This document shows positions 1-64,000 of a stretch of DNA of 64,000 nucleotides, piece by piece. The notes beneath the pieces were generated by a model. That model made no database searches. It was given only the letters and a program-made list of their open reading frames with translations, and was not told the DNA's origin. The stretch lies in NCBI RefSeq assembly GCF_964204645.1, contig NC_134029.1, positions 17,230,950 through 17,294,949 on the forward strand, read 5' to 3'. Origin of the DNA: Tubulanus polymorphus (taxonomy: Eukaryota; Animalia; Nemertea). The translations under genes were made by a program, and so were the position numbers. How positions within the stretch are numbered: the first letter of the stretch is position 1; the number at the start of each line of letters is the position of its first letter.

Positions 1-638
1 AAGATATGGGTTATGAATTATCGAATATATGTTTAGAATATGATACAGTAACTGATGTAAATATTGCTAACACAATTCAAACTCAATATAATCAAGGATT
101 TTCATTATTATATTGAAAAATTTAAAATTGTACCTATTAATGCAAATGATGAAATAATTAATGAGAATATTAACTACCCAAGAAGATCTATGAAAGGCAT
201 ATTAATATTTTTTACCATTGCAACATATTCTAATGGTGCAATAAAAGTTGATAATTATTATAATCCTGAAATATCAAAAGTAGATATAACTATCGAAGGA
301 ATAGCAAATAAAATATTTTGTCAAGGAATGAGAATGATAGATCAATGGCCAGAAATTAGACAACATTTTATGATTGAAAAGTAAAATCATTTGAAAATTG
401 TAATATCAATCAAATTGATTATTATACCGGTAATAAATATGCATTATAGTTAGATTTTAGAACAACAGAGGATAATTCATTACATGGTTCTGGGTAAAAA
501 CAACAAAATACTAAAGATGGAATACAATTATTCATGAAAAAGAAAAAAGGAAGTTTAAATTTCAAAATGCACATTTATATTATATCCGACGCGCAATTAA
601 ATATTGTAAATTCACAATTAGATAGTATTATGTTTTAA
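1..638 (+). pseudogene. Major capsid protein, 3' part (copy A), disrupted
   Basis: Collinear with the copy B MCP (LSNICLEYDTVTD...NYPRRSMKGILIFF...DAQLNIVNSQL); contains frameshifts and stops. Confidence 0.85.
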
Positions 639-891
639 GTGTTATGAAATATTAAAATTTTAACTTTAGTAAAAATTTATATAATAAATGGAAGGAGGTA
701 AAGTATATGAACGGATAAAAGCTGATAAAGAAATCAATGATAATTTATATTATGTAATACCTTATAAAAGAATAAATGAATATATTGGAATATTGTTATT
801 AAATGAATTAAATCAATACAAAGAATATTTAATTGAATGTAATAATGATATAAATAAAAAAGATAATATTAATGATAATATAGATAATATT

Positions 892-1005
892 CCTTCTACA
901 TCTAATAATGTTATACCTTCTACATCTAATAATGTTATACCTTCTACATCTAATAATGTTATACCTTCTACATCTAATAATGTTTTACCTTCTACACCCA
1001 ATAAT
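892..1005 (+). repeat. In-frame 24-bp tandem repeat (PSTSNNVI), about 4.7 units
   Basis: cct tct aca tct aat aat gtt ata is repeated; copy B has 3 diverged units at about 9547-9620. Confidence 0.95.
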
Positions 1006-1273
1006 GAAATAATATTAAAATATAAGGATAAAATAAATTATTTTGTGGTTATTGTAATGGTGAATTTTCAAACAATCCATCAAATTGGAATAAACAAATG
1101 AATACAGCTTCACATATTAATAATGTAATAGATCGTGTTGGTATAAGAGAATTTATAGAACACCCATTTACATATGTTACAAAGTTTGTTTCAAATAAAA
1201 AAGTAAATGGTAAAGAATTATATGAAGATTTATTACGTGATTTCTTATTAGCAGCACCTAATAAAGATGAATT

Positions 1274-1542
1274 TCGAGTTAATTAAGTCGAATTTCGAGT
1301 TTTATTTTCATGTCGAATTTCGACTTAATTAGTCGAAATTCGACTTGACTAACACGAAATTCGACTTATTAAGTCGAAATTCGACTTATTATGTCGAAAT
1401 TCGACTTATTAAGTCGAAATCCGACTTATTATGTCGAAATTCGACTTATTATGTCGAAATTTGACTTATTAACACGAAATTCGACTTATTAAGTCGAAAT
1501 TATGAAAAAAAATATCTCATATGTCACCTAGGGGCTTCCGTA
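1274..1542. mobile_element. Truncated non-autonomous DNA element with an internal 20-bp palindromic minisatellite
   Basis: About 11 units of aagtcgaaattcgacttatt, ending in atgtcacctaggggcttccgta. It is absent at the equivalent site in copy B (PNKDE-LDL-TDANE). Confidence 0.7.
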
Positions 1543-1882
1543 ACGATGATAATGAAAATATAGTTACAGGAAAGCGTATTGATAATAAAGATTATGTGGA
1601 CACACTTTTAGCGAAAGATAAAGTAGAAACTATTGATGATGCGGTAGAAAGGATGTATAAGTATAAAAACAAAACAACTATTGATAAAGATTCGGTAAAT
1701 AGGATGAAAAAGGATTATGATGAAGAATTCGAAGAAGATACGGTAGAGAAATTGAATAGAGAAATTGATAGAGTCTGATGATGAAAGTGATTCAAGTCCT
1801 AATTATTTTCATCTCAAATAATAATATTGGTTGAAAATTGTATAAATAGTATTTATTTTAAAAAATGGGACTTAAGCATTAA

Positions 1883-1995
1883 GGTACTTAGTAAGGTACC
1901 AAGTAACTGGTGCTTAGTAAGGTACCAAGTAACAGGTACCAAGTAACTAGTAAGGTACCAAGTAACTAAGTAACATACTAAGTACTTAGTTACTT
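1883..1995. repeat. Short tandem repeats (agtaaggtaccaagtaact-like) in the convergent intergenic spacer of copy A
   Basis: aggtaccaagtaac occurs 4 times with degenerate flanking units. Confidence 0.85.
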
Positions 1996-2003
1996 AAAAT
2001 ATC

Positions 2004-2612
2004 TTATTTTATAAACTTATATTCATATGGAAATTGAAGCCTCAGTAATAATTTTGAACCTTTATTATCCTTTAATTAATTCATATATTCATCATGTAAC
2101 TCAGTAGGTATTATTTGATTTTCTTCCAATGATTGTTGCGTAGATTTTCTATCTTTATTGTAGAATAAAACTAGAAATCTTATATTCTCCCTAAAATCTT
2201 GAATTGAATTATATTTTTGATTTAAAACCCATGTTGTTATCCCGAAATGTCTCCCAGAGAAAGCTAGATAACATAACTCACTTTCTCTAACTTTTGAATC
2301 ATGTAAATTTGCGCAATCATCTATAATGAATAATGTATTTGATCCTTCATAAGTATCAATTGCTATTTTAATACAATTATCTAAATTTTCTTTTACTGTT
2401 TTAGGATCTAATATAATAAACTTTTTCATCTTAAGTATATCTCTATTATATGTTTTATTCATTTCATAAGTAGGACAGAATAATATTATATTATCAAAAT
2501 GATTCTTATAAATAGTTTCTAACAAATCTAATATGAAATGTGTTTTACCACAATTGGTTACTCCAGTTATTAACATATTATGCGGTTCAAATATAAATAA
2601 ATCTTTATTCAT
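2004..2612 (-). pseudogene. FtsK/HerA (A32-like) DNA packaging ATPase (copy A), premature stop at 2076
   Basis: Walker A GVTNCGKT, Walker B FIIDD and the SGRHFG arginine motif are present; the C-terminus continues as in copy B. Confidence 0.9.
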
Positions 2613-3690
2613 TTATTCTTTTAATTTTACTAGATTAAATCCATTCATTAAATTTATCATCGTATCCTTTATATTTCACCAGAGAATACTTTTTTCCTTT
2701 AAGAGTTTTTGTTTTCAATACTTTTTCTATTTTGTATTCTATTTCATCTGGGTTTGGTACAAGTGATAATTCTTGCTCATAGAAATAACCTAATATTTCT
2801 TCATCTTTTAGATCTTCTAGTTTATAAACAAATGGTTTAGTTAATATTATTTTTTTGATTTTAAATATTTCTTCAGTAAAATTTGGGGTATAACCTTTAT
2901 AAAATGTTTTTCTATATTTAGATATTCTAACGTGTTGTCCTATTTTAAATTTAGGTTCACCGAAATCATGTGTAACATACGCTCCATATAAATTATTCCA
3001 AACTATTTCTGAATAATCTTCTTTTCTAGCATTTATTGGTTTCATATTTATAGAACTATGTTTAGAATTATTATAACCTTTCACTAAATCATCTAATATA
3101 TCAATATATTTATATGTTTCATTAGCAGTAAAATATTTCCACATTCTAGTTTTCAATGTTTTATTAAATCTCTCTATAATAGATGCTTTTTTATCTGAGT
3201 GTGTTGAAAAATAATCTACATCGTTATCAGATAATAGTTTTTTGAAATGTTTGTTATAAAATTCCTTACCTTCATCAAATTGTATCTTATCTGGAATAGC
3301 TTCTTTAAATATATTCTTAAAAGCATTTGTAACTTCTATTCCAGTTTTATTTTTGATTGGAATTGACCATGCGGATCGACTGAATATATCTATAACATTT
3401 AATATCCAGAAATATCCTTTGTTGTATTCCTCTAAGTTCTTCATGTCAATTAAATCTGCTTGCCATTGTTGATCGATATATGAAATCATAACTTTTCTTG
3501 TTAAATAAGTTTTATCCATTTACTTGTGGATTTGATATGTTGGTTGATTTTGTAACCATAATCTTAATTCACTATATTTTATATTTTCTTTATCGGATTT
3601 AATGTTATCCCATAATTCTGAAACGTTAGAATATGATACTTCACTTTCTGGGTTATAATATAACTCTCTTAAATATTGTTCTTTTTTCAT
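2605..3690 (-). pseudogene. Retroviral-type (rve) integrase with C-terminal chromodomain (copy A), nonsense codon at about 3520
   Basis: WQADLIDM / IQFDEGKEF / IIERFNKTLK DDE triad and YKIEKVL..YSLVKYKGY..FNEWI chromodomain; AAA-to-TAA change relative to copy B. Confidence 0.92.
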
Positions 3691-3696
3691 CTTATT

Positions 3697-4068
3697 TTAA
3701 TCAATTAATAATAATTTAGATTTAGTTTCAATGATTTTATCATTTGATTTATTTTCTGGTATAATAGGTTTATTATCATTGGAATCATTATTGTTATAAT
3801 CAGATTTATACTTATATTTATATATTACACCGGAGAATATAATAATTGTGATTAACCCAATTGTAATATATAAGTAATTATTTCTTCCACTATTAGAAGC
3901 ATTAGATGGATTATTATTTGAATCAATATCAGATAATTTCTGTGATTCATTTATATCAGTTAATTTTTTTTTCTTAGCTCTTTTTAATTCTGCAGATCTT
4001 TCACCCAATTCTCTAGCCCATTTAATTTGTTTCACGGATCTAGCCTTTTTCTTAACACCATCACTCAT
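3697..4068 (-). CDS. Polinton small basic protein with one transmembrane helix (copy A)
   Basis: Open 123-aa ORF homologous to 6544-6912; hydrophobic segment YLYITIGLITIIIFSGVIY. Confidence 0.8.
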   Translation of the reverse strand: MSDGVKKKARSVKQIKWARELGERSAELKRAKKKKLTDINESQKLSDIDSNNNPSNASNSGRNNYLYITIGLITIIIFSGVIYKYKYKSDYNNNDSNDNKPIIPENKSNDKIIETKSKLLLID

Positions 4069-4669
4069 TTATTTTAGTTAATTTTTGTTCTGATTCATTT
4101 TCTGTTTCACCGTTTGGTTGTCGAACGGCGCCATCTGTTTCGTTCTTACCTGATTTATATTCCATAGGCTTGATATTCGAAAATGTTATGACACCAGTAG
4201 AAATTAATGTCATAACCGATCCTAATTGGAATGAAGCGTATCCGATCCATTTTTGTAATTCAGTCATAACTAAGTAGTCATTTTTCAAATCACTATATAA
4301 TTTATTTTCATCATCAATTGACATTAACCGGTTACATAACTTATAGTAACATTTGACAATACTATCTGAAATAGAATCATTTATTCGAGCCAATCTTGCC
4401 TCTTCATAAATCTTAAAATATTATATTACTTTATCTGGTTTCATAGAGTCTAGTTCTTGAAAAGTAATGGTCTTAGTTAAAAATTGTTTACATTTACCAC
4501 TAGCAATTAGTAACTCAAGATGGTGTTTACAATGTAAATAGTATTCATAATCAATATTGTTATTGATATTATTTTCAATTTTGGCCGGAATATCCTTATT
4601 ATCACTAATGCCCAAATCATCTAATGTTTTTTCAATATCAATACTATTCTTACTCGATTTCTTTGACAT
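4061..4669 (-). pseudogene. Polinton hypothetical protein (MSKK..., about 200 aa; copy A), broken at about 4421
   Basis: The two ORF halves join to match 5943-6551. Confidence 0.8.
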
Positions 4670-4909
4670 TTATATTAGAGAAATTTAATAAGAAAAATAT
4701 TATAATATTTTAATACTAGCTAGTTAAGTTATTGATACTAAATTGACTAGGTTAGTTAAAGTTATTGTTTTTTTATTTGAATCTATTCAAAATATAAAGT
4801 ATTCTCTTTTTAAAAAGAATTACAAAAGAAAATATTAAAAATATGAGAATTCACTGGTTAGTTGAAGATATGTAATTTCTATTAAATTTTATTTGAATTA
4901 TATTATTCT

Positions 4910-5569
4910 TTAACCGCTTTCAATATATTGTTCATTATTCGGATCATTGTTCCATTGATCAATAAATTTCTTTGCCTTTGTTAACTGTTCTAAATATAAC
5001 TGTAAATCTAGTTTATTAAATTTTATTCTATTTTCTTTCTTTTCGAGTGGCCTTAAATTTTTCCAATTCCAAATTAGTTTTTTATTGTGTTCATCACTCA
5101 AGTTAAATTTAGATATCGGTAACACATGATCAATATGAAAATAATCTCCATAATTATCTATAATCATTTGACTATCGAATTGAAATATAATCCATGATTT
5201 GAGAAATTCATCTGAACAACCCAACAAATTAGATAGTGTTTCTGAATGTGTTTCTTTGTTGAATAATTGTCTTAATCTAGATCTTAAGCATTGTTTCAAT
5301 CTAAAATTAAGATCTGTTTTATATCTTTCTCTCATATATTCTGTCATATATTCATTATAAGCTTCTCTATTATCTTCTCGGTATTGTTTGGCATATAGTT
5401 TAATACAAGTTTTACAGCAATATTGAAAACCATCTTTGCCAATCTTACGCTTATTAAATTCTGTTAAAGCTAATTTATCTAATTCACATTTAGAACACTT
5501 CTTGTAGTATATATTTATGACACCAGTGTTATTTGTAATATTGATAGTTTGTGGTTGTTCTGATTCCAT
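4910..5569 (-). CDS. HNH endonuclease with N-terminal zinc ribbon, of the type common in giant viruses and phages
   Basis: KKCSKC...CCKTC, LLGCS..FL..WI..QF, NYG.YFHIDHVLP, NWKNLRPL...EN..K; intact 219 aa. Confidence 0.85.
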   Translation of the reverse strand: MESEQPQTINITNNTGVINIYYKKCSKCELDKLALTEFNKRKIGKDGFQYCCKTCIKLYAKQYREDNREAYNEYMTEYMRERYKTDLNFRLKQCLRSRLRQLFNKETHSETLSNLLGCSDEFLKSWIIFQFDSQMIIDNYGDYFHIDHVLPISKFNLSDEHNKKLIWNWKNLRPLEKKENRIKFNKLDLQLYLEQLTKAKKFIDQWNNDPNNEQYIESG

Positions 5570-5589
5570 TTATTATACATATTTTTTTA

Positions 5590-5848
5590 CTAAATTGATT
5601 TTAGAAGTTCAATGATTTATATCATGAATTATTTCAATCATTATTTACTAACACTTTTAATGTTTAAAAACTCACACAAATATGAATATTGAAATAATGT
5701 TGTAAATATATACTTTTATATTGAATAATCTGTCAATTTAAATGTTATTCATGGACATGATTATTTAAAGAGTAATAGGGGTAATGGGCTTTCAGGTTAA
5801 AGGTTGAATGGTCGAGTTCATTAAAAACAAATATTAAAAGTAATTTAA
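5590..5848. repeat. Inner part of the Polinton terminal repeat; direct-orientation copy of about 21556-21818
   Basis: About 260 bp of close match (aattgattttagaagttcaatg...agagtaataggggtaatgggctttcaggttaaaggttgaatggtcgag...aagtaatttaa). Confidence 0.9.
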
Positions 5849-5942
5849 TTTACCTTTAACTAAGCTAGTATTAATCTAAAGAGATACTGGTATCATTTTA
5901 TAATACTTATAATATTTTTCCTATTAAATTTCTCTAATATAA

Positions 5943-6551
5943 ATGTCAAAGAAATCGAGTAAGAATAGTATTAATATTGAAAAGACATTAGATGATTTGG
6001 GTATAAGTGATAATAAAGATACAGTTGTAACTAATTGTGCTCAAGTTAATTGTAATATTGATTATGAATAATATTTATATTGTAAACACCTTCTAGAATT
6101 ATTAATTGCTGGCGGGAAATGTAATCAGTTTATCGGGAAAATAATTACTTTTCAAGAATTAGATGCTATGAAACCCGATAAAGTAATAAAATATTTTAAG
6201 ATTTATGAAGAAGCTAGATTAGCTAGAATAAATGATTCTATTTCAGATGGTATTGTCAAATGTTATTCTAAGTTAAGTAACCAGTTAATACCAATTGATG
6301 ATGAAAATAAATTATATAGTGATTTGAAAAATGACTACTTAGTTATGACTGAATTACAAAAATGGGTTGGTTATGCTTCATTTCAATTAGGATCGGTTAT
6401 GACATTAATTTCTACTGGCGTCATAACATTTTCGAACATCAAGCCTATGGAATATAAATCAGGTAAGAACGAAACAGATGACGCTGTACTACAACCAAAC
6501 TTCAAAACAGAAAATGAATCAGAACAAAAATTAACTAAAATAAATGAGTGA
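5943..6551 (+). pseudogene. Polinton hypothetical protein (MSKK..., about 202 aa), in-frame stop at about 6068
   Basis: TAAATG start at 5943 is in frame with ORF 6168-6551; homologous to 4061-4669. Confidence 0.8.
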
Positions 6552-6912
6552 TAGCGTTAAGAAGAAGCCTAGATCCGAGAAACAAATTAAATGGGCAAGA
6601 GAATTAGGTAAAAGATCTTCAGAATTAAAAAAAGCTAAGAAAAAGAAATTAACTGATATAAATGAATCACAGACTTTATCTGATATTGATTCAAATAATA
6701 ATCCATCTAATTCTTCTAATGCTGGAAGTAATTATAAATTATATATTACAATTGGATTAGTAACAGTTATTATATTATCCGGTGTAATATATAAATCAAA
6801 ATTCAAATCTAATGATAAATATGATTCCAATGATAATAAACCTATCATACCAGAAAATAAGTCAAATGATAAAGTCATTGAAAATAAACCAAGATTATTA
6901 TTAATGGATTAA
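6544..6912 (+). CDS. Polinton small basic protein with one transmembrane helix
   Basis: Lys-rich N-terminus and LYITIGLVTVIILSGVIY segment; open in both copies. Confidence 0.8.
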   Translation: MSDSVKKKPRSEKQIKWARELGKRSSELKKAKKKKLTDINESQTLSDIDSNNNPSNSSNAGSNYKLYITIGLVTVIILSGVIYKSKFKSNDKYDSNDNKPIIPENKSNDKVIENKPRLLLMD

Positions 6913-6918
6913 AATAAG

Positions 6919-8010
6919 ATGAAAAAAGAACAATATTTTAGAGATTTATATTATAACCCAGAAAGTGAAGTATCATATTCTAGTATTTCAGAATTATGGG
7001 GTAAAACTAAATCTGATAAGGAAAATGGTGATATAAAATATAGTGAATTGAAATCATGGTTACAAAATCAACCAACATATCAAATCCACAAGAAAATGGA
7101 TAAAACTTATTTAACAAGAAAAGTTATGATTTCATATATCGATCAACAATGGCAAGCAGATTTAATTGACATGAAGAACTTAGAGGAATACAACAAAGGA
7201 TATTTCTGGATATTAAATGTTATAGATATATTCAGTCGATCCGCATGGTCAATTCCAATCAAAAATAAAACTGGAATAGAAGTTACAAATGCTTTTAAGA
7301 ATATATTTAAAGAAGCTATTCCAGATAAGATACAATTTGATGAAGGTAAGGAATTTTATAACAAACATTTCAAAAAATTATTATCTGATAACGATGTAGA
7401 TTATTTTTCAACACACTCAGATAAAAAAGCATCTATTATAGAAAGATTTAATAAAACATTGAAAACTAGAATGTGGAAATATTTTACTACTAATGAAACA
7501 TACAAATATATCGATGTGTTAGATGATTTAGTGAAAGGTTATGATAATTCTAAACATAGTTCTATAAATATGAAACCTATACAAGCTAGAAAAGAAGATA
7601 ATTCAGAAATAGTTTGGAATAATTTATATGGAGCGTTTGTTACACATGATTTTGGAGAACCTAAATTTAAAATAGGACAACACGTAAGAATATCTAAATA
7701 TAGAAAAACCTTTTATAAAGGTTATACCCTTAATTTTACAGAAGAAATATTCAAGATTAAAAAGATAATATTAACTAAACCATTTGTTTATAAATTAGAA
7801 GATCTAAAAGATGAAGAAATATTATGTTATTTCTATGAACAAGAATTATCACTTGTACCAAATCCAGATGAAATAGAATACAAAATAGAAAAAGTATTGA
7901 AAACAAAAACTCTTAAAGGAAAAAAGTATTCTCTGGTGAAATATAAAGGATACGATGATAAATTTAATGAATGGATTTTATCTATTAAAATTAAAAGAAT
8001 AAATGAATAA
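6919..8010 (+). CDS. rve integrase with C-terminal chromodomain, intact ORF
   Basis: LYYNP...WL..Q..YQIHK N-terminus, DDE triad and chromodomain; 363 aa. Confidence 0.95.
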   Translation: MKKEQYFRDLYYNPESEVSYSSISELWGKTKSDKENGDIKYSELKSWLQNQPTYQIHKKMDKTYLTRKVMISYIDQQWQADLIDMKNLEEYNKGYFWILNVIDIFSRSAWSIPIKNKTGIEVTNAFKNIFKEAIPDKIQFDEGKEFYNKHFKKLLSDNDVDYFSTHSDKKASIIERFNKTLKTRMWKYFTTNETYKYIDVLDDLVKGYDNSKHSSINMKPIQARKEDNSEIVWNNLYGAFVTHDFGEPKFKIGQHVRISKYRKTFYKGYTLNFTEEIFKIKKIILTKPFVYKLEDLKDEEILCYFYEQELSLVPNPDEIEYKIEKVLKTKTLKGKKYSLVKYKGYDDKFNEWILSIKIKRINE

Positions 8011-8609
8011 AGATTTATTTATATTTGAACCGCATAATATGTTAATAACTGGAGTAACCAATTGTGGTAAAACACATTTCATATTAGATTTGTTTGAAAC
8101 TATTTATAAGAATCATTTTGATAATATAATATTATTCTGTCCTACTTATGAAATGAATAAAACATATAATAGAGATATAGTTAAGATGAAAAAGTTTATT
8201 ATATTAGATCCTAAAACAGTAAAAGAAAATTTAGATAATTAAAATAGCAATTGATACTTATAAAGGATCAAATACATTATTCATTATAGATGATTGCGCA
8301 AATTTACATGATTCAAAAGTTAGAGAAAGTGAGTTATGTTATCTAGCTTTCTCTGGGAGACATTTTGGGATAACAACATGGGTTTTAAATCAAAAATATA
8401 ATTCAATTGTTAAAGACTTTAGGGAGAATATAAGATTTCTAGTTTTAATTTATAACAAAGATAAAAAATCTATGCAACAATCATTGGAAGAAAATCAAAT
8501 TATACCTACTGAATTACATGATGAATATATGAATAAATTAAAGAATAATAAAGGTTCTAAATTATTACTGAGATTACAATTTCCCTGTGAATATAAATTT
8601 ATAAAATAA
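8003..8609 (+). pseudogene. DNA packaging ATPase (copy B), frameshift at about 8240
   Basis: Walker A GVTNCGKT; after a small deletion relative to copy A the frame resumes with FIIDD, SGRHFG and RENIRF. Confidence 0.9.
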
Positions 8610-8616
8610 CTATTTG

Positions 8617-8990
8617 TATATCTATGTATTAGATACCCTAATACCTGATATCCCATTAGATACCCCAATACCTGATACCCTATTAGATACCTTGAATACT
8701 TAAAACCCCCTTTTTTAAAATAAATATTATTTATACAATTTTCAACAAATTTATTTTTATTTTTTCAACTAATATATGAATAAGTTTGAAAATAATAAAG
8801 GTTATTTATTATTACTGAGGTTTCAATATAAATTTAAAAAAGAAATATAATTTAAGGTATTTTAAAATAATATGTATTAGATATGTATTAGATATGTATT
8901 AGATACCCTATTAGATACCTTAAATACTTAAAACCCCCTTTTTTATTTACTATTATTTTATACAATTTTCAACTAATATTATTATTTGAG
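8617..8990. repeat. Convergent intergenic spacer with tattagataccc / tattagatatg repeats and a duplicated aaaaccccctttttt..atacaattttcaac block
   Basis: Repeat tracts at about 8620-8695 and 8870-8925; duplicated block at about 8700 and 8930. Confidence 0.8.
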
Positions 8991-9008
8991 TTAAATATAA
9001 TTAATATC

Positions 9009-9812
9009 TTAATCAATTTCATCATCACTCTCCAATTCACTATCAGACCCTAACAATTTATTTAAATTCTCTACCGAATTTTCTTCTTCAAATTCTCTAT
9101 TATTTTTATACTTATTCTTCACCTTTTTTACCGCATCATCAATAGTTGTTTCATTGTTATGCTTATTCATCCAATCAAATTTATCATTATTTTCTACTTT
9201 ATGTTTCATAGAATCTTTATTAGTGTTTGCTCCTAATATTTCATTTACAGTGTTTGATCCTTATATTTCATTAGCATCGGTTAGATCTAATTCATCTTTA
9301 TTAGGTGTTGCTAATAATAAATCTTCATATATTTTTTCACCATTTACTTTTTGATTTGAAACAAACTTTGTGACATATCTAAATGGGTGTTCTATAAATT
9401 CTTTTAAACCAACAGGTTCTATAACATTATTTATATGTACCCTTGTATTCATATGTTTATTCCAATTTGATGGAGCGTTTGAAAATTCACTTTTACAATA
9501 TCCACAATAATTTCTATTTTCACTAACATTTAATATTATTTCATTATTAGATGTAGAAGGTATTACATTATTACATGTACAAGGTATTACATTATTACAT
9601 GTAGTAGGTATTACATTATTATCAATTACATTACTTAAATTATTAACAACTTCACTTTTATTATTATCGATTTCTATTAGTTTAGTTTTATAATTTTTGA
9701 AAATAGGATCAAATATCAAAGCTATATTACAAGGTATTACATAATATAAACCATCATTATTTTCATGTGTAGCGATGTATGGAATATGTTTATATACTTT
9801 ACCTCCTTCCAT
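9009..9812 (-). pseudogene. Polinton zinc-finger protein with acidic tail (copy B), broken at about 9261
   Basis: YCGYCKSEFSNAPSNWNKHMNTRVH C2H2 motif; the downstream ORF 9009-9209 matches 1521-1778. Confidence 0.75.
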
Positions 9813-9844
9813 TTATTATATAAATTTTTATTAAAGTTAAAATT

Positions 9845-11091
9845 TTAATACATAACACTATTCAATTGTGAATTTACAATATTTAATTGTGCGTCAGATA
9901 TAATATAAATGTGCATTTTAAAATTTTTGATTCCTTTATTTTTTGTCATGAATGATTGTATTCCATCGTTAGTGTTCTGTAATTTTTTTCCAGAACCATG
10001 TAATGAATTATCCTCTGTTGTTCTAAAATCTAACCATAATGCATATTTATTACCGGTATAATAATCAATTTGATTAATATTACAATTTTCAGATGATTTT
10101 ACTTTTTTATTCATAAAATGTTTTCTAATTTCTGGCCATTGATCAATAATTCTCATTCCTTGACAAAATATTTTATTTGCTATTCCTTCGATAGTTATTT
10201 CTACTTTTGTTATTTCAGGATTATAATAATTATCAACATTTATTGCGCCATTAGTATATGTTGCAATGGTAAAAAATATTAATATACCTTTAATAGATCT
10301 TCTCGGGAAGTTAATATTCTCATTAATAATTTCATCATTTGCATTAATAGTTACAGTTTTAAATTTATCAATATAATCATATAATAATGAAAATCCTTGA
10401 TTGTATTGAGTTTGAATTATACTTGCAATATTTTCATCAGTTACTGTGTCATATTCTAAACATATATTCGATAATTTATAACTCATATCTTTATTAACGC
10501 TAGATATTACAATTTCATTTACAGGAGCAAATGTTATTTCGAATATAACATCTTCTTGAATTGCGTATTTATATAAAGGCGCATTATTATTTATCAATTC
10601 AAAGTCTAATGGAATTTTATATTTGATTCCATATATACTTTTTATCAATTTATCTAAGCATTAGTTAATATTGCGCTATTAGCTTCTGATCTTAATTTAT
10701 TTTGGTTTTCTGATTGGATGCCTTGAAATATCATATTATTTCTATTTTCTTTAGTTAACCATAAATCTTTATAATGCATAATTAAATTATAATCATCTAA
10801 TGAGAAAACTGTTTCTGGACCAATCTTTATAGTTAATTTTCTAATCAAATATCTCCCAACATTATCAACAACAGAATTATTATTATTACCGATTACTTTT
10901 ATATCGGCTGATAAATAAATACTATTTGGAACATAAAAAGTATTTTGTGTTAATCTCGGAATTCTAACATATAAAGTTTCATCGGGATTAATATTAGAAG
11001 GGTTATGAGTAATTATATGATGTGATCTTTCTGCTTTAATAGCATTAGATATTCTATGATTCTTAGAAGGATTGATATAACTCCCACTCAT
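9845..11091 (-). pseudogene. Major capsid protein (probable double jelly-roll), split at about 10650
   Basis: About 415 codons and beta-rich, with ITHNPS.I...E.L.VR.P, YKDLW, LSNICLEYDTV and YALWLDFRT..DNSLHGSG motifs that I recognise from invertebrate polinton capsids; context also fits. Confidence 0.8.
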
Positions 11092-11111
11092 TTATTTAAC
11101 AAAAAAATTAA

Positions 11112-12544
11112 TTATTTATTTTTTATCATATTCACTAACCCAAAAATAATTGCACTTACAACTGTAATTAAAAATAAAATAATATGTTCAGCAGCAAAGT
11201 TAAGAATATTCCCAGCAGATTTCAATATAAAACCAACAATTGATGCAATAACTCCGGGTAAAGCTGCAGCAGATTTTTTAGATAGTTCCCATGAATATTT
11301 TGCTAATTTCTTTAAACCATCCTTAACTTTATCTTGTATAGAATTATTATCATTCGGGGGTTTATCCGGTTTATTGGGAGTAGGAGTAGATTTCAGTGAA
11401 TTTGATACAGCTAAACCTATTGTTGTAAATACCATAGTTACTGCTGTTAGAATTGAAAGAATTGTGATTCCTTCAAACTTAAATAATAATCTTATTCTAT
11501 CTTTCAATGATATTTCAGAATTTGGTTTAATTATTAAATCTTTAACAACAACTTTTAATCTATTAATACAATAATCATATGATTTTTTAAATAATTTCAT
11601 TTCTTCTTTCTGAAATTCTATGTTATATTCTAAATTATCAATTTCTTTTTCTAAATACGCATTTCTTTTTTTTAATTCGATTTCTTCAATAACTTTATTA
11701 TCTCCGATTCTTTTCTTGATTTAAATAATTCATCTTCTAAATTTCTAATTTTTAAATCTCTTATACTTTTATCATGCGCAAATTTATCAGCTTTATTTTG
11801 TATACTAATAATTTCTCTAATTGCTTTATCAGAAAATATATTTAAATCTTCTAATTCTTGTTTTGTTGCATCAAGTAATCCATTTGGTAAAAGTTTTTCA
11901 GTTTGAACTCCTCTTGAATTAGGTTTACTAGTTTTGGAAGTTATATTCTGTTCAGAAGTTGTTTCTGTTTCTAAATTATTATCGATTGTTTCAAATAATT
12001 CATAAATTCTTTGTTTAAATACTCTTTCATTTTTAATAATTTCTTCTTGTGTTACATCTTCTATTTCATTACTATTTCTTATTCTTTTAATTCTAGAAAG
12101 GTCTAACTTAAGCAAAGTTGATTCTGCTAATATTTTGTTTTGTTTTTTATAAGAGATATCAATATAATAATCATCTTTCAAATGATAATAATATTCACCA
12201 TCTAATGATTTTAATTCTCTTACTAAATATCTAGCACCTCTATCATTGATATTATATCCTGATCTTTCAAATATAGGTTTGAAATTATAAATATATTCAT
12301 TATATTCTAAATTTTGTTTTACTAAATCTGGATTTTCATTTTCAGGATTTATTCTCGATCTAGTTCTTCTATCAAATTCATCTGTTGATGGGCCTTTAGA
12401 ACCACTATCTGCTAAATTAGAATTATATGCTGATTCATTACCATCATCAATATTAGTTTCTGCATCATTATAATCATCATCAATATATCCTTCATTATTA
12501 TTTCCTATGCCTTCCATTTCATAATCTTCTCCACCTTCTGCCAT
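11112..12544 (-). pseudogene. Large acidic/coiled-coil protein with C-terminal multi-pass membrane domain; frameshift in a poly(A) run at about 11665
   Basis: ORFs 11672-12544 and 11112-11600 flank an A-run; three hydrophobic segments lie at the C-terminus. Confidence 0.7.
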
Positions 12545-12559
12545 TTACATAATAAAAAA

Positions 12560-13861
12560 TTAAAATTTAAAATACAATATTCCTCCTATAACAATTCCTA
12601 TACAAGTTAAAGCTAATTTAGTATTTTCATGGGATTTATTATCATCATTTAGTTTAATTATATCATGTTGAATATTATCAGTTTTTATATTTTCTGATGT
12701 ATTGTAATCTTTTATTTTAGAATCATTATTTAACTTAATATTCTTAGTTTTAGTTTCTGTTGATTGAATATGTTTTTTATTTTTTTCACCTTCCATTAAT
12801 TTTGGAGCGGTAATAATCTTTTTATTTATATCATTCAATCCAAATGAATTATTTATTGTTGCAGCTTTAATTAGATTGTTATAACCAATTATATTTCCCA
12901 TCTTTAATACTAAATCATTAGAAATAATTAATAGATTAGGGCCTATACAATAATTTAATCTAATATGTGATTTATCTAAATAATTTTGATATCTTACAAT
13001 GTTTTCTGGAATCGATCTATTTTTATCATTATGAATTGAATCTTCAAATAATACTTTGAATTGTTTCTGCGCATCGAATGAAGTGTTATCATTTCCAACT
13101 ATTGGTGATCTTGTTTCAACTTGTGCACCTAAAATACATATCAAATAAGTTCTAATAGATTGATTTATTCTTTGTATACCTGATTTTGTAAAACCTTCAC
13201 CATTTTCTAAAATGAAATTAACCCAACCATTATTATTATCAATTTTATAATTATGATAAGCTCCAATTCTATGCATATAATCAATTCTTTTTATTTCATA
13301 CTCTTCACCAACACCTTGCAATTTACCATGCGCTCTAAAATCGGAATTAATATTTATATTAAATTCATTACATATTTTATAAAACTTAGATAGATTAATA
13401 TTATTATCCAATTCTTTAAAATATTTAGACCCGGGTAAAGGACATTTTAATTCATTTAATATTATTCTGATTTGAAAATATGTGTGAAATCTAAATATTG
13501 TGTGAATTAATTTTAAATCAGAATACTTCAAGTTTTTATCTAAGTTATTTAAATGATCATTCCAACTTATTCCACATCCTGTTGTTGCACAATAAACAGC
13601 AAAATTTAATTGATTCTGCCAATATTTCATATTAGATTTTACTTTATATATATGGTATTCATCTCGAGTAAAAGTAACTTCATATGTATTAAATATATTT
13701 TCCATTTTAGAAATAAAAAACTGTGATTCAGTAACATAAATTTCTAAATTAGTTAATGAATTTAAAACTTCATTTCTATATGTAATATTTTTCTTAAAAT
13801 CTATTGCAGGAATATTATATTTAATTGATTTATTATATTGGAAAGCTTTTGGAAACCCCAT
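12560..13861 (-). CDS. Polinton 433-aa protein with C-terminal membrane anchor, function unknown
   Basis: Intact ORF ending LALTCIGIVIGGILYFKF; conserved in copy C (32376-33755). Confidence 0.8.
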   Translation of the reverse strand: MGFPKAFQYNKSIKYNIPAIDFKKNITYRNEVLNSLTNLEIYVTESQFFISKMENIFNTYEVTFTRDEYHIYKVKSNMKYWQNQLNFAVYCATTGCGISWNDHLNNLDKNLKYSDLKLIHTIFRFHTYFQIRIILNELKCPLPGSKYFKELDNNINLSKFYKICNEFNININSDFRAHGKLQGVGEEYEIKRIDYMHRIGAYHNYKIDNNNGWVNFILENGEGFTKSGIQRINQSIRTYLICILGAQVETRSPIVGNDNTSFDAQKQFKVLFEDSIHNDKNRSIPENIVRYQNYLDKSHIRLNYCIGPNLLIISNDLVLKMGNIIGYNNLIKAATINNSFGLNDINKKIITAPKLMEGEKNKKHIQSTETKTKNIKLNNDSKIKDYNTSENIKTDNIQHDIIKLNDDNKSHENTKLALTCIGIVIGGILYFKF

Positions 13862-13877
13862 TTATATAATTAAAAAA

Positions 13878-14312
13878 TTAATAATTAACTAATTCTTTTA
13901 ATAATTTATCTTGTTCTTCAACTGTTATATGACCATTTAAACTTATTATATAATCTAGTGTATTCTTCAATTTATTAATTTTTTTTATATTAGTTTTAAT
14001 TTTTTCTTTATTACTTTTTATATTTAATTTTGAACTTATGCCGGTTAAAACACTTGAACTTAATCCTAATACACCAATTGATATAGCTAAAGGTGTTAAT
14101 GGACTGAATATTGCTAGAAATGTTATTACAGAACTAATTGTAACTGAACCACTTATAATCAAATAATATATAATTTTACTTTTTAAATATTTTTTCTTTT
14201 TTATCTTTAAGTCACTTTCAAATTCTAATATTTGTTTTTCTAAATATATTTTTAATTTAGTTTTACTGATATCATGAGGAATGATATCAATATTATCAAC
14301 TTTATCTTCCAT
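13878..14312 (-). CDS. Polinton 144-aa coiled-coil protein with two predicted TM helices
   Basis: IIYYLIISGSVTISSVITFLAIF and LAISIGVLGLSSSVLTGI segments; homologue at 31931 in copy C. Confidence 0.8.
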   Translation of the reverse strand: MEDKVDNIDIIPHDISKTKLKIYLEKQILEFESDLKIKKKKYLKSKIIYYLIISGSVTISSVITFLAIFSPLTPLAISIGVLGLSSSVLTGISSKLNIKSNKEKIKTNIKKINKLKNTLDYIISLNGHITVEEQDKLLKELVNY

Positions 14313-14331
14313 TTATTTAGAAAAAAAATTA

Positions 14332-14752
14332 CTAATTAGTAAACTTATAAGCAACAAATATAACAATAACTGTTCCCCCTAAAATCCATATTATTTCATA
14401 TTTCTTCTGTTCATTACTTGGGGTATAATAATCTGATATTGTAGGTTTATGTAGATGTAATTTTTCTTTATTGGTTACCGCGTTATATAAACTCATTGCA
14501 TCATCAACTGATTGAAAATCTCTGTGTGAAATCTTCTGATCATATAATTCTTTATTGATGTAATCCATATAGTTTTGTCGTTTTTCTCTGTATTCTTCCG
14601 CTGCTTTTTTGTATTTCTCTAACGCTAAGTTGTCTTTTTTGTTCTGTTAATGATCCATTTTTATCAATATGCTTAAATAAATAACCACCACCAGTAAATG
14701 CTAAAGCGTTAACAATTGCCGATCCTATAATAGTTATAATTGCAGAAGCCAT
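14332..14752 (-). pseudogene. Polinton protein of about 140 aa with hydrophobic N- and C-termini, frameshifted
   Basis: The two halves correspond to the intact 31457-31879 ORF in copy C. Confidence 0.8.
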
Positions 14753-14776
14753 TTATTTAGTAAAATAATAACGCAT

Positions 14777-14998
14777 TTATATGGGAGGAATATATTTTTG
14801 TTTTTCTAAATAATCAATAGTTAAATTAGATAAAATAACTGCTAATGTTAATTTTAAAATATCATTTATATCAAATCTATCAACATTAACACTTCCCATT
14901 TTAAATAATTTTTTTAATACCATTGAATAACCAACAGTTCCAACTGATAGTAATGCTACATTATATAATCCAGTTATTATCCACTTATTATCACTCAT
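14777..14998 (-). CDS. Polinton 73-aa hydrophobic protein
   Basis: Open here and at 31215-31442; two hydrophobic helices. Confidence 0.75.
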   Translation of the reverse strand: MSDNKWIITGLYNVALLSVGTVGYSMVLKKLFKMGSVNVDRFDINDILKLTLAVILSNLTIDYLEKQKYIPPI

Positions 14999-16100
14999 TT
15001 ATTTATCAAAAAAATTACTATCTTCAAAATATTTAGTTATCTTATTTATGATTAATTCAACATTTATTTCATTACTAGTTTCATTTGTATATATTTCAAT
15101 TATTATTTTTTTAATATCATCGATGATAAAATCTTCATCTAATTCATAAAATCTTAAAGATTCTCTAATTAAATTAGTAATCTTTTCTACATTAAAAGTT
15201 TCTTTATCTATTGTTGTTTCATACTCAAATGTTGTTTCATTAGAAAATGTAATATTTTTGATATGTGTAATTACATCATTAACGTTAAATTTCATTTCTT
15301 TCTCATGTTTAAGATCAAACCCAAAACATATACTCGGCCCAACAGTTATATTCATTTATATAGTGAAAAAATTACTCTTTACATCTTATAAATAATTCAT
15401 ATATCACAGGAAAGTTATTCAAATCAATTAAATAACCATTATGATTTCTTATTTCTAATTTAAAATTATTAAATTTAGGAATGCAAGGTTTGAAATCACA
15501 TTCAGTTAAATTATAATTTATTTGAGTTCCAAATTGTTTAACATTTTTTAGCGGTAAAATATTAAGTATACTAGAACTAAAATTGTTTCTTTAGTTGTTT
15601 CGAAAGTTTTTGTAGGCTCGATTAAATTGCAATAAATATAAAAGTGTGTAAAAGGTATTATATTTGAGCTGCCTTCTGCGTTTCCAGTAACTGTAAGAGG
15701 TTTAATTCCTAACATTTTAGCCAGTGGTTTATGTTGTTCATTAGATATCTTTATTCTAATTTTATTAGTACTATCAATTTAATTTCAAATACAGAAGTGC
15801 CCCCGATTTTCAACCGAGCTCTTCTATTAATTTCCTGCGCTAATGATTCTAGATTATATAATCCTGGTTTTAAAAATATATGAAACCATTTATCTTTATT
15901 TCTCATATAAATCATAAACCCTCTATGTTCAAAAGTTTATCCGATATATTATAAAATGAATTACATAAACTTATATTAACTAATTTTAAATCTACACAAT
16001 TATTGAATTCTCTATCTAATTGTACTAGTAAATTATGTGATTTATGATTAGTAAGTCTTCTAGAATCAACAAATATTCTGTATTCTTTTAATTCTACCAT
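14999..16100 (-). pseudogene. Minor capsid (penton, single jelly-roll)-like protein with C-terminal extension; several frameshifts
   Basis: IFVDSR..., LKLVNISL.NSFYNI, LKPGLYNLESLAQEIN, FYIYCNLI and KLEIRNHNGYLIDLNN match the usual polinton penton pattern; copy C links this domain to TVGPSICFGFDL. Confidence 0.7.
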
Positions 16101-16117
16101 TTATTTTACATATTCTC

Positions 16118-16471
16118 TTATTCGAAATCTATTTCATGATGCCCCTTTTCATTCTTACCTTTGTATACGAAATAGAAATCACCAGAACATAATTCTTCTA
16201 AGTCTTCACTTGATAATCTATGAAATCTATCCGGTAAATATGTTCTGAATTTATGTGTATTTCCTTTTAATCCTTCATATTCTAAGTGTATAACTAATTT
16301 ATCTCCATATTTGTTAGTAACTCTATCAATATTTGTAATTAGATATTTCTTATGGATTGTTAATTCTGTTAACTTTTTAAATTTATAATCTACTGATTTG
16401 ATATTTGAAGTATCTTTTATTCTATCTAGAAATGATTTGTTGTTCTCACTGTGTGTTTGTTTACTCTCCAT
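16118..16471 (-). CDS. 117-aa protein next to pPolB; candidate OB-fold ssDNA-binding protein
   Basis: Intact ORF with beta-rich KKL.EL...Y.I....V.NKYG.KLVIHL...TYLP.RF pattern and acidic end; the function is inferred. Confidence 0.55.
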   Translation of the reverse strand: MESKQTHSENNKSFLDRIKDTSNIKSVDYKFKKLTELTIHKKYLITNIDRVTNKYGDKLVIHLEYEGLKGNTHKFRTYLPDRFHRLSSEDLEELCSGDFYFVYKGKNEKGHHEIDFE

Positions 16472-19091
16472 TTATAATACATATTTTTATTAAAATTTGA
16501 TTAACACGTTAGAATTCTTTTCATTATCTCGTTCTCTTTTGTTTCTTCTCTTTTAAATTTTAAGTATTCATCTAAATTGCAACCATAAGCAACTGTATGA
16601 ATTCCATCATCCAGAATATATCTTTTATCATCAAATGGGTTTAGACTTATCTTTTCAATTTCTTCAATAAACATTTCATGATCTTCAGATCTTAAACATC
16701 TCATCTTATGTTTTCTAACTTCTTCATTGAATATACAATTGATGTAATCTTTGAAATGAATATTCTTTTCTACTACATTTTTGGTTATTCCTTTTTACTG
16801 TTTAGATTCATGTTCTTTAGTTTTATATGAATACATTTTAGATTTAATACCATTGAATTCAATCATTTCTTCACCGCCTAATTCATCTTTGAATTTACCG
16901 GGAACTTTTTTATTATCATTGCTAAACAATTCATGATCTTTAGGATAGTTACTGAAATCAAAATGATGTTTTAATGTTTTTAAATCATCAGTTATGTTAT
17001 CAGTTTTTATCTTTAATATGTAACTGTCAGTATCAAAATATAATATTTCTATATGTTTTTCTCCAAAAAGTGGTTGTAATACATTATAATAGAATTCATT
17101 CATTAGTAATTTTGATAATTCTAAAACTGAAGCGCCAACATAGATTGGTTTATTAAATTTCATTGATGTTCTTCTCATCTTAACTGCAGCTAAATTTTCA
17201 TCAAATATTCTGTTACCAATGAACTTAGGATATGATTGTAAATGTCTAATTCTTTTACCATTACTAACTAACTCAATATCATTTCTATTTCTAATATTTT
17301 CACAAGTCTTACCATAGAATGCATTATTCATTAACTTGAAGAAATCTTTCTCGAAATCAGTTTTAGTTTCAGTTCTCTGTTTGGTGTTAAAATCTATATA
17401 TTTTTCTAACCACTTAGATTGACTGAATGAAATATATCTATGTACTTTTTTTAGAATCATTCCTTGTTTTAGATAAAACTTTAACATTCTGTAATGTACT
17501 ACATAATTATATTTATCTTCTTGAGTTACCATTTACTTTTCATTATGAATAAGGTTTTCGGGTTTAATTCTTTTTTGATAATTTGATAATTCTTCATGAG
17601 TAACGGTTTTATGTTCGGGACAGTATGCTAGATTTCTAGATTTAAATTTAATATGTTCAGGATATTCTAAATCTACAACAAAGAAGTAACCAGTATCTGA
17701 ATCATCTGCAATATCTAGAATTCTTTTCTTCCAATCAAATTTATCATTATTTTCATTCTGTAAAACTTCACTTATTTCAAATACTCCATAAGGTTGTGGT
17801 TCCATCATTGCCCAACCATAAAAATTATTTGCATCTATATATAATAACTTATATCCAGGGTTATCATTTACATTGAAATATCTATCACCTAATACACCTG
17901 AAACTCCTCCTCTTATAGATTTTTCAAATAATAATAATTGATCTATATTTGTTAACAAATCCATTTTTATATCTGTAAATTTCAATCCACAATCCCATGT
18001 TAAACCTGGTGATGAATAACAATGACATGGATCAATATTGAAATATTTTAGGTTTACATCTCTAAACCTTTCGAATATATCGGTTAATAATAATACATCT
18101 GATTTTCAATATGAATCTACTAATTGCCCATGATTTTCTATTTTGAAATGATTCCAAATATTCAATGTTCTATTATAGACTTCATCTTTAACATATTCAT
18201 TTTTTAATTCATCATAAAATTGTTCTTTTAATAATTCAGTTATATTATAATCATTATGTGATTTATAAAATGAATATGGAATTGCTCCTTTATATCTCAT
18301 TAATTGAAAATCATCATTATTTGGATAGTGTTGTTTTAATATTTTTAATTCATCATCAACTAATGATTTTGATAAGTTATCTAATGAACTATTTAAAAAT
18401 CTATATGAATCTATAAATCTTAGGCAACCAAATTGGAATGATATATAATTCTCAGATGTTTTAGCTAACATTCTAAATTTATAAGTTGGTATTTTATCTT
18501 TTGATCTATTTGAATTTAATCTTTCTATTTCATTATTAATTTCTTCTATTTTATGGCATAACTGTTTGATGAATAAATGTGCATCATATCCTGATAGATT
18601 ATGAAATATAACTGGTACAAAATTAATTTTCTTAGCTTGTAAGTTACAATTCTCATGTGCAGCGCCTCTAAACTTTCCGTTCAAATGATCATGGTCTCTT
18701 ACTTTTTTATCTTTAAAATCAAATATCTTTTCACAATAATAACATTTATCTGCAAACGCAAATTCTTCTTTATCTTCTTCTGTCATTATAATTTCTATAT
18801 TTGTATTCAATAATTTACTAAATCTTATTTCATATTCAATTAATAAGTCACAAAAATGATTGATAACATTTTCATTTCTATAATCATAATATTCACTTTC
18901 AATTAGTTCTGGATAATCAGATTGTATATATAACCCGAAAGCAGCAGCTGATTGATGAATCTTTTTAATAGTATTTGTTTTTGGTGGTTCATCTGAAAAA
19001 TCATTTTCATTAGAATTTAATTTCTTTCTTTTATAATATATTTCTTTTCTATCTTGATCAGTTAATTCTTTATTTAATGATTCAAAATCTC

Positions 19092-20076
19092 GTTGATGTA
19101 TGTTCATCTATTCGGGTAATATGAATAGTATCCTAATTTGAACCGTAGGAACTCCGAATATTTAGCGAAACTTACTTGAGTATACAGGAAAGACACTCAT
19201 ACCGACCAGTACCTGAACTTCAATAGCAACCACCCCCTAGAACACAATAAGGGTGTTGTGAGAACGTTGAACCACAGGGCGGAAAGTGTCGTATCGGATC
19301 CAGTGGATAAGTTAGAGGAGGTCAACTATGTAAAGAAGGCTCTGAGTTTTAACGATTATCCTGCCTGGATCACGTCACCGAACCCATGCAAACCGGCTAA
19401 TAATACTAAGGAAGCTACACAATCCGAAAGGCGGAAAGTCGCTCCCGTCGTGATACCATATATTAAGGGTACCTCAGAACAGTAACGTCGGGTTATGAAA
19501 CGATACGGAGTACCGGTGTTCTTCAAACCCATGAACACTCTACGGCAGATTTTGGTTAGACCTAAGGACAAACTGGATAAATCGAGAGTAGTGAGTCCGG
19601 TGTATCATATCAAGTGCGAACAGTGTAGTGACTCGTACGTAGGTGAAACCGAACGATCCTTAAGAGCCAGATTCGGGGAACACAGACGCCCCAGCTCCGT
19701 TACGTCAGAGGTGTCGAAACACCTTCATGTCGACCAACCGGGTCACACAGTTGACATCGACAACGTTAGGATTCTCGGTGTTGAACCCAGATGGTTTGAG
19801 AGAGGTTTCAAAGAAGCAATCCACATCCGTACATTGCACCCTTCTCTCAACAAAGACGGGGGCCGTTTTCATCTCCCGGCCGTCTGGAACAACGTGCTGT
19901 CCCGTTCTATGGAGGGGGGCACACACACAGCTGATTCTCGAGGGAATACCGGAATCCCGGATAACGTCAGCAGTGACATCATCAGTGTGATCAAGCCTGT
20001 AGGAACAGGCGAAAGCTAACAAGTAAGTTTCGCTAAATATTCGGAGTTCCTACGGTTCAAATTAGGATACTATTCA
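19092..20076 (+). mobile_element. 5'-truncated Penelope-like retroelement inserted in pPolB
   Basis: GC-richer island. Reads VYRKDTHTDQYLNFNSNHP (RT thumb region) and VYHIKCEQCSDSYVGETERSLRARFGEH (GIY-YIG), with a stop at 19483. A 57-bp perfect inverted repeat lies at 19122-19178/20020-20076. The target duplication attcaaaatctc at 19080-19091 and 20072-20083 partly overlaps the repeat. Confidence 0.93.
19987..20017 (+). ncRNA. Degenerate minimal hammerhead ribozyme motif of the Penelope pLTR
   Basis: gtgatca-a-gcctgt-agga-acaggc-gaaa-gct has a perfect stem II followed by GAAA; the CUGANGA core reads GUGAUCA (2 mismatches). Confidence 0.55.
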
Positions 20077-21740
20077 AAATCTCCATATATAACAAATGGT
20101 ACTTTATTTTTGTAATCATATTTTTTGAATTCTAATATTTTATCTTTTTCATTTGGTAAAACTAATTTACAATAATCATGATTTTCACATAATTGTTTAT
20201 GATTTAATTATGTACTTTCACTACTGAATCTATGTAAACATTTTCTACAAAGATATATTTTAGGGTGATCATTTTCTGATTTAAAAAATAAATCGATTTG
20301 TTTAATCCACATATAATGATTCTCATAATATAGTATATCTATAACATCATTTGAATCATAATCTTTTGATAGATATAAAGGTTCTAATGTATAATGTTTT
20401 ATATTGTTACCTTTTGTATTTGGTAATTTGATTAAATCAAATACATTTATTCTTAAATTATTATCTCTTTCTATCTTTGGGACGTTTTTAATTCTAACAG
20501 GATACTTATCTATCTTATAATTATTTTCAAATGGTTTATAATGAGTTAATCTAAAACTATGTTGTTTATAATCTTCAACTGGGTGTAAACAACTTATTAT
20601 AGCCCATAGAAAACATTTATCATCTTCATTTTGTACATTTATTACAGCATTAGTTTTAAATGGTAGTTTAATATAACTCGATGCTTCAATATCTGGTTCT
20701 TTATAATATGATACATTATTTTCATCAATTGGTTTTGATTTAGTTAACTTATTATATTTTGTGTTATAAACATGTAAAGTCATAAATATTATTTCATCAA
20801 ATATTAAACCAGATCCTTCAAAATATTTCTCTTCTATTTTAGTTTTTACTTCATTATAACATTTATCTAATTTATCATCTATATGTTGTTTATATATAAT
20901 ATGTTGTGAATGAGAATTTATATTATATATTGGTTTATCTTCAGATTTTATAAACTTTACTTTAACTGATATACTAATTTTAGGATATTCAACATCTGTA
21001 ATTATTTTTGTTATTTCTTTCATATTTTCTAAATGTTTTTTCATTTTCTTCTAATGTTTTTCCTTTATGAAATTTAAACTCGATAGCTGCTGGGCCAATA
21101 TCACTTTTAAATGCTTCGGTTATCTCTATATCTTTTTTATTATCTAATGAATTAATATATTTTCTTACATCTTCCATATATGGTCTTTTATTGTTTAATT
21201 TATTTTTTATGCTTTTAATTGTCTTCTGTTTCTTATCATTATCTTTATCAAAATAATCTTCACCTAAAATAACATTATTCATATTTCTAATATGACTTTT
21301 AGATTTTAAATGTTCTTTATAATATCTTTTATCACTGAATGATTGATTACATGTATCACATTTGTATGTTTCTTTTTCATTCTTTAATTCATCTAATTTA
21401 GTTTCTAATATATCATCTTCATATTCTAATTTCAATTTATTCTCTAAATGTGTTTTAGTTTCATTGTGTCTTGCTTTTTGGGATTTATCTATATTGATAT
21501 TACATGTTGGACAGTAGTACTTATTTGCTTCCATTTTAATGCTAAATTTTTTATTAAAATTGATTTTAGAAGTTCAATGATTTATATCATGCATTATTTC
21601 AATCACACTTTACTAACACTTTTAATGTTTAAAAATCTAACTCATACAAATATGAATATTGAAATAATGTTGTAAATATATACTTTTATATTGAATAATC
21701 TATCAATTTAAATGTTATTCATATACATGATTATTTTAAG

Positions 21741-22140
21741 AGTAATAGGGGTAATGGGCTTTCAGGTTAAAGGTTGAATGGTCGAGTTCATTAAAAACAA
21801 ATATTAAAAGTAATTTAAAACTATAATATATTTTCATAACCGTGTGTATTTCAGTTGAATAATAGAATAATTATTATTATTAAAATATATTTGATTATAT
21901 GAATTTGTGTATTGTAAATAAATCAATTGGTCGCGAAGCGGAGCGGCAGCGAAGTGGAGCGACCAATTGATTTAATACAATATGCTTTTAAAATTTAAAT
22001 TATTGATATCGTAGAATAAATATTTAGTTATAATATAAAATGCACACGGTTATGAAAATATATTATAGTTTTAAATTACTTTTAATGTTTTATTTTTTAA
22101 TGAGCTCGACCGTTCGACCTTACCCATTACCCCTATTACT
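21741..22140. repeat. 400-bp imperfect palindrome in the Polinton terminal region
   Basis: Pairing arms are 21741-21758/22123-22140, 21803-21846/22043-22086 (44 bp perfect) and 21919-21934/21959-21974 (16 bp perfect). Confidence 0.92.
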
Positions 22141-22237
22141 TATATCTATATATCTATTTATAAGTGAGCTCGATCGCCGACCTCTGGCCTGAAACCCCAC
22201 TTTTCTAATTACTTTTATATGTTATTCATGTAAATTA

Positions 22238-22347
<110 letters not shown>

Positions 22348-22469
22348 GAGTAATAGGGGCTTTCAGATTAAAGGTTGAAAGGGCGAGTGAGTAAAAAATG
22401 AAAAAATATGAAAATAACAATAATTTCTGTTTGAATTAGTAGCGAAACTCATGAAAAATAAATTCGAGC

Positions 22470-23740
22470 GTGCAATTACATGTCTTTTGTGACGCCTCAG
22501 AACGCGCATTTGGTGCGGTTGCATATTCGTTGCATATTCATGGTCGTTATTCTATGGATAATGAGAATTTGTGCTCTTTTACCGTTTCTAAAACGCATTT
22601 GGCTCCCAACAAACACCCTCTGACTATACCTAAGTTGGAATTACAGGGTGCTGTTTTGGCTGTTCATCTCGCTGAAACTTTAATGGCCGAGATTTCTGAG
22701 ATAAAGGCAGTGACGTACTGGATAGATTCTCAGACTGTTATACGTTACATCGGTAATGAGAAAAAACGGTTTAAAACCTTTGTTGCTAATAGGATTGCAG
22801 AGATTCGAGAAGTGTCCTCGGTAAATCAGTGGAAGTTTGTTTCGACTGATTGCAATCCAGCCGATGATTGTACTCGCGGTCTAAGCGGTTCACAATTAGA
22901 GATTTCCCATAGGTGGTTTGATGGTCCAGATTTTCTAAAACAATCGGAAAATAGTTGGCCCTCCCAGCCTCAAGTTGGTTGTATTTCTGACGCGGATGAA
23001 AATGTACGAGTTGTCAGATCAGTGAATAAAGTTTCATCGTTCTCAGCAAATATTTATGAGAGGGTTGTTGATTTGCATGGTTTAATTGAGCCAGAAAACT
23101 TTTCGCTTTGATATCCCTTGTTGCGCCGAGCTGCTTGGATCATACGCGCAGTGAAGAATTTTGCTTTTGCAGTTCCAAGATTAGGATTTAAAGCCATGAA
23201 AGCTGGTACCTTGCTTCCCGAGGAACTGCAGTTTGCGGAATGTTGCATAATAACTCAGGCTCAAAAGGAGGGTTTTCCTGAGGATTATATTTGTATTAAG
23301 GAGAGCAGGCTAATGGAGCGTAGCTCTTTACGTTGCCTTGATCCGTTTTTTGATGGTAATTATATACGTGTTGGTGGGAGAATCCACAGCACAATACACA
23401 TAGAGGCTAGACACCAGATTCTTCTCCCATATAGTCATCACATTACGGACTTGCTAGTGCAGAAAGAACATCTTTCTAATTTTCATGCCGGACCTGAGCA
23501 CACAATATCTGTATTGTACACAATGTCGTATTAGAAGTATGCCAGCACTACGCTATGGCTGGATATAGCAATTGTAAGTTATCAAATTATCACAATTTTC
23601 CGCTAATTGTATTGTATTGTTACTCATTTAGTTGTTTTTGTATTGTAGCAAACCAATACTCGGTACTCGTTATTTTGCAGTCGTTAATAAAATCCGAGTT
23701 GAAGCTATTCCGTCGTTTTCGTTGATCGTAGTTGCTGACA
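22470..23740 (+). mobile_element. BEL/Pao LTR retrotransposon remnant (RNase H to integrase zinc-finger region) followed by an LTR-like 3' segment
   Basis: QLHVFCDASERAFGAVAY, TIPKLELQGA, WIDS, FVANRIAEI, NPADDCTRG, WFDGPDFL, IRVGGRI and HAG. The segment at about 23510-23740 has aataaa and ends ...cgtagttgctgaca. Confidence 0.88.
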
Positions 23741-24099
23741 ACGTTAATGTCGATAAATTTATTTTTCAAATTTTCATTCGTCTACTTCTCAAATAGTTAT
23801 GTGTCCTCGATAATTGTTCCCGTAATACCTGCAACGGATTTCAAACTATCCTCAGTAATCCAATTCATAGTTGAAGCAGGCATGAATTCATCAATTCAAT
23901 CACAATGTGAAAAAAACTGGGAAGACTCAAATCTAATTTATTAAACAGTCACAGAGTAATCCTTTATTATTTATTTGAATTCATCTTTCATCTATTCAAC
24001 TTGGTAAGGTATATCGATTCTATATGAACTGAATTTACAAAGAAATTAATTCGATGACTCAAACCTCACAGTGAAACTTATCTTTGAAGAAATGGGGCA

Positions 24100-25131
24100 A
24101 TGATAACAGTGAATAGCTCCCGTCAGTGTCCACTGCAGCCGTTCGCGCCAATTATTTTAACATCGATGGCAATTCTACCGACAGGAATAATGGGTGTAAT
24201 ACTGGATTTGATCACAGTATTTGTCTATCGTCGCATTGCCAGATCCCAATCAAATAAAGGCTTTCACTCATCCAGTTGGCTTATGCAGGTATGGGCTGGT
24301 TTAGATGCGGTGACGCTTTCTACGAGTTATTTGGGTATTTCACTTCAGTTCGCGGCTGCGCTTGTTGCGTACGGTAAACTTGCATTTAAAATTCACAAAG
24401 GCAGCATTTTCCCATACTTCTTCCTGACCGTTCCAGCTGGATTCGGAACGGTGCTCGTGACTACGGAGCCGTGGATGATCGCGTTGCTTACATTTGATAG
24501 ATTTTTGCACGTTTACGATCCCTTTAGAGCACCTCAGTGGACCAGCAAATTCAACCTTTCGTTTAGTATCAGTTTTATATTATTTTGTTCCACTTTTCTG
24601 TTGGTTTTACTTGTCATACCGTTTCCTGAATTCAAACCAATGACCAGCATTGAGCTAATCCCATTCAGTTGCCCTTACGGATTACCCGGTTATGAAATAT
24701 TTTGGAGAAGAAATAACCTGGAGAAATTTCTATCGAGAATTCGTATTGGTATATACGGTGTATTAATACCCGTATCAATCATATTAATGTTCAATATTGG
24801 TATTCTGATATTAGTTTCTAAAAGTGTCATTTCGATTAAACGAAATATCAATGTTCATAAGTCACACAATGTCCGAGCAACCGTTGTCGTAATTTCGATT
24901 GTATTTAGTTACCTGTTACTTAAGGGACCCGCTGCAATGATACATATTTATCAGGGTGTCACGCCAGAAGGTATCGCCTTAAAAACCCTGTACAAGCGAC
25001 CGTGGCTGTATGCGTGTATACGGAACATCGGTTCTTTTACCAGTATCGTCAATTTTATAGTTTTTTCATTCATAAACCCTACATTTAAAAAGGAACTCCG
25101 ACACACATTGTGCAACAGGAGAATAAGATAA
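24100..25131 (+). CDS. Intronless rhodopsin-family 7TM GPCR (FMRFamide-receptor-like / invertebrate chemoreceptor-type expansion)
   Basis: 343 aa with seven hydrophobic segments; TM3 LTFDRFLHVYDPFRA, TM5 P...ILMFN, TM7 SIVNFIVFSFINPTFKKEL. Confidence 0.85.
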   Translation: MITVNSSRQCPLQPFAPIILTSMAILPTGIMGVILDLITVFVYRRIARSQSNKGFHSSSWLMQVWAGLDAVTLSTSYLGISLQFAAALVAYGKLAFKIHKGSIFPYFFLTVPAGFGTVLVTTEPWMIALLTFDRFLHVYDPFRAPQWTSKFNLSFSISFILFCSTFLLVLLVIPFPEFKPMTSIELIPFSCPYGLPGYEIFWRRNNLEKFLSRIRIGIYGVLIPVSIILMFNIGILILVSKSVISIKRNINVHKSHNVRATVVVISIVFSYLLLKGPAAMIHIYQGVTPEGIALKTLYKRPWLYACIRNIGSFTSIVNFIVFSFINPTFKKELRHTLCNRRIR

Positions 25132-25537
25132 GAATATAGCTGCAAAGCAGCGATAACGGGTTTCTGCCTTGGTACCTTGCAGAGTTAAATGTCGTACTAG
25201 GAAGCTTGCAAGCAAACAAAATCACTCGGGAGTGAAAATCACTCATAATGATACATATTTATCAGGGTGTCACGCCAGAAGGTATCGCCTTAAAAACCCT
25301 GTACAAGCGACCGTGGCTGTATGCGTGTATACGGAACATCGGTTCTTTTACCAATATCGTCAATTTTATAGTTTTTTCATTCATAAACCCTACATTTAAA
25401 AAGGAACTCCGACACACGTTGTGCAACAGGAGAATAAGATAAGAATATAGCTGCAAAGCAGCGATAACGGGTTTCTGCCTTGGTACCTTGCAGAGTTAAA
25501 TCTCGTACTAGGAAGCTTGCAAGCAAAAAAAATCACT
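24936..25537 (+). repeat. Near-identical tandem duplication (period 311 bp) of the GPCR 3' end plus the adjacent repeat terminus
   Basis: 24936-25226 is repeated at 25247-25537 with only a few substitutions. Confidence 0.95.
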
Positions 25538-27290
25538 GAAATCAGTTCATGACGTACCGCTTTTTTGAAGGAGCGCCAGCTAAGGGTCACCACATAACAT
25601 ATCGTTGACCCACATGGCTACTAAGTGCAAAGTACTATTGTACCAAGTTAAGGGAATATAACCCCACGAGAATAACGGTGATACGGTATTTTTACCATTC
25701 CCTAGTGGCATTTGTATGAACTAATTTAGCTGGTTAGCGTACTAGGTATGTATAGTAACTATACAATATATGTATATGTACTCACACCAGGTTTTGTGAT
25801 TATCTATAATAAAATGGATGAATTACACTCGAAAAACGTATGCTAGAATGAGTTTAAAAGTTTACGCCCCTAGTGGTTGAAATAGGAACTAATTATTTGA
25901 GGGGTTCGTTGTATTTCACATCCTGGTACATGTGAATTAATTTTCATAGAAATCCCTTTATCCACTTAGTAGATATCAATACAAATGCATTTCCAGCGAC
26001 TTGTAGGTGGCGCTACTGGAGAACCACATAAGTTACCTACTTAAACTATGCATCAATACAAGTATCTTGTAAAGGGCTACTAACCACACATTGCAACCAC
26101 GATTCTATGATAGGTTTTGTGATTTTCTTAATAAACAGTGGGTAAATAGGAACTAATTATGTGCGGGGTTTGCTGTATTTAGTAACCAGGTACATATGTA
26201 TAATTTTTTATAGAAATCTATTTATACGCATAGTAGTCGATATAGATGAAAATGCGTTATCCAGCATTTTACAGGTGGTGCTACTGGAGAACAATGTCAG
26301 TTACATAGTTAAACCATACATCAATACAAGCGTCTTGTAAAGGGCTACTGACCACGTCAGTCCATGACTATTTCCGAAGCTAAATATGTGGATCCAAGGC
26401 TGGCTAATGTCGACATGCAACGCGACGCCTACCAACTGGGTTTATCGCCGATTAGCGGCAACTAGCGGCCTACGAGGGCCGCCAGTTACTGCTCTATCGA
26501 TTCGACATAAAGCGGCTTGCGACGGCAACCCGACGCTTACCGACTCGTCGCAAGCCGTAGCCGGCTAGATGCCCATGTTCTACTCCGGCCTACGGTAGGC
26601 GGACAGTTCTTTCGATCGCAGCCGACATAAGCTCATCTGCGACGCGACGGAACTGAGCGCAGGGGTTCCAGCCAATGAGAGACCGCATATACATAGTACA
26701 AATTATCACCGCTAGTCAGCGTCATTCGTTATTAGTCATAAACTTTCAAATTCAAGTAGTTCAAAACGTAAACCAAACCTTCAGCACGACAGAGGTCTGG
26801 ACCGAAGATCTTCTAGAAACGAAATTGGTAGAATTATGGTGTGAGCGGCCATCTTTATATGATGTCGCTAGCACGTATTCAAAACAGAATCAGAAAGATC
26901 AAAGACTTAAAGAAATAGCTTTCTGATAGAAATATATTTCCTAATAATTCAAATTTATTCTCAAATTGCTTATCACGTGACCATTTGAGCCGTTGCAGTT
27001 GCTAGTAATCGCAAGCGACATAAGCAGGGAAGCAACTGGGAGGATCTCATATCCTGCTAGTCGGCCTCAGTTGCTGCGAATCGGAGCGCAGTCGACATAA
27101 GCTGGGCTGCGATCGCGGTTGCTCTCAGTTGCGTCGGTAGGAGTCGGTAGGCGTCGCGTTGCTTGTCGACATAAGCCTGCCTTAAGGGCTACCACATAAA
27201 AAAGTACTGATATACCAAGTCTAGTCAAAATGACTTAACCGAATATATGGTGCTTTCAATGTCCCTTGGTGGCAGTTGCATGAACTTGGT
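25444..27290. mobile_element. Non-autonomous Helentron/HINE-like dispersed repeat with internal tandem units of about 270 bp
   Basis: Begins aatatagctgcaaagcagcgataacgggtttc (stem-loop plus subterminal IR). Internal units carry aggtggcgctactggagaac. The same family occurs inverted at 58660-59540. The superfamily assignment is inferred. Confidence 0.55.
26396..27183 (+). mobile_element. PIF/Harbinger-like deletion derivative carrying a MADF/Myb-like fragment
   Basis: TIRs of about 43 bp (aaggc.ggct.atgtcgaca.gcaacgcgacgcctacc.act); internal WTEDLLETKLVELWCERPSLYDV...KEIA at about 26790-26920. The TSD is not clean. Confidence 0.75.
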
Positions 27291-30200
27291 AAAGTCTCAC
27301 ATCGAGGCAGAGAAAGAAATATTTCCGGGAAAGATTAAAAGACGCAAAACAAACATACTTATTGTTCGCTTTTTTTCCTATCCTTAATTTAAAAGTGAAG
27401 TATTGTCATGAACAATTAATTAATTTTTGATGATCAATTAATTCTGTGGTTTTCTTTCTTAATTTACATTTGATTTGATATTTACATTTGATTTGGAAGG
27501 TCATCTTGCTCAGGAGTCAGTTTGTCAAAGCATCGAAAAAATGTTGTTTAATTCTCAGTTGCAGCGGGGGCAGGGCGGTCATTATTTTGCCAACTTATCC
27601 AAATTACACTTACACAACCCAATGTGTTTCACTGTGTAAACTCCATCGTACTCGGCATTAGCGGGACGTTGAGGAATTGAATTTTAGCCACCTGGACCCT
27701 CGGCTTGATTCGAGCAACGACCTTAACTGAATTCACAGAATTGGATTATGAGTCTAGTATTTTCTAAATTTCCGAATGCTTTTTCTGGTTTGATCAATTC
27801 CAATTCAATCTTGAAATTTACAAATAATTTGTCAAATAGATTTTTATTTTATTGAAAGAAAATCTACTGAATACAGATTTTGAAATTAATTATGTGTCGA
27901 TTTATCCAGACGAAATAACTACAGCAAAATCAACTGAGGATCAACAAGGCGAAGTTTTCATTTATCTTCGGATAATTTGACTACCCCTGATGATGATACA
28001 TGCATTTTGGCGACACATTTTGAAACCTCAACGCTTTATCTACCCGCGCCGATTAGACAGCCACAGTCGATTTTCATGCCATCTGACCTCTTTCTACCTG
28101 TAATTAAGCAATCAAATGTAATAGTTACTCAGTTATATAATATCGTAGAGGAGCGAAAGAAAGTATCATAGAATGTGTATCATATCATTCAATGTGATTG
28201 CGATAATGAATTTAAAAGTTTAATCCTAATAATAAACCTTTGAATATGTTAGTTTTATAATCATTTTTAAAATATTTAACTTTTAAATGATTAAATCAAA
28301 TAACAATTTAACATTTTATCAATTTAACAGTTCATTAACTAATTTCACAATGTTTTAACTATTATATATTTGAAATTTTCAAATTACTCATACAGCTTAA
28401 TCTTTTTTTAATATAGAATTATTATTCTTTCCATAATTGATATGTTTAATTGTGATGATATTTGATCAATCATAGTAATATCATCGATTTTAAATTGGCT
28501 TCCATACACTAAATTTGTTGCTGAGATATAATTTCTAATGTTAAATAATGAAAATAAGTTATCAATTTCAGACGATTTCTTCTCATTTCGCCTTTGGCCT
28601 AGGTGACCGAACACTAGCGCTCTTAGCGGTTGCGGCAAACATTTAAATCATGTGAATAGAAGTATTCGCGAAATCGAAAATTTCAGGTGGCCTTACCTGG
28701 CCAATAATTTTGCTGATTATGATTTTTTCCCGAACGAAGGTTGTTCAAAAACCTTAGCTAGGCCCAATCCTCCCATAAATAAGGGTAAAAAAATATTCTA
28801 GAGGGAAAGGTTTCAGCGAACTCAAACTCTTTTTTAATTTTTAACTTTTTAACTTTTTAAAATAAGAATTTAATATATAAATGAGGTGCTCAAAGTAATT
28901 AAAGATCCCGCGAAAGAAATGAATAATAAATACATGAATTCAATACTATATTTTTTAACTGCTAATAATAATTTAGCTGATATTTCAGGAGTAAATATAG
29001 ATTAGTATTATAAATCGGATAGAAATTAATTAATTGAAACGTCAGATATATTTTGCGATAATATAATGCTATATAAAATCATGTTAGAAAAAGAAATTAT
29101 TAATGATAATAGAACAACTTTTCTTAACGTTAATCAGAGAAAGATAACACATTATGAAATTAAAGAATGTTTTAATCAAGGAAATATTATATTAGATGAA
29201 AACATGAAAACAGCATGAAAACATCATTTCGACTTAAGTAATTATCCTAAAAATCATTAATTGTTTGACAATGACAATAAAAAGGTTGCCGGTAAATTCA
29301 AAGATGAATTAGGCGGTGAAGAAATGATAGAGTTCATAGGTATTAGATCTAAAATGTATACTTATAAAACTAAAGAACATGAATCAAAGAAATTACCAAA
29401 AGTGTAGTAGAAAAGAATATTCATTTCAAAGATTACATCAATTGTATATTCAATGAAGAAGTTAGAAAACATAAGATGAAATGTTTAAGATCTGAGTACC
29501 ACGAAATGTTTATTGAAGAAATAGAAAAGATGATAAAAAATGTATTTTAGATGATGGAATTCATACAGTCGCGGATGGTTGTAATTTAGATGAATACTTA
29601 AAGTTCAAAAGAGAAGAAACACAAGAGAATGAAATTATGAAAAGAACTCTAGCATGTTAATCAATTTTGATAAAAAAATTTGTTATTAAAATGGAGAGTA
29701 AACAAGTACACAGTGAGAAAAACAAATCATTTCTAGATAGAATCTTTTATACTACCAATAAACTGTGTACTAACAATGCTAGATCAGTAGATTATAAATT
29801 TAAAAAGTTAACAGAACTAACAATTCATAAGAAATATTTAATTACAAGTATTGAAACAATTACTAACAAATATGGAGTTAAATTAGTTATTCATTTAGAA
29901 TATGAAGGATTGAAAGGAAATAAATATAAATTCAGAACATATTTACCAGATAGATTTCATAGATAATCAAGTGAAGATCTAGAAGAATTATGTTCAGGTG
30001 ATTTCTATTACATATACAAAGGTATGAATGAAAAAGGACACCATGAAATAGAATTCGAATAAAATACATTAAATAAATGCAAGATAAATTAAAAGAATAT
30101 AGAATATTTGTTGATTCTAGAAAACTGTTAAATTCTAAATCGCATAATTTACTAGTACAATTAGATAGAGAATTTAGAAATTTTGTAGATTTGAAATTAG

Positions 30201-31214
30201 TAAATGTAATGTTTATGTAATTCTTTTTATAATATATCGGATAAAACTTTCGAACATAGAAGGTTTATGATTTATTTGAGAAATAAAAATAAATGGTTTC
30301 ATCTATTTCTAAAACCAGGATTATATAATTTAGAATCATTAGCGCAGGAAATTAATGGAAGAGCTCCGTTGAAAATCGGGGGCACTACTCTGCTGAATTT
30401 GAAATTAAATTCAATAAAATTGATAGTTCTAATATAATAAGAATAAAGTTATCTAATGAACAACATAAATTTATGGTAAACAAACCAGTAGCTAAAATGT
30501 TAGGAGTTAAACCGCATATTGTTATTGGAAATGCAGAAGGTAGCTCAAATATAATACCTTTTACGCACTTTTATATTTATTGCAATTTAATTGATCCTAC
30601 AAAAACATTTGAAGCAACTAAAGATACAATTTGTAATTCTAGTTTATTAAATATTTTACCATTAAAAAATGTTACACAATTTGGAACTCAAATAAATTAT
30701 AATTTAACTGAATGTGATTTTAAACCTTGTATTCCACAATTTAATAATTTTAAATTAGAAGTAAGAAATCATAATGGATACTTAATTGATTTAAATAATT
30801 TTCCTGTAATTTATGAATTAGTTATAAGATGTAAAGAAAAATTTTTTCACTATATAAATGAATTAACAGTAGGACCGAGTATATGCTTTGGGTTTGATTT
30901 GAAACGTGAGAAAGAAGTGAAATTTTAAATTAATGATGTGATAACTCATATCAAAAATATTGCATTTTTAAATGAAACAACATTTGATTATGAAACAACA
31001 ATAAATAAAGAAACTTTAAATGTAGAAAAGATCACTGATTTAATTAGAGAATCTTTAAGATTTTATGAATTAGATGAAGATTTTATTATCGATGATATTA
31101 AAAGAATAATAACTGAAATATATGAAAATTAAACTAATAATATCATAAATGTTGAAATAATTATAACTAAGTTAACTAAATATTTTGAAGATAATAATTT
31201 TTTTTGATAAATAA

Positions 31215-31442
31215 ATGAATGATAATCAGCGGATAATAAATGGATTATATAATGGAGCATTACTATCAGTTGGAACTGTTGGTTATACAATGGTATTAAA
31301 AAAAGTATTCAAAATTGGAAGTATTAATGTTGATAAATTTGAAATAAATGATATTTTAAAATTAACGTTAGCAGTTACTTTATCTAATTTAACAATTGAT
31401 TATTTGGAAAAACAAAAATATATTCCTCCTATAAATCCATAA
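31215..31442 (+). CDS. Polinton 75-aa hydrophobic protein (copy C)
   Basis: Homologue of 14777-14998; TAAATG start. Confidence 0.72.
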   Translation: MNDNQRIINGLYNGALLSVGTVGYTMVLKKVFKIGSINVDKFEINDILKLTLAVTLSNLTIDYLEKQKYIPPINP

Positions 31443-31456
31443 TTTTTGTTAAATAA

Positions 31457-31879
31457 ATGGCTTCTGCAATTATAACTATTATAAGATCGGCAATTGTTAA
31501 CGCTTTAGCATTTACTGGTGGGGGATATTTGTTTAAGCATATCGATAAAAATAGTTCATTAGCAGAACAAAGAAGACATAACTTAGCGTTAGAGAAATAT
31601 AATAAAGCAGCAGAAGAGTATAGAGAAAAAAGACAAAACTATATGGATTATATTAACAAAGAATTATATAACCAAAATATTTCACATAGAGATTTTAAAT
31701 CATTCGATGATGCAATGAGTTTATATAATGCAGTAACAAATCATGAAAGATTACATCTATGTAAACCTAAATTATCAGATTATTATACACCAAGTAAAGA
31801 ACAACAGAAATATGAAATAATTTGGATTTTATGTGGAACAGTTATTGTAATATTTGTTGCGGATAAATTTACTCATTAA
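31457..31879 (+). CDS. Polinton 140-aa protein with hydrophobic ends (copy C, open frame)
   Basis: MASAIITII..AIVNALAFTGGGYLF...EQRRHNLALEKY; intact version of 14332-14752. Confidence 0.78.
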   Translation: MASAIITIIRSAIVNALAFTGGGYLFKHIDKNSSLAEQRRHNLALEKYNKAAEEYREKRQNYMDYINKELYNQNISHRDFKSFDDAMSLYNAVTNHERLHLCKPKLSDYYTPSKEQQKYEIIWILCGTVIVIFVADKFTH

Positions 31880-34129
31880 TTGCTTATTAATTTGTTGCTT
31901 ATTAATTATATATTATTTTTTGTTAAATAAATGGATGATAAAGTTGATAATATTGATATTATATCTCATGATATCAGTAAAACTAAATTAAAATCATATT
32001 TTGAAAAACAGATATTAGAATTTGAAAATGATTTAAAAGTTAAAAAGAAAAAATATTTAAAAAGAAAACTATATATTACTTTATTATTAGTGGTTCAGTT
32101 ACAATAAGTCCTGTAATAACATTTTTAGCAATATTTTCACCATTGACACCTTTAGCTATATCAATTCGTGTGCTCGGATTATCATCGAGTGTTTTAACCG
32201 GAATAAGTTCAAAATTAAATATAAAAGGTAATAAAGAAAAAATCTAATATAAAAGAAATAAATAAATCATAAAATACATTAGATTATATAATAAGTTTAA
32301 ATGGTAATATAACAATTGAAGAACAAGATAAATTATTAAAAAAATTAATTAATTATTAATTTTCTTATTATATAAATGGTAGATAGTTTTCCAAAAGCTT
32401 TTCAATATAAAAAAATCAATTAAATATAATATTCCAGCAATAGATTTTAATAAAAATATTACATATAGAAATGAAGTTTTTAAATCATTAATTAATTTAG
32501 ATATTTATGTTACTGAAACTAATAATTTTAATGCAAAGATGGAAAATATATTTCATGTATATTTAATTAATTTAAAAAAAATGAAAGATGAAAAACAATG
32601 GGTATTAAAATCTAATATGAAGTATTGGCAGAACCAATTAAATTTTTCAGTTTATTGCGCAACAACAGGTTGTGGAATTAGTTGGAATGATCCTTTAAAT
32701 AATTCAAAATATAAATCAATTCAAAGTTTATTTAGATTTCATACTTATTTTCAAAGAAGATTAATAATAAATGAATTAGAGGGTCCTTTACCAACTCTAG
32801 ATAATTTAAAGAATTAGACAATATTATTAATTTATCAAAGTTTTATAAAGTTTGTAATGAATTTAATATAAGTATAAATAATTTTGTTTTAGAACAAAAA
32901 TTGGAACAATAAGATCACTTCCTTGCCTTAAAAATGTTGCACAATATTGCGCACTTCCCTTACCAATTAAAAGTTTTTACAATATCTATAAAATTAAATT
33001 AGGTTATGGTAAAATAGAAAATATGGATTTAGAAACCTTAAATATCATTAAATTACCGAAATTTTGTCATCATTTAAAACAAGAAAAAAATAATGGTTGG
33101 GTTTATTTCATTTTAGAAAATAGTGAAGGATTTACTAAAATCAGGTATACAAAGAATAAATCGATCAATTAGAACCTATTTGATTTGCATACTAGGATCA
33201 CAGGTTGAAACAAGATCCCCAGTAATTGGAAATTTAAATACATCATTTGATACAGAAAAACAATTTAAAGTTTTATTTGAAGATTCTATTCATAATGATA
33301 AAAATAAATCTATTCCAGAAAACATTATAAGATACCAAAATTATTTAGATCAATCACATGTTAGATTGAATTATTGTATTGGTCCTAATTTATTAATTAT
33401 TTCTGATGATTTAATATTAAAGATGGGAAATATAATTGTTTATGATAATTTGATTAAAACTGCAACAATAAATAATAAGTTTGGAATAAATGATATAAAT
33501 AAAAAAAATTATCACTGCCCCAAAACGAATGGAAGGTGAAAAAAATAAAAAAACATATTCAATCAACAGAAACTAAAACTAAGAATATTAAATTGGATAA
33601 TGATTCTAAAATACATCAGAAAATAAAAAAAAACTGATAATATTCAACATGAAATAATTAAAACCAATAATGATAATAAATCACATGAAAATGCCTAATT
33701 AGCTATAACTTGTATAGGAATTGTTATAGGAGGAATATCATATTCTAAATTTTAAATTTCATAAGATAAAATTTATATTTCCATAAGATAAATGGATGTA
33801 GATGCAACATGTATGGTTACGTTTAAGATGTACGGTATAATAGTAATATGATAGGCCTATTGTATTTTATGAAACCATTCTCGACATGGTCGCAAAATAA
33901 AGCAGTTCGTCATCCAGAAATCATCCTGTGCCTTATACGTGTGTTATTATTTTGGATTGTTCTACCTGACTAGTTCCCGGCTAACACTCCAGACAAATTC
34001 AACGCTGTTACATAGAATTATTTCGATGACGCTTCCAAGTGCGATATATGAACCAGTTAGGTAGAAACCCGTTATCGCTGCAATGCAGCTATATTATTCA
34101 TATATCATTCATTAATATAACATCCACCA

Positions 34130-34285
34130 CATGGCGGATCTAGGGCTGTAACATCGGAAAACATAAACTTTATTTTCACACTCTGTTAAACCCTCTAAAA
34201 ATGGAAAAGATAACCTGAAAAAAATTATTTTTTAATGAATTTTCAGGGCACTTGAAAATTCTAGGGGGATTTTAGATCCGCCCTG
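34130..34285. mobile_element. Small MITE
   Basis: Ends catggcggatcta ... tagatccgccctg form a 13-bp TIR with 1 mismatch; no TSD seen. Confidence 0.5.
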
Positions 34286-36677
34286 TACCCGGTAAACTAA
34301 AACCGCTTATGAGAAAAAAAATTGAAACCGCTTATCAGTAAAAAATTGAATAATCGGCAGCTATTTTACATACAGCTGCGAACATAAATTTAACCAGACA
34401 TTGTTATATGCTTGCGAGAGACAATGAGACAGCTGCTACTAGCTTTTTGACATTAAGGAACGACTACACCTGACCGAAGTGACCTCTTGGGCACATGGAA
34501 AATCAGTAGTATAGTCTGTATTGGTGATGTACACTTACTTCAGTCCGTCCAGCGCGAACCATTCAGTGTCATACCTGATAAACTCCTAATCTGTACCATA
34601 TGAATGTTTACTAGCCACAGTTAGTCCCGGCCAGCTGAACGTACGTTGAAATATTAAACGTCTGGTCGTCGTCGTTAGTTTTCCGGTTGTATTCCGACCC
34701 CAATACAATAGCAAAAAGAATTGGTTATTTCGACCCTGGTGTATCGTCTGGAGTTTCATTGAAATATATTGTTAATGTGTTATTGTCAAGGCGTCAATAA
34801 AACTTCAAGTTAGATTTCTTTTTATCTCTCATTGTACTATCATGGCGCGGGCGGGTGATCGCGTTCTTAACGATTTTTGGGGTAAAACTTATTGGGTGGT
34901 GATGAAAAATGAAGATATCTTTTCTGCTTTCTCACCCGTATGACGTCATGCACAGCAGCGCCACTGATTAATTCACGGCGAAATTAGTAAACTCGTCCGT
35001 ATCGATATCTTACATCTGGCTGAGATGTACTCTTACGAATCACACTCTTACGAATCAGGCAATACTTTGAAAGACGTTATTTCTAAATGTGTCTTGTCGC
35101 CGGCTCTTACTAAAGATAGTATTGAATAAAAGTTTTTACACCACAAACGGTTCATTAAATTGAGAGATTTGATAAGCTGCGTGAACACGAGGATTTCAGT
35201 ACCGTACTAAGTGTTCACACTTGGAAATTATTTGTGGCCTATTCTCAGCCAATTCAGTATCGTATTGAAATACCAGGCTTATGAACTGGAACAGAACCCG
35301 ATCTCAGTACGGCACTGAGCTGGCCGCGTATTTTTTATAGTGTGAACGCAGATTCGGCACTTTTTTATAGCATATTGTAGTATAGTATTATTGTAGTCCA
35401 CTACACTCAAACGGGAGGATGAGTGTCGTTTATTCACTTAATAGTCATCTGTTATGGGCTAGAATTATTGCGATGAAATCTTCGTACGCTTCCCAGTTCG
35501 ACATCACCAATTAGGCAGAAACCCGTTATCGCTGCTGTGCAGCTATATTTTCAAATTTTGTTTTGAAGTTCACTCCAATGAGTCCGTTAATAAACACAAC
35601 AATTATACTGTGTTTGTTTGAGACAGTAAAGCTCAGTACCGGCGAAGGATCACTCCGAATGTCAAGTGTGAGTCCATCATATGGATAGGAGTGCGTTATA
35701 TACTTGTATTTAGTAAATACCTCGTGCATTTGACAATGATCGGTAAGTACTGTAGAAATATAGAGTATTGATAAATGGTTGAAGCCCGCAGCCGAATAAA
35801 GTAATATATTCTTTTAATTTGATACCTCGTCGAGACAACAGCTTTTCTTCGCTACATCTCTTCGGCGTTTTTTGTTTAGGCCTACGACTCCCCTGTACTC
35901 TTATGATTTATCCTACTAAATAAACGGTAAATTTGGTAAAGAGGTATTGTTAAACTAACTGCTTGAAGGCCGCTGCCAAATAACTGGTAGTAATAAATTA
36001 ATTTGTACTTGATTTGAATCTCATGATGAGGAGCAACTCGCAGCTGATCCCCGAAACGACAATGTAGAGAAACACGTCGAATCGTCGATGTGTACGGCTC
36101 GACAGTGCTTTAAGATCTAAAATAGTAAATGTCCTGTGTATCGGTAATATGATTTGATGAGGAAAATGGGCTATTGTTAAAATTAGTTTTTAAAGACCAC
36201 GGCTGGATGTGGAATCTTTGGGTAATAAATTGGTCAATTTATGCTTGAATTGATAATCGACGTGACAAGAAACCTGCGGTAGATTTCGGAGAGAAGACTT
36301 AGAAAAACATGTCGACTCTTTGAGAACTTTTTCGATTTTTATGGCCCCGACAGTGCTTTTGACGGAAAATCTCGGAACGCTCTCGAATACCTAATTATTA
36401 AAATATGTTTTAAAATTTCAGATGACGGAACCGATTTCTATTTTGTAAGCCGCTTATTTTATTCACTCATAAGCGGTTTAGCATAGTATTAAATCATCAT
36501 GCTCGATTATATATTGCCGTGAGTTTACGAAATTTGTCAACTATTGGTTATCGTCTACAACAAGCCGAAAAACTAGGTACGTAAGTGACCGTATTCATAA
36601 AACCTCGCTAAGTATGTTTCTTGCTAAGTTCCTTACTTCCAATAGTTTGGCTACGTAGTTAGCAACCAGCTAAACAC

Positions 36678-37783
36678 ATTTTTAGCCCACTTGGAACTTT
36701 AGTCCCAGCGGGCTATTGCGTTCACTTTTCGTCCGTCGTCCGTCCGTTCAAGATGGCAGCCATTGTTGTTATCCAAAATCAGCACTTTTTTTTACATTTT
36801 CGAAGTTTTCGAGGGAAATTTTGAAGACGCTTTGATCATTCATATATATTTGTATCCCCCAAGGGCCCATCAGTATGTGAAAAATTGGGTCGATCGGACT
36901 CAAATGGCTGTCGTCCTGTGACATTTTTTGTGCCCAAAAATGTCAATTTTGGCCTGAATTCTGAGTCCTGTAGCTTCCTATTGGTTTGCCATTTTTCATT
37001 GCAATTTGTGGTGGGTATGGCTTTGGAAAGGGGTGTTTTATACCCGAGACAGGTATATTTGATCAGGCAATTATGACACCATTGGCGGCCATCTTGGTGT
37101 CATCAGTACTCTTTCGTAGGTGGAAAAAAGTTTTGTTCCACATTACGTTGATACCTATGATCGTGGTGTGGTATCAAGGTCATTGGTTTTTGCATATGGC
37201 CACCAAGTGGCGTTGAACAATGTAATAACTTGGTATTTCTTTATTATATTCTTACCTACGTATGCATATTTTGCTACCACAATCAATTGGAAAGTTGTAG
37301 CTCATGACATGGTCTATGATCGTGGTGGAGTATCAAGGTCATTGGTTTTTGCATATGGCCACCAAGTGGCGTTGAACAATGTAATAACTTGGTATTTCTT
37401 TATCATATTACCACAATCAATTGAAAAGTTGTAGCTCAAGACATGCTCTATGATTGTGGCGAGTTACAAGGACACTAGTTATTCTATATAGCCACTAGGG
37501 GGCGTTGAATAGTAGAATAACTTATTGTTAATAATAATTTCCTTATTATATTGGTACCTAGGCATATTTTGTTACCAAGATCATTTGCAAAGTTGTAGCT
37601 AATGACGCGTTCTATGATTATGATGAGTTTCAAGGTCATTGGGCTTTGCATATGGTCACCAGGGGGCATTGAGTAGTAGAAAAACTTAGTATTTCCATAT
37701 CATATTGGTAACTAGGCATATTTTGTTACCACAATAAATTACAAAATTGTAGCTGCTGGCATGGTGTCCCTGGCCCCTAGTTT
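36678..37783 (+). mobile_element. Helentron/HINE-like non-autonomous element with (cgtc)n and tandem repeats of about 135-165 bp
   Basis: Head is tttttagcccac...gggctattg...cgtccgtcgtccgtccg; four units start ctatgat at about 37156, 37314, 37447 and 37612; ends ...ggcccctagttt. Confidence 0.65.
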
Positions 37784-37990
37784 GAGAATAGGGGAGCTAG
37801 TTCATCGGTTGTTTGGTGTTCAAATCGTCGATTCTGAATTCAAAGCCGATTGAAATTCGTTGTTTCAGAGCAACGTATAAGATACAAAAATTATTTTGAT
37901 TCCAAGACAAATGCCGAAATTAATGCATCGTAACGCAGGCTATATACTTATAATATATGATTATTTATTTGATTTTCTTTGATTTTCAGA

Positions 37991-38854
37991 ATGTACAAAA
38001 CACTGTTTATTGCCTAGGCCTTGTTTCTGGTCATCGGAGCTATTGCCACAAAAGGTAATTTATTCGTTCCATTAAATACAATTAAATTCAATTTATTTTG
38101 ACTCCATATGAGCTTATGGCATATAATGATAATGTATTATTATTATCATTATTATTATTATTATTAATGTATTTATAGTGCCTGTATCCACTAAAAATGT
38201 GATCAAAGACACTGTAATAAAGTGTATAGTGTAATAGCAGTTTAATACCACGAAAACGAGTCATCCATATTCGGTTCTTAGACAATGGATCATAGATATT
38301 TGCGTAGAAGCATCCGTTAAATCAATGAATTTCAATTTTGTACGTTGCCAATAATACTTTAGGGTGAACTTTTCCCTTAATGCAATGTGCAGCTGATAGT
38401 CGAAAAGTATATGACATCCATCGCCGATTCTACTGCAAACTGAGCAATTCAATAATCTAATTAGGTTTACTGGAATAAAATCGGTTTGTGACACTATTTG
38501 TTCAAACCGACATATTATTTGTCAAACCCTAAACGGTCTGAATAAACCAGCGCAACAATTTCAGTAGGATGCTAGTAAACAGATAGAAGTCGTCAAGCGC
38601 CATGTTACTGAACAGAAAATCTATATCGCGCCGGTAACGAAGGCCCCTATATCAAGTGTACCGAAACCTAATCGCCCAAGAGATTTGGCTAATTTACATA
38701 TCACATATTTTATGTTTTTCAGGACTTAAGCTTCAAAAGAGAAACCTGCCATGTCACTGGTCCTATTAAACATGGACTCTACTGGCTGATCGAGGGCCAA
38801 GGACCTTCGAGTGGATGTTGCAGAATGTTGATGGGCAAATGTTGTCCGATTTAA
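37991..38854 (+). pseudogene. Two-exon precursor of a secreted 6-Cys APETx/BDS-like (beta-defensin-fold) peptide; exons 37991-38054 and 38723-38854
   Basis: Signal peptide MYKTLFIA*ALFLVIGAIATK, then a phase-1 GT..AG intron with a ctaat branch site, then GLKLQKR. The mature part reads NLPCH[frameshift]GPIKHGLYWLIEGQGPSSGCCRMLMGKCCPI*. Confidence 0.72.
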
Positions 38855-39807
38855 TATCCCAATACAGATCGACGCTTCCTTTTTGACTGATAATTCGCGT
38901 ACCAGTTCGACTAAAAATGGTCTAACAAAACTTAAAACGCATGCGAATGCTTCTTTTTTTCATCTGGGATATTGGATGTCATGGTCTTTGACAGACGATA
39001 TAACTGGTACATTTACGTCATCACAATACCTTACAAATTACTTTCGATATGATTCGAATTCCTGTAGTTCTTTGACGCTACAAAACATGACATACACTAT
39101 GCGACACGTACGTATAAACAGGTTAAACAGATTCTGCAGCGGCAAGAACCTCGCATGATGGGCTGACATCGGCAGTGACCACGACCTTGTTACGACTGCA
39201 CCGGCCCTTTCGCGGCCTGTTTTTGCACCATTTTGACTGCACTGTTTGTTCAACCAATTTACAAGACCTAATAGACGATCATACTTTGTGGGATCACTTG
39301 TGTTGTTCACATGCGTCATACATCCGTCAAGATATAACCCCTTGGAGCCCAACGCATATACGACACACAGGGAAGCACAGAAACGCGGAAACATGTGCCT
39401 TGCCTGCGGTAATGATCAGATCACACCTGAAATATTATAGAAAACTTTTCATGCGAATCCACGAATGGCGGTCGCCACCCTAGCTTTATTGCTATGTAAA
39501 TTGATAGTTTGTACGAGATGTTGAAATTCAAATCGATTGAAAACTTACAGAATTATATCACGATAGAATTTCGTCCAGCCGCTAGAACTTATATTAGGCG
39601 TCGATGGTGAAAATGTTTCTAGCCGCATTTGCCAAATTCAATTCAATAAATAAACTTGATTCGATTTTCCCGAGTAAGAGAGACCCATAAATCAATCCCA
39701 CACACGATCATCGTGTGTGGGATTGATTTCATATTGAAACGTTCAACAAAATCCGAGGTAAAAAATAATGCAGCGACGTTTGACGCAGAAACAGAAGGGG
39801 ATGCGAG

Positions 39808-40480
39808 ATGGTGAACGATAATACTTCACTAACAATTAGGTCATGTCCAGAACCAAAGCTCGTATGGAACTACGTTCGATACCACGCGAAGGTCTACGGT
39901 ATGGTTCCACTTTGCATTATCGGCATAGCTCTGAACGCGATCACCATCGTTATATTGGGTCGTCTGCGTAGGGGGCGCACCGTTCCGTTAACGCGCGGTG
40001 GAGCCTGGCTATCGTCAAGATAAACAAGCTGCCTTTAGAAACGCTGAGATACATAGCATTTCACATCGTCTACGGTCGTTACGTGTTTTGCCAACATCCT
40101 CGCCAGATGTTTCCGCGCATGTGCCATGCGTTACGGATATACCAAACGACACCCTTCTCTTCACGCGTAACTGGGTGACTGTTTTAATTCAAATCGTGCG
40201 CTTATTCATCATAGTTTTCCCATTGATAGCTCAGATTGTGATCATACCGCGCCGTATGATTGTATTTTGTGCATCGATGTATTTTTGACGTACAATATTT
40301 GTGAATGGTCGATCCATATGCCAATATACATGTACATTACCAACGGGTGCATTAGCCTGGACAAAACGATACCGACAAAAATTATTACGGCAATCGCAAA
40401 ATATTCTTCACTGTAGTACCCATCGTGCTGACCGCGACGTCGAATACGATCTTGTTAATTTGGCTCGCTGTTGATAGGAG
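39808..40480 (+). pseudogene. Rhodopsin-family GPCR pseudogene
   Basis: TM1 YGMVPLCIIGIALNAITIVILGR and TM3-like LFTRNWVTVLIQIVRLFIIVFPL lie in different frames; truncated by repeats at about 40486. Confidence 0.7.
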
Positions 40481-40485
40481 GTCAT

Positions 40486-40745
40486 TTATTAGGGTTTTCT
40501 GTTACTTCACAGAAAACCCTATTGAGATTCGCGTGTTTCTTGTTAGGGTTTATGCTGCCTTCGCAGAAACCCTATTGTAATTCTACTGATTATTATTAGG
40601 ATTTCTGCTGCCTTCGCAGAAACCCTATTGTATTCCTGCTGATTATTATTAGGGTTTCTGCTGCTTTCGCAGAAACCCTATTGTACTTCTGTTGATTGGG
40701 TTTTCTGTTTCTTCACAGAAAACCCTATTGAAATTCGCGTGATTA
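40486..40745 (+). repeat. Five stacked hairpin units (tagggtttctg...cagaaaccctattg), likely reiterated termini of a Helentron-like family
   Basis: Units start at about 40490, 40544, 40597, 40650 and 40697, each with an internal inverted repeat. Confidence 0.75.
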
Positions 40746-41347
40746 TTATTTTTTTTTTCCCTTTTCCACATAGTTTTTGTTAAAAGAGTAAAGGCTTCCT
40801 TACCTTACCGCTGTCGCCGATACAATCCGTATGATGTCCTTCAGCTCACTTCAATCTCCAAATACTGCATGGGAATTTTGATAAATCCACGTTATAAAGG
40901 CACTGTCGAGCCGTAAACATCGGAAATTTGGCTCCATTCAATTAGTAGCCATGTTGTGTTTTCTTACCGATATTTCTCTCTTCTTTTCAAGGAAGAGCTA
41001 TCGAATTATTCCCTCTCTTCTCCACAATCAATTTCAAAGTCAATTTTATGAATTTATTGCTCAGCGGGTCCGAGTCCAAGAGTTTACGAGTCCGGCGTTC
41101 GCGTGTCTGACAGGTTTACGGGCATTTGTTTGTTACCTCTTTAATATTTTTGATTTCTTGTTATTCCGGTTATTTTATTTAAGTATATTGCTGATCAGTT
41201 CATGTAACCAAAAGCGTCAATAAACAGACTTTGAATTGATCAAGTTTAAATCAAGGTCGTTAAGTCGCGGAAGGCTACTAGAATTACGTTCGTCTTCGTC
41301 TTCGTCTCAGAGAGAAAACAAACGACAGAAAAGTATCAGGTGATTAT

Positions 41348-42552
41348 CAGGGCTGCCAACCCTCCCGAATTATTCGGAATCCTCCCGATTTGCGTGAAGA
41401 AATTCCGACGATACGATCGGGTATACAAAATTCCGACTTTTTTTTTCTTTTTCGGCGATGTCCGATTTTCCACCCGCCAGCGCGTTGTAACACAATATGA
41501 TGATTTGGTAGAACAGAATTGAATAGGTGGGGAATTTATATGCACGCCCGCGGTGGATGAGTGCGTGGCTATATACTGTGTACGTGGGTCAGGCGATAAA
41601 CAGCGCTTACTAGCGCGCGCGTGCGTGCGTGTGTGTGTATGAGAGTAGCTGTGTTATTGATTTTATCTACGCATGGCGTACGATTATTTCGTAGTAGGAG
41701 AGCAGCTTTTTAATTTGTTTCAAGAATAAAAATAAAGTTCATTCGTTTTAAAATACGTTGTTTTCAATCATTTTTGTGAAAATATTATGACATGTGGCAA
41801 AATGTGATTGTTATTGTCAAATTGCTCCGCATCGTTTCGGAGAAGAATCGGTTTACTGCGGTAATTAGCTCGTTTTCGCAGCGCGATTAGCATTCGAAGA
41901 TCCGGGTTAGATTTCAACGTGTGGACTCTTTGAAATGTTTCGGTAAGCAATTGCTTTGCTAGTTTGAACCTTAATGTTGTCACTCTTGTGTTAGTTTGAT
42001 TTAAAAAGATAATTTAAGATGCTTTTGAGCAGTGCATCTCAAAGTAAACTTTTAGTTCGCATATTTGGCTGATGGCAGCACCATCGAGTAGCATGTAGAT
42101 TTAGAGACTTTTTACTGTTTGTATCTTTCAGTTCTGTACGTGGAGTCTCTCTTGGACAGTATCATGGAATTGATGCTGGAAATGGATATATTCGCATGAC
42201 AGCTGTATAGTGTTATGTAATTCGTTTGACAATTTATGCCAGTTTTATGTTCTTATTTTTAGTCTATTGTATATTTTTGATAAACACAGTTTATTTTTTT
42301 CTTTCATAAAATAATAAAGAAAAAATACATTCTGTAGAATTTGCTGATTTTTTATTTTGCTAATAATTCCATATTTTCATATCCAGCTTTCATATATTAC
42401 ACGTGAAAGGTATTCCTAATTGAAAGCAAAATATTCCTACTTGGAAAAGTCACAATTTCTTCGGTTTCGATATATTCCTATTGAAACCTTCAATATTCCT
42501 AATTAATCTGCCATTCATCCCTAAATGGAATTTTGAAAGGTTGGCAGCCCTG
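41348..42552. mobile_element. Non-autonomous hAT-like DNA transposon
   Basis: 14-bp TIR cagggctgccaacc / ggttggcagccctg, flanked by the direct repeat gattat (41342-41347, 42553-42558). Confidence 0.8.
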
Positions 42553-42729
42553 GATTATCGATAGCCTACAACGGTACACACAGTTGACAAACAGTGTTAG
42601 GCCTGTGCCGGTTGGTGCGTACTGGGACTAAATATACTGGTTGGTCAGTTGGTTCGGTTGTGAAGTGTGGAAGCTAAGATTATAAGAAAGCCTACCGGTA
42701 TTTATTTGTCTATAGGCCTATTATATAAA

Positions 42730-43165
42730 GCCAATACCATTTTAAGTACGTAGTTGTTAACCGCACGTGACTGTACGGTGATCTCCACAGGTTAACCGCG
42801 TACGTGAGGTCCCTACTAAGTCTATAATGCCATACGTGAGTTCCTAGTAGCCAATACCATTTTAAGTACGAAATTGTAACGCGTACGTGACTGTACGGTG
42901 ATATCCACAGGTTAACCGTACGTGAGTTCCCTACTTACGCCGTTTGGGTTTGGGTTAGGTGAGGCTAGGCTATTTGTAAATCAAATTTCATCCATCCACC
43001 AGTTACGTTCTGTGGCACAGTGGGTAAATCACTGGACTACTACTGGTTTTTTTTTCGTTTGGTTTCGAATCCCAATATTGCAAGTCTGAGCGTCAACGTA
43101 CTCACATATGGCTAACCTGTAGAAAACACCGTACAGTCACGTACAGGTAACAACAGCGTTTTAAG
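42730..43165. repeat. Composite repeat: 120-bp tandem duplication, inverted third copy and tRNA-like A/B boxes
   Basis: gccaataccattttaagtacg..gtgactgtacggtg at 42730 and 42850; reverse complement at about 43100-43155; tggcacagtgg and ggtttcgaatccc at 43013-43073. Confidence 0.5.
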
Positions 43166-45896
43166 TATTAAGTGAGTACGACAAGCCTACCATGCCTATG
43201 TACTACAAACACAACATTTTCCCTCTCGTCGGCCCTACAGTGATGTTACTATAACTGGTGCCATTATAATATGGATAGGATTTGGTCAGGACTAGCCTAA
43301 AGTCTAATTCAGTCTATGTACTAATTCACTCGATAGGCCTATTTTTAAAACAATACAGTGAAATATTCACACGCAGAAAGGCTAATTGATTTGAGCCATG
43401 TGATTAAGTTTGGCCAGGCCTTCTCTGACCTGCTGACATTATTAGTCAAACAAAAACGTTCATGTGGTCACGGCTTGTATACCAGAAATCATTGTAGGCC
43501 TGTACATTTTGCTGTTCGTAGGTTTGGTATACCGATTTCTCCATTCTGACTGATAAGTGTACGGTACAGCTGTACGCATTATACAATTGTTTCAATGGGA
43601 TTAGGGCCTATTGATTGGGCTTATTATTTCCTGCTTTAGAATACTGAAATAAACCTAATGTTCATTCAAATATCCAACATCGTTGAAAGTTTGATTACTG
43701 TATACATGTACTGTAGGTTTTCATGTTGTATGAATATTTTGCAGTTCAAATGGGTATGATGCTGATTCCAATGTCAAACGCATGAAGTTAGATGGTCAAG
43801 GACCGTCCACACCAAGATATCTCTCTTCGACCGATGTTGTACCATAGAAGATCTTATTCTTTTAACTCAGGGAAAGTGATTCAACACGATCGACATAACA
43901 CTGGAATAGGTTTGCAGTATCTAACGGTTCATTTCATTTAGTCCTATGTACTTTTTAGCCAATTTGGATTTGATTGTAATTGAAACTCTGGAACTGTTAA
44001 CAAAAGACAAGTTGAAAAAACACAAGTTATGCTTGATTCTCATGTTCAAATTTAATTCAAATTCAAATTTATTTTATTACATCATATTTACAAAGCATAT
44101 CATTGGTTCATACAGTAATAGAAATTAGGACAGAACAAATATTATTACAGAATTTCCCAAAAGGCAATGAATTTCTATAACTAAATGAACATTATTTTTC
44201 TAATAACTCGGAACAAGAGTGACTCTCCTGTTTATTAGGAAACACACGCAACTAGTGGAATAGGTTTGATTTACACACATGTTGCAGGTATCAATTGTTT
44301 ATCACTATAATATTTGTAATCCATAAAAGCCAAAATCAACATCAGCCGGAAACCCAGACCAGATCAATTCATAATTTATTGATTGAATCTACACTACAAT
44401 ATATGTAGTGTAGATTCATTAACTTCTTAAATCTATTCTAAATCATAGTACGTTCTTATCTGTAAATTCACTCAATCTATCGACCGGTTCCTGAACTTCG
44501 CTGAAAAAGCTGAATCACTGAAACGCTGAAACGCTGAAATAAAAACGCTTAAATTTCAGGGAATTTCCGAAAAACGCCGAAATTTCAGGGAGTTCCCGAA
44601 AAACGCTGAAATCGTCCTAGGTACCGACAATACACGTTTTGAAATATTTTCCGGGCCGGTGTCCGCTGCCGAGCTCTGAACCGTGTTTTAGTCTCTACCT
44701 TCGGTTACAGAGACAAGCATGGACAGTATGTGTGGAGTATACTTCTGGAGGGCTACTTGTTGGACAAATTAATTCGCTTGAAATCCGGATTTTTAATGCA
44801 TACAGGCAGCGTAATGAGGAAAACCCATTCACAAACCGTGCAAGCCAACTTAAACACTATGCTCAATATTCCCTGCAAGACGCAAAATATCTTATTTCAA
44901 CGTTCATGTATTAAACATGGAGCAACTTTTCTTTTGTCTACACGTTGATGGGCGACGAACTATGGTATTCTCTGAAGGAGGTAGATTAAATTTGACAGCT
45001 AGTTATATAAATGATGCAGCTTTTGGACAAAAGGGATCTAACTAAATTTCTTTTTAAATCACTGTGGAATGGAATGGAATGGATTGACGCCAACGGCATG
45101 CAGTAGGCCCCTACGTATGCGTCATACTGATTAGCGTCAACCAATTAATCTAAATCGGGCAAACCATTCAACAACTATGAATAAGTTATTTGCTGTGGTG
45201 TGATAATAATTAGTTTTTTTTGAAGAAATGACATACCAACTATTAGAAAAATGTACCGATTCTTATTTTTAGACTACTACTGAATCTATAAAAGGAGGAG
45301 TCATAGACAAAGTTGATTTGCTTAGCTGGAGACACTTCTTGTCAAGTACATCATCTCAATTACTGGGTGTTTTGTAAGTTTAATTTCAGTATTTATTCTC
45401 TGCTGTTCCCTCGGACCTCAGTGCTTTCAAACTAGGCCCAAACCCATAGGCTATATAGTCCAGGGTCTATTAGCGACTACTTTTTTATTTCCTACTTAAA
45501 TGCACCTTTTTCTATTTCAGACTCAGGCTTAGAATGTGCAAATTTTTTGAGATACTGAGAAATCAGCTGGCACCAGTAAACTTCAACTGCGAAATTTGCA
45601 GCAGGATAGCTGAACGACACAATTTTTAAAAATAAAATGGCTGTTCGAATGCTATTTCAATAATAACTTGATTCGACCAGAGAGAAATAAGTCAATTGTG
45701 GATGTACAGTACACCCACTTTTCTTCCCTGTTTCCTGGTACCAAATTTTTAGTCTTAAGCTAAGCGATATTCTAAGGTATGCAAGTGGATTTCATTAGAA
45801 TATGAAGCAATGGAACCAGAATTCTAGCCCGAGTTAAGCGAACTATTGATTCTGATATAATGTAAGAACTGATTTCCTTTGTGTACTCTTGCAGAA

Positions 45897-46232
45897 TGTC
45901 ATCCTCCCCCGGCAGGGATTCGAACCTGATGGCATCGAGATTGCCACGGCACGAAACCCTGCCATTATCGACCGTGTGCGCAGATACATGCGCAGTTCAG
46001 ATGATGTGATATTTAGCCAATCAGAAATCCCGTTTTATTTTAGCCCGGGTTTTCCCATTTATAGTTCTTCCTTGAAATTTGCCTCAACGATTATACACCG
46101 AGCAATCTGATTGGTGCCGCCAGTTTTTGTTCAGAAAGCTGCGCATGTACCTGCGCACCCGGTCTACTGATGCAGGGGTTCGTGCCGTGGCGATGCCATC
46201 AGGTTCGAGTCCCTGCAGAGGGAGAATGGCAG
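45897..46232. mobile_element. Foldback MITE-like palindrome
   Basis: Arms gcaggga.tcgaacctgatggcatcg..ccacggcacgaa.ccctgc..gtgcgcag.tacatgcgcag are inverted about a short spacer. Confidence 0.7.
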
Positions 46233-46680
46233 AATGTGTTATGTATTATTTCAAGCTGTTAAATAATATAGTTAGACAAACGTCCAATTATTGAATCTTT
46301 CTTGTTGACTCGTTTAATTTTGTGAGTTTAGAGTTCCAGTCAATCCACAATGTGCAGTGCCTAGCCTTCATCTACACTAAAGCCATGCCTGTGTATGGGA
46401 AAATGTCGTTCGACTCCTATAAGCCAGACAAATCAAAGCATGCAATACATTGCAGATAGTAGTCTCCGGCAAGTTGAAAGAGAAAGTAAACCAGGTTTTA
46501 CCCCGTACCCTACCCGGGAACAAAGACACTTAAAGACTCCTTCCTCCTTGTAGAAATTGTAGAAATATGGCACCCAAACGTATCAATGCTAAATACAGTA
46601 TACTATGACGGTTGAACCTTTATTAACGAATTTCAATGACACCGAAAATAGAATCAAAATAATCATAAGTTCCATGCTAG

Positions 46681-49600
46681 TGTAAACGCCTTCCCTGTTA
46701 GACTACGAACGACGAAACGACTGTATTAGAAGACGTCTAGTTTATTTCTCACCCACAGTACAGGGCTCAACAGTATAAATACTTGTGTTCAATGATGTGT
46801 AAATCACAAACTGCTTTAACATATAAAAGAGAATTCATGCTTGAAATGGTATACACTGAATACAGTTAAATCCAGATTACAGCATTACAGTATTCACTAT
46901 TATAGTATTCACATCCTCCCGCCGCCAAATGGCAGTGTTTTAATACATATAAGAAGATTTTCAATTGGTCTTCATTAAAATTCAAGTATTCGTATACAGC
47001 ATATTACAACATCATACATACTTACAATTACATAATAGTTACAATATAAATTTTTCGTGAACCTCATTGATTACTCATTATCCTCCCGCCCCGCCAAAGT
47101 AGCGATCTTTCTACGAGCATCAATTGCAGCACGCCGTATTGGCCGTACGAAGGAATTAGTATCAATTGAAGAGTCATCGATTTCCTTATCAGGAACCGGA
47201 AGAGTAGAACATAAAATTTCCAATGGAAATAATTTAGATATTGGTCGTGATGTAAAACCTGAAGAAGTTTTCAATGAAACTGACCTAACCAAACCATCAC
47301 AACCCTTATGCAGCTCTGTTATAATCCCCAATCGCCACTTTGTACGAGGTCCCTCATCGTGAATTTGAACTACTTCACCTATCACCGGAGGGTTGAAACC
47401 ACGACCTTTGGTTCTATGAAAATCTCGTAAACTCAATAAATACTCATTCTTCCAACGTTTCCAAACACCATTAAGTAATGTTGATAGAAATTTTAATCTA
47501 TCAACCAACATAGAACGATCAACAATAAAATCGGGGTCTAATAAATCTTGGAAACGTCAGGATGAGGTAAAGTTGTTAATTTATGACCACACAAAAACAT
47601 AGATGGAGTTAACGGCTCTGGGTCTCCAATTTCTGTTGAAACGTATGTAATTGGTCGGTCATTTAAATGAGCCTCTATATCAATCAACAATGTATTCAGT
47701 TCATCGAAAGTGATCGAAGCTCTACCTAACACTTTCTTCAAACAGTTTTTAACAAGACCAACGATTCTTTCATAGAATCCACCGTGCCAGGGGGCACGTT
47801 TAGGTATGAATTGCCACATTATCCCGCGATCTGCCGAAAAGCGAGATACTTCTTCTGATGAGAATAATTTTTTAAGGATCTCATTTGCACAAGTGAAAGT
47901 TGAAGCGTTGTCCGAAATTAGGCGTTTAGGTAGAGATCGTCTAGCCACAAACCTTCTCAACGCTAACAAAAATTGCTCAGTTGTTAGGTCACGAACCAGC
48001 TCTAAATGAACTGCGCGGGTGACTGCACACGTGAACAAACAGACATGACATTTTCGATCACCATTTTGAGATTTAACAGTCATTGGACCAAGGTAGTCCA
48101 CACCCGTAAAATGAAAACAATTAGATTGCGTAACTCGACTAATTGGTAACGGAGGTGGATTCGGCAAGAAAAATGGTCGTCAATGTACTTTACGACAAAC
48201 CACACACCTCATCAGATAACGTTTAACAAGTTGTCTGATTTGAGGAATCCAATACTTCTCACGAATTTTGCAAATTGTAGAGCTCAAACCGTCATGTAAG
48301 TTGTCGAAATGAGCACGACGGATAAATAATTTCGTTAAATCATGATACTTAGGGAGAAGTATTGGATCCTTCGCAGTATCCGGTATCGGTGCGTTTCCGA
48401 AACGCCCGTGACAACGAATTATATCATTTCTATCTATGTACAGTTGTAACTGATTAATGATAGGTAAGCGGTGTGAACCGTTTTTATTACATATTAACTG
48501 TTCTCTAATTTCCGAAAACTGCTCAAATTGCATGGCTTTAACTATCTTAATATCTGCATTCTCAATTTCTTCAGCCGTAACTGAAGATGTAACACGTTCG
48601 CTCACTGCTGCACGGCAGTTAGATATAAATCGATAAACTAATGCTGTAACTCGTAAAAGTTTCGTCAAAGACGAATGTTCTCTAGCAAATAAAAAGTCGA
48701 GCATATGACTCCTATCTTCTGAAACAGGAGATTTAAGATTTTGCTCTCCTATTGTTGATGATGAATGAAGCGCCAGAAGTGATAGTGATGTAACCTTGAT
48801 GTAACCTCTAGACCTTGACAATATCAGTGTACTTTCAGTACCACACTTAAGATACGAGACGGCACCGTATGCCATCTTGCTGGCATCCGCAAATGTATGC
48901 AGTTCTATCCTATCTGAATCCCTGTTATGAAAGTAACATCTTGGAATATGAAAATCAGAAACTACATTTAATTCGGATGCTATTTGCTTCCATTGTTGAC
49001 ACAGATCAGAAGGCAATGGCGTATCCCAATCAAAGTTTTGTCTCCACAAATTTTGAGCGAAAATCTTTGCCTTTATAGTCAATGGAGTAATCAAACCTAA
49101 AGGATCGTAGATTTTTGACAAGTTCTGGATAACTACCCTCTTAGTTAAAGGCACATAAGGATCAATAAATTTTGGTTTTAGAGATACAGTGTCTCGATCT
49201 GTGTCCCAACGAATGCCAAGCGAGTCTATAGTCAAAGAATTCTCTAAGACGCCATCTATACCGGCGAGCTTGCGAATTTCTTCGCTATTTGACGACCAAG
49301 GTCTTAAATTGAATCTGCCGTCAGCTAGTATCTTACGTGACTGTGTGTAGTAAGTTTTGGCGTCAGCTTCAGAAGGAACTGAAGTCAAAACGTTATCAAC
49401 GTAAATGTTCTTACTTAAATTAGAAGAAGTCTCATTACGATTCTGTTTCAGATGATGCAGTACTGTGCTATTCAAAATGAAAGGAGATGAAGTTGCTCCA
49501 AATAGCACTCTTTTGAAACGGTATATTTCAAATTTTGAATTTGCATCATCTGCATTACTAAGCCAGAAAAATCTAGTCGCATCCCTGTCTTTCGGATGTA

Positions 49601-52422
49601 AGCCAATCTGCAAAAAAGCCTTCTCTATGTCGGCGGCCAATCCGACGTCAAAGAAACGGAATCTCAATAGAATTGATGTCAATTCATTTAATAAAGAAGG
49701 GCCCGAATCAAGACAATCATTAAGGCTAGGATTATCCGAAGTCCGAAAACCGCAATCGAAAACGATCCGAATTGGCGTGGTTTTTGAATCTCGAAAGACA
49801 GGGTGATGCGCCAAATAGTGGATTCTATCAGACTTTGATAATTCAGAATCTGACACTTTCTCGATAAACCCTTTCTCTAATTGATCAGAGATTATGTTAG
49901 AATACACTCTCAGCATATCTGGAGTTCTCGCTAAACGTTGCAAAGTACCACGAGTACGGTTTGTGACTGCATTGTAATTGGTTGGCAGAGGAGGATGATC
50001 CTCTCGCCACGGAAACTTTGCTTGGTACCTGTTATCCCTTTCTTTATCGATATAGTTTGAACAGTAATTATCAAGAAATTTCTGATCGGAATCATGTGTA
50101 CACTCTGGCATTATACCTATAGACTCTAATGACCAAAAATCCGATGAATCAGGTTGAGAAGTAAGATTGATTAAAACATTAATCGAATGAAATAAAGAAA
50201 GGTCAACAGGGCCAGCAATCAAATAACCTAATTTAGATTTTAGAGCAATCGGGCCAGATTTCGTTCGAATAATTTCATCACAAATGAACTGATAATAGAA
50301 ATCTGCACCGATGAGTAACTCAACCTCAAAATTCTCAGAATGATCGATAGAATGGGCTAACGTAAGCCCTTTAAATTCGGGTATTTCAACAGTACTAGCA
50401 GGTACCAATAGTGGTTCAGTAATCTCGTCTATCACTAAAGCTTGAATAGTAACAGTCGAGCCATCTATGCAATGGACACGAATATCAACAACATCAAAAT
50501 ATCGTATCTGAGAGTTAGAACTAAATGCCGAAACTTTCAAACTATAACGAGCGTAGATTTCTAAATCTAATGAGTCTACAACCTTCCTAGATACAAACGT
50601 TCTTTGTGACCCGTCGTCAAACAAAATATTACAAATTTTAGATTCATTTTGACCTGCAATTCTAGCTACTGCTGTTTTCAACAAAACAGAACTAGCCTGA
50701 ACTGAATGATTATTTGAACTCTCATATACCGATGAATCTGTACAATTATAGTGATTGACTGACAGTGTAGGTTGTTTCGGTTCGGTTTGGGTGATGATTG
50801 TAGAATCACCTGGCGCATCTCTAGACTCCGGTAGAACTATATTACCGTAATTCGAAGGTTTGATTTCTGGAGTAGGAGAAATGATACCTTGTGTACGTAG
50901 TTGATGAGTTTTCTCTCGAGTAAAACATAGACTTGAGTGATGTTTCTTCGAACAAAAACGGCAGCGGCCAGATGATTTACAATCTTTCACTGGGTGATCA
51001 CCCAAACAGTTGAAACACCTCCTTGCTTCTCTAACTAATTTCAACCTCTGTTGAATATCGGTGACAGTAGGGCAATCTGAAGAAAAATGTGCAGAATTAG
51101 TACAGAAAATACAAAACTTTCGTTTCTCTCTTGAAAATCTCTGACTTTGATAAGTCTTTCTGGGATTCACTGACTTGGCGTTTGTCAGTAACGAGGTAAC
51201 ATCAGCGTCACATGCAAGCTTAGAAGAGGAAACTTCATTGAATTTATCGCACGATTCGAATATTTGTAACTCCTCTAATATGGCACAACGAAGTTCATCT
51301 AATGACCAATCGGAATGTAACTTGTTACACGAACGGGCGATTGTTCGACGAAAATTTAGCGGCAATTTTTCCAACATAATTGGCACTAATAACGAGCCAT
51401 ACGAGGATGGTGATCTACCGACGGACTCCAGATGACGAATATAACTTTCGGTTTGATCATAGAAATGTCTCAGTGATACATGATCGTTGGATGGAGGAGA
51501 TATTTCTAATAAAGCACGTAAATAACCTTGTTCAATTTTCTGAGACTGGCCGAATCGCTGCTTCAGTAATTTAATGGCTGTACGATAATTCTCTTCGGTT
51601 AATGGTAACCCGTCTATACAGCCTTTTGCTTCTCCTAATAACTGACATTTCAAATATGCAAATTTTTCGACATCAGAGAATGAACTGCTACTATGTACTG
51701 CAGCGTCAAACAGACCCCAGAAGGTTTGCCAGTTCAAAATATTCCCGTCAAACTTGGGTAATTGTAATTTCGGTAATGTCGATTTTTGAATATCAGATGT
51801 ATACCTTTTCGGAGTAGATTCAGTTTTCGTGAGTTTTTCTATTCCTTTTGAGTATGTCATTATTTCTCCAAATAAACCAGATAAATACGTCTCACCTTCC
51901 ATCACGTGCGACGTTATATCTTCATCGGACTCCAGAAGTTCAAGTAACTGTGCGTCGATGTTTTCCAGTTGCATCAATTTCCGCTTGAGAGTTTCTAATG
52001 CAATGGTTGCTTTCAGGACATCTTGTTTTTCGACGTGGGTTTTCACATCCCCTAGAATTTTTGTCGCCACTCCACGGTTTGCCGTTCTGCTGGCTTTCTG
52101 CTTTTTCAAAGAATCAGACATCTCGGATTCAGACTCGGATTTCACGTAGCAGTTTTCTCAGTTCTACAACTCTACGGCTCGAGGGACCATGTAAACGCCT
52201 TCCCTGTTAGACTACGAACGACGAAACGACTGTATTAGAAGACGTCTAGTTTATTTCTCACCCACAGTACAAGGCTCAACAGTATAAATACTTGTGTTCA
52301 ATGATGTGTAAATCACAAACTGCTTTAACATATAAAAGAGAATTCATGCTTGAAATGGTATACACTGAATACAGTTAAATCCAGATTACAGCATTACAGT
52401 ATTCACTATTATAGTATTCACA
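46681..52422 (-). mobile_element. BEL/Pao LTR retrotransposon with both LTRs, recent insertion
   Basis: 233-bp TG..CA LTRs at 46681-46913 and 52190-52422 with 1 mismatch seen; TSD gctag; PBS tggtccctcgagcc (tRNA-Tyr-like) and PPT ggcggcgggagga on the minus strand. Confidence 0.97.
47071..52145 (-). pseudogene. Pao gag-pol polyprotein (gag zinc knuckles, aspartic protease, RT, partial RNase H, integrase), disrupted
   Basis: LPKLQLPKFDG, CFNCLGDH, ILFDDGSQRTF, ADIEKAFLQI, YVDN, FADAS, GVDYLGP, SDNA and GGFYER; stop at 48180 and frameshift at about 47538. Confidence 0.93.
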
Positions 52423-53494
52423 GCTAGCACTTAATTTGGGTTATCAGGTTCAGCCTAACTGTACTTTCATTCAGCTACTACTTGTATGAGACTTGGCAAT
52501 GATAAGTTGCAAGAAATCACCAAACATAAAAAAGAATATTTTGAATTAATATTACTGTAATTAAGAATTTATTCAAATGAAGTGATAACTTCTTTGTTAG
52601 ATCGTACCGGTATATGCACAGATAGTGCCAGTATATGCACATAAAACAAAAAAAAACACATCTAACAATCCACGCAATCCGCAATCGATCAAGTCGAACA
52701 TGACGACGACCTTAAGGCATGTCTCTGTAACCGAAGGTAGAGCATAAAACACGGTTCAGGACTCGTCAGCGGACACCAGCCCGGAAAAAAATTCAAAACG
52801 TGTATTGTCGGTACCTAGCACGATTTCAGCGTTTTTCGGGAATTCCCTGAAATTTCGGCGTTTTTTGGAAATTCCCTGAAATTTCGGCGTTTTTATTTCA
52901 GCGTTTCAGCTTTTCAGTGTTTCAGCTTTTTCAGCGAAGTTCAGGAACCGATCTATCGACCCAGCATGTGCTTAAAGATGAGCTCTTAATAGGACAGATC
53001 CATTTTTAAGGATGGTGATAATACAGTATCATGATGTTTGAATGCCAAAATAAATGCCTGGTCAAATAAATCAATATTTGTGATTGTACGTCCGCGAAAG
53101 ATCGGTTTCAAAGCTGAATCATATTTGATGTTTACACAGCATATTAGGTTCGAATCTGTCAATGCATTTTATTCTATGTATCGATATTTCAATTTACTAC
53201 AATTCCCATCATTCTGAATGGCTTTGCAGAAAACCCGTCATCGCTGCTTAGCAGCTATACTTATTATTATCATTATTTTTATTTTTATTATTATAATTAT
53301 GCTTTCCTCTGGTTGCCCTGCTGTTATTTTACATCAGTTTATATATGTTTGTGTGAATCAAATTAATCATCTATTGTCATTTTGTCTGGTATTTATTTAT
53401 TGATGTAAATTATTAAGGAAATGAATAAATACATCTAAATCTAAAAATCTTTTTCACATTGGATCGTACTGAAAGGATACAACTGCAATTTACT

Positions 53495-56258
53495 TTAATA
53501 ATAATTTATTTTTCATTTAACTACATTTCCACGAATAATCACAATACAGAAAAATGTAAAGTAAAGTTAAATGAAGGTAACAGGGAGAACCTTAGGGGCT
53601 GTACAGGTCACTGCACCTAGGTGCCTAGAGTGCAAGAGTGCAAGTGCGGCGAATTGAGTAGATAGTAATAACAATAGTAATAATAATAATAATGATAATA
53701 ATAATAATTATTATTATTATAGTAAAGTATTACTGTAATAGAACGAACAAAAGTCCACAAAAATATCAGTTGAATAAATAAAAAAACAAAGAACAAAAAA
53801 AAAATAAATAAAACGAAAAAGTCAAATAGTGATATGAATAAATCATAATTGAATAAGACGGAAAAATTACAAGGGACATTTAGCTTGCCCTTGTGAAAAA
53901 ACTAGTACTTTGTAAACGCCTGAGTTTTGACCCTACTGATTAAAGAATGTAATGATGGCGCAGACTTGATATTGTTTTGTTGAATCTGCCATAACAGAGG
54001 CACTCTGGTGAGAAATGATTGGTTAAAAATATGCGATTTGTGGGGATGAATTCTTGGGTAGTGTCTACTTCTTGTATTATAATTGTGACTAAATGAATTT
54101 GTGTTCAAAAGAGCTAAGATGGGCTCTGGAAGAGTTTTTTTTAGCAAAACCATATCCTACTTTGAGGAGTTCGAGTGTAATCATGTCTTCAAATTTCAAA
54201 ATCTTGTATTTACGAAAGAGGGGGGATGATGGTGCATTGAATCTTGCTCCATCAATGGCTCGGACAGCTTTTTTTGTAAGGTGTTGACAGTTTTTAGATT
54301 TGCTTTGGAAATTAAAGGACCCCACAGCGATAAACAATATGAAAGATGCGAATTAATATATCTAGAATAAAGTAATCGTTTAGAACACAATGGTAAAAGG
54401 TTTTTGACTGATTTCAATAAATAGATGTTTTTGTTTAGTTTTGAACACAATGATTTAATATGACTGTCGAATGACAATTTATTGTCAACAATAAGACCTA
54501 GAAATTTATTGGATTGTACAGAATCAATTTTACTCTCTCCAAATTTTATGTTGGGATTAACGATGGTGCAATTTCTTGGTTTAACAAAGAGTCCAGCAGT
54601 TTTTGAAATGTTTAACGTTAATTTATTTGCCATAAACCATTCAATAACAACTGCAGATTCGGCGTTAATATTCTTTGAAATTGTTTCGATATTTTTGCCG
54701 CTAATTGTCAGGGTCGAATCATCGGCAAACAAAATACCTTTACAAAATTCTAGGTTTTTACATAGGTCATTAGTGTACAACAAAAAAGTAAGGGTCCAAG
54801 CACTGAGTCCTGAGGGACCCCATAATCTACTATGCAAGTATCGGAGTTGTAATTATTATAACTCGTATACATCTTACGGTCCGTTAAATAACTGGTGAAC
54901 AATTTCAATGCAATCCCACGGACACCATAATGCTGGAGTATTGCAATTAAAATATCTGTATCCAAGGAGTCGAAAGCTTTCGATAGATCAAGAAATACCC
55001 CAATTGTTGAATTTGAATTATCTAATCCTCTAATGCAGTTCCCTAGAAATTCCATAATTGCATGAACAGTCGAGTGTGAGTTTCGGAATCCATATTGGCT
55101 TGAATAAAGGATGTTATTTTTTGTTAGAAATGAGTAAAATCTATCACGTATAATTTTTTTCCAGTAGCTTGGAAATTGTTGGTAGCAATGAAATTGGTCT
55201 ATAATTAGTCAGGAGATGTTTGTCATTACCTTTGTGGAGAGGGATTACTTTCGCTAATTTCATTTGGGCCGGAACAATACCATCAGAAAGAGATTTATTG
55301 AAGATTGTGGTCAAGGGTTTAATTATTTCAGCAGCGATACGCTTCAGGATATTATTGTTAATTTCATCATGACCGGCACTATACTTATTTGGCAATAAAT
55401 TTATATGTTTAAAAATCTCTTCTTGGCTTGTTGGCATAAAAAAAATTGAGTTGGGGTTACTTTCTCCAAGGAAGGAATCAAATCGTTTTTTGGTTACAGG
55501 TATTCTATTGGCATACTTTTTGCCAATAGTACTGAAGAATTTGTTGAAGCTATTTGAAATCAAAGTTGGCTCGGTGACAGGTTTATCATCAATCAAAAAT
55601 GTATCTGCAATAACTGATCGTTTATCATTACATTTGCCAATCGATGACTTGAGAATGTTCCAAAGTTTGCGACTGTCATGTCTGAAAGATTCAATTTTTT
55701 AGAGTAATACAACTTTTTGGCTTTACGCTTGAGTTGATTGAATTTATTTCTGTACTGTATATAATTCTGGTAACGTAAGGATGTTTTATCAGCGCCGATA
55801 CATGTACTGTATAACCTGTGACATTTATTGGAACTTTTCATTAGACCTTTTGTCATCCAGGGATCAATTATCGTGGTTGGTCGAATCCGTTTTGGTTGTT
55901 TAGGAGAAAACTTGTCAATAGTATTTTGTAATTCTATCGTAAATGAATCATACGCATTTTACTATTCATATTTTTAAGGTAGCTCCAATCAATTCGTACT
56001 AAATTCTGTCGTATTTGGTTTACATTAAAAGCGTTTAAATTTCTAACGTAGCTATCTCCTGATTGTATGTTACTGTACATTTCCTCTTCAATTGCCAATA
56101 AGCAGGGAAAATGGTCAGATAAGTATGTAAGAGCTATAGCTGCTTTCACGGATGAGATGTATTGACTAACGTAAATATTGTCAATAAGCGTAGCGGTTGT
56201 CGGTGTCACTCTAGTAGGCTTTGTGATACTAGGCAATAGACCATGAACTTTCACTGTC
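53495..56258 (-). mobile_element. 5'-truncated non-LTR retrotransposon (CR1/L2-group, Crack/Daphne-like) ORF2 remnant with 3' UTR
   Basis: PTRVT..TATLIDNI and SDHFP (APE C-terminus), NYRPISLLP, FLDLSKAFD, GVPQ.SVLGP, FADD and KFLGL; many frameshifts. Confidence 0.9.
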
Positions 56259-57864
56259 GGTGAAACCCTTTATCACAAGTACTACGCTGCATTGACAAAT
56301 ACTATATTATATTAATAAGAACTCAACTGTTTACTCACCGTGAGCCTCTAAACATCGAAATTTAAGCCCGTTTCAAACAGTATCCATCTACGTATGTGTA
56401 TTGCCTACGTGTCTTTCCCATAGCGCGTCAGTACGTGTGTTTTTGTCAGTGTCCCTATAAGCATTGATAGAGCTGGTGTACTAGATCTGGAGTTTTTTGA
56501 CGCCTTATAAAACGTTACCATTATGAAACCTAAACAATGTCAACCATTCAGCGTCATTTTACAAACGACAACCGTAAATCGATGTGCAAAGCGTCACAGG
56601 TCTATGTCTACGTCACATACAAGCTATTTGGCAAAATATTATTGACTAAGATGTAAAATGGCTTCCTGTGATTATATAATGACCTCTATTTGAACGTCGA
56701 AATGTTATATTGCATTGAATATCATTAGAAGACGTATTGTAATAGTAAAGGATGTATGAAAAATGATATGAGAAATGATAAGTAAATCGGATTATTCGGT
56801 TGAACGGCGAATGTATACACGATACAGAAGTTTGATATAAAAGTCAGACCCTGACATGGGGATGCTTTTGGAATGACGAAGCTATCTACGATCTGTGTAG
56901 GGCCGGCGTGAATTTCATCAGCGGCTACAAGCGGTCCATATAAAAAAGTATTTCAATATTCAAATGTTCTAGAAAATATGTTCGATATTAGGGGAATGCA
57001 GGTTCCATGATTTTAGCAATGTATAATAGCATGTATAATAACATAGCTGTCATATATGGCTCCACGTCCTCTGATGGCATGTGTATTAATTAGGTGACAA
57101 TTCATTTCTTAATTGATCCTTATTACATTGAAATTCCGGGATAAAATTCCCAAATTCAATAAAGTTACAAATTTTAAAATAAGAAAACACAACATTCAAG
57201 ACACACGGGTAGTTCATACAGAATAACTTAAACAAGTAATGTTCAATAATGTCTACTTCAACACTCAGATCAAGATAGGATATCGAGTGACAGCCAAACC
57301 AGGCTGGCTGGCTAGGCCACACGATATGCTCGAAGTCATGATGAAGCAGACATCAGAAGAGCTCTTTCTTCAATCATGGAGGCAATTAAGTTGCATTGAC
57401 AATTTTCAATAAAAGAATTAAACCACTACTCAGTACCGTCGAAGACCTGTATCATCTACCCAATCGCCAAATGTCATTATTCCCCAAATTTCTTAAAACT
57501 TCGATTTCAAATTTGCATTTCCACATTAGATTATCCCAGAAAATTTCGCAGGCGTCAAATAATTTATTAAAATTAATTTTCTTGTTTAGTATTTTCATCT
57601 CTTCTTCTATATATGTGGCGCACTGAATGAGGTCAGTCTCGAGTGAACGCAACTGAGGAATTTTCATAGCTTGTTTGTGCCGCATCCTTGGATAGAGCTA
57701 ATGAATGCAGCTATCTATACGCGAGAGCCTGGATAACTATATTCTGCCACAGGCACTTGAATATGGGCTTTGACCTTGTTGGTGTGTAAAAATGATAGAA
57801 TTTATCGTAATCTACGATAAAAACACCAATGGGGTTGCCATCTTAATTATCCATGATGCAACTG

Positions 57865-58285
57865 TTTTACCCATGATCCAATGCGCACCCCTCGTCTAAC
57901 TATACTATACAGAAAGGCTGGAAACGCTCCTATCTCCGTAATGCTTAATTAAATCTACCAGCAAATATCGGGACAGATGACGTCACAGCAATCCCGAAGA
58001 GGCATCGCGAATTTTCAAAATCAATTTTGTTGCCAGTTAAAATCTTTAATGGAGCTAAAACAGTGTCAATGTTTCCAAAAAATCGTCTACAATTGAAATT
58101 ATGGGCGCCCCTTATCATTCAGGATTAAAATTGACACTTGGGACGTACTTCGGCAATCATCGGCAGTGTTCGGCTGTCCCGATAATTTTGGGTAGATTTA
58201 AGAGATTTTACGGAGATAGGATCGTTTCCAGCCTTTCCGTATAGTATAGTTAAACGACGGGCGCGCGTTGCATCATGGGTAAAAT
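57865..58285. mobile_element. Palindromic MITE-like element
   Basis: Arms of about 115 bp (ttttacccatgat...aactatactatac.gaaaggctggaaacg.tcctatctccgtaa...atcgggacag) are inverted at 58172-58285. Confidence 0.75.
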
Positions 58286-58659
58286 ATTATAAAACATGGC
58301 GGATTATCGAAGTAGGAACAACGTATCGCTGGTGAATTATTAAATATTTATCCATTATCAAAGCCCATATTCAAGTGCCTGTGATTCTGCTAACTTGACA
58401 ATATTCCTATACGGATTTGCTTGAAACTTTCTTGAGATGTACGGAACACAGGTACCTTTTACTCTTGAAAAGTCTGACATCGAAGAGTTACTGTGTGAGA
58501 AAAATGTTTGTGTTTGAGTTTTTACCTTCGGCCGAGCACGAAAGTTGTTCAAGACAGCCCGGAGGCTAAAAAAGTCAGTGGCACGCCCTATCGCGATTAA
58601 CCGTTTGGGCTCTACGGGCTCGAAAATGGGACCGCAAATTTTTGAGATTTTTGTTGCTA

Positions 58660-59540
58660 GCTCCTTAACCATTGGAGATAGAATCGTGGTTGCATGGAGT
58701 GATCAGTAGCCCTTGACAAGACGCTTGTATTGATGTATGGTATAACTATGTAACTCATATGGTTCTCCAGTAGCGCCACCTATAAGATGCTGGAAAACGC
58801 ATTTTCATCTATATCGACTAAAGGTATCAATGGATTTCTATAAAAATTGTTACACATGTACCTAGTTACTAAATGCAACGAACCCCTGACATGATTAGTT
58901 CCTATTTTAACCACAAGGGGGCGTAAATTTTGGAAAAATCGATTTCAGCATCCATTTTTCGCATGTAATGCGGTCTGTTTATTATAAAAATCACAAAAGT
59001 TGGTATATGTACAAAGACATGTGTGTAATATGCCAACTTGCATGATTAGTTCATTCAACTGCCACCAGGGGACTGTGAAAACAACGATTTGCTCCTAGGT
59101 CCTTAACCGTTGGCGATAGAATCGAGGTTGCGATGTGTGTTTAGTAGCCCTTTACAAGACACTTGTATTTATGTATGGTTTGAGTAGGTAACTCATATGG
59201 TGCTCCAGTAGCGCCACCTACAAGTTGATGGAAATGCATTTTCATTGATATCTACTGATTTAACGGAGGGATTTCAATGAAAATTGATACACATGTACTT
59301 GGATATAAGATACAACTAACCCCTCACATAATTAGTTCCTATTCTAATCACTAGGGGCGTTAATCTTGAAAACTAATTCTAGCATCCGTTTTTTACATGA
59401 AATTCTGCCATTTTATTATAGATATCACAAAACCTAGTGTGAGTACATGTACATAGGTATAGTAAGCTAACCAGCTAAATGTGTTGATGCAACAGCCACG
59501 AGGGAATGGAAACCCGTTATCACTGCTTTGCAGCTATATT
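58660..59540. mobile_element. Second copy (opposite orientation) of the Helentron-like repeat at 25444-27290
   Basis: ctccagtagcgccaccta units at about 58765 and 59203; ends gaaacccgttatcactgctttgcagctatatt. Confidence 0.65.
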
Positions 59541-60769
59541 TGTACTTCTTCTACCGATGGTAACATTAATGAACAATAAAGTAATTGAATTGAATTGAAT
59601 TGGTAAAGCGGGTCAGCATCGCTGCATGTAGTGGCGTACACGTGCGCTTAAACATTCACTGCGGGCATGCTGTATAGCAACAGCGTCATGTCAGTGTTTA
59701 CTGCTGTGGAAGTGTAAGAAAATGCGCGCCTGCAGTTCCCTTCCGATACTCGTATTAACCGTGCTCATATTGGCGCGCGCGTTATGAGTACGTTTTGTTT
59801 AACCACGGTGTTTGAATAAAAAAAAACTTTTTAATGAATTATCATTTAACAGTTATTATTAGTGATGATGACTAAGAGCGCTGCCTTTTTGTTTTAACAA
59901 ATTTGTTAACAAAAATTCATTGACTCTTAGAAATAAACACAATGCATTCAAAACTTTTAATTTCTTCTTTGGTGAATTCTCCTTTATACTGATATTCTAA
60001 AGGAAACTACTGATAGTGATTTTATGATATAAAACTACTGATTCTTAGTTGGAAGCTGCCGAATGACAAATATTCATTCAAACTACTGATGTGAGCTGAT
60101 TTTTCCGGTGACAAATACACAGTATTACTGATGTCGAAATTTTGGTTATAGATCTTACTCTCAATCGCTGAAATATTCCAATACAAACAAGTTTATGTGA
60201 ATTCATAGTTTATTTCTAAATTCGAAATCCTCAATGAATACATAGATTATGTACCGGCGATTATTTACGAAATTATGGATTGAAACGTTGCACGGATCCG
60301 TAGGCCTAGCTAATAACTGATTGTTATGATAATATCATTTGTTTGATAATGTTGAAGTATAAGTTAAAAACCCGAATCGTAGAGATCTTTTTGGATATTT
60401 CTTTTTCCTTCTCTGGCATCTTATTTTCCCCTTCTTAGACTTGGAAGTTAATAAAAGAAATTTATCATTTCTATCAGATCTGAAAACCTCATCTGTCTCT
60501 ACTGGGGACTCTAGTGCACTGTCACGAGCACCATCAACCCAAAATGAACCATCTTCACTTACATTCCCTGTTCCAGCACCTGCACAGTACCTGTGTCAAA
60601 ACCTGGACCAGCTTATGCTTCTTCTAGTTCTGGTAGCACTAGCAAGGCGAGTAATAATTTAGTAATCTGAGCAATGATGAAAGACCTTCTAAACGAAAAT
60701 CTTTACGAAGGAGCTGCTGAAAATTTACATGTGCATAACCATGTGTAATGCAATAACTTAAGTTGAAAG

Positions 60770-60950
60770 GACTTGTCAAAAAATGAAAAAGGACGTCTGA
60801 AGCCACTCAAACATAAATTCATCCATAACAAACTAGATACTGAAGGCAGTTTTTCAACACGTACAGGGTTCTGGTGGTTGGTATATATACTGTGAAAATG
60901 AAGGTATATGTTTTGTGTCCTATGTAAAACTATGAAAGGTAGCCGAGAAT
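60770..60950 (+). pseudogene. Fragment resembling the N-terminal zinc finger of a hAT/ZNF862-like transposase
   Basis: Reads HKFIH...TGFWWLVY..ENEG(M)FCVLCK across frameshifts. Confidence 0.4.
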
Positions 60951-62301
60951 GCACAGCCAACAGCAGTGACAGTACATTGATTCTCCAGCTACTCGGTACA
61001 GAAATAACGCCATACAGCCGAACATGCCAACAGTAGTTTCCATAAGGAATCTGAGACACTTTATCTATACACGACTCTCGTAAAGATGGCGACACCGATC
61101 GATAATTTAGCCGTGACGTCATACGGTGAAAAATACTTCCGTGTTATAATGGCGCTCGTTTCAAATATTGTACAAGTAATCAGGAGAAACATTTCGTTGT
61201 TTATCATCATTAAAGCACTCAAATCATGCATGTAAACGAATGAGAGAATCGTGAGTTTGTGCTGTTGTCCTGGCCTCAGTCCACAGGTGCCAGCACCTCC
61301 AGTAATTTTCAAAATGGCAGCTGTTGACTGGACGGAAATTTACTCTCACTTTACGGCCGATATGCACATGGATTAAGATCGTCAGGTGAGGTGTTATAGG
61401 TATCAGACAAACTACGAATCTGTTGTGCGTCGATTACAGCAAAAATTAGACGGATATCTTAAGAGACAATGAAATGCCAGGCAAATTACTCGTCAGTCAA
61501 ATTGGCTGACGAAGATTTCATACAAAAATGACCTTCCCATTCCTGACTGTGGTTTGTGAAAATATCCGATCGTGAAACTAAACCACAGACAGGTTACTGA
61601 CTAGGCCGGGCCCGGGTCGTCAGTTAGGCCGAGTCAGAGAGACAGAGTCAGTCTGAGACTGATCTATTTAGAAATCCGCGCTTGGTTGTGACGGCCTCAT
61701 TTTATGACCTAGACTGGATTAATATTTAGAATCCTGAATTACATATAACATTATAGGCCTGCAGGCGTATTGTAGGTCTAATTAATACCTCTATACTTTT
61801 GAATCCTGAATTTCATCGACAGTCAGAGAGTCATCGTAACATGAATCATCACATAAATCAATATACCCACTTCACTTTTTAGGGGATGCTGCTTCTAGCA
61901 CAGCTGATCATGGATATGCTGCGGCCAGCACACTTGTTGGTAATGGTAGGCCTACAGCTGACGTCTACGATCTAGGTTACGACAATTTCTGCACGTGCAA
62001 TGAGGTAGGCCTTTAAGACCAAAAATTAAAAGATAGCTTATTCTTTATTTTCCTGGCTAATTCAACTACCAACATTCATTCGACTGTATTTTGGATGTAT
62101 CTGTATTTTTACATGAAATAATAATTGGTAAATTGTGATAAATTTTCACCGCAGCCTAAATTTCTTTGTGATTGTCCAGAGATAGTAATGATGTATACTA
62201 CTAGTGTACCGGTCCTATTTTGCATGTAGTTTTAATGGCCAAAAATGTACCCCTCGCCTTGTAGTTAATTCAAGTGACTGAACAGAATTTTTCGATTTTA
62301 G

Positions 62302-64000
62302 TTAACGGCCAGTGATATACCAGGAGCGCTCCTACAGAAACCAGCTAAGGACTGCAAGAAGGGTGAACTTCAATTCTGGTTGAAATGTCGTAATCTGAAG
62401 TACAGAGCTGCTGACACAAAAGCTGTCTTGGTGAATAGGTACTGAATTCAATTTTATGTTGTTTATGTTAAGTTTAATTTTTAATAAACTATATTGATTT
62501 ATTTAAAGTCGTATTTTACTGTCGAACTCTACGGAGTTACCAGGATTTCCAGTCCTCCTTTTCTTTCGCAGAACTTCGTGAACTACAGGATGACTGCAAA
62601 TGTTTCATTTTTTAGGTTTGAATTTAGATTTTCATGCAGGAACATAGGCCCTACACTTTCACGGGTCATTTTAGATACACATTGCACATTTTAGACAGTA
62701 CACATTGCACACCTTAGAAACTGCACATTTTAGAAATGCACATTGCACATTTTCATTTCTAGGGTCGAAGAAAATACGAAGATCTCGCATAAGATTGTAG
62801 ACCCTGACCCTCATAAGTGCTACTCCAATTTGAAGAAATCGAAGTGCACCTCCTGCAGTAGTAGCACTAATCCAAGAAACTTTACTAATACTAGCAGTAA
62901 TATCAATACATTTAGTTCCATCAGAGAATGGGGAAACTCTGTTGTAAATATTCCAAACATATCATATGTTACGATCAGACAACACGTAGAGACATCAGGA
63001 AGGAGGATTACAGGAAGTACATATATTGAAAAGACCTTACACAAAGGATATAAGTTTTTCTACGAGAACTATATTCATAATGTATTTTCTGCTCGGGATA
63101 ATGAAAAGAATTTGTGCTTGATTAAATGTCAGAGTTTTAGATCTCAAAAGAAAAATGAAGAGCCCCACAGATTACAGTGTACATTAAACGATACTGGGTT
63201 TGTAGCAAATGCAACATGTTCTTGTGTAGCTGGGCTTAATGGTCATTATAACCATATTGTTGGTTTACTTTTCTATCTAAACCATTGCAAGTTTATGGAA
63301 CTGAAGGAGTTCCCAAAACCTGGAACTTGTACTGACGAACCCCAGCAGTGGCATAGACCAAGAACAGCTGGTGTCAATGCTGAGCCTATCATGGGGTATT
63401 GTGTGCTAAAACCTGAGTATGAAAAACAAAAAAAAGGAGTGAGCAGTACACTTTATGATGCTAGAGGCCTAGCAATTAGGAGCAATGATGGTGCTCAACT
63501 ACTTTTAGAGGAAATGAAAAAACTAAATCCTTGTAAAAACCTCAATCTCAAATCGGTTGGAAAGGTTCGAACAAGAATGGGCTTTGAAACTCCAGTTGGG
63601 TCTACATTAGCACACCAATTAGCAATTACTGAAGGGGACATGACTGTATACTGCAGTCTGGAATTGGAAGCAGACAAATATTACCCATATACCAAGCAAA
63701 CATTTCCAGATTTACCGTTATCAAACCCAGATGGAAAACTTAGATGTAATTTTGTGTTGCCAGATATTTTGATACACGAATTAGAACCGAAAATTACCAA
63801 TTTCCAACTGACTTTGGATCAGTGCATTAGCTTAGAAAAATCTACAGTTGGACAAAATTCAAACCCCCTTTGGTCAGATGCAAGAAAAGGATTGATTAAT
63901 AGCAGTAATTTCGGTAGAATTCTTAGAAGAAAATCATATTCCGTAGATTTTGCCAAGTCCCTTATGGTGAAAAAAGATCTATCTCATGTTCCAGCCATAA
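62302..64000 (+). CDS. Spliced SAP + SWIM + YqaJ/lambda-exonuclease-like protein (Kolobok KolX-like), partial; exons 62302-62438 and 62763 to beyond 64000
   Basis: DIPGALL...ELQFWLKCRNL...KAVLVNR (SAP), then a phase-2 GT-AG intron, then CSCVAGLNGHYNHIVGLLF (SWIM-like), TCTDEPQQWHRPR and LEKSTVGQNSNPLW..ARKGLINSSNFG. The frame is open to the window end. Confidence 0.78.

Follow-up and report, generated by a model that had tools for sequence, protein, structure and literature searches.

TAAATG gene starts with an upstream T-run mark one capsid clade of Polintons and resemble poxvirus late promoters

Promoters matching those of a helper virus are already known in protist virophages, where different EMALE types carry different motifs (PMC8547959), and Polinton-like viruses are already known from entomopoxvirus occlusion bodies. 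The late promoters of vaccinia virus are described as TAAAT(G) preceded, at the 10th upstream base, by a conserved T (PMC11980589), and the poxvirus polymerase itself is described as reading TAAA (PMC12917281). Vaccinia intermediate promoters, such as that of the A32 ATPase, have an A-rich core without the upstream T (PMC11980589, PMC12917281, PMC5294985, PMC4542343), a core for which poxviruses are described as having no consensus (PMC12917281). It has long been asked if animal Polintons are ever expressed as viruses and in what way, and a defined 20-base promoter gives this question a testable handle. Our literature search found no report of a TAAATG motif in Polintons.

The stretch analysed here (the window, 64,000 nucleotides of the nemertean Tubulanus polymorphus) holds three copies, A, B and C, of a Maverick/Polinton with an rve integrase, an A32-like packaging ATPase, a double-jelly-roll major capsid protein (MCP) and a pPolB. 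Each copy is decayed or truncated, the left end of copy B being truncated against copy A, and the GC content of the copies is 23-25%. The integrase matches PF00665 above the cut-off and has a weak chromodomain match, while the ATPase matches PF04665 (E=1.8e-11). The double-jelly-roll assignment of the copy-B MCP is a prediction based on the homologue P0001 (76% identical), whose predicted fold (pLDDT 88) matches the capsids of iridovirus, PBCV-1 and mavirus. The pPolB is present as broken ORFs in which PolB motifs are recognisable; they share 37-52% identity with full-length polymerases from loci of Polinton type, and Pfam gave no direct match for them. The putative minor-capsid-like gene belongs to a conserved ~230-aa family without PDB or Pfam match, the SSB-like gene takes its label only from a homologue (Atlas lead, 0.84) and g14312 has a weak SLATT-like match. 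Where terminal inverted repeats and the 6-bp target duplication were looked for, the copies are truncated and rearranged, with a terminal palindrome present. No cysteine maturation protease was found among the scanned ORFs of the truncated copy B and the partial loci. The element may belong either to Maverick group 2 or to an Aquintovirus-related animal lineage. The copies and their gene starts are:

1..5850: Polinton copy A, partial; MCP 3' part, zinc-finger gene, ATPase, integrase, two small genes, HNH-type gene and terminal sequence
5567..5600, minus strand: A-tract (class 1) and TAAATG of the copy-A HNH-type gene, in the same terminal sequence as at pPolB
5870..22140: Polinton copy B; 15 genes, several broken
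5920..5945, plus strand: TAAATG and short T-run of g5943
6520..6546, plus strand: TAAATG of g6544, within the end of the upstream ORF
6900..6921, plus strand: TAAGATG (exception) of the rve integrase-chromodomain gene
7980..8005, plus strand: TAAATG without T-run of the A32-like packaging ATPase, within the integrase end
9810..9842, minus strand: A-tract (class 1) and TAAATG of the zinc-finger gene g9812
11089..11111, minus strand: T-run and TAAATG (late-like) of the predicted double-jelly-roll major capsid gene
12542..12562, minus strand: T-run and TAAATG of the membrane-protein gene g12544
13859..13880, minus strand: T-run and TAAATG of g13861
14310..14332, minus strand: T-run and TAAATG of g14312
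14750..14772, minus strand: T-run and TAAATG of the small hydrophobic gene g14752
14996..15018, minus strand: T-run and TAAATG of g14998, the TAA doubling as upstream stop
15353..15375, minus strand: T-run and TAAATG of g15355
16098..16120, minus strand: TAAATG without T-run or A-tract core of the putative minor-capsid-like gene
16469..16500, minus strand: A-tract (class 1) and TAAATG of the SSB-like gene
21532..21565, minus strand: A-tract (class 1) and TAAAATG of pPolB, within the terminal sequence
28100..33800, plus strand: Polinton copy C, partial and decayed; 7/8 starts TAAATG

TAAATG stands at 13 of the 15 gene starts of copy B, as against 23 of the 368 other sense-strand ATGs (Fisher p=4e-13). 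An earlier note on this DNA had described the pattern but counted 12 of 14 genes; the two exceptions that it named, integrase (TAAGATG) and pPolB (TAAAATG), are as stated, and all the upstream sequences that it quoted are present in the window, while the HNH-type gene that it placed in copy B lies in copy A. The motif is also kept, as the note held, in copy A (5/6 starts) and copy C (7/8, plus one TAAAATG), and most of the TAA triplets are indeed not the stop of the preceding gene, which was the case at one of the ten tandem starts of the minus-strand block. Of the 31 variable places listed between 14290 and 15040, three lie at spacer positions 5-6 and none touches the three TAAATG hexamers; the absence from the hexamers is not significant by itself (~0.5 by chance).

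The TAAATG start motif is real and marks one capsid clade, in an all-or-none manner. It is found at 102 of 145 starts across 26 loci of the MCP clade of the window (SH-aLRT 100 in a quick tree), at 6 of 277 starts in the 38 loci of the sister clade and at 17 of 296 starts in 28 other IMG/VR Polinton-type loci; three marginal loci from the ATPase scan were excluded from the counts. Within the clade it is missing from three loci (L017, L031 and L032; 0/30 starts). The low GC content of the window copies might suggest that AT-rich chance, or coupling of stop and start codons, produces the motif, but this explanation is refuted: the ten sister loci below 40% GC have TAAATG at just 2/51 starts, the motif persists at 39-44% GC (L077, 6/6; L009, 3/4) and just 6 of 47 tandem starts have a TAA that ends the upstream gene.

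A T-run accompanies the motif at a fixed distance. T occupies the 9th upstream base at 85% of 103 starts, compared with 34% of 61 internal TAAATG, and is also enriched at the 10th (68%), the run peaking 9-11 nt upstream. The share of T at positions 8-12 upstream is 0.66 against 0.43 +/- 0.02, a value that was reached in 0/5000 shuffles and holds in three subgroups. The upstream T is present at 27 of 33 divergent starts, whose start codons mostly overlap or lie 14-37 nt apart, and the T-run is therefore rejected as a terminator of the upstream gene.

These divergent starts also bear on the possibility of nuclear transcription by host Pol II (or III), driven by the terminal repeats or by a compact core promoter of viral adaptation, with TAAATG and the T-run serving as a signal for translation or processing of a polycistronic RNA. 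The motif is equally strong at such starts, where neither read-through nor reinitiation applies, and there is no room for Pol II leaders. The base at -3 is T, the poorest Kozak base, in 92% of 72 starts of the TAAATG clade, whereas sister starts keep a purine (83% of 65 and 71% of 142). TATA+Inr is not in excess, with 1/87 starts (2.4 expected) compared with 13/71 (0.8 expected) in another Maverick group; sister clades are equally compact and likewise without TATA+Inr, so that neither test singles out the TAAATG elements. Judged by TATA-to-start spacing, TATAAATG is ruled out as a Pol II TATA box by geometry, since the start would land inside the ORF. Coding strands show no depletion of AATAAA (O/E 1.05), nor do those of AT-rich sisters (0.93), and gene ends carry AWTAAA somewhat more often (39/80 against 28.5), a mild excess that is expected of Pol II genes, yet AATAAATG of the next gene can produce the same excess. 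Depletion of T5NT was dropped as evidence, the coding-strand O/E being 0.49 but that of AT-rich sisters 0.67 too. Given that the element integrates in the nucleus and that coral polintovirus genes are reported as expressed in tissue (PMC11131425), the nuclear explanation retains some footing, but on balance we consider it improbable.

The arrangement has the architecture of poxvirus post-replicative promoters that the earlier note had proposed: it is clade-wide, independent of GC content, provided with a positioned T-run and devoid of Pol II elements. We therefore propose that the T-run with TAAATG is probably a promoter read by the post-replicative RNA polymerase of a poxvirus-type virus that infects the same cell; if it serves such a helper, the element would live as a virophage does and would depend on it. 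Also in favour of this proposal are VLTF3-like late transcription factors in three relatives without the TAAATG motif. Transcripts would begin within the AAA and gain a 5' poly(A) leader by slippage of the polymerase, and this leader would provide the A-rich context that is missing with T at -3. Both expression and packaging of the element would take place in the cytoplasmic factory of the helper, with the integrated copies as its latent form. In the search for a helper, the matches listed by a motif scan of viral contigs (at least 120 stretches) were at chance level, and among them no contig long enough to be useful had TAAATG at most of its starts (best 4/11); a VLTF3-like query gave three weak N-terminal matches and MCP queries against viral contigs gave no matches.

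A polymerase of viral type other than that of poxviruses, from a different nucleocytovirus or from a linear element of the cytoplasm with a polymerase of its own, might read the motif instead. The frequent 5-mers include no ATNTGA-type upstream box, the motif of pGKL, that stood out, and TAAAT fused to ATG with T about ten bases upstream is the layout described for chordopox late promoters. Sister clades, however, carry other start motifs, VLTF3-like late transcription factors occur in three relatives without the TAAATG motif, and ranavirus polymerase genes are described with TAAAT upstream (PMC5294985). No poxvirus is known from the host. The pGKL elements, linear plasmids of yeast, are moreover described as having both 5' poly(A) leaders and a TAAAN initiator (PMC6211774), so that poxviruses are not alone in using such a motif. 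We regard this source of the polymerase as unlikely. Still less credit is due to a factor or polymerase of the element itself: conserved genes without known function (g13861, g9812, g15355 and g5943) and the VLTF3-like genes of relatives could be cited for it, but the former measure at most ~490 aa, which would be small for a polymerase, and the scanned proteins, several of which are without assignment, contain no Pfam or NCBIfam RNA polymerase family and no catalytic motif. The predicted fold (pLDDT 77) of the conserved, 433-aa g13861 had no clear match in BFVD, PDB or a wide search (best Z 4.7), a result that excludes no family. This explanation is very improbable.

The note had further split the upstream regions by function, with a T-run class and an A-tract class for nucleic-acid genes. 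This split is borne out in part: the A-tract class does not hold generally, being restricted to the near subclade (8/38 tested starts there, 0/51 in the rest of the clade) and switching genes between relatives. It also lies upstream of g9812 orthologues in L005 and L008, whereas in L006 the A-tract is at the minor-capsid-like gene and the SSB-like and kinase genes have a T-run. Because the upstream regions of copy-A HNH and pPolB are one terminal sequence (90 nt, 91% identical, family D10), the four class-1 examples given reduce to three independent loci. Integrase, ATPase, minor-capsid-like gene and g6544 fit neither class. When tested by gene family, the split gives p = 0.02-0.09; 7 of 8 class-1 starts lack the upstream T, but any AT-rich sequence would offer an AT-rich core at 15-19 upstream. 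Among A32 ATPase orthologues, 8 of 12 are without the upstream T. A second, intermediate-like class for replication genes is thus a tentative proposal for the near subclade, and the two-stage programme built on it is doubtful.

The helper reading predicts that the element is silent in uninfected cells, starts transcripts inside AAA with a poly(A) leader and is active with poxvirus polymerase, and that poxvirus-like viruses exist in hosts where none have been described. It would also separate helper-type from Pol II-type lineages among animal Polintons. The widest version is that the TAAATG clade is a widespread group of animal Polintons that are endogenous virophages of undiscovered poxvirus-like viruses, run an intermediate-then-late programme on the polymerase of the helper and can protect their hosts as mavirus does; the other start motifs of sister clades would then track other helpers, so that large DNA viruses of invertebrates not yet known could be mapped by Polinton promoters. 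This version is speculative and, taken as a whole, rather unlikely.

Compared with vaccinia late promoters as described, the clade shares the fusion of TAAAT to ATG with T about ten bases upstream, but its T peaks at the 9th base rather than the 10th. The mapping of genes to classes also differs, since the polymerase and SSB genes of vaccinia are described as early and the capsid-fold D13 as intermediate, whereas here the A-tract is at pPolB and the SSB-like gene and the T-run at MCP. Maverick-Polintons and adintoviruses (PMC8502044; bioRxiv 10.64898/2026.06.19.733378) share with the window element pPolB, rve integrase, A32 ATPase, double-jelly-roll capsid and integration in animal genomes, but no maturation protease was found among the scanned ORFs of that element; the word "promoter" is absent from the available text of both sources. 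The Polinton-like viruses associated with entomopoxvirus occlusion bodies (Barth et al. 2024, PMC11296320) are also of animals and are proposed hyperparasites of poxviruses, but are described with a cysteine protease and a tyrosine recombinase or no integrase, and the main text of that source does not mention promoter, motif, transcription or TAAAT. Mavirus and the EMALEs have a protist host, a known Mimiviridae helper and a TCTA motif, whereas here the host is an animal, the motif is TAAATG and no helper was found among the viral contigs listed; those elements of Cafeteria are likewise integrating pPolB/rve elements, with genes that carry a motif matching a late promoter of a giant virus (PMC8547959).

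Three decayed copies of a single element, 23-25% GC and 80-97% alike, occupy positions 1-33800 of the window:

1-5850, Polinton copy A, decayed
about 5870-22140, Polinton copy B, decayed, the main copy
about 28100-33800, Polinton copy C, decayed

The genes found across the copies include those for an rve integrase and an A32-like ATPase, together with broken genes for a family B polymerase and the capsid protein; a full-length homologue of the capsid (76% identical) has the double jelly roll fold. The element is a Polinton, placed above subgroup level. A BEL/Pao retrotransposon and an ORF for a rhodopsin-family receptor, also present in the window, lead us to infer that its DNA is animal. The right end of copy B (21740-22140) is a palindrome of about 400 bp with a GC-rich central hairpin and an adjoining TA microsatellite, either a terminal structure or an inserted MITE. 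Within pPolB, an insertion of about 1 kb (19096-20068) has higher GC, short inverted ends and an ORF that we read as retroelement-like, for which a Pfam search gave no match. The copy-A zinc-finger gene is broken by an array of 20-bp units (1294-1520). A conserved 433-aa protein (12560-13861, minus strand) has a C-terminal hydrophobic helix and a confident predicted model, and structure comparison of that model gave no clear match.

TAAATG stands at 13 of the 15 gene starts of copy B vs 23 of the 368 remaining sense-strand ATGs (p=4e-13), and at 5/6 and 7/8 starts of copies A and C, so that its prevalence, proposed in the earlier note for all three copies, is borne out. The same holds for the proposal that the TAA is mostly not the stop codon of the upstream gene, as the two coincide in 1 of 10 tandem starts. 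The HNH gene, previously assigned to copy B, sits instead in copy A and has 90 upstream bases in common with pPolB.

Relatives were the best 80 of 176 metagenome loci recruited by capsid alignment, with mechanical ORF calling (first ATG, at least 70 aa). TAAATG was nearly all-or-none per element, and on a quick, midpoint-rooted tree built from the window fragment and 64 loci with near-full capsids, the positive elements formed one clade (SH-aLRT 100). This clade has TAAATG at 102/145 starts across 26 loci; three loci inside it (L017, L031 and L032) have it at 0/30. The sister clade has 6/277, and its ten loci below 40% GC have 2/51. Differences in AT content do not account for this distribution, and chance is scarcely credible as an explanation. 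Among 28 additional IMG/VR loci, obtained via polymerase or integrase, TAAATG occurs at 17/296 starts, including 5/13 in L229. Because L003 (38% GC) has a different gene set and TAAATG at 7/7 starts, a second lineage may have the motif. The polymerase start of L001 has a T-run and TAAAT immediately upstream.

After removal of four near-duplicate loci, T occupies the ninth base upstream in 85% of 103 TAAATG starts vs 34% of 61 internal TAAATG, and the T share of bases 8-12 upstream is 0.66 vs 0.43 in shuffles (reached in 0/5000); the T-tract claimed earlier thus withstands both controls. Three subgroups each showed the peak again, and in L003 it is weak. The T is present at 27/33 divergent and 39/47 tandem starts alike and is therefore not the terminator of the preceding gene. 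Vaccinia late promoters are described as having TAAAT(G) and, ten bases upstream, a conserved T; in the intermediate promoters TAAA occurs but that T does not (PMC11980589). Judged by these sequence comparisons, the TAAATG signal is real, clade-wide and promoter-like.

At base -3, T is found in 92% of the core-gene starts of the TAAATG clade, and a purine in 83% (low-GC) and 71% (high-GC) of sister starts. A TATA+Inr consensus pattern occurs at 13/71 starts in another Maverick group with clear promoters of this type (L215, L219-L226, L210; 0.8 expected) vs 1/87 in the TAAATG clade, which suggests separate nuclear and helper-type Polinton lineages. That the host polymerase transcribes the element and the motif acts in translation is an improbable reading.

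The earlier note divided the promoters by gene function into class 1 (an A-tract core upstream of TAAATG) and class 2 (a T-run, a short spacer, TAAATG). This division found some support in the near subclade, the closest relatives of the window element, where a post hoc A-tract pattern modelled on that note's own examples marks 7/13 nucleic-acid gene starts vs 1/25 others (family-level p=0.02). The pattern marks 0/51 starts in the remainder of the clade, and in L006 it is the minor-capsid-like gene that has the A-tract, with T-runs ahead of the genes for the SSB-like protein and the kinase. By an external criterion, T at base 10, the counts are 14/33 nucleic-acid or ATPase starts vs 54/68 others (family-level p=0.05; 0.09 without the ATPase, a gene whose promoter is often placed within an adjacent ORF). 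This T is near-fixed at the capsid gene (15/17) and two small membrane genes (10/10 and 5/5), and rare at pPolB (1/5), the zinc-finger gene (0/3) and the ATPase (4/12). Since class-1 promoters are joined in host contigs to genes other than those in the window, they may have spread by cassette exchange. The zinc-finger promoter and the G8R intermediate promoter of vaccinia, as given in PMC12917281, both contain TTTAACTTTAA at near-equal distance, a single resemblance found by eye. The functional split is suggestive, and a two-stage transcription programme is faintly indicated.

Sister elements likewise lack TATA+Inr and are compact, and three related Polintons without TAAATG carry genes for VLTF3-like late transcription factors (PF04947; two matches above cut-off, one weak):

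L062:5749-6387, minus strand, VLTF3-like gene
L028:388-933, minus strand, VLTF3-like gene
L031:6543-7049, plus strand, VLTF3-like gene

Together these suggest that the wider group depends on viral-type transcription with differing motifs. That another viral-type polymerase reads TAAATG is unlikely, if the least unlikely of the alternatives; a factor encoded by the element itself is very improbable. The gene starts of L062 are rich in TATATA. Other genes in relatives include a Bcl-2/Mcl-1-like gene (L031:2448-2858, plus strand, and L032), a gene for a deoxynucleoside kinase that has a T-run promoter (L006:10343-10981, minus strand, in a close relative of the window element), and a superfamily-1 helicase-type replication gene in GC-rich sister elements (L045:8797-11034 and L051:9970-13596).

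The motif probably recruits a helper poxvirus-type polymerase, and the sequence evidence makes helper dependence of the element likely. The motif, its spacing, its clade restriction and the negative controls are observed; the start site, leader, cytoplasmic site, helper and any host benefit we infer. The helper polymerase would read TAAA directly, as the poxvirus polymerase does (PMC12917281), and its slippage would add a poly(A) leader (PMC4542343). Counted against the helper reading are that no helper virus was found among the matches listed from the motif scan of viral contigs and no transcript came to light, that AWTAAA occurs slightly more often than expected at gene ends, and that AATAAA use does not discriminate between readings.

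We found no report of TAAATG or poxvirus-type promoters in Polintons in the searchable full texts, which include few subscription papers. Hyperparasitism of poxviruses by Polinton-like viruses has been proposed from co-occurrence (PMC11296320). In mavirus-like elements helper-matched promoters are already established (PMC8547959).
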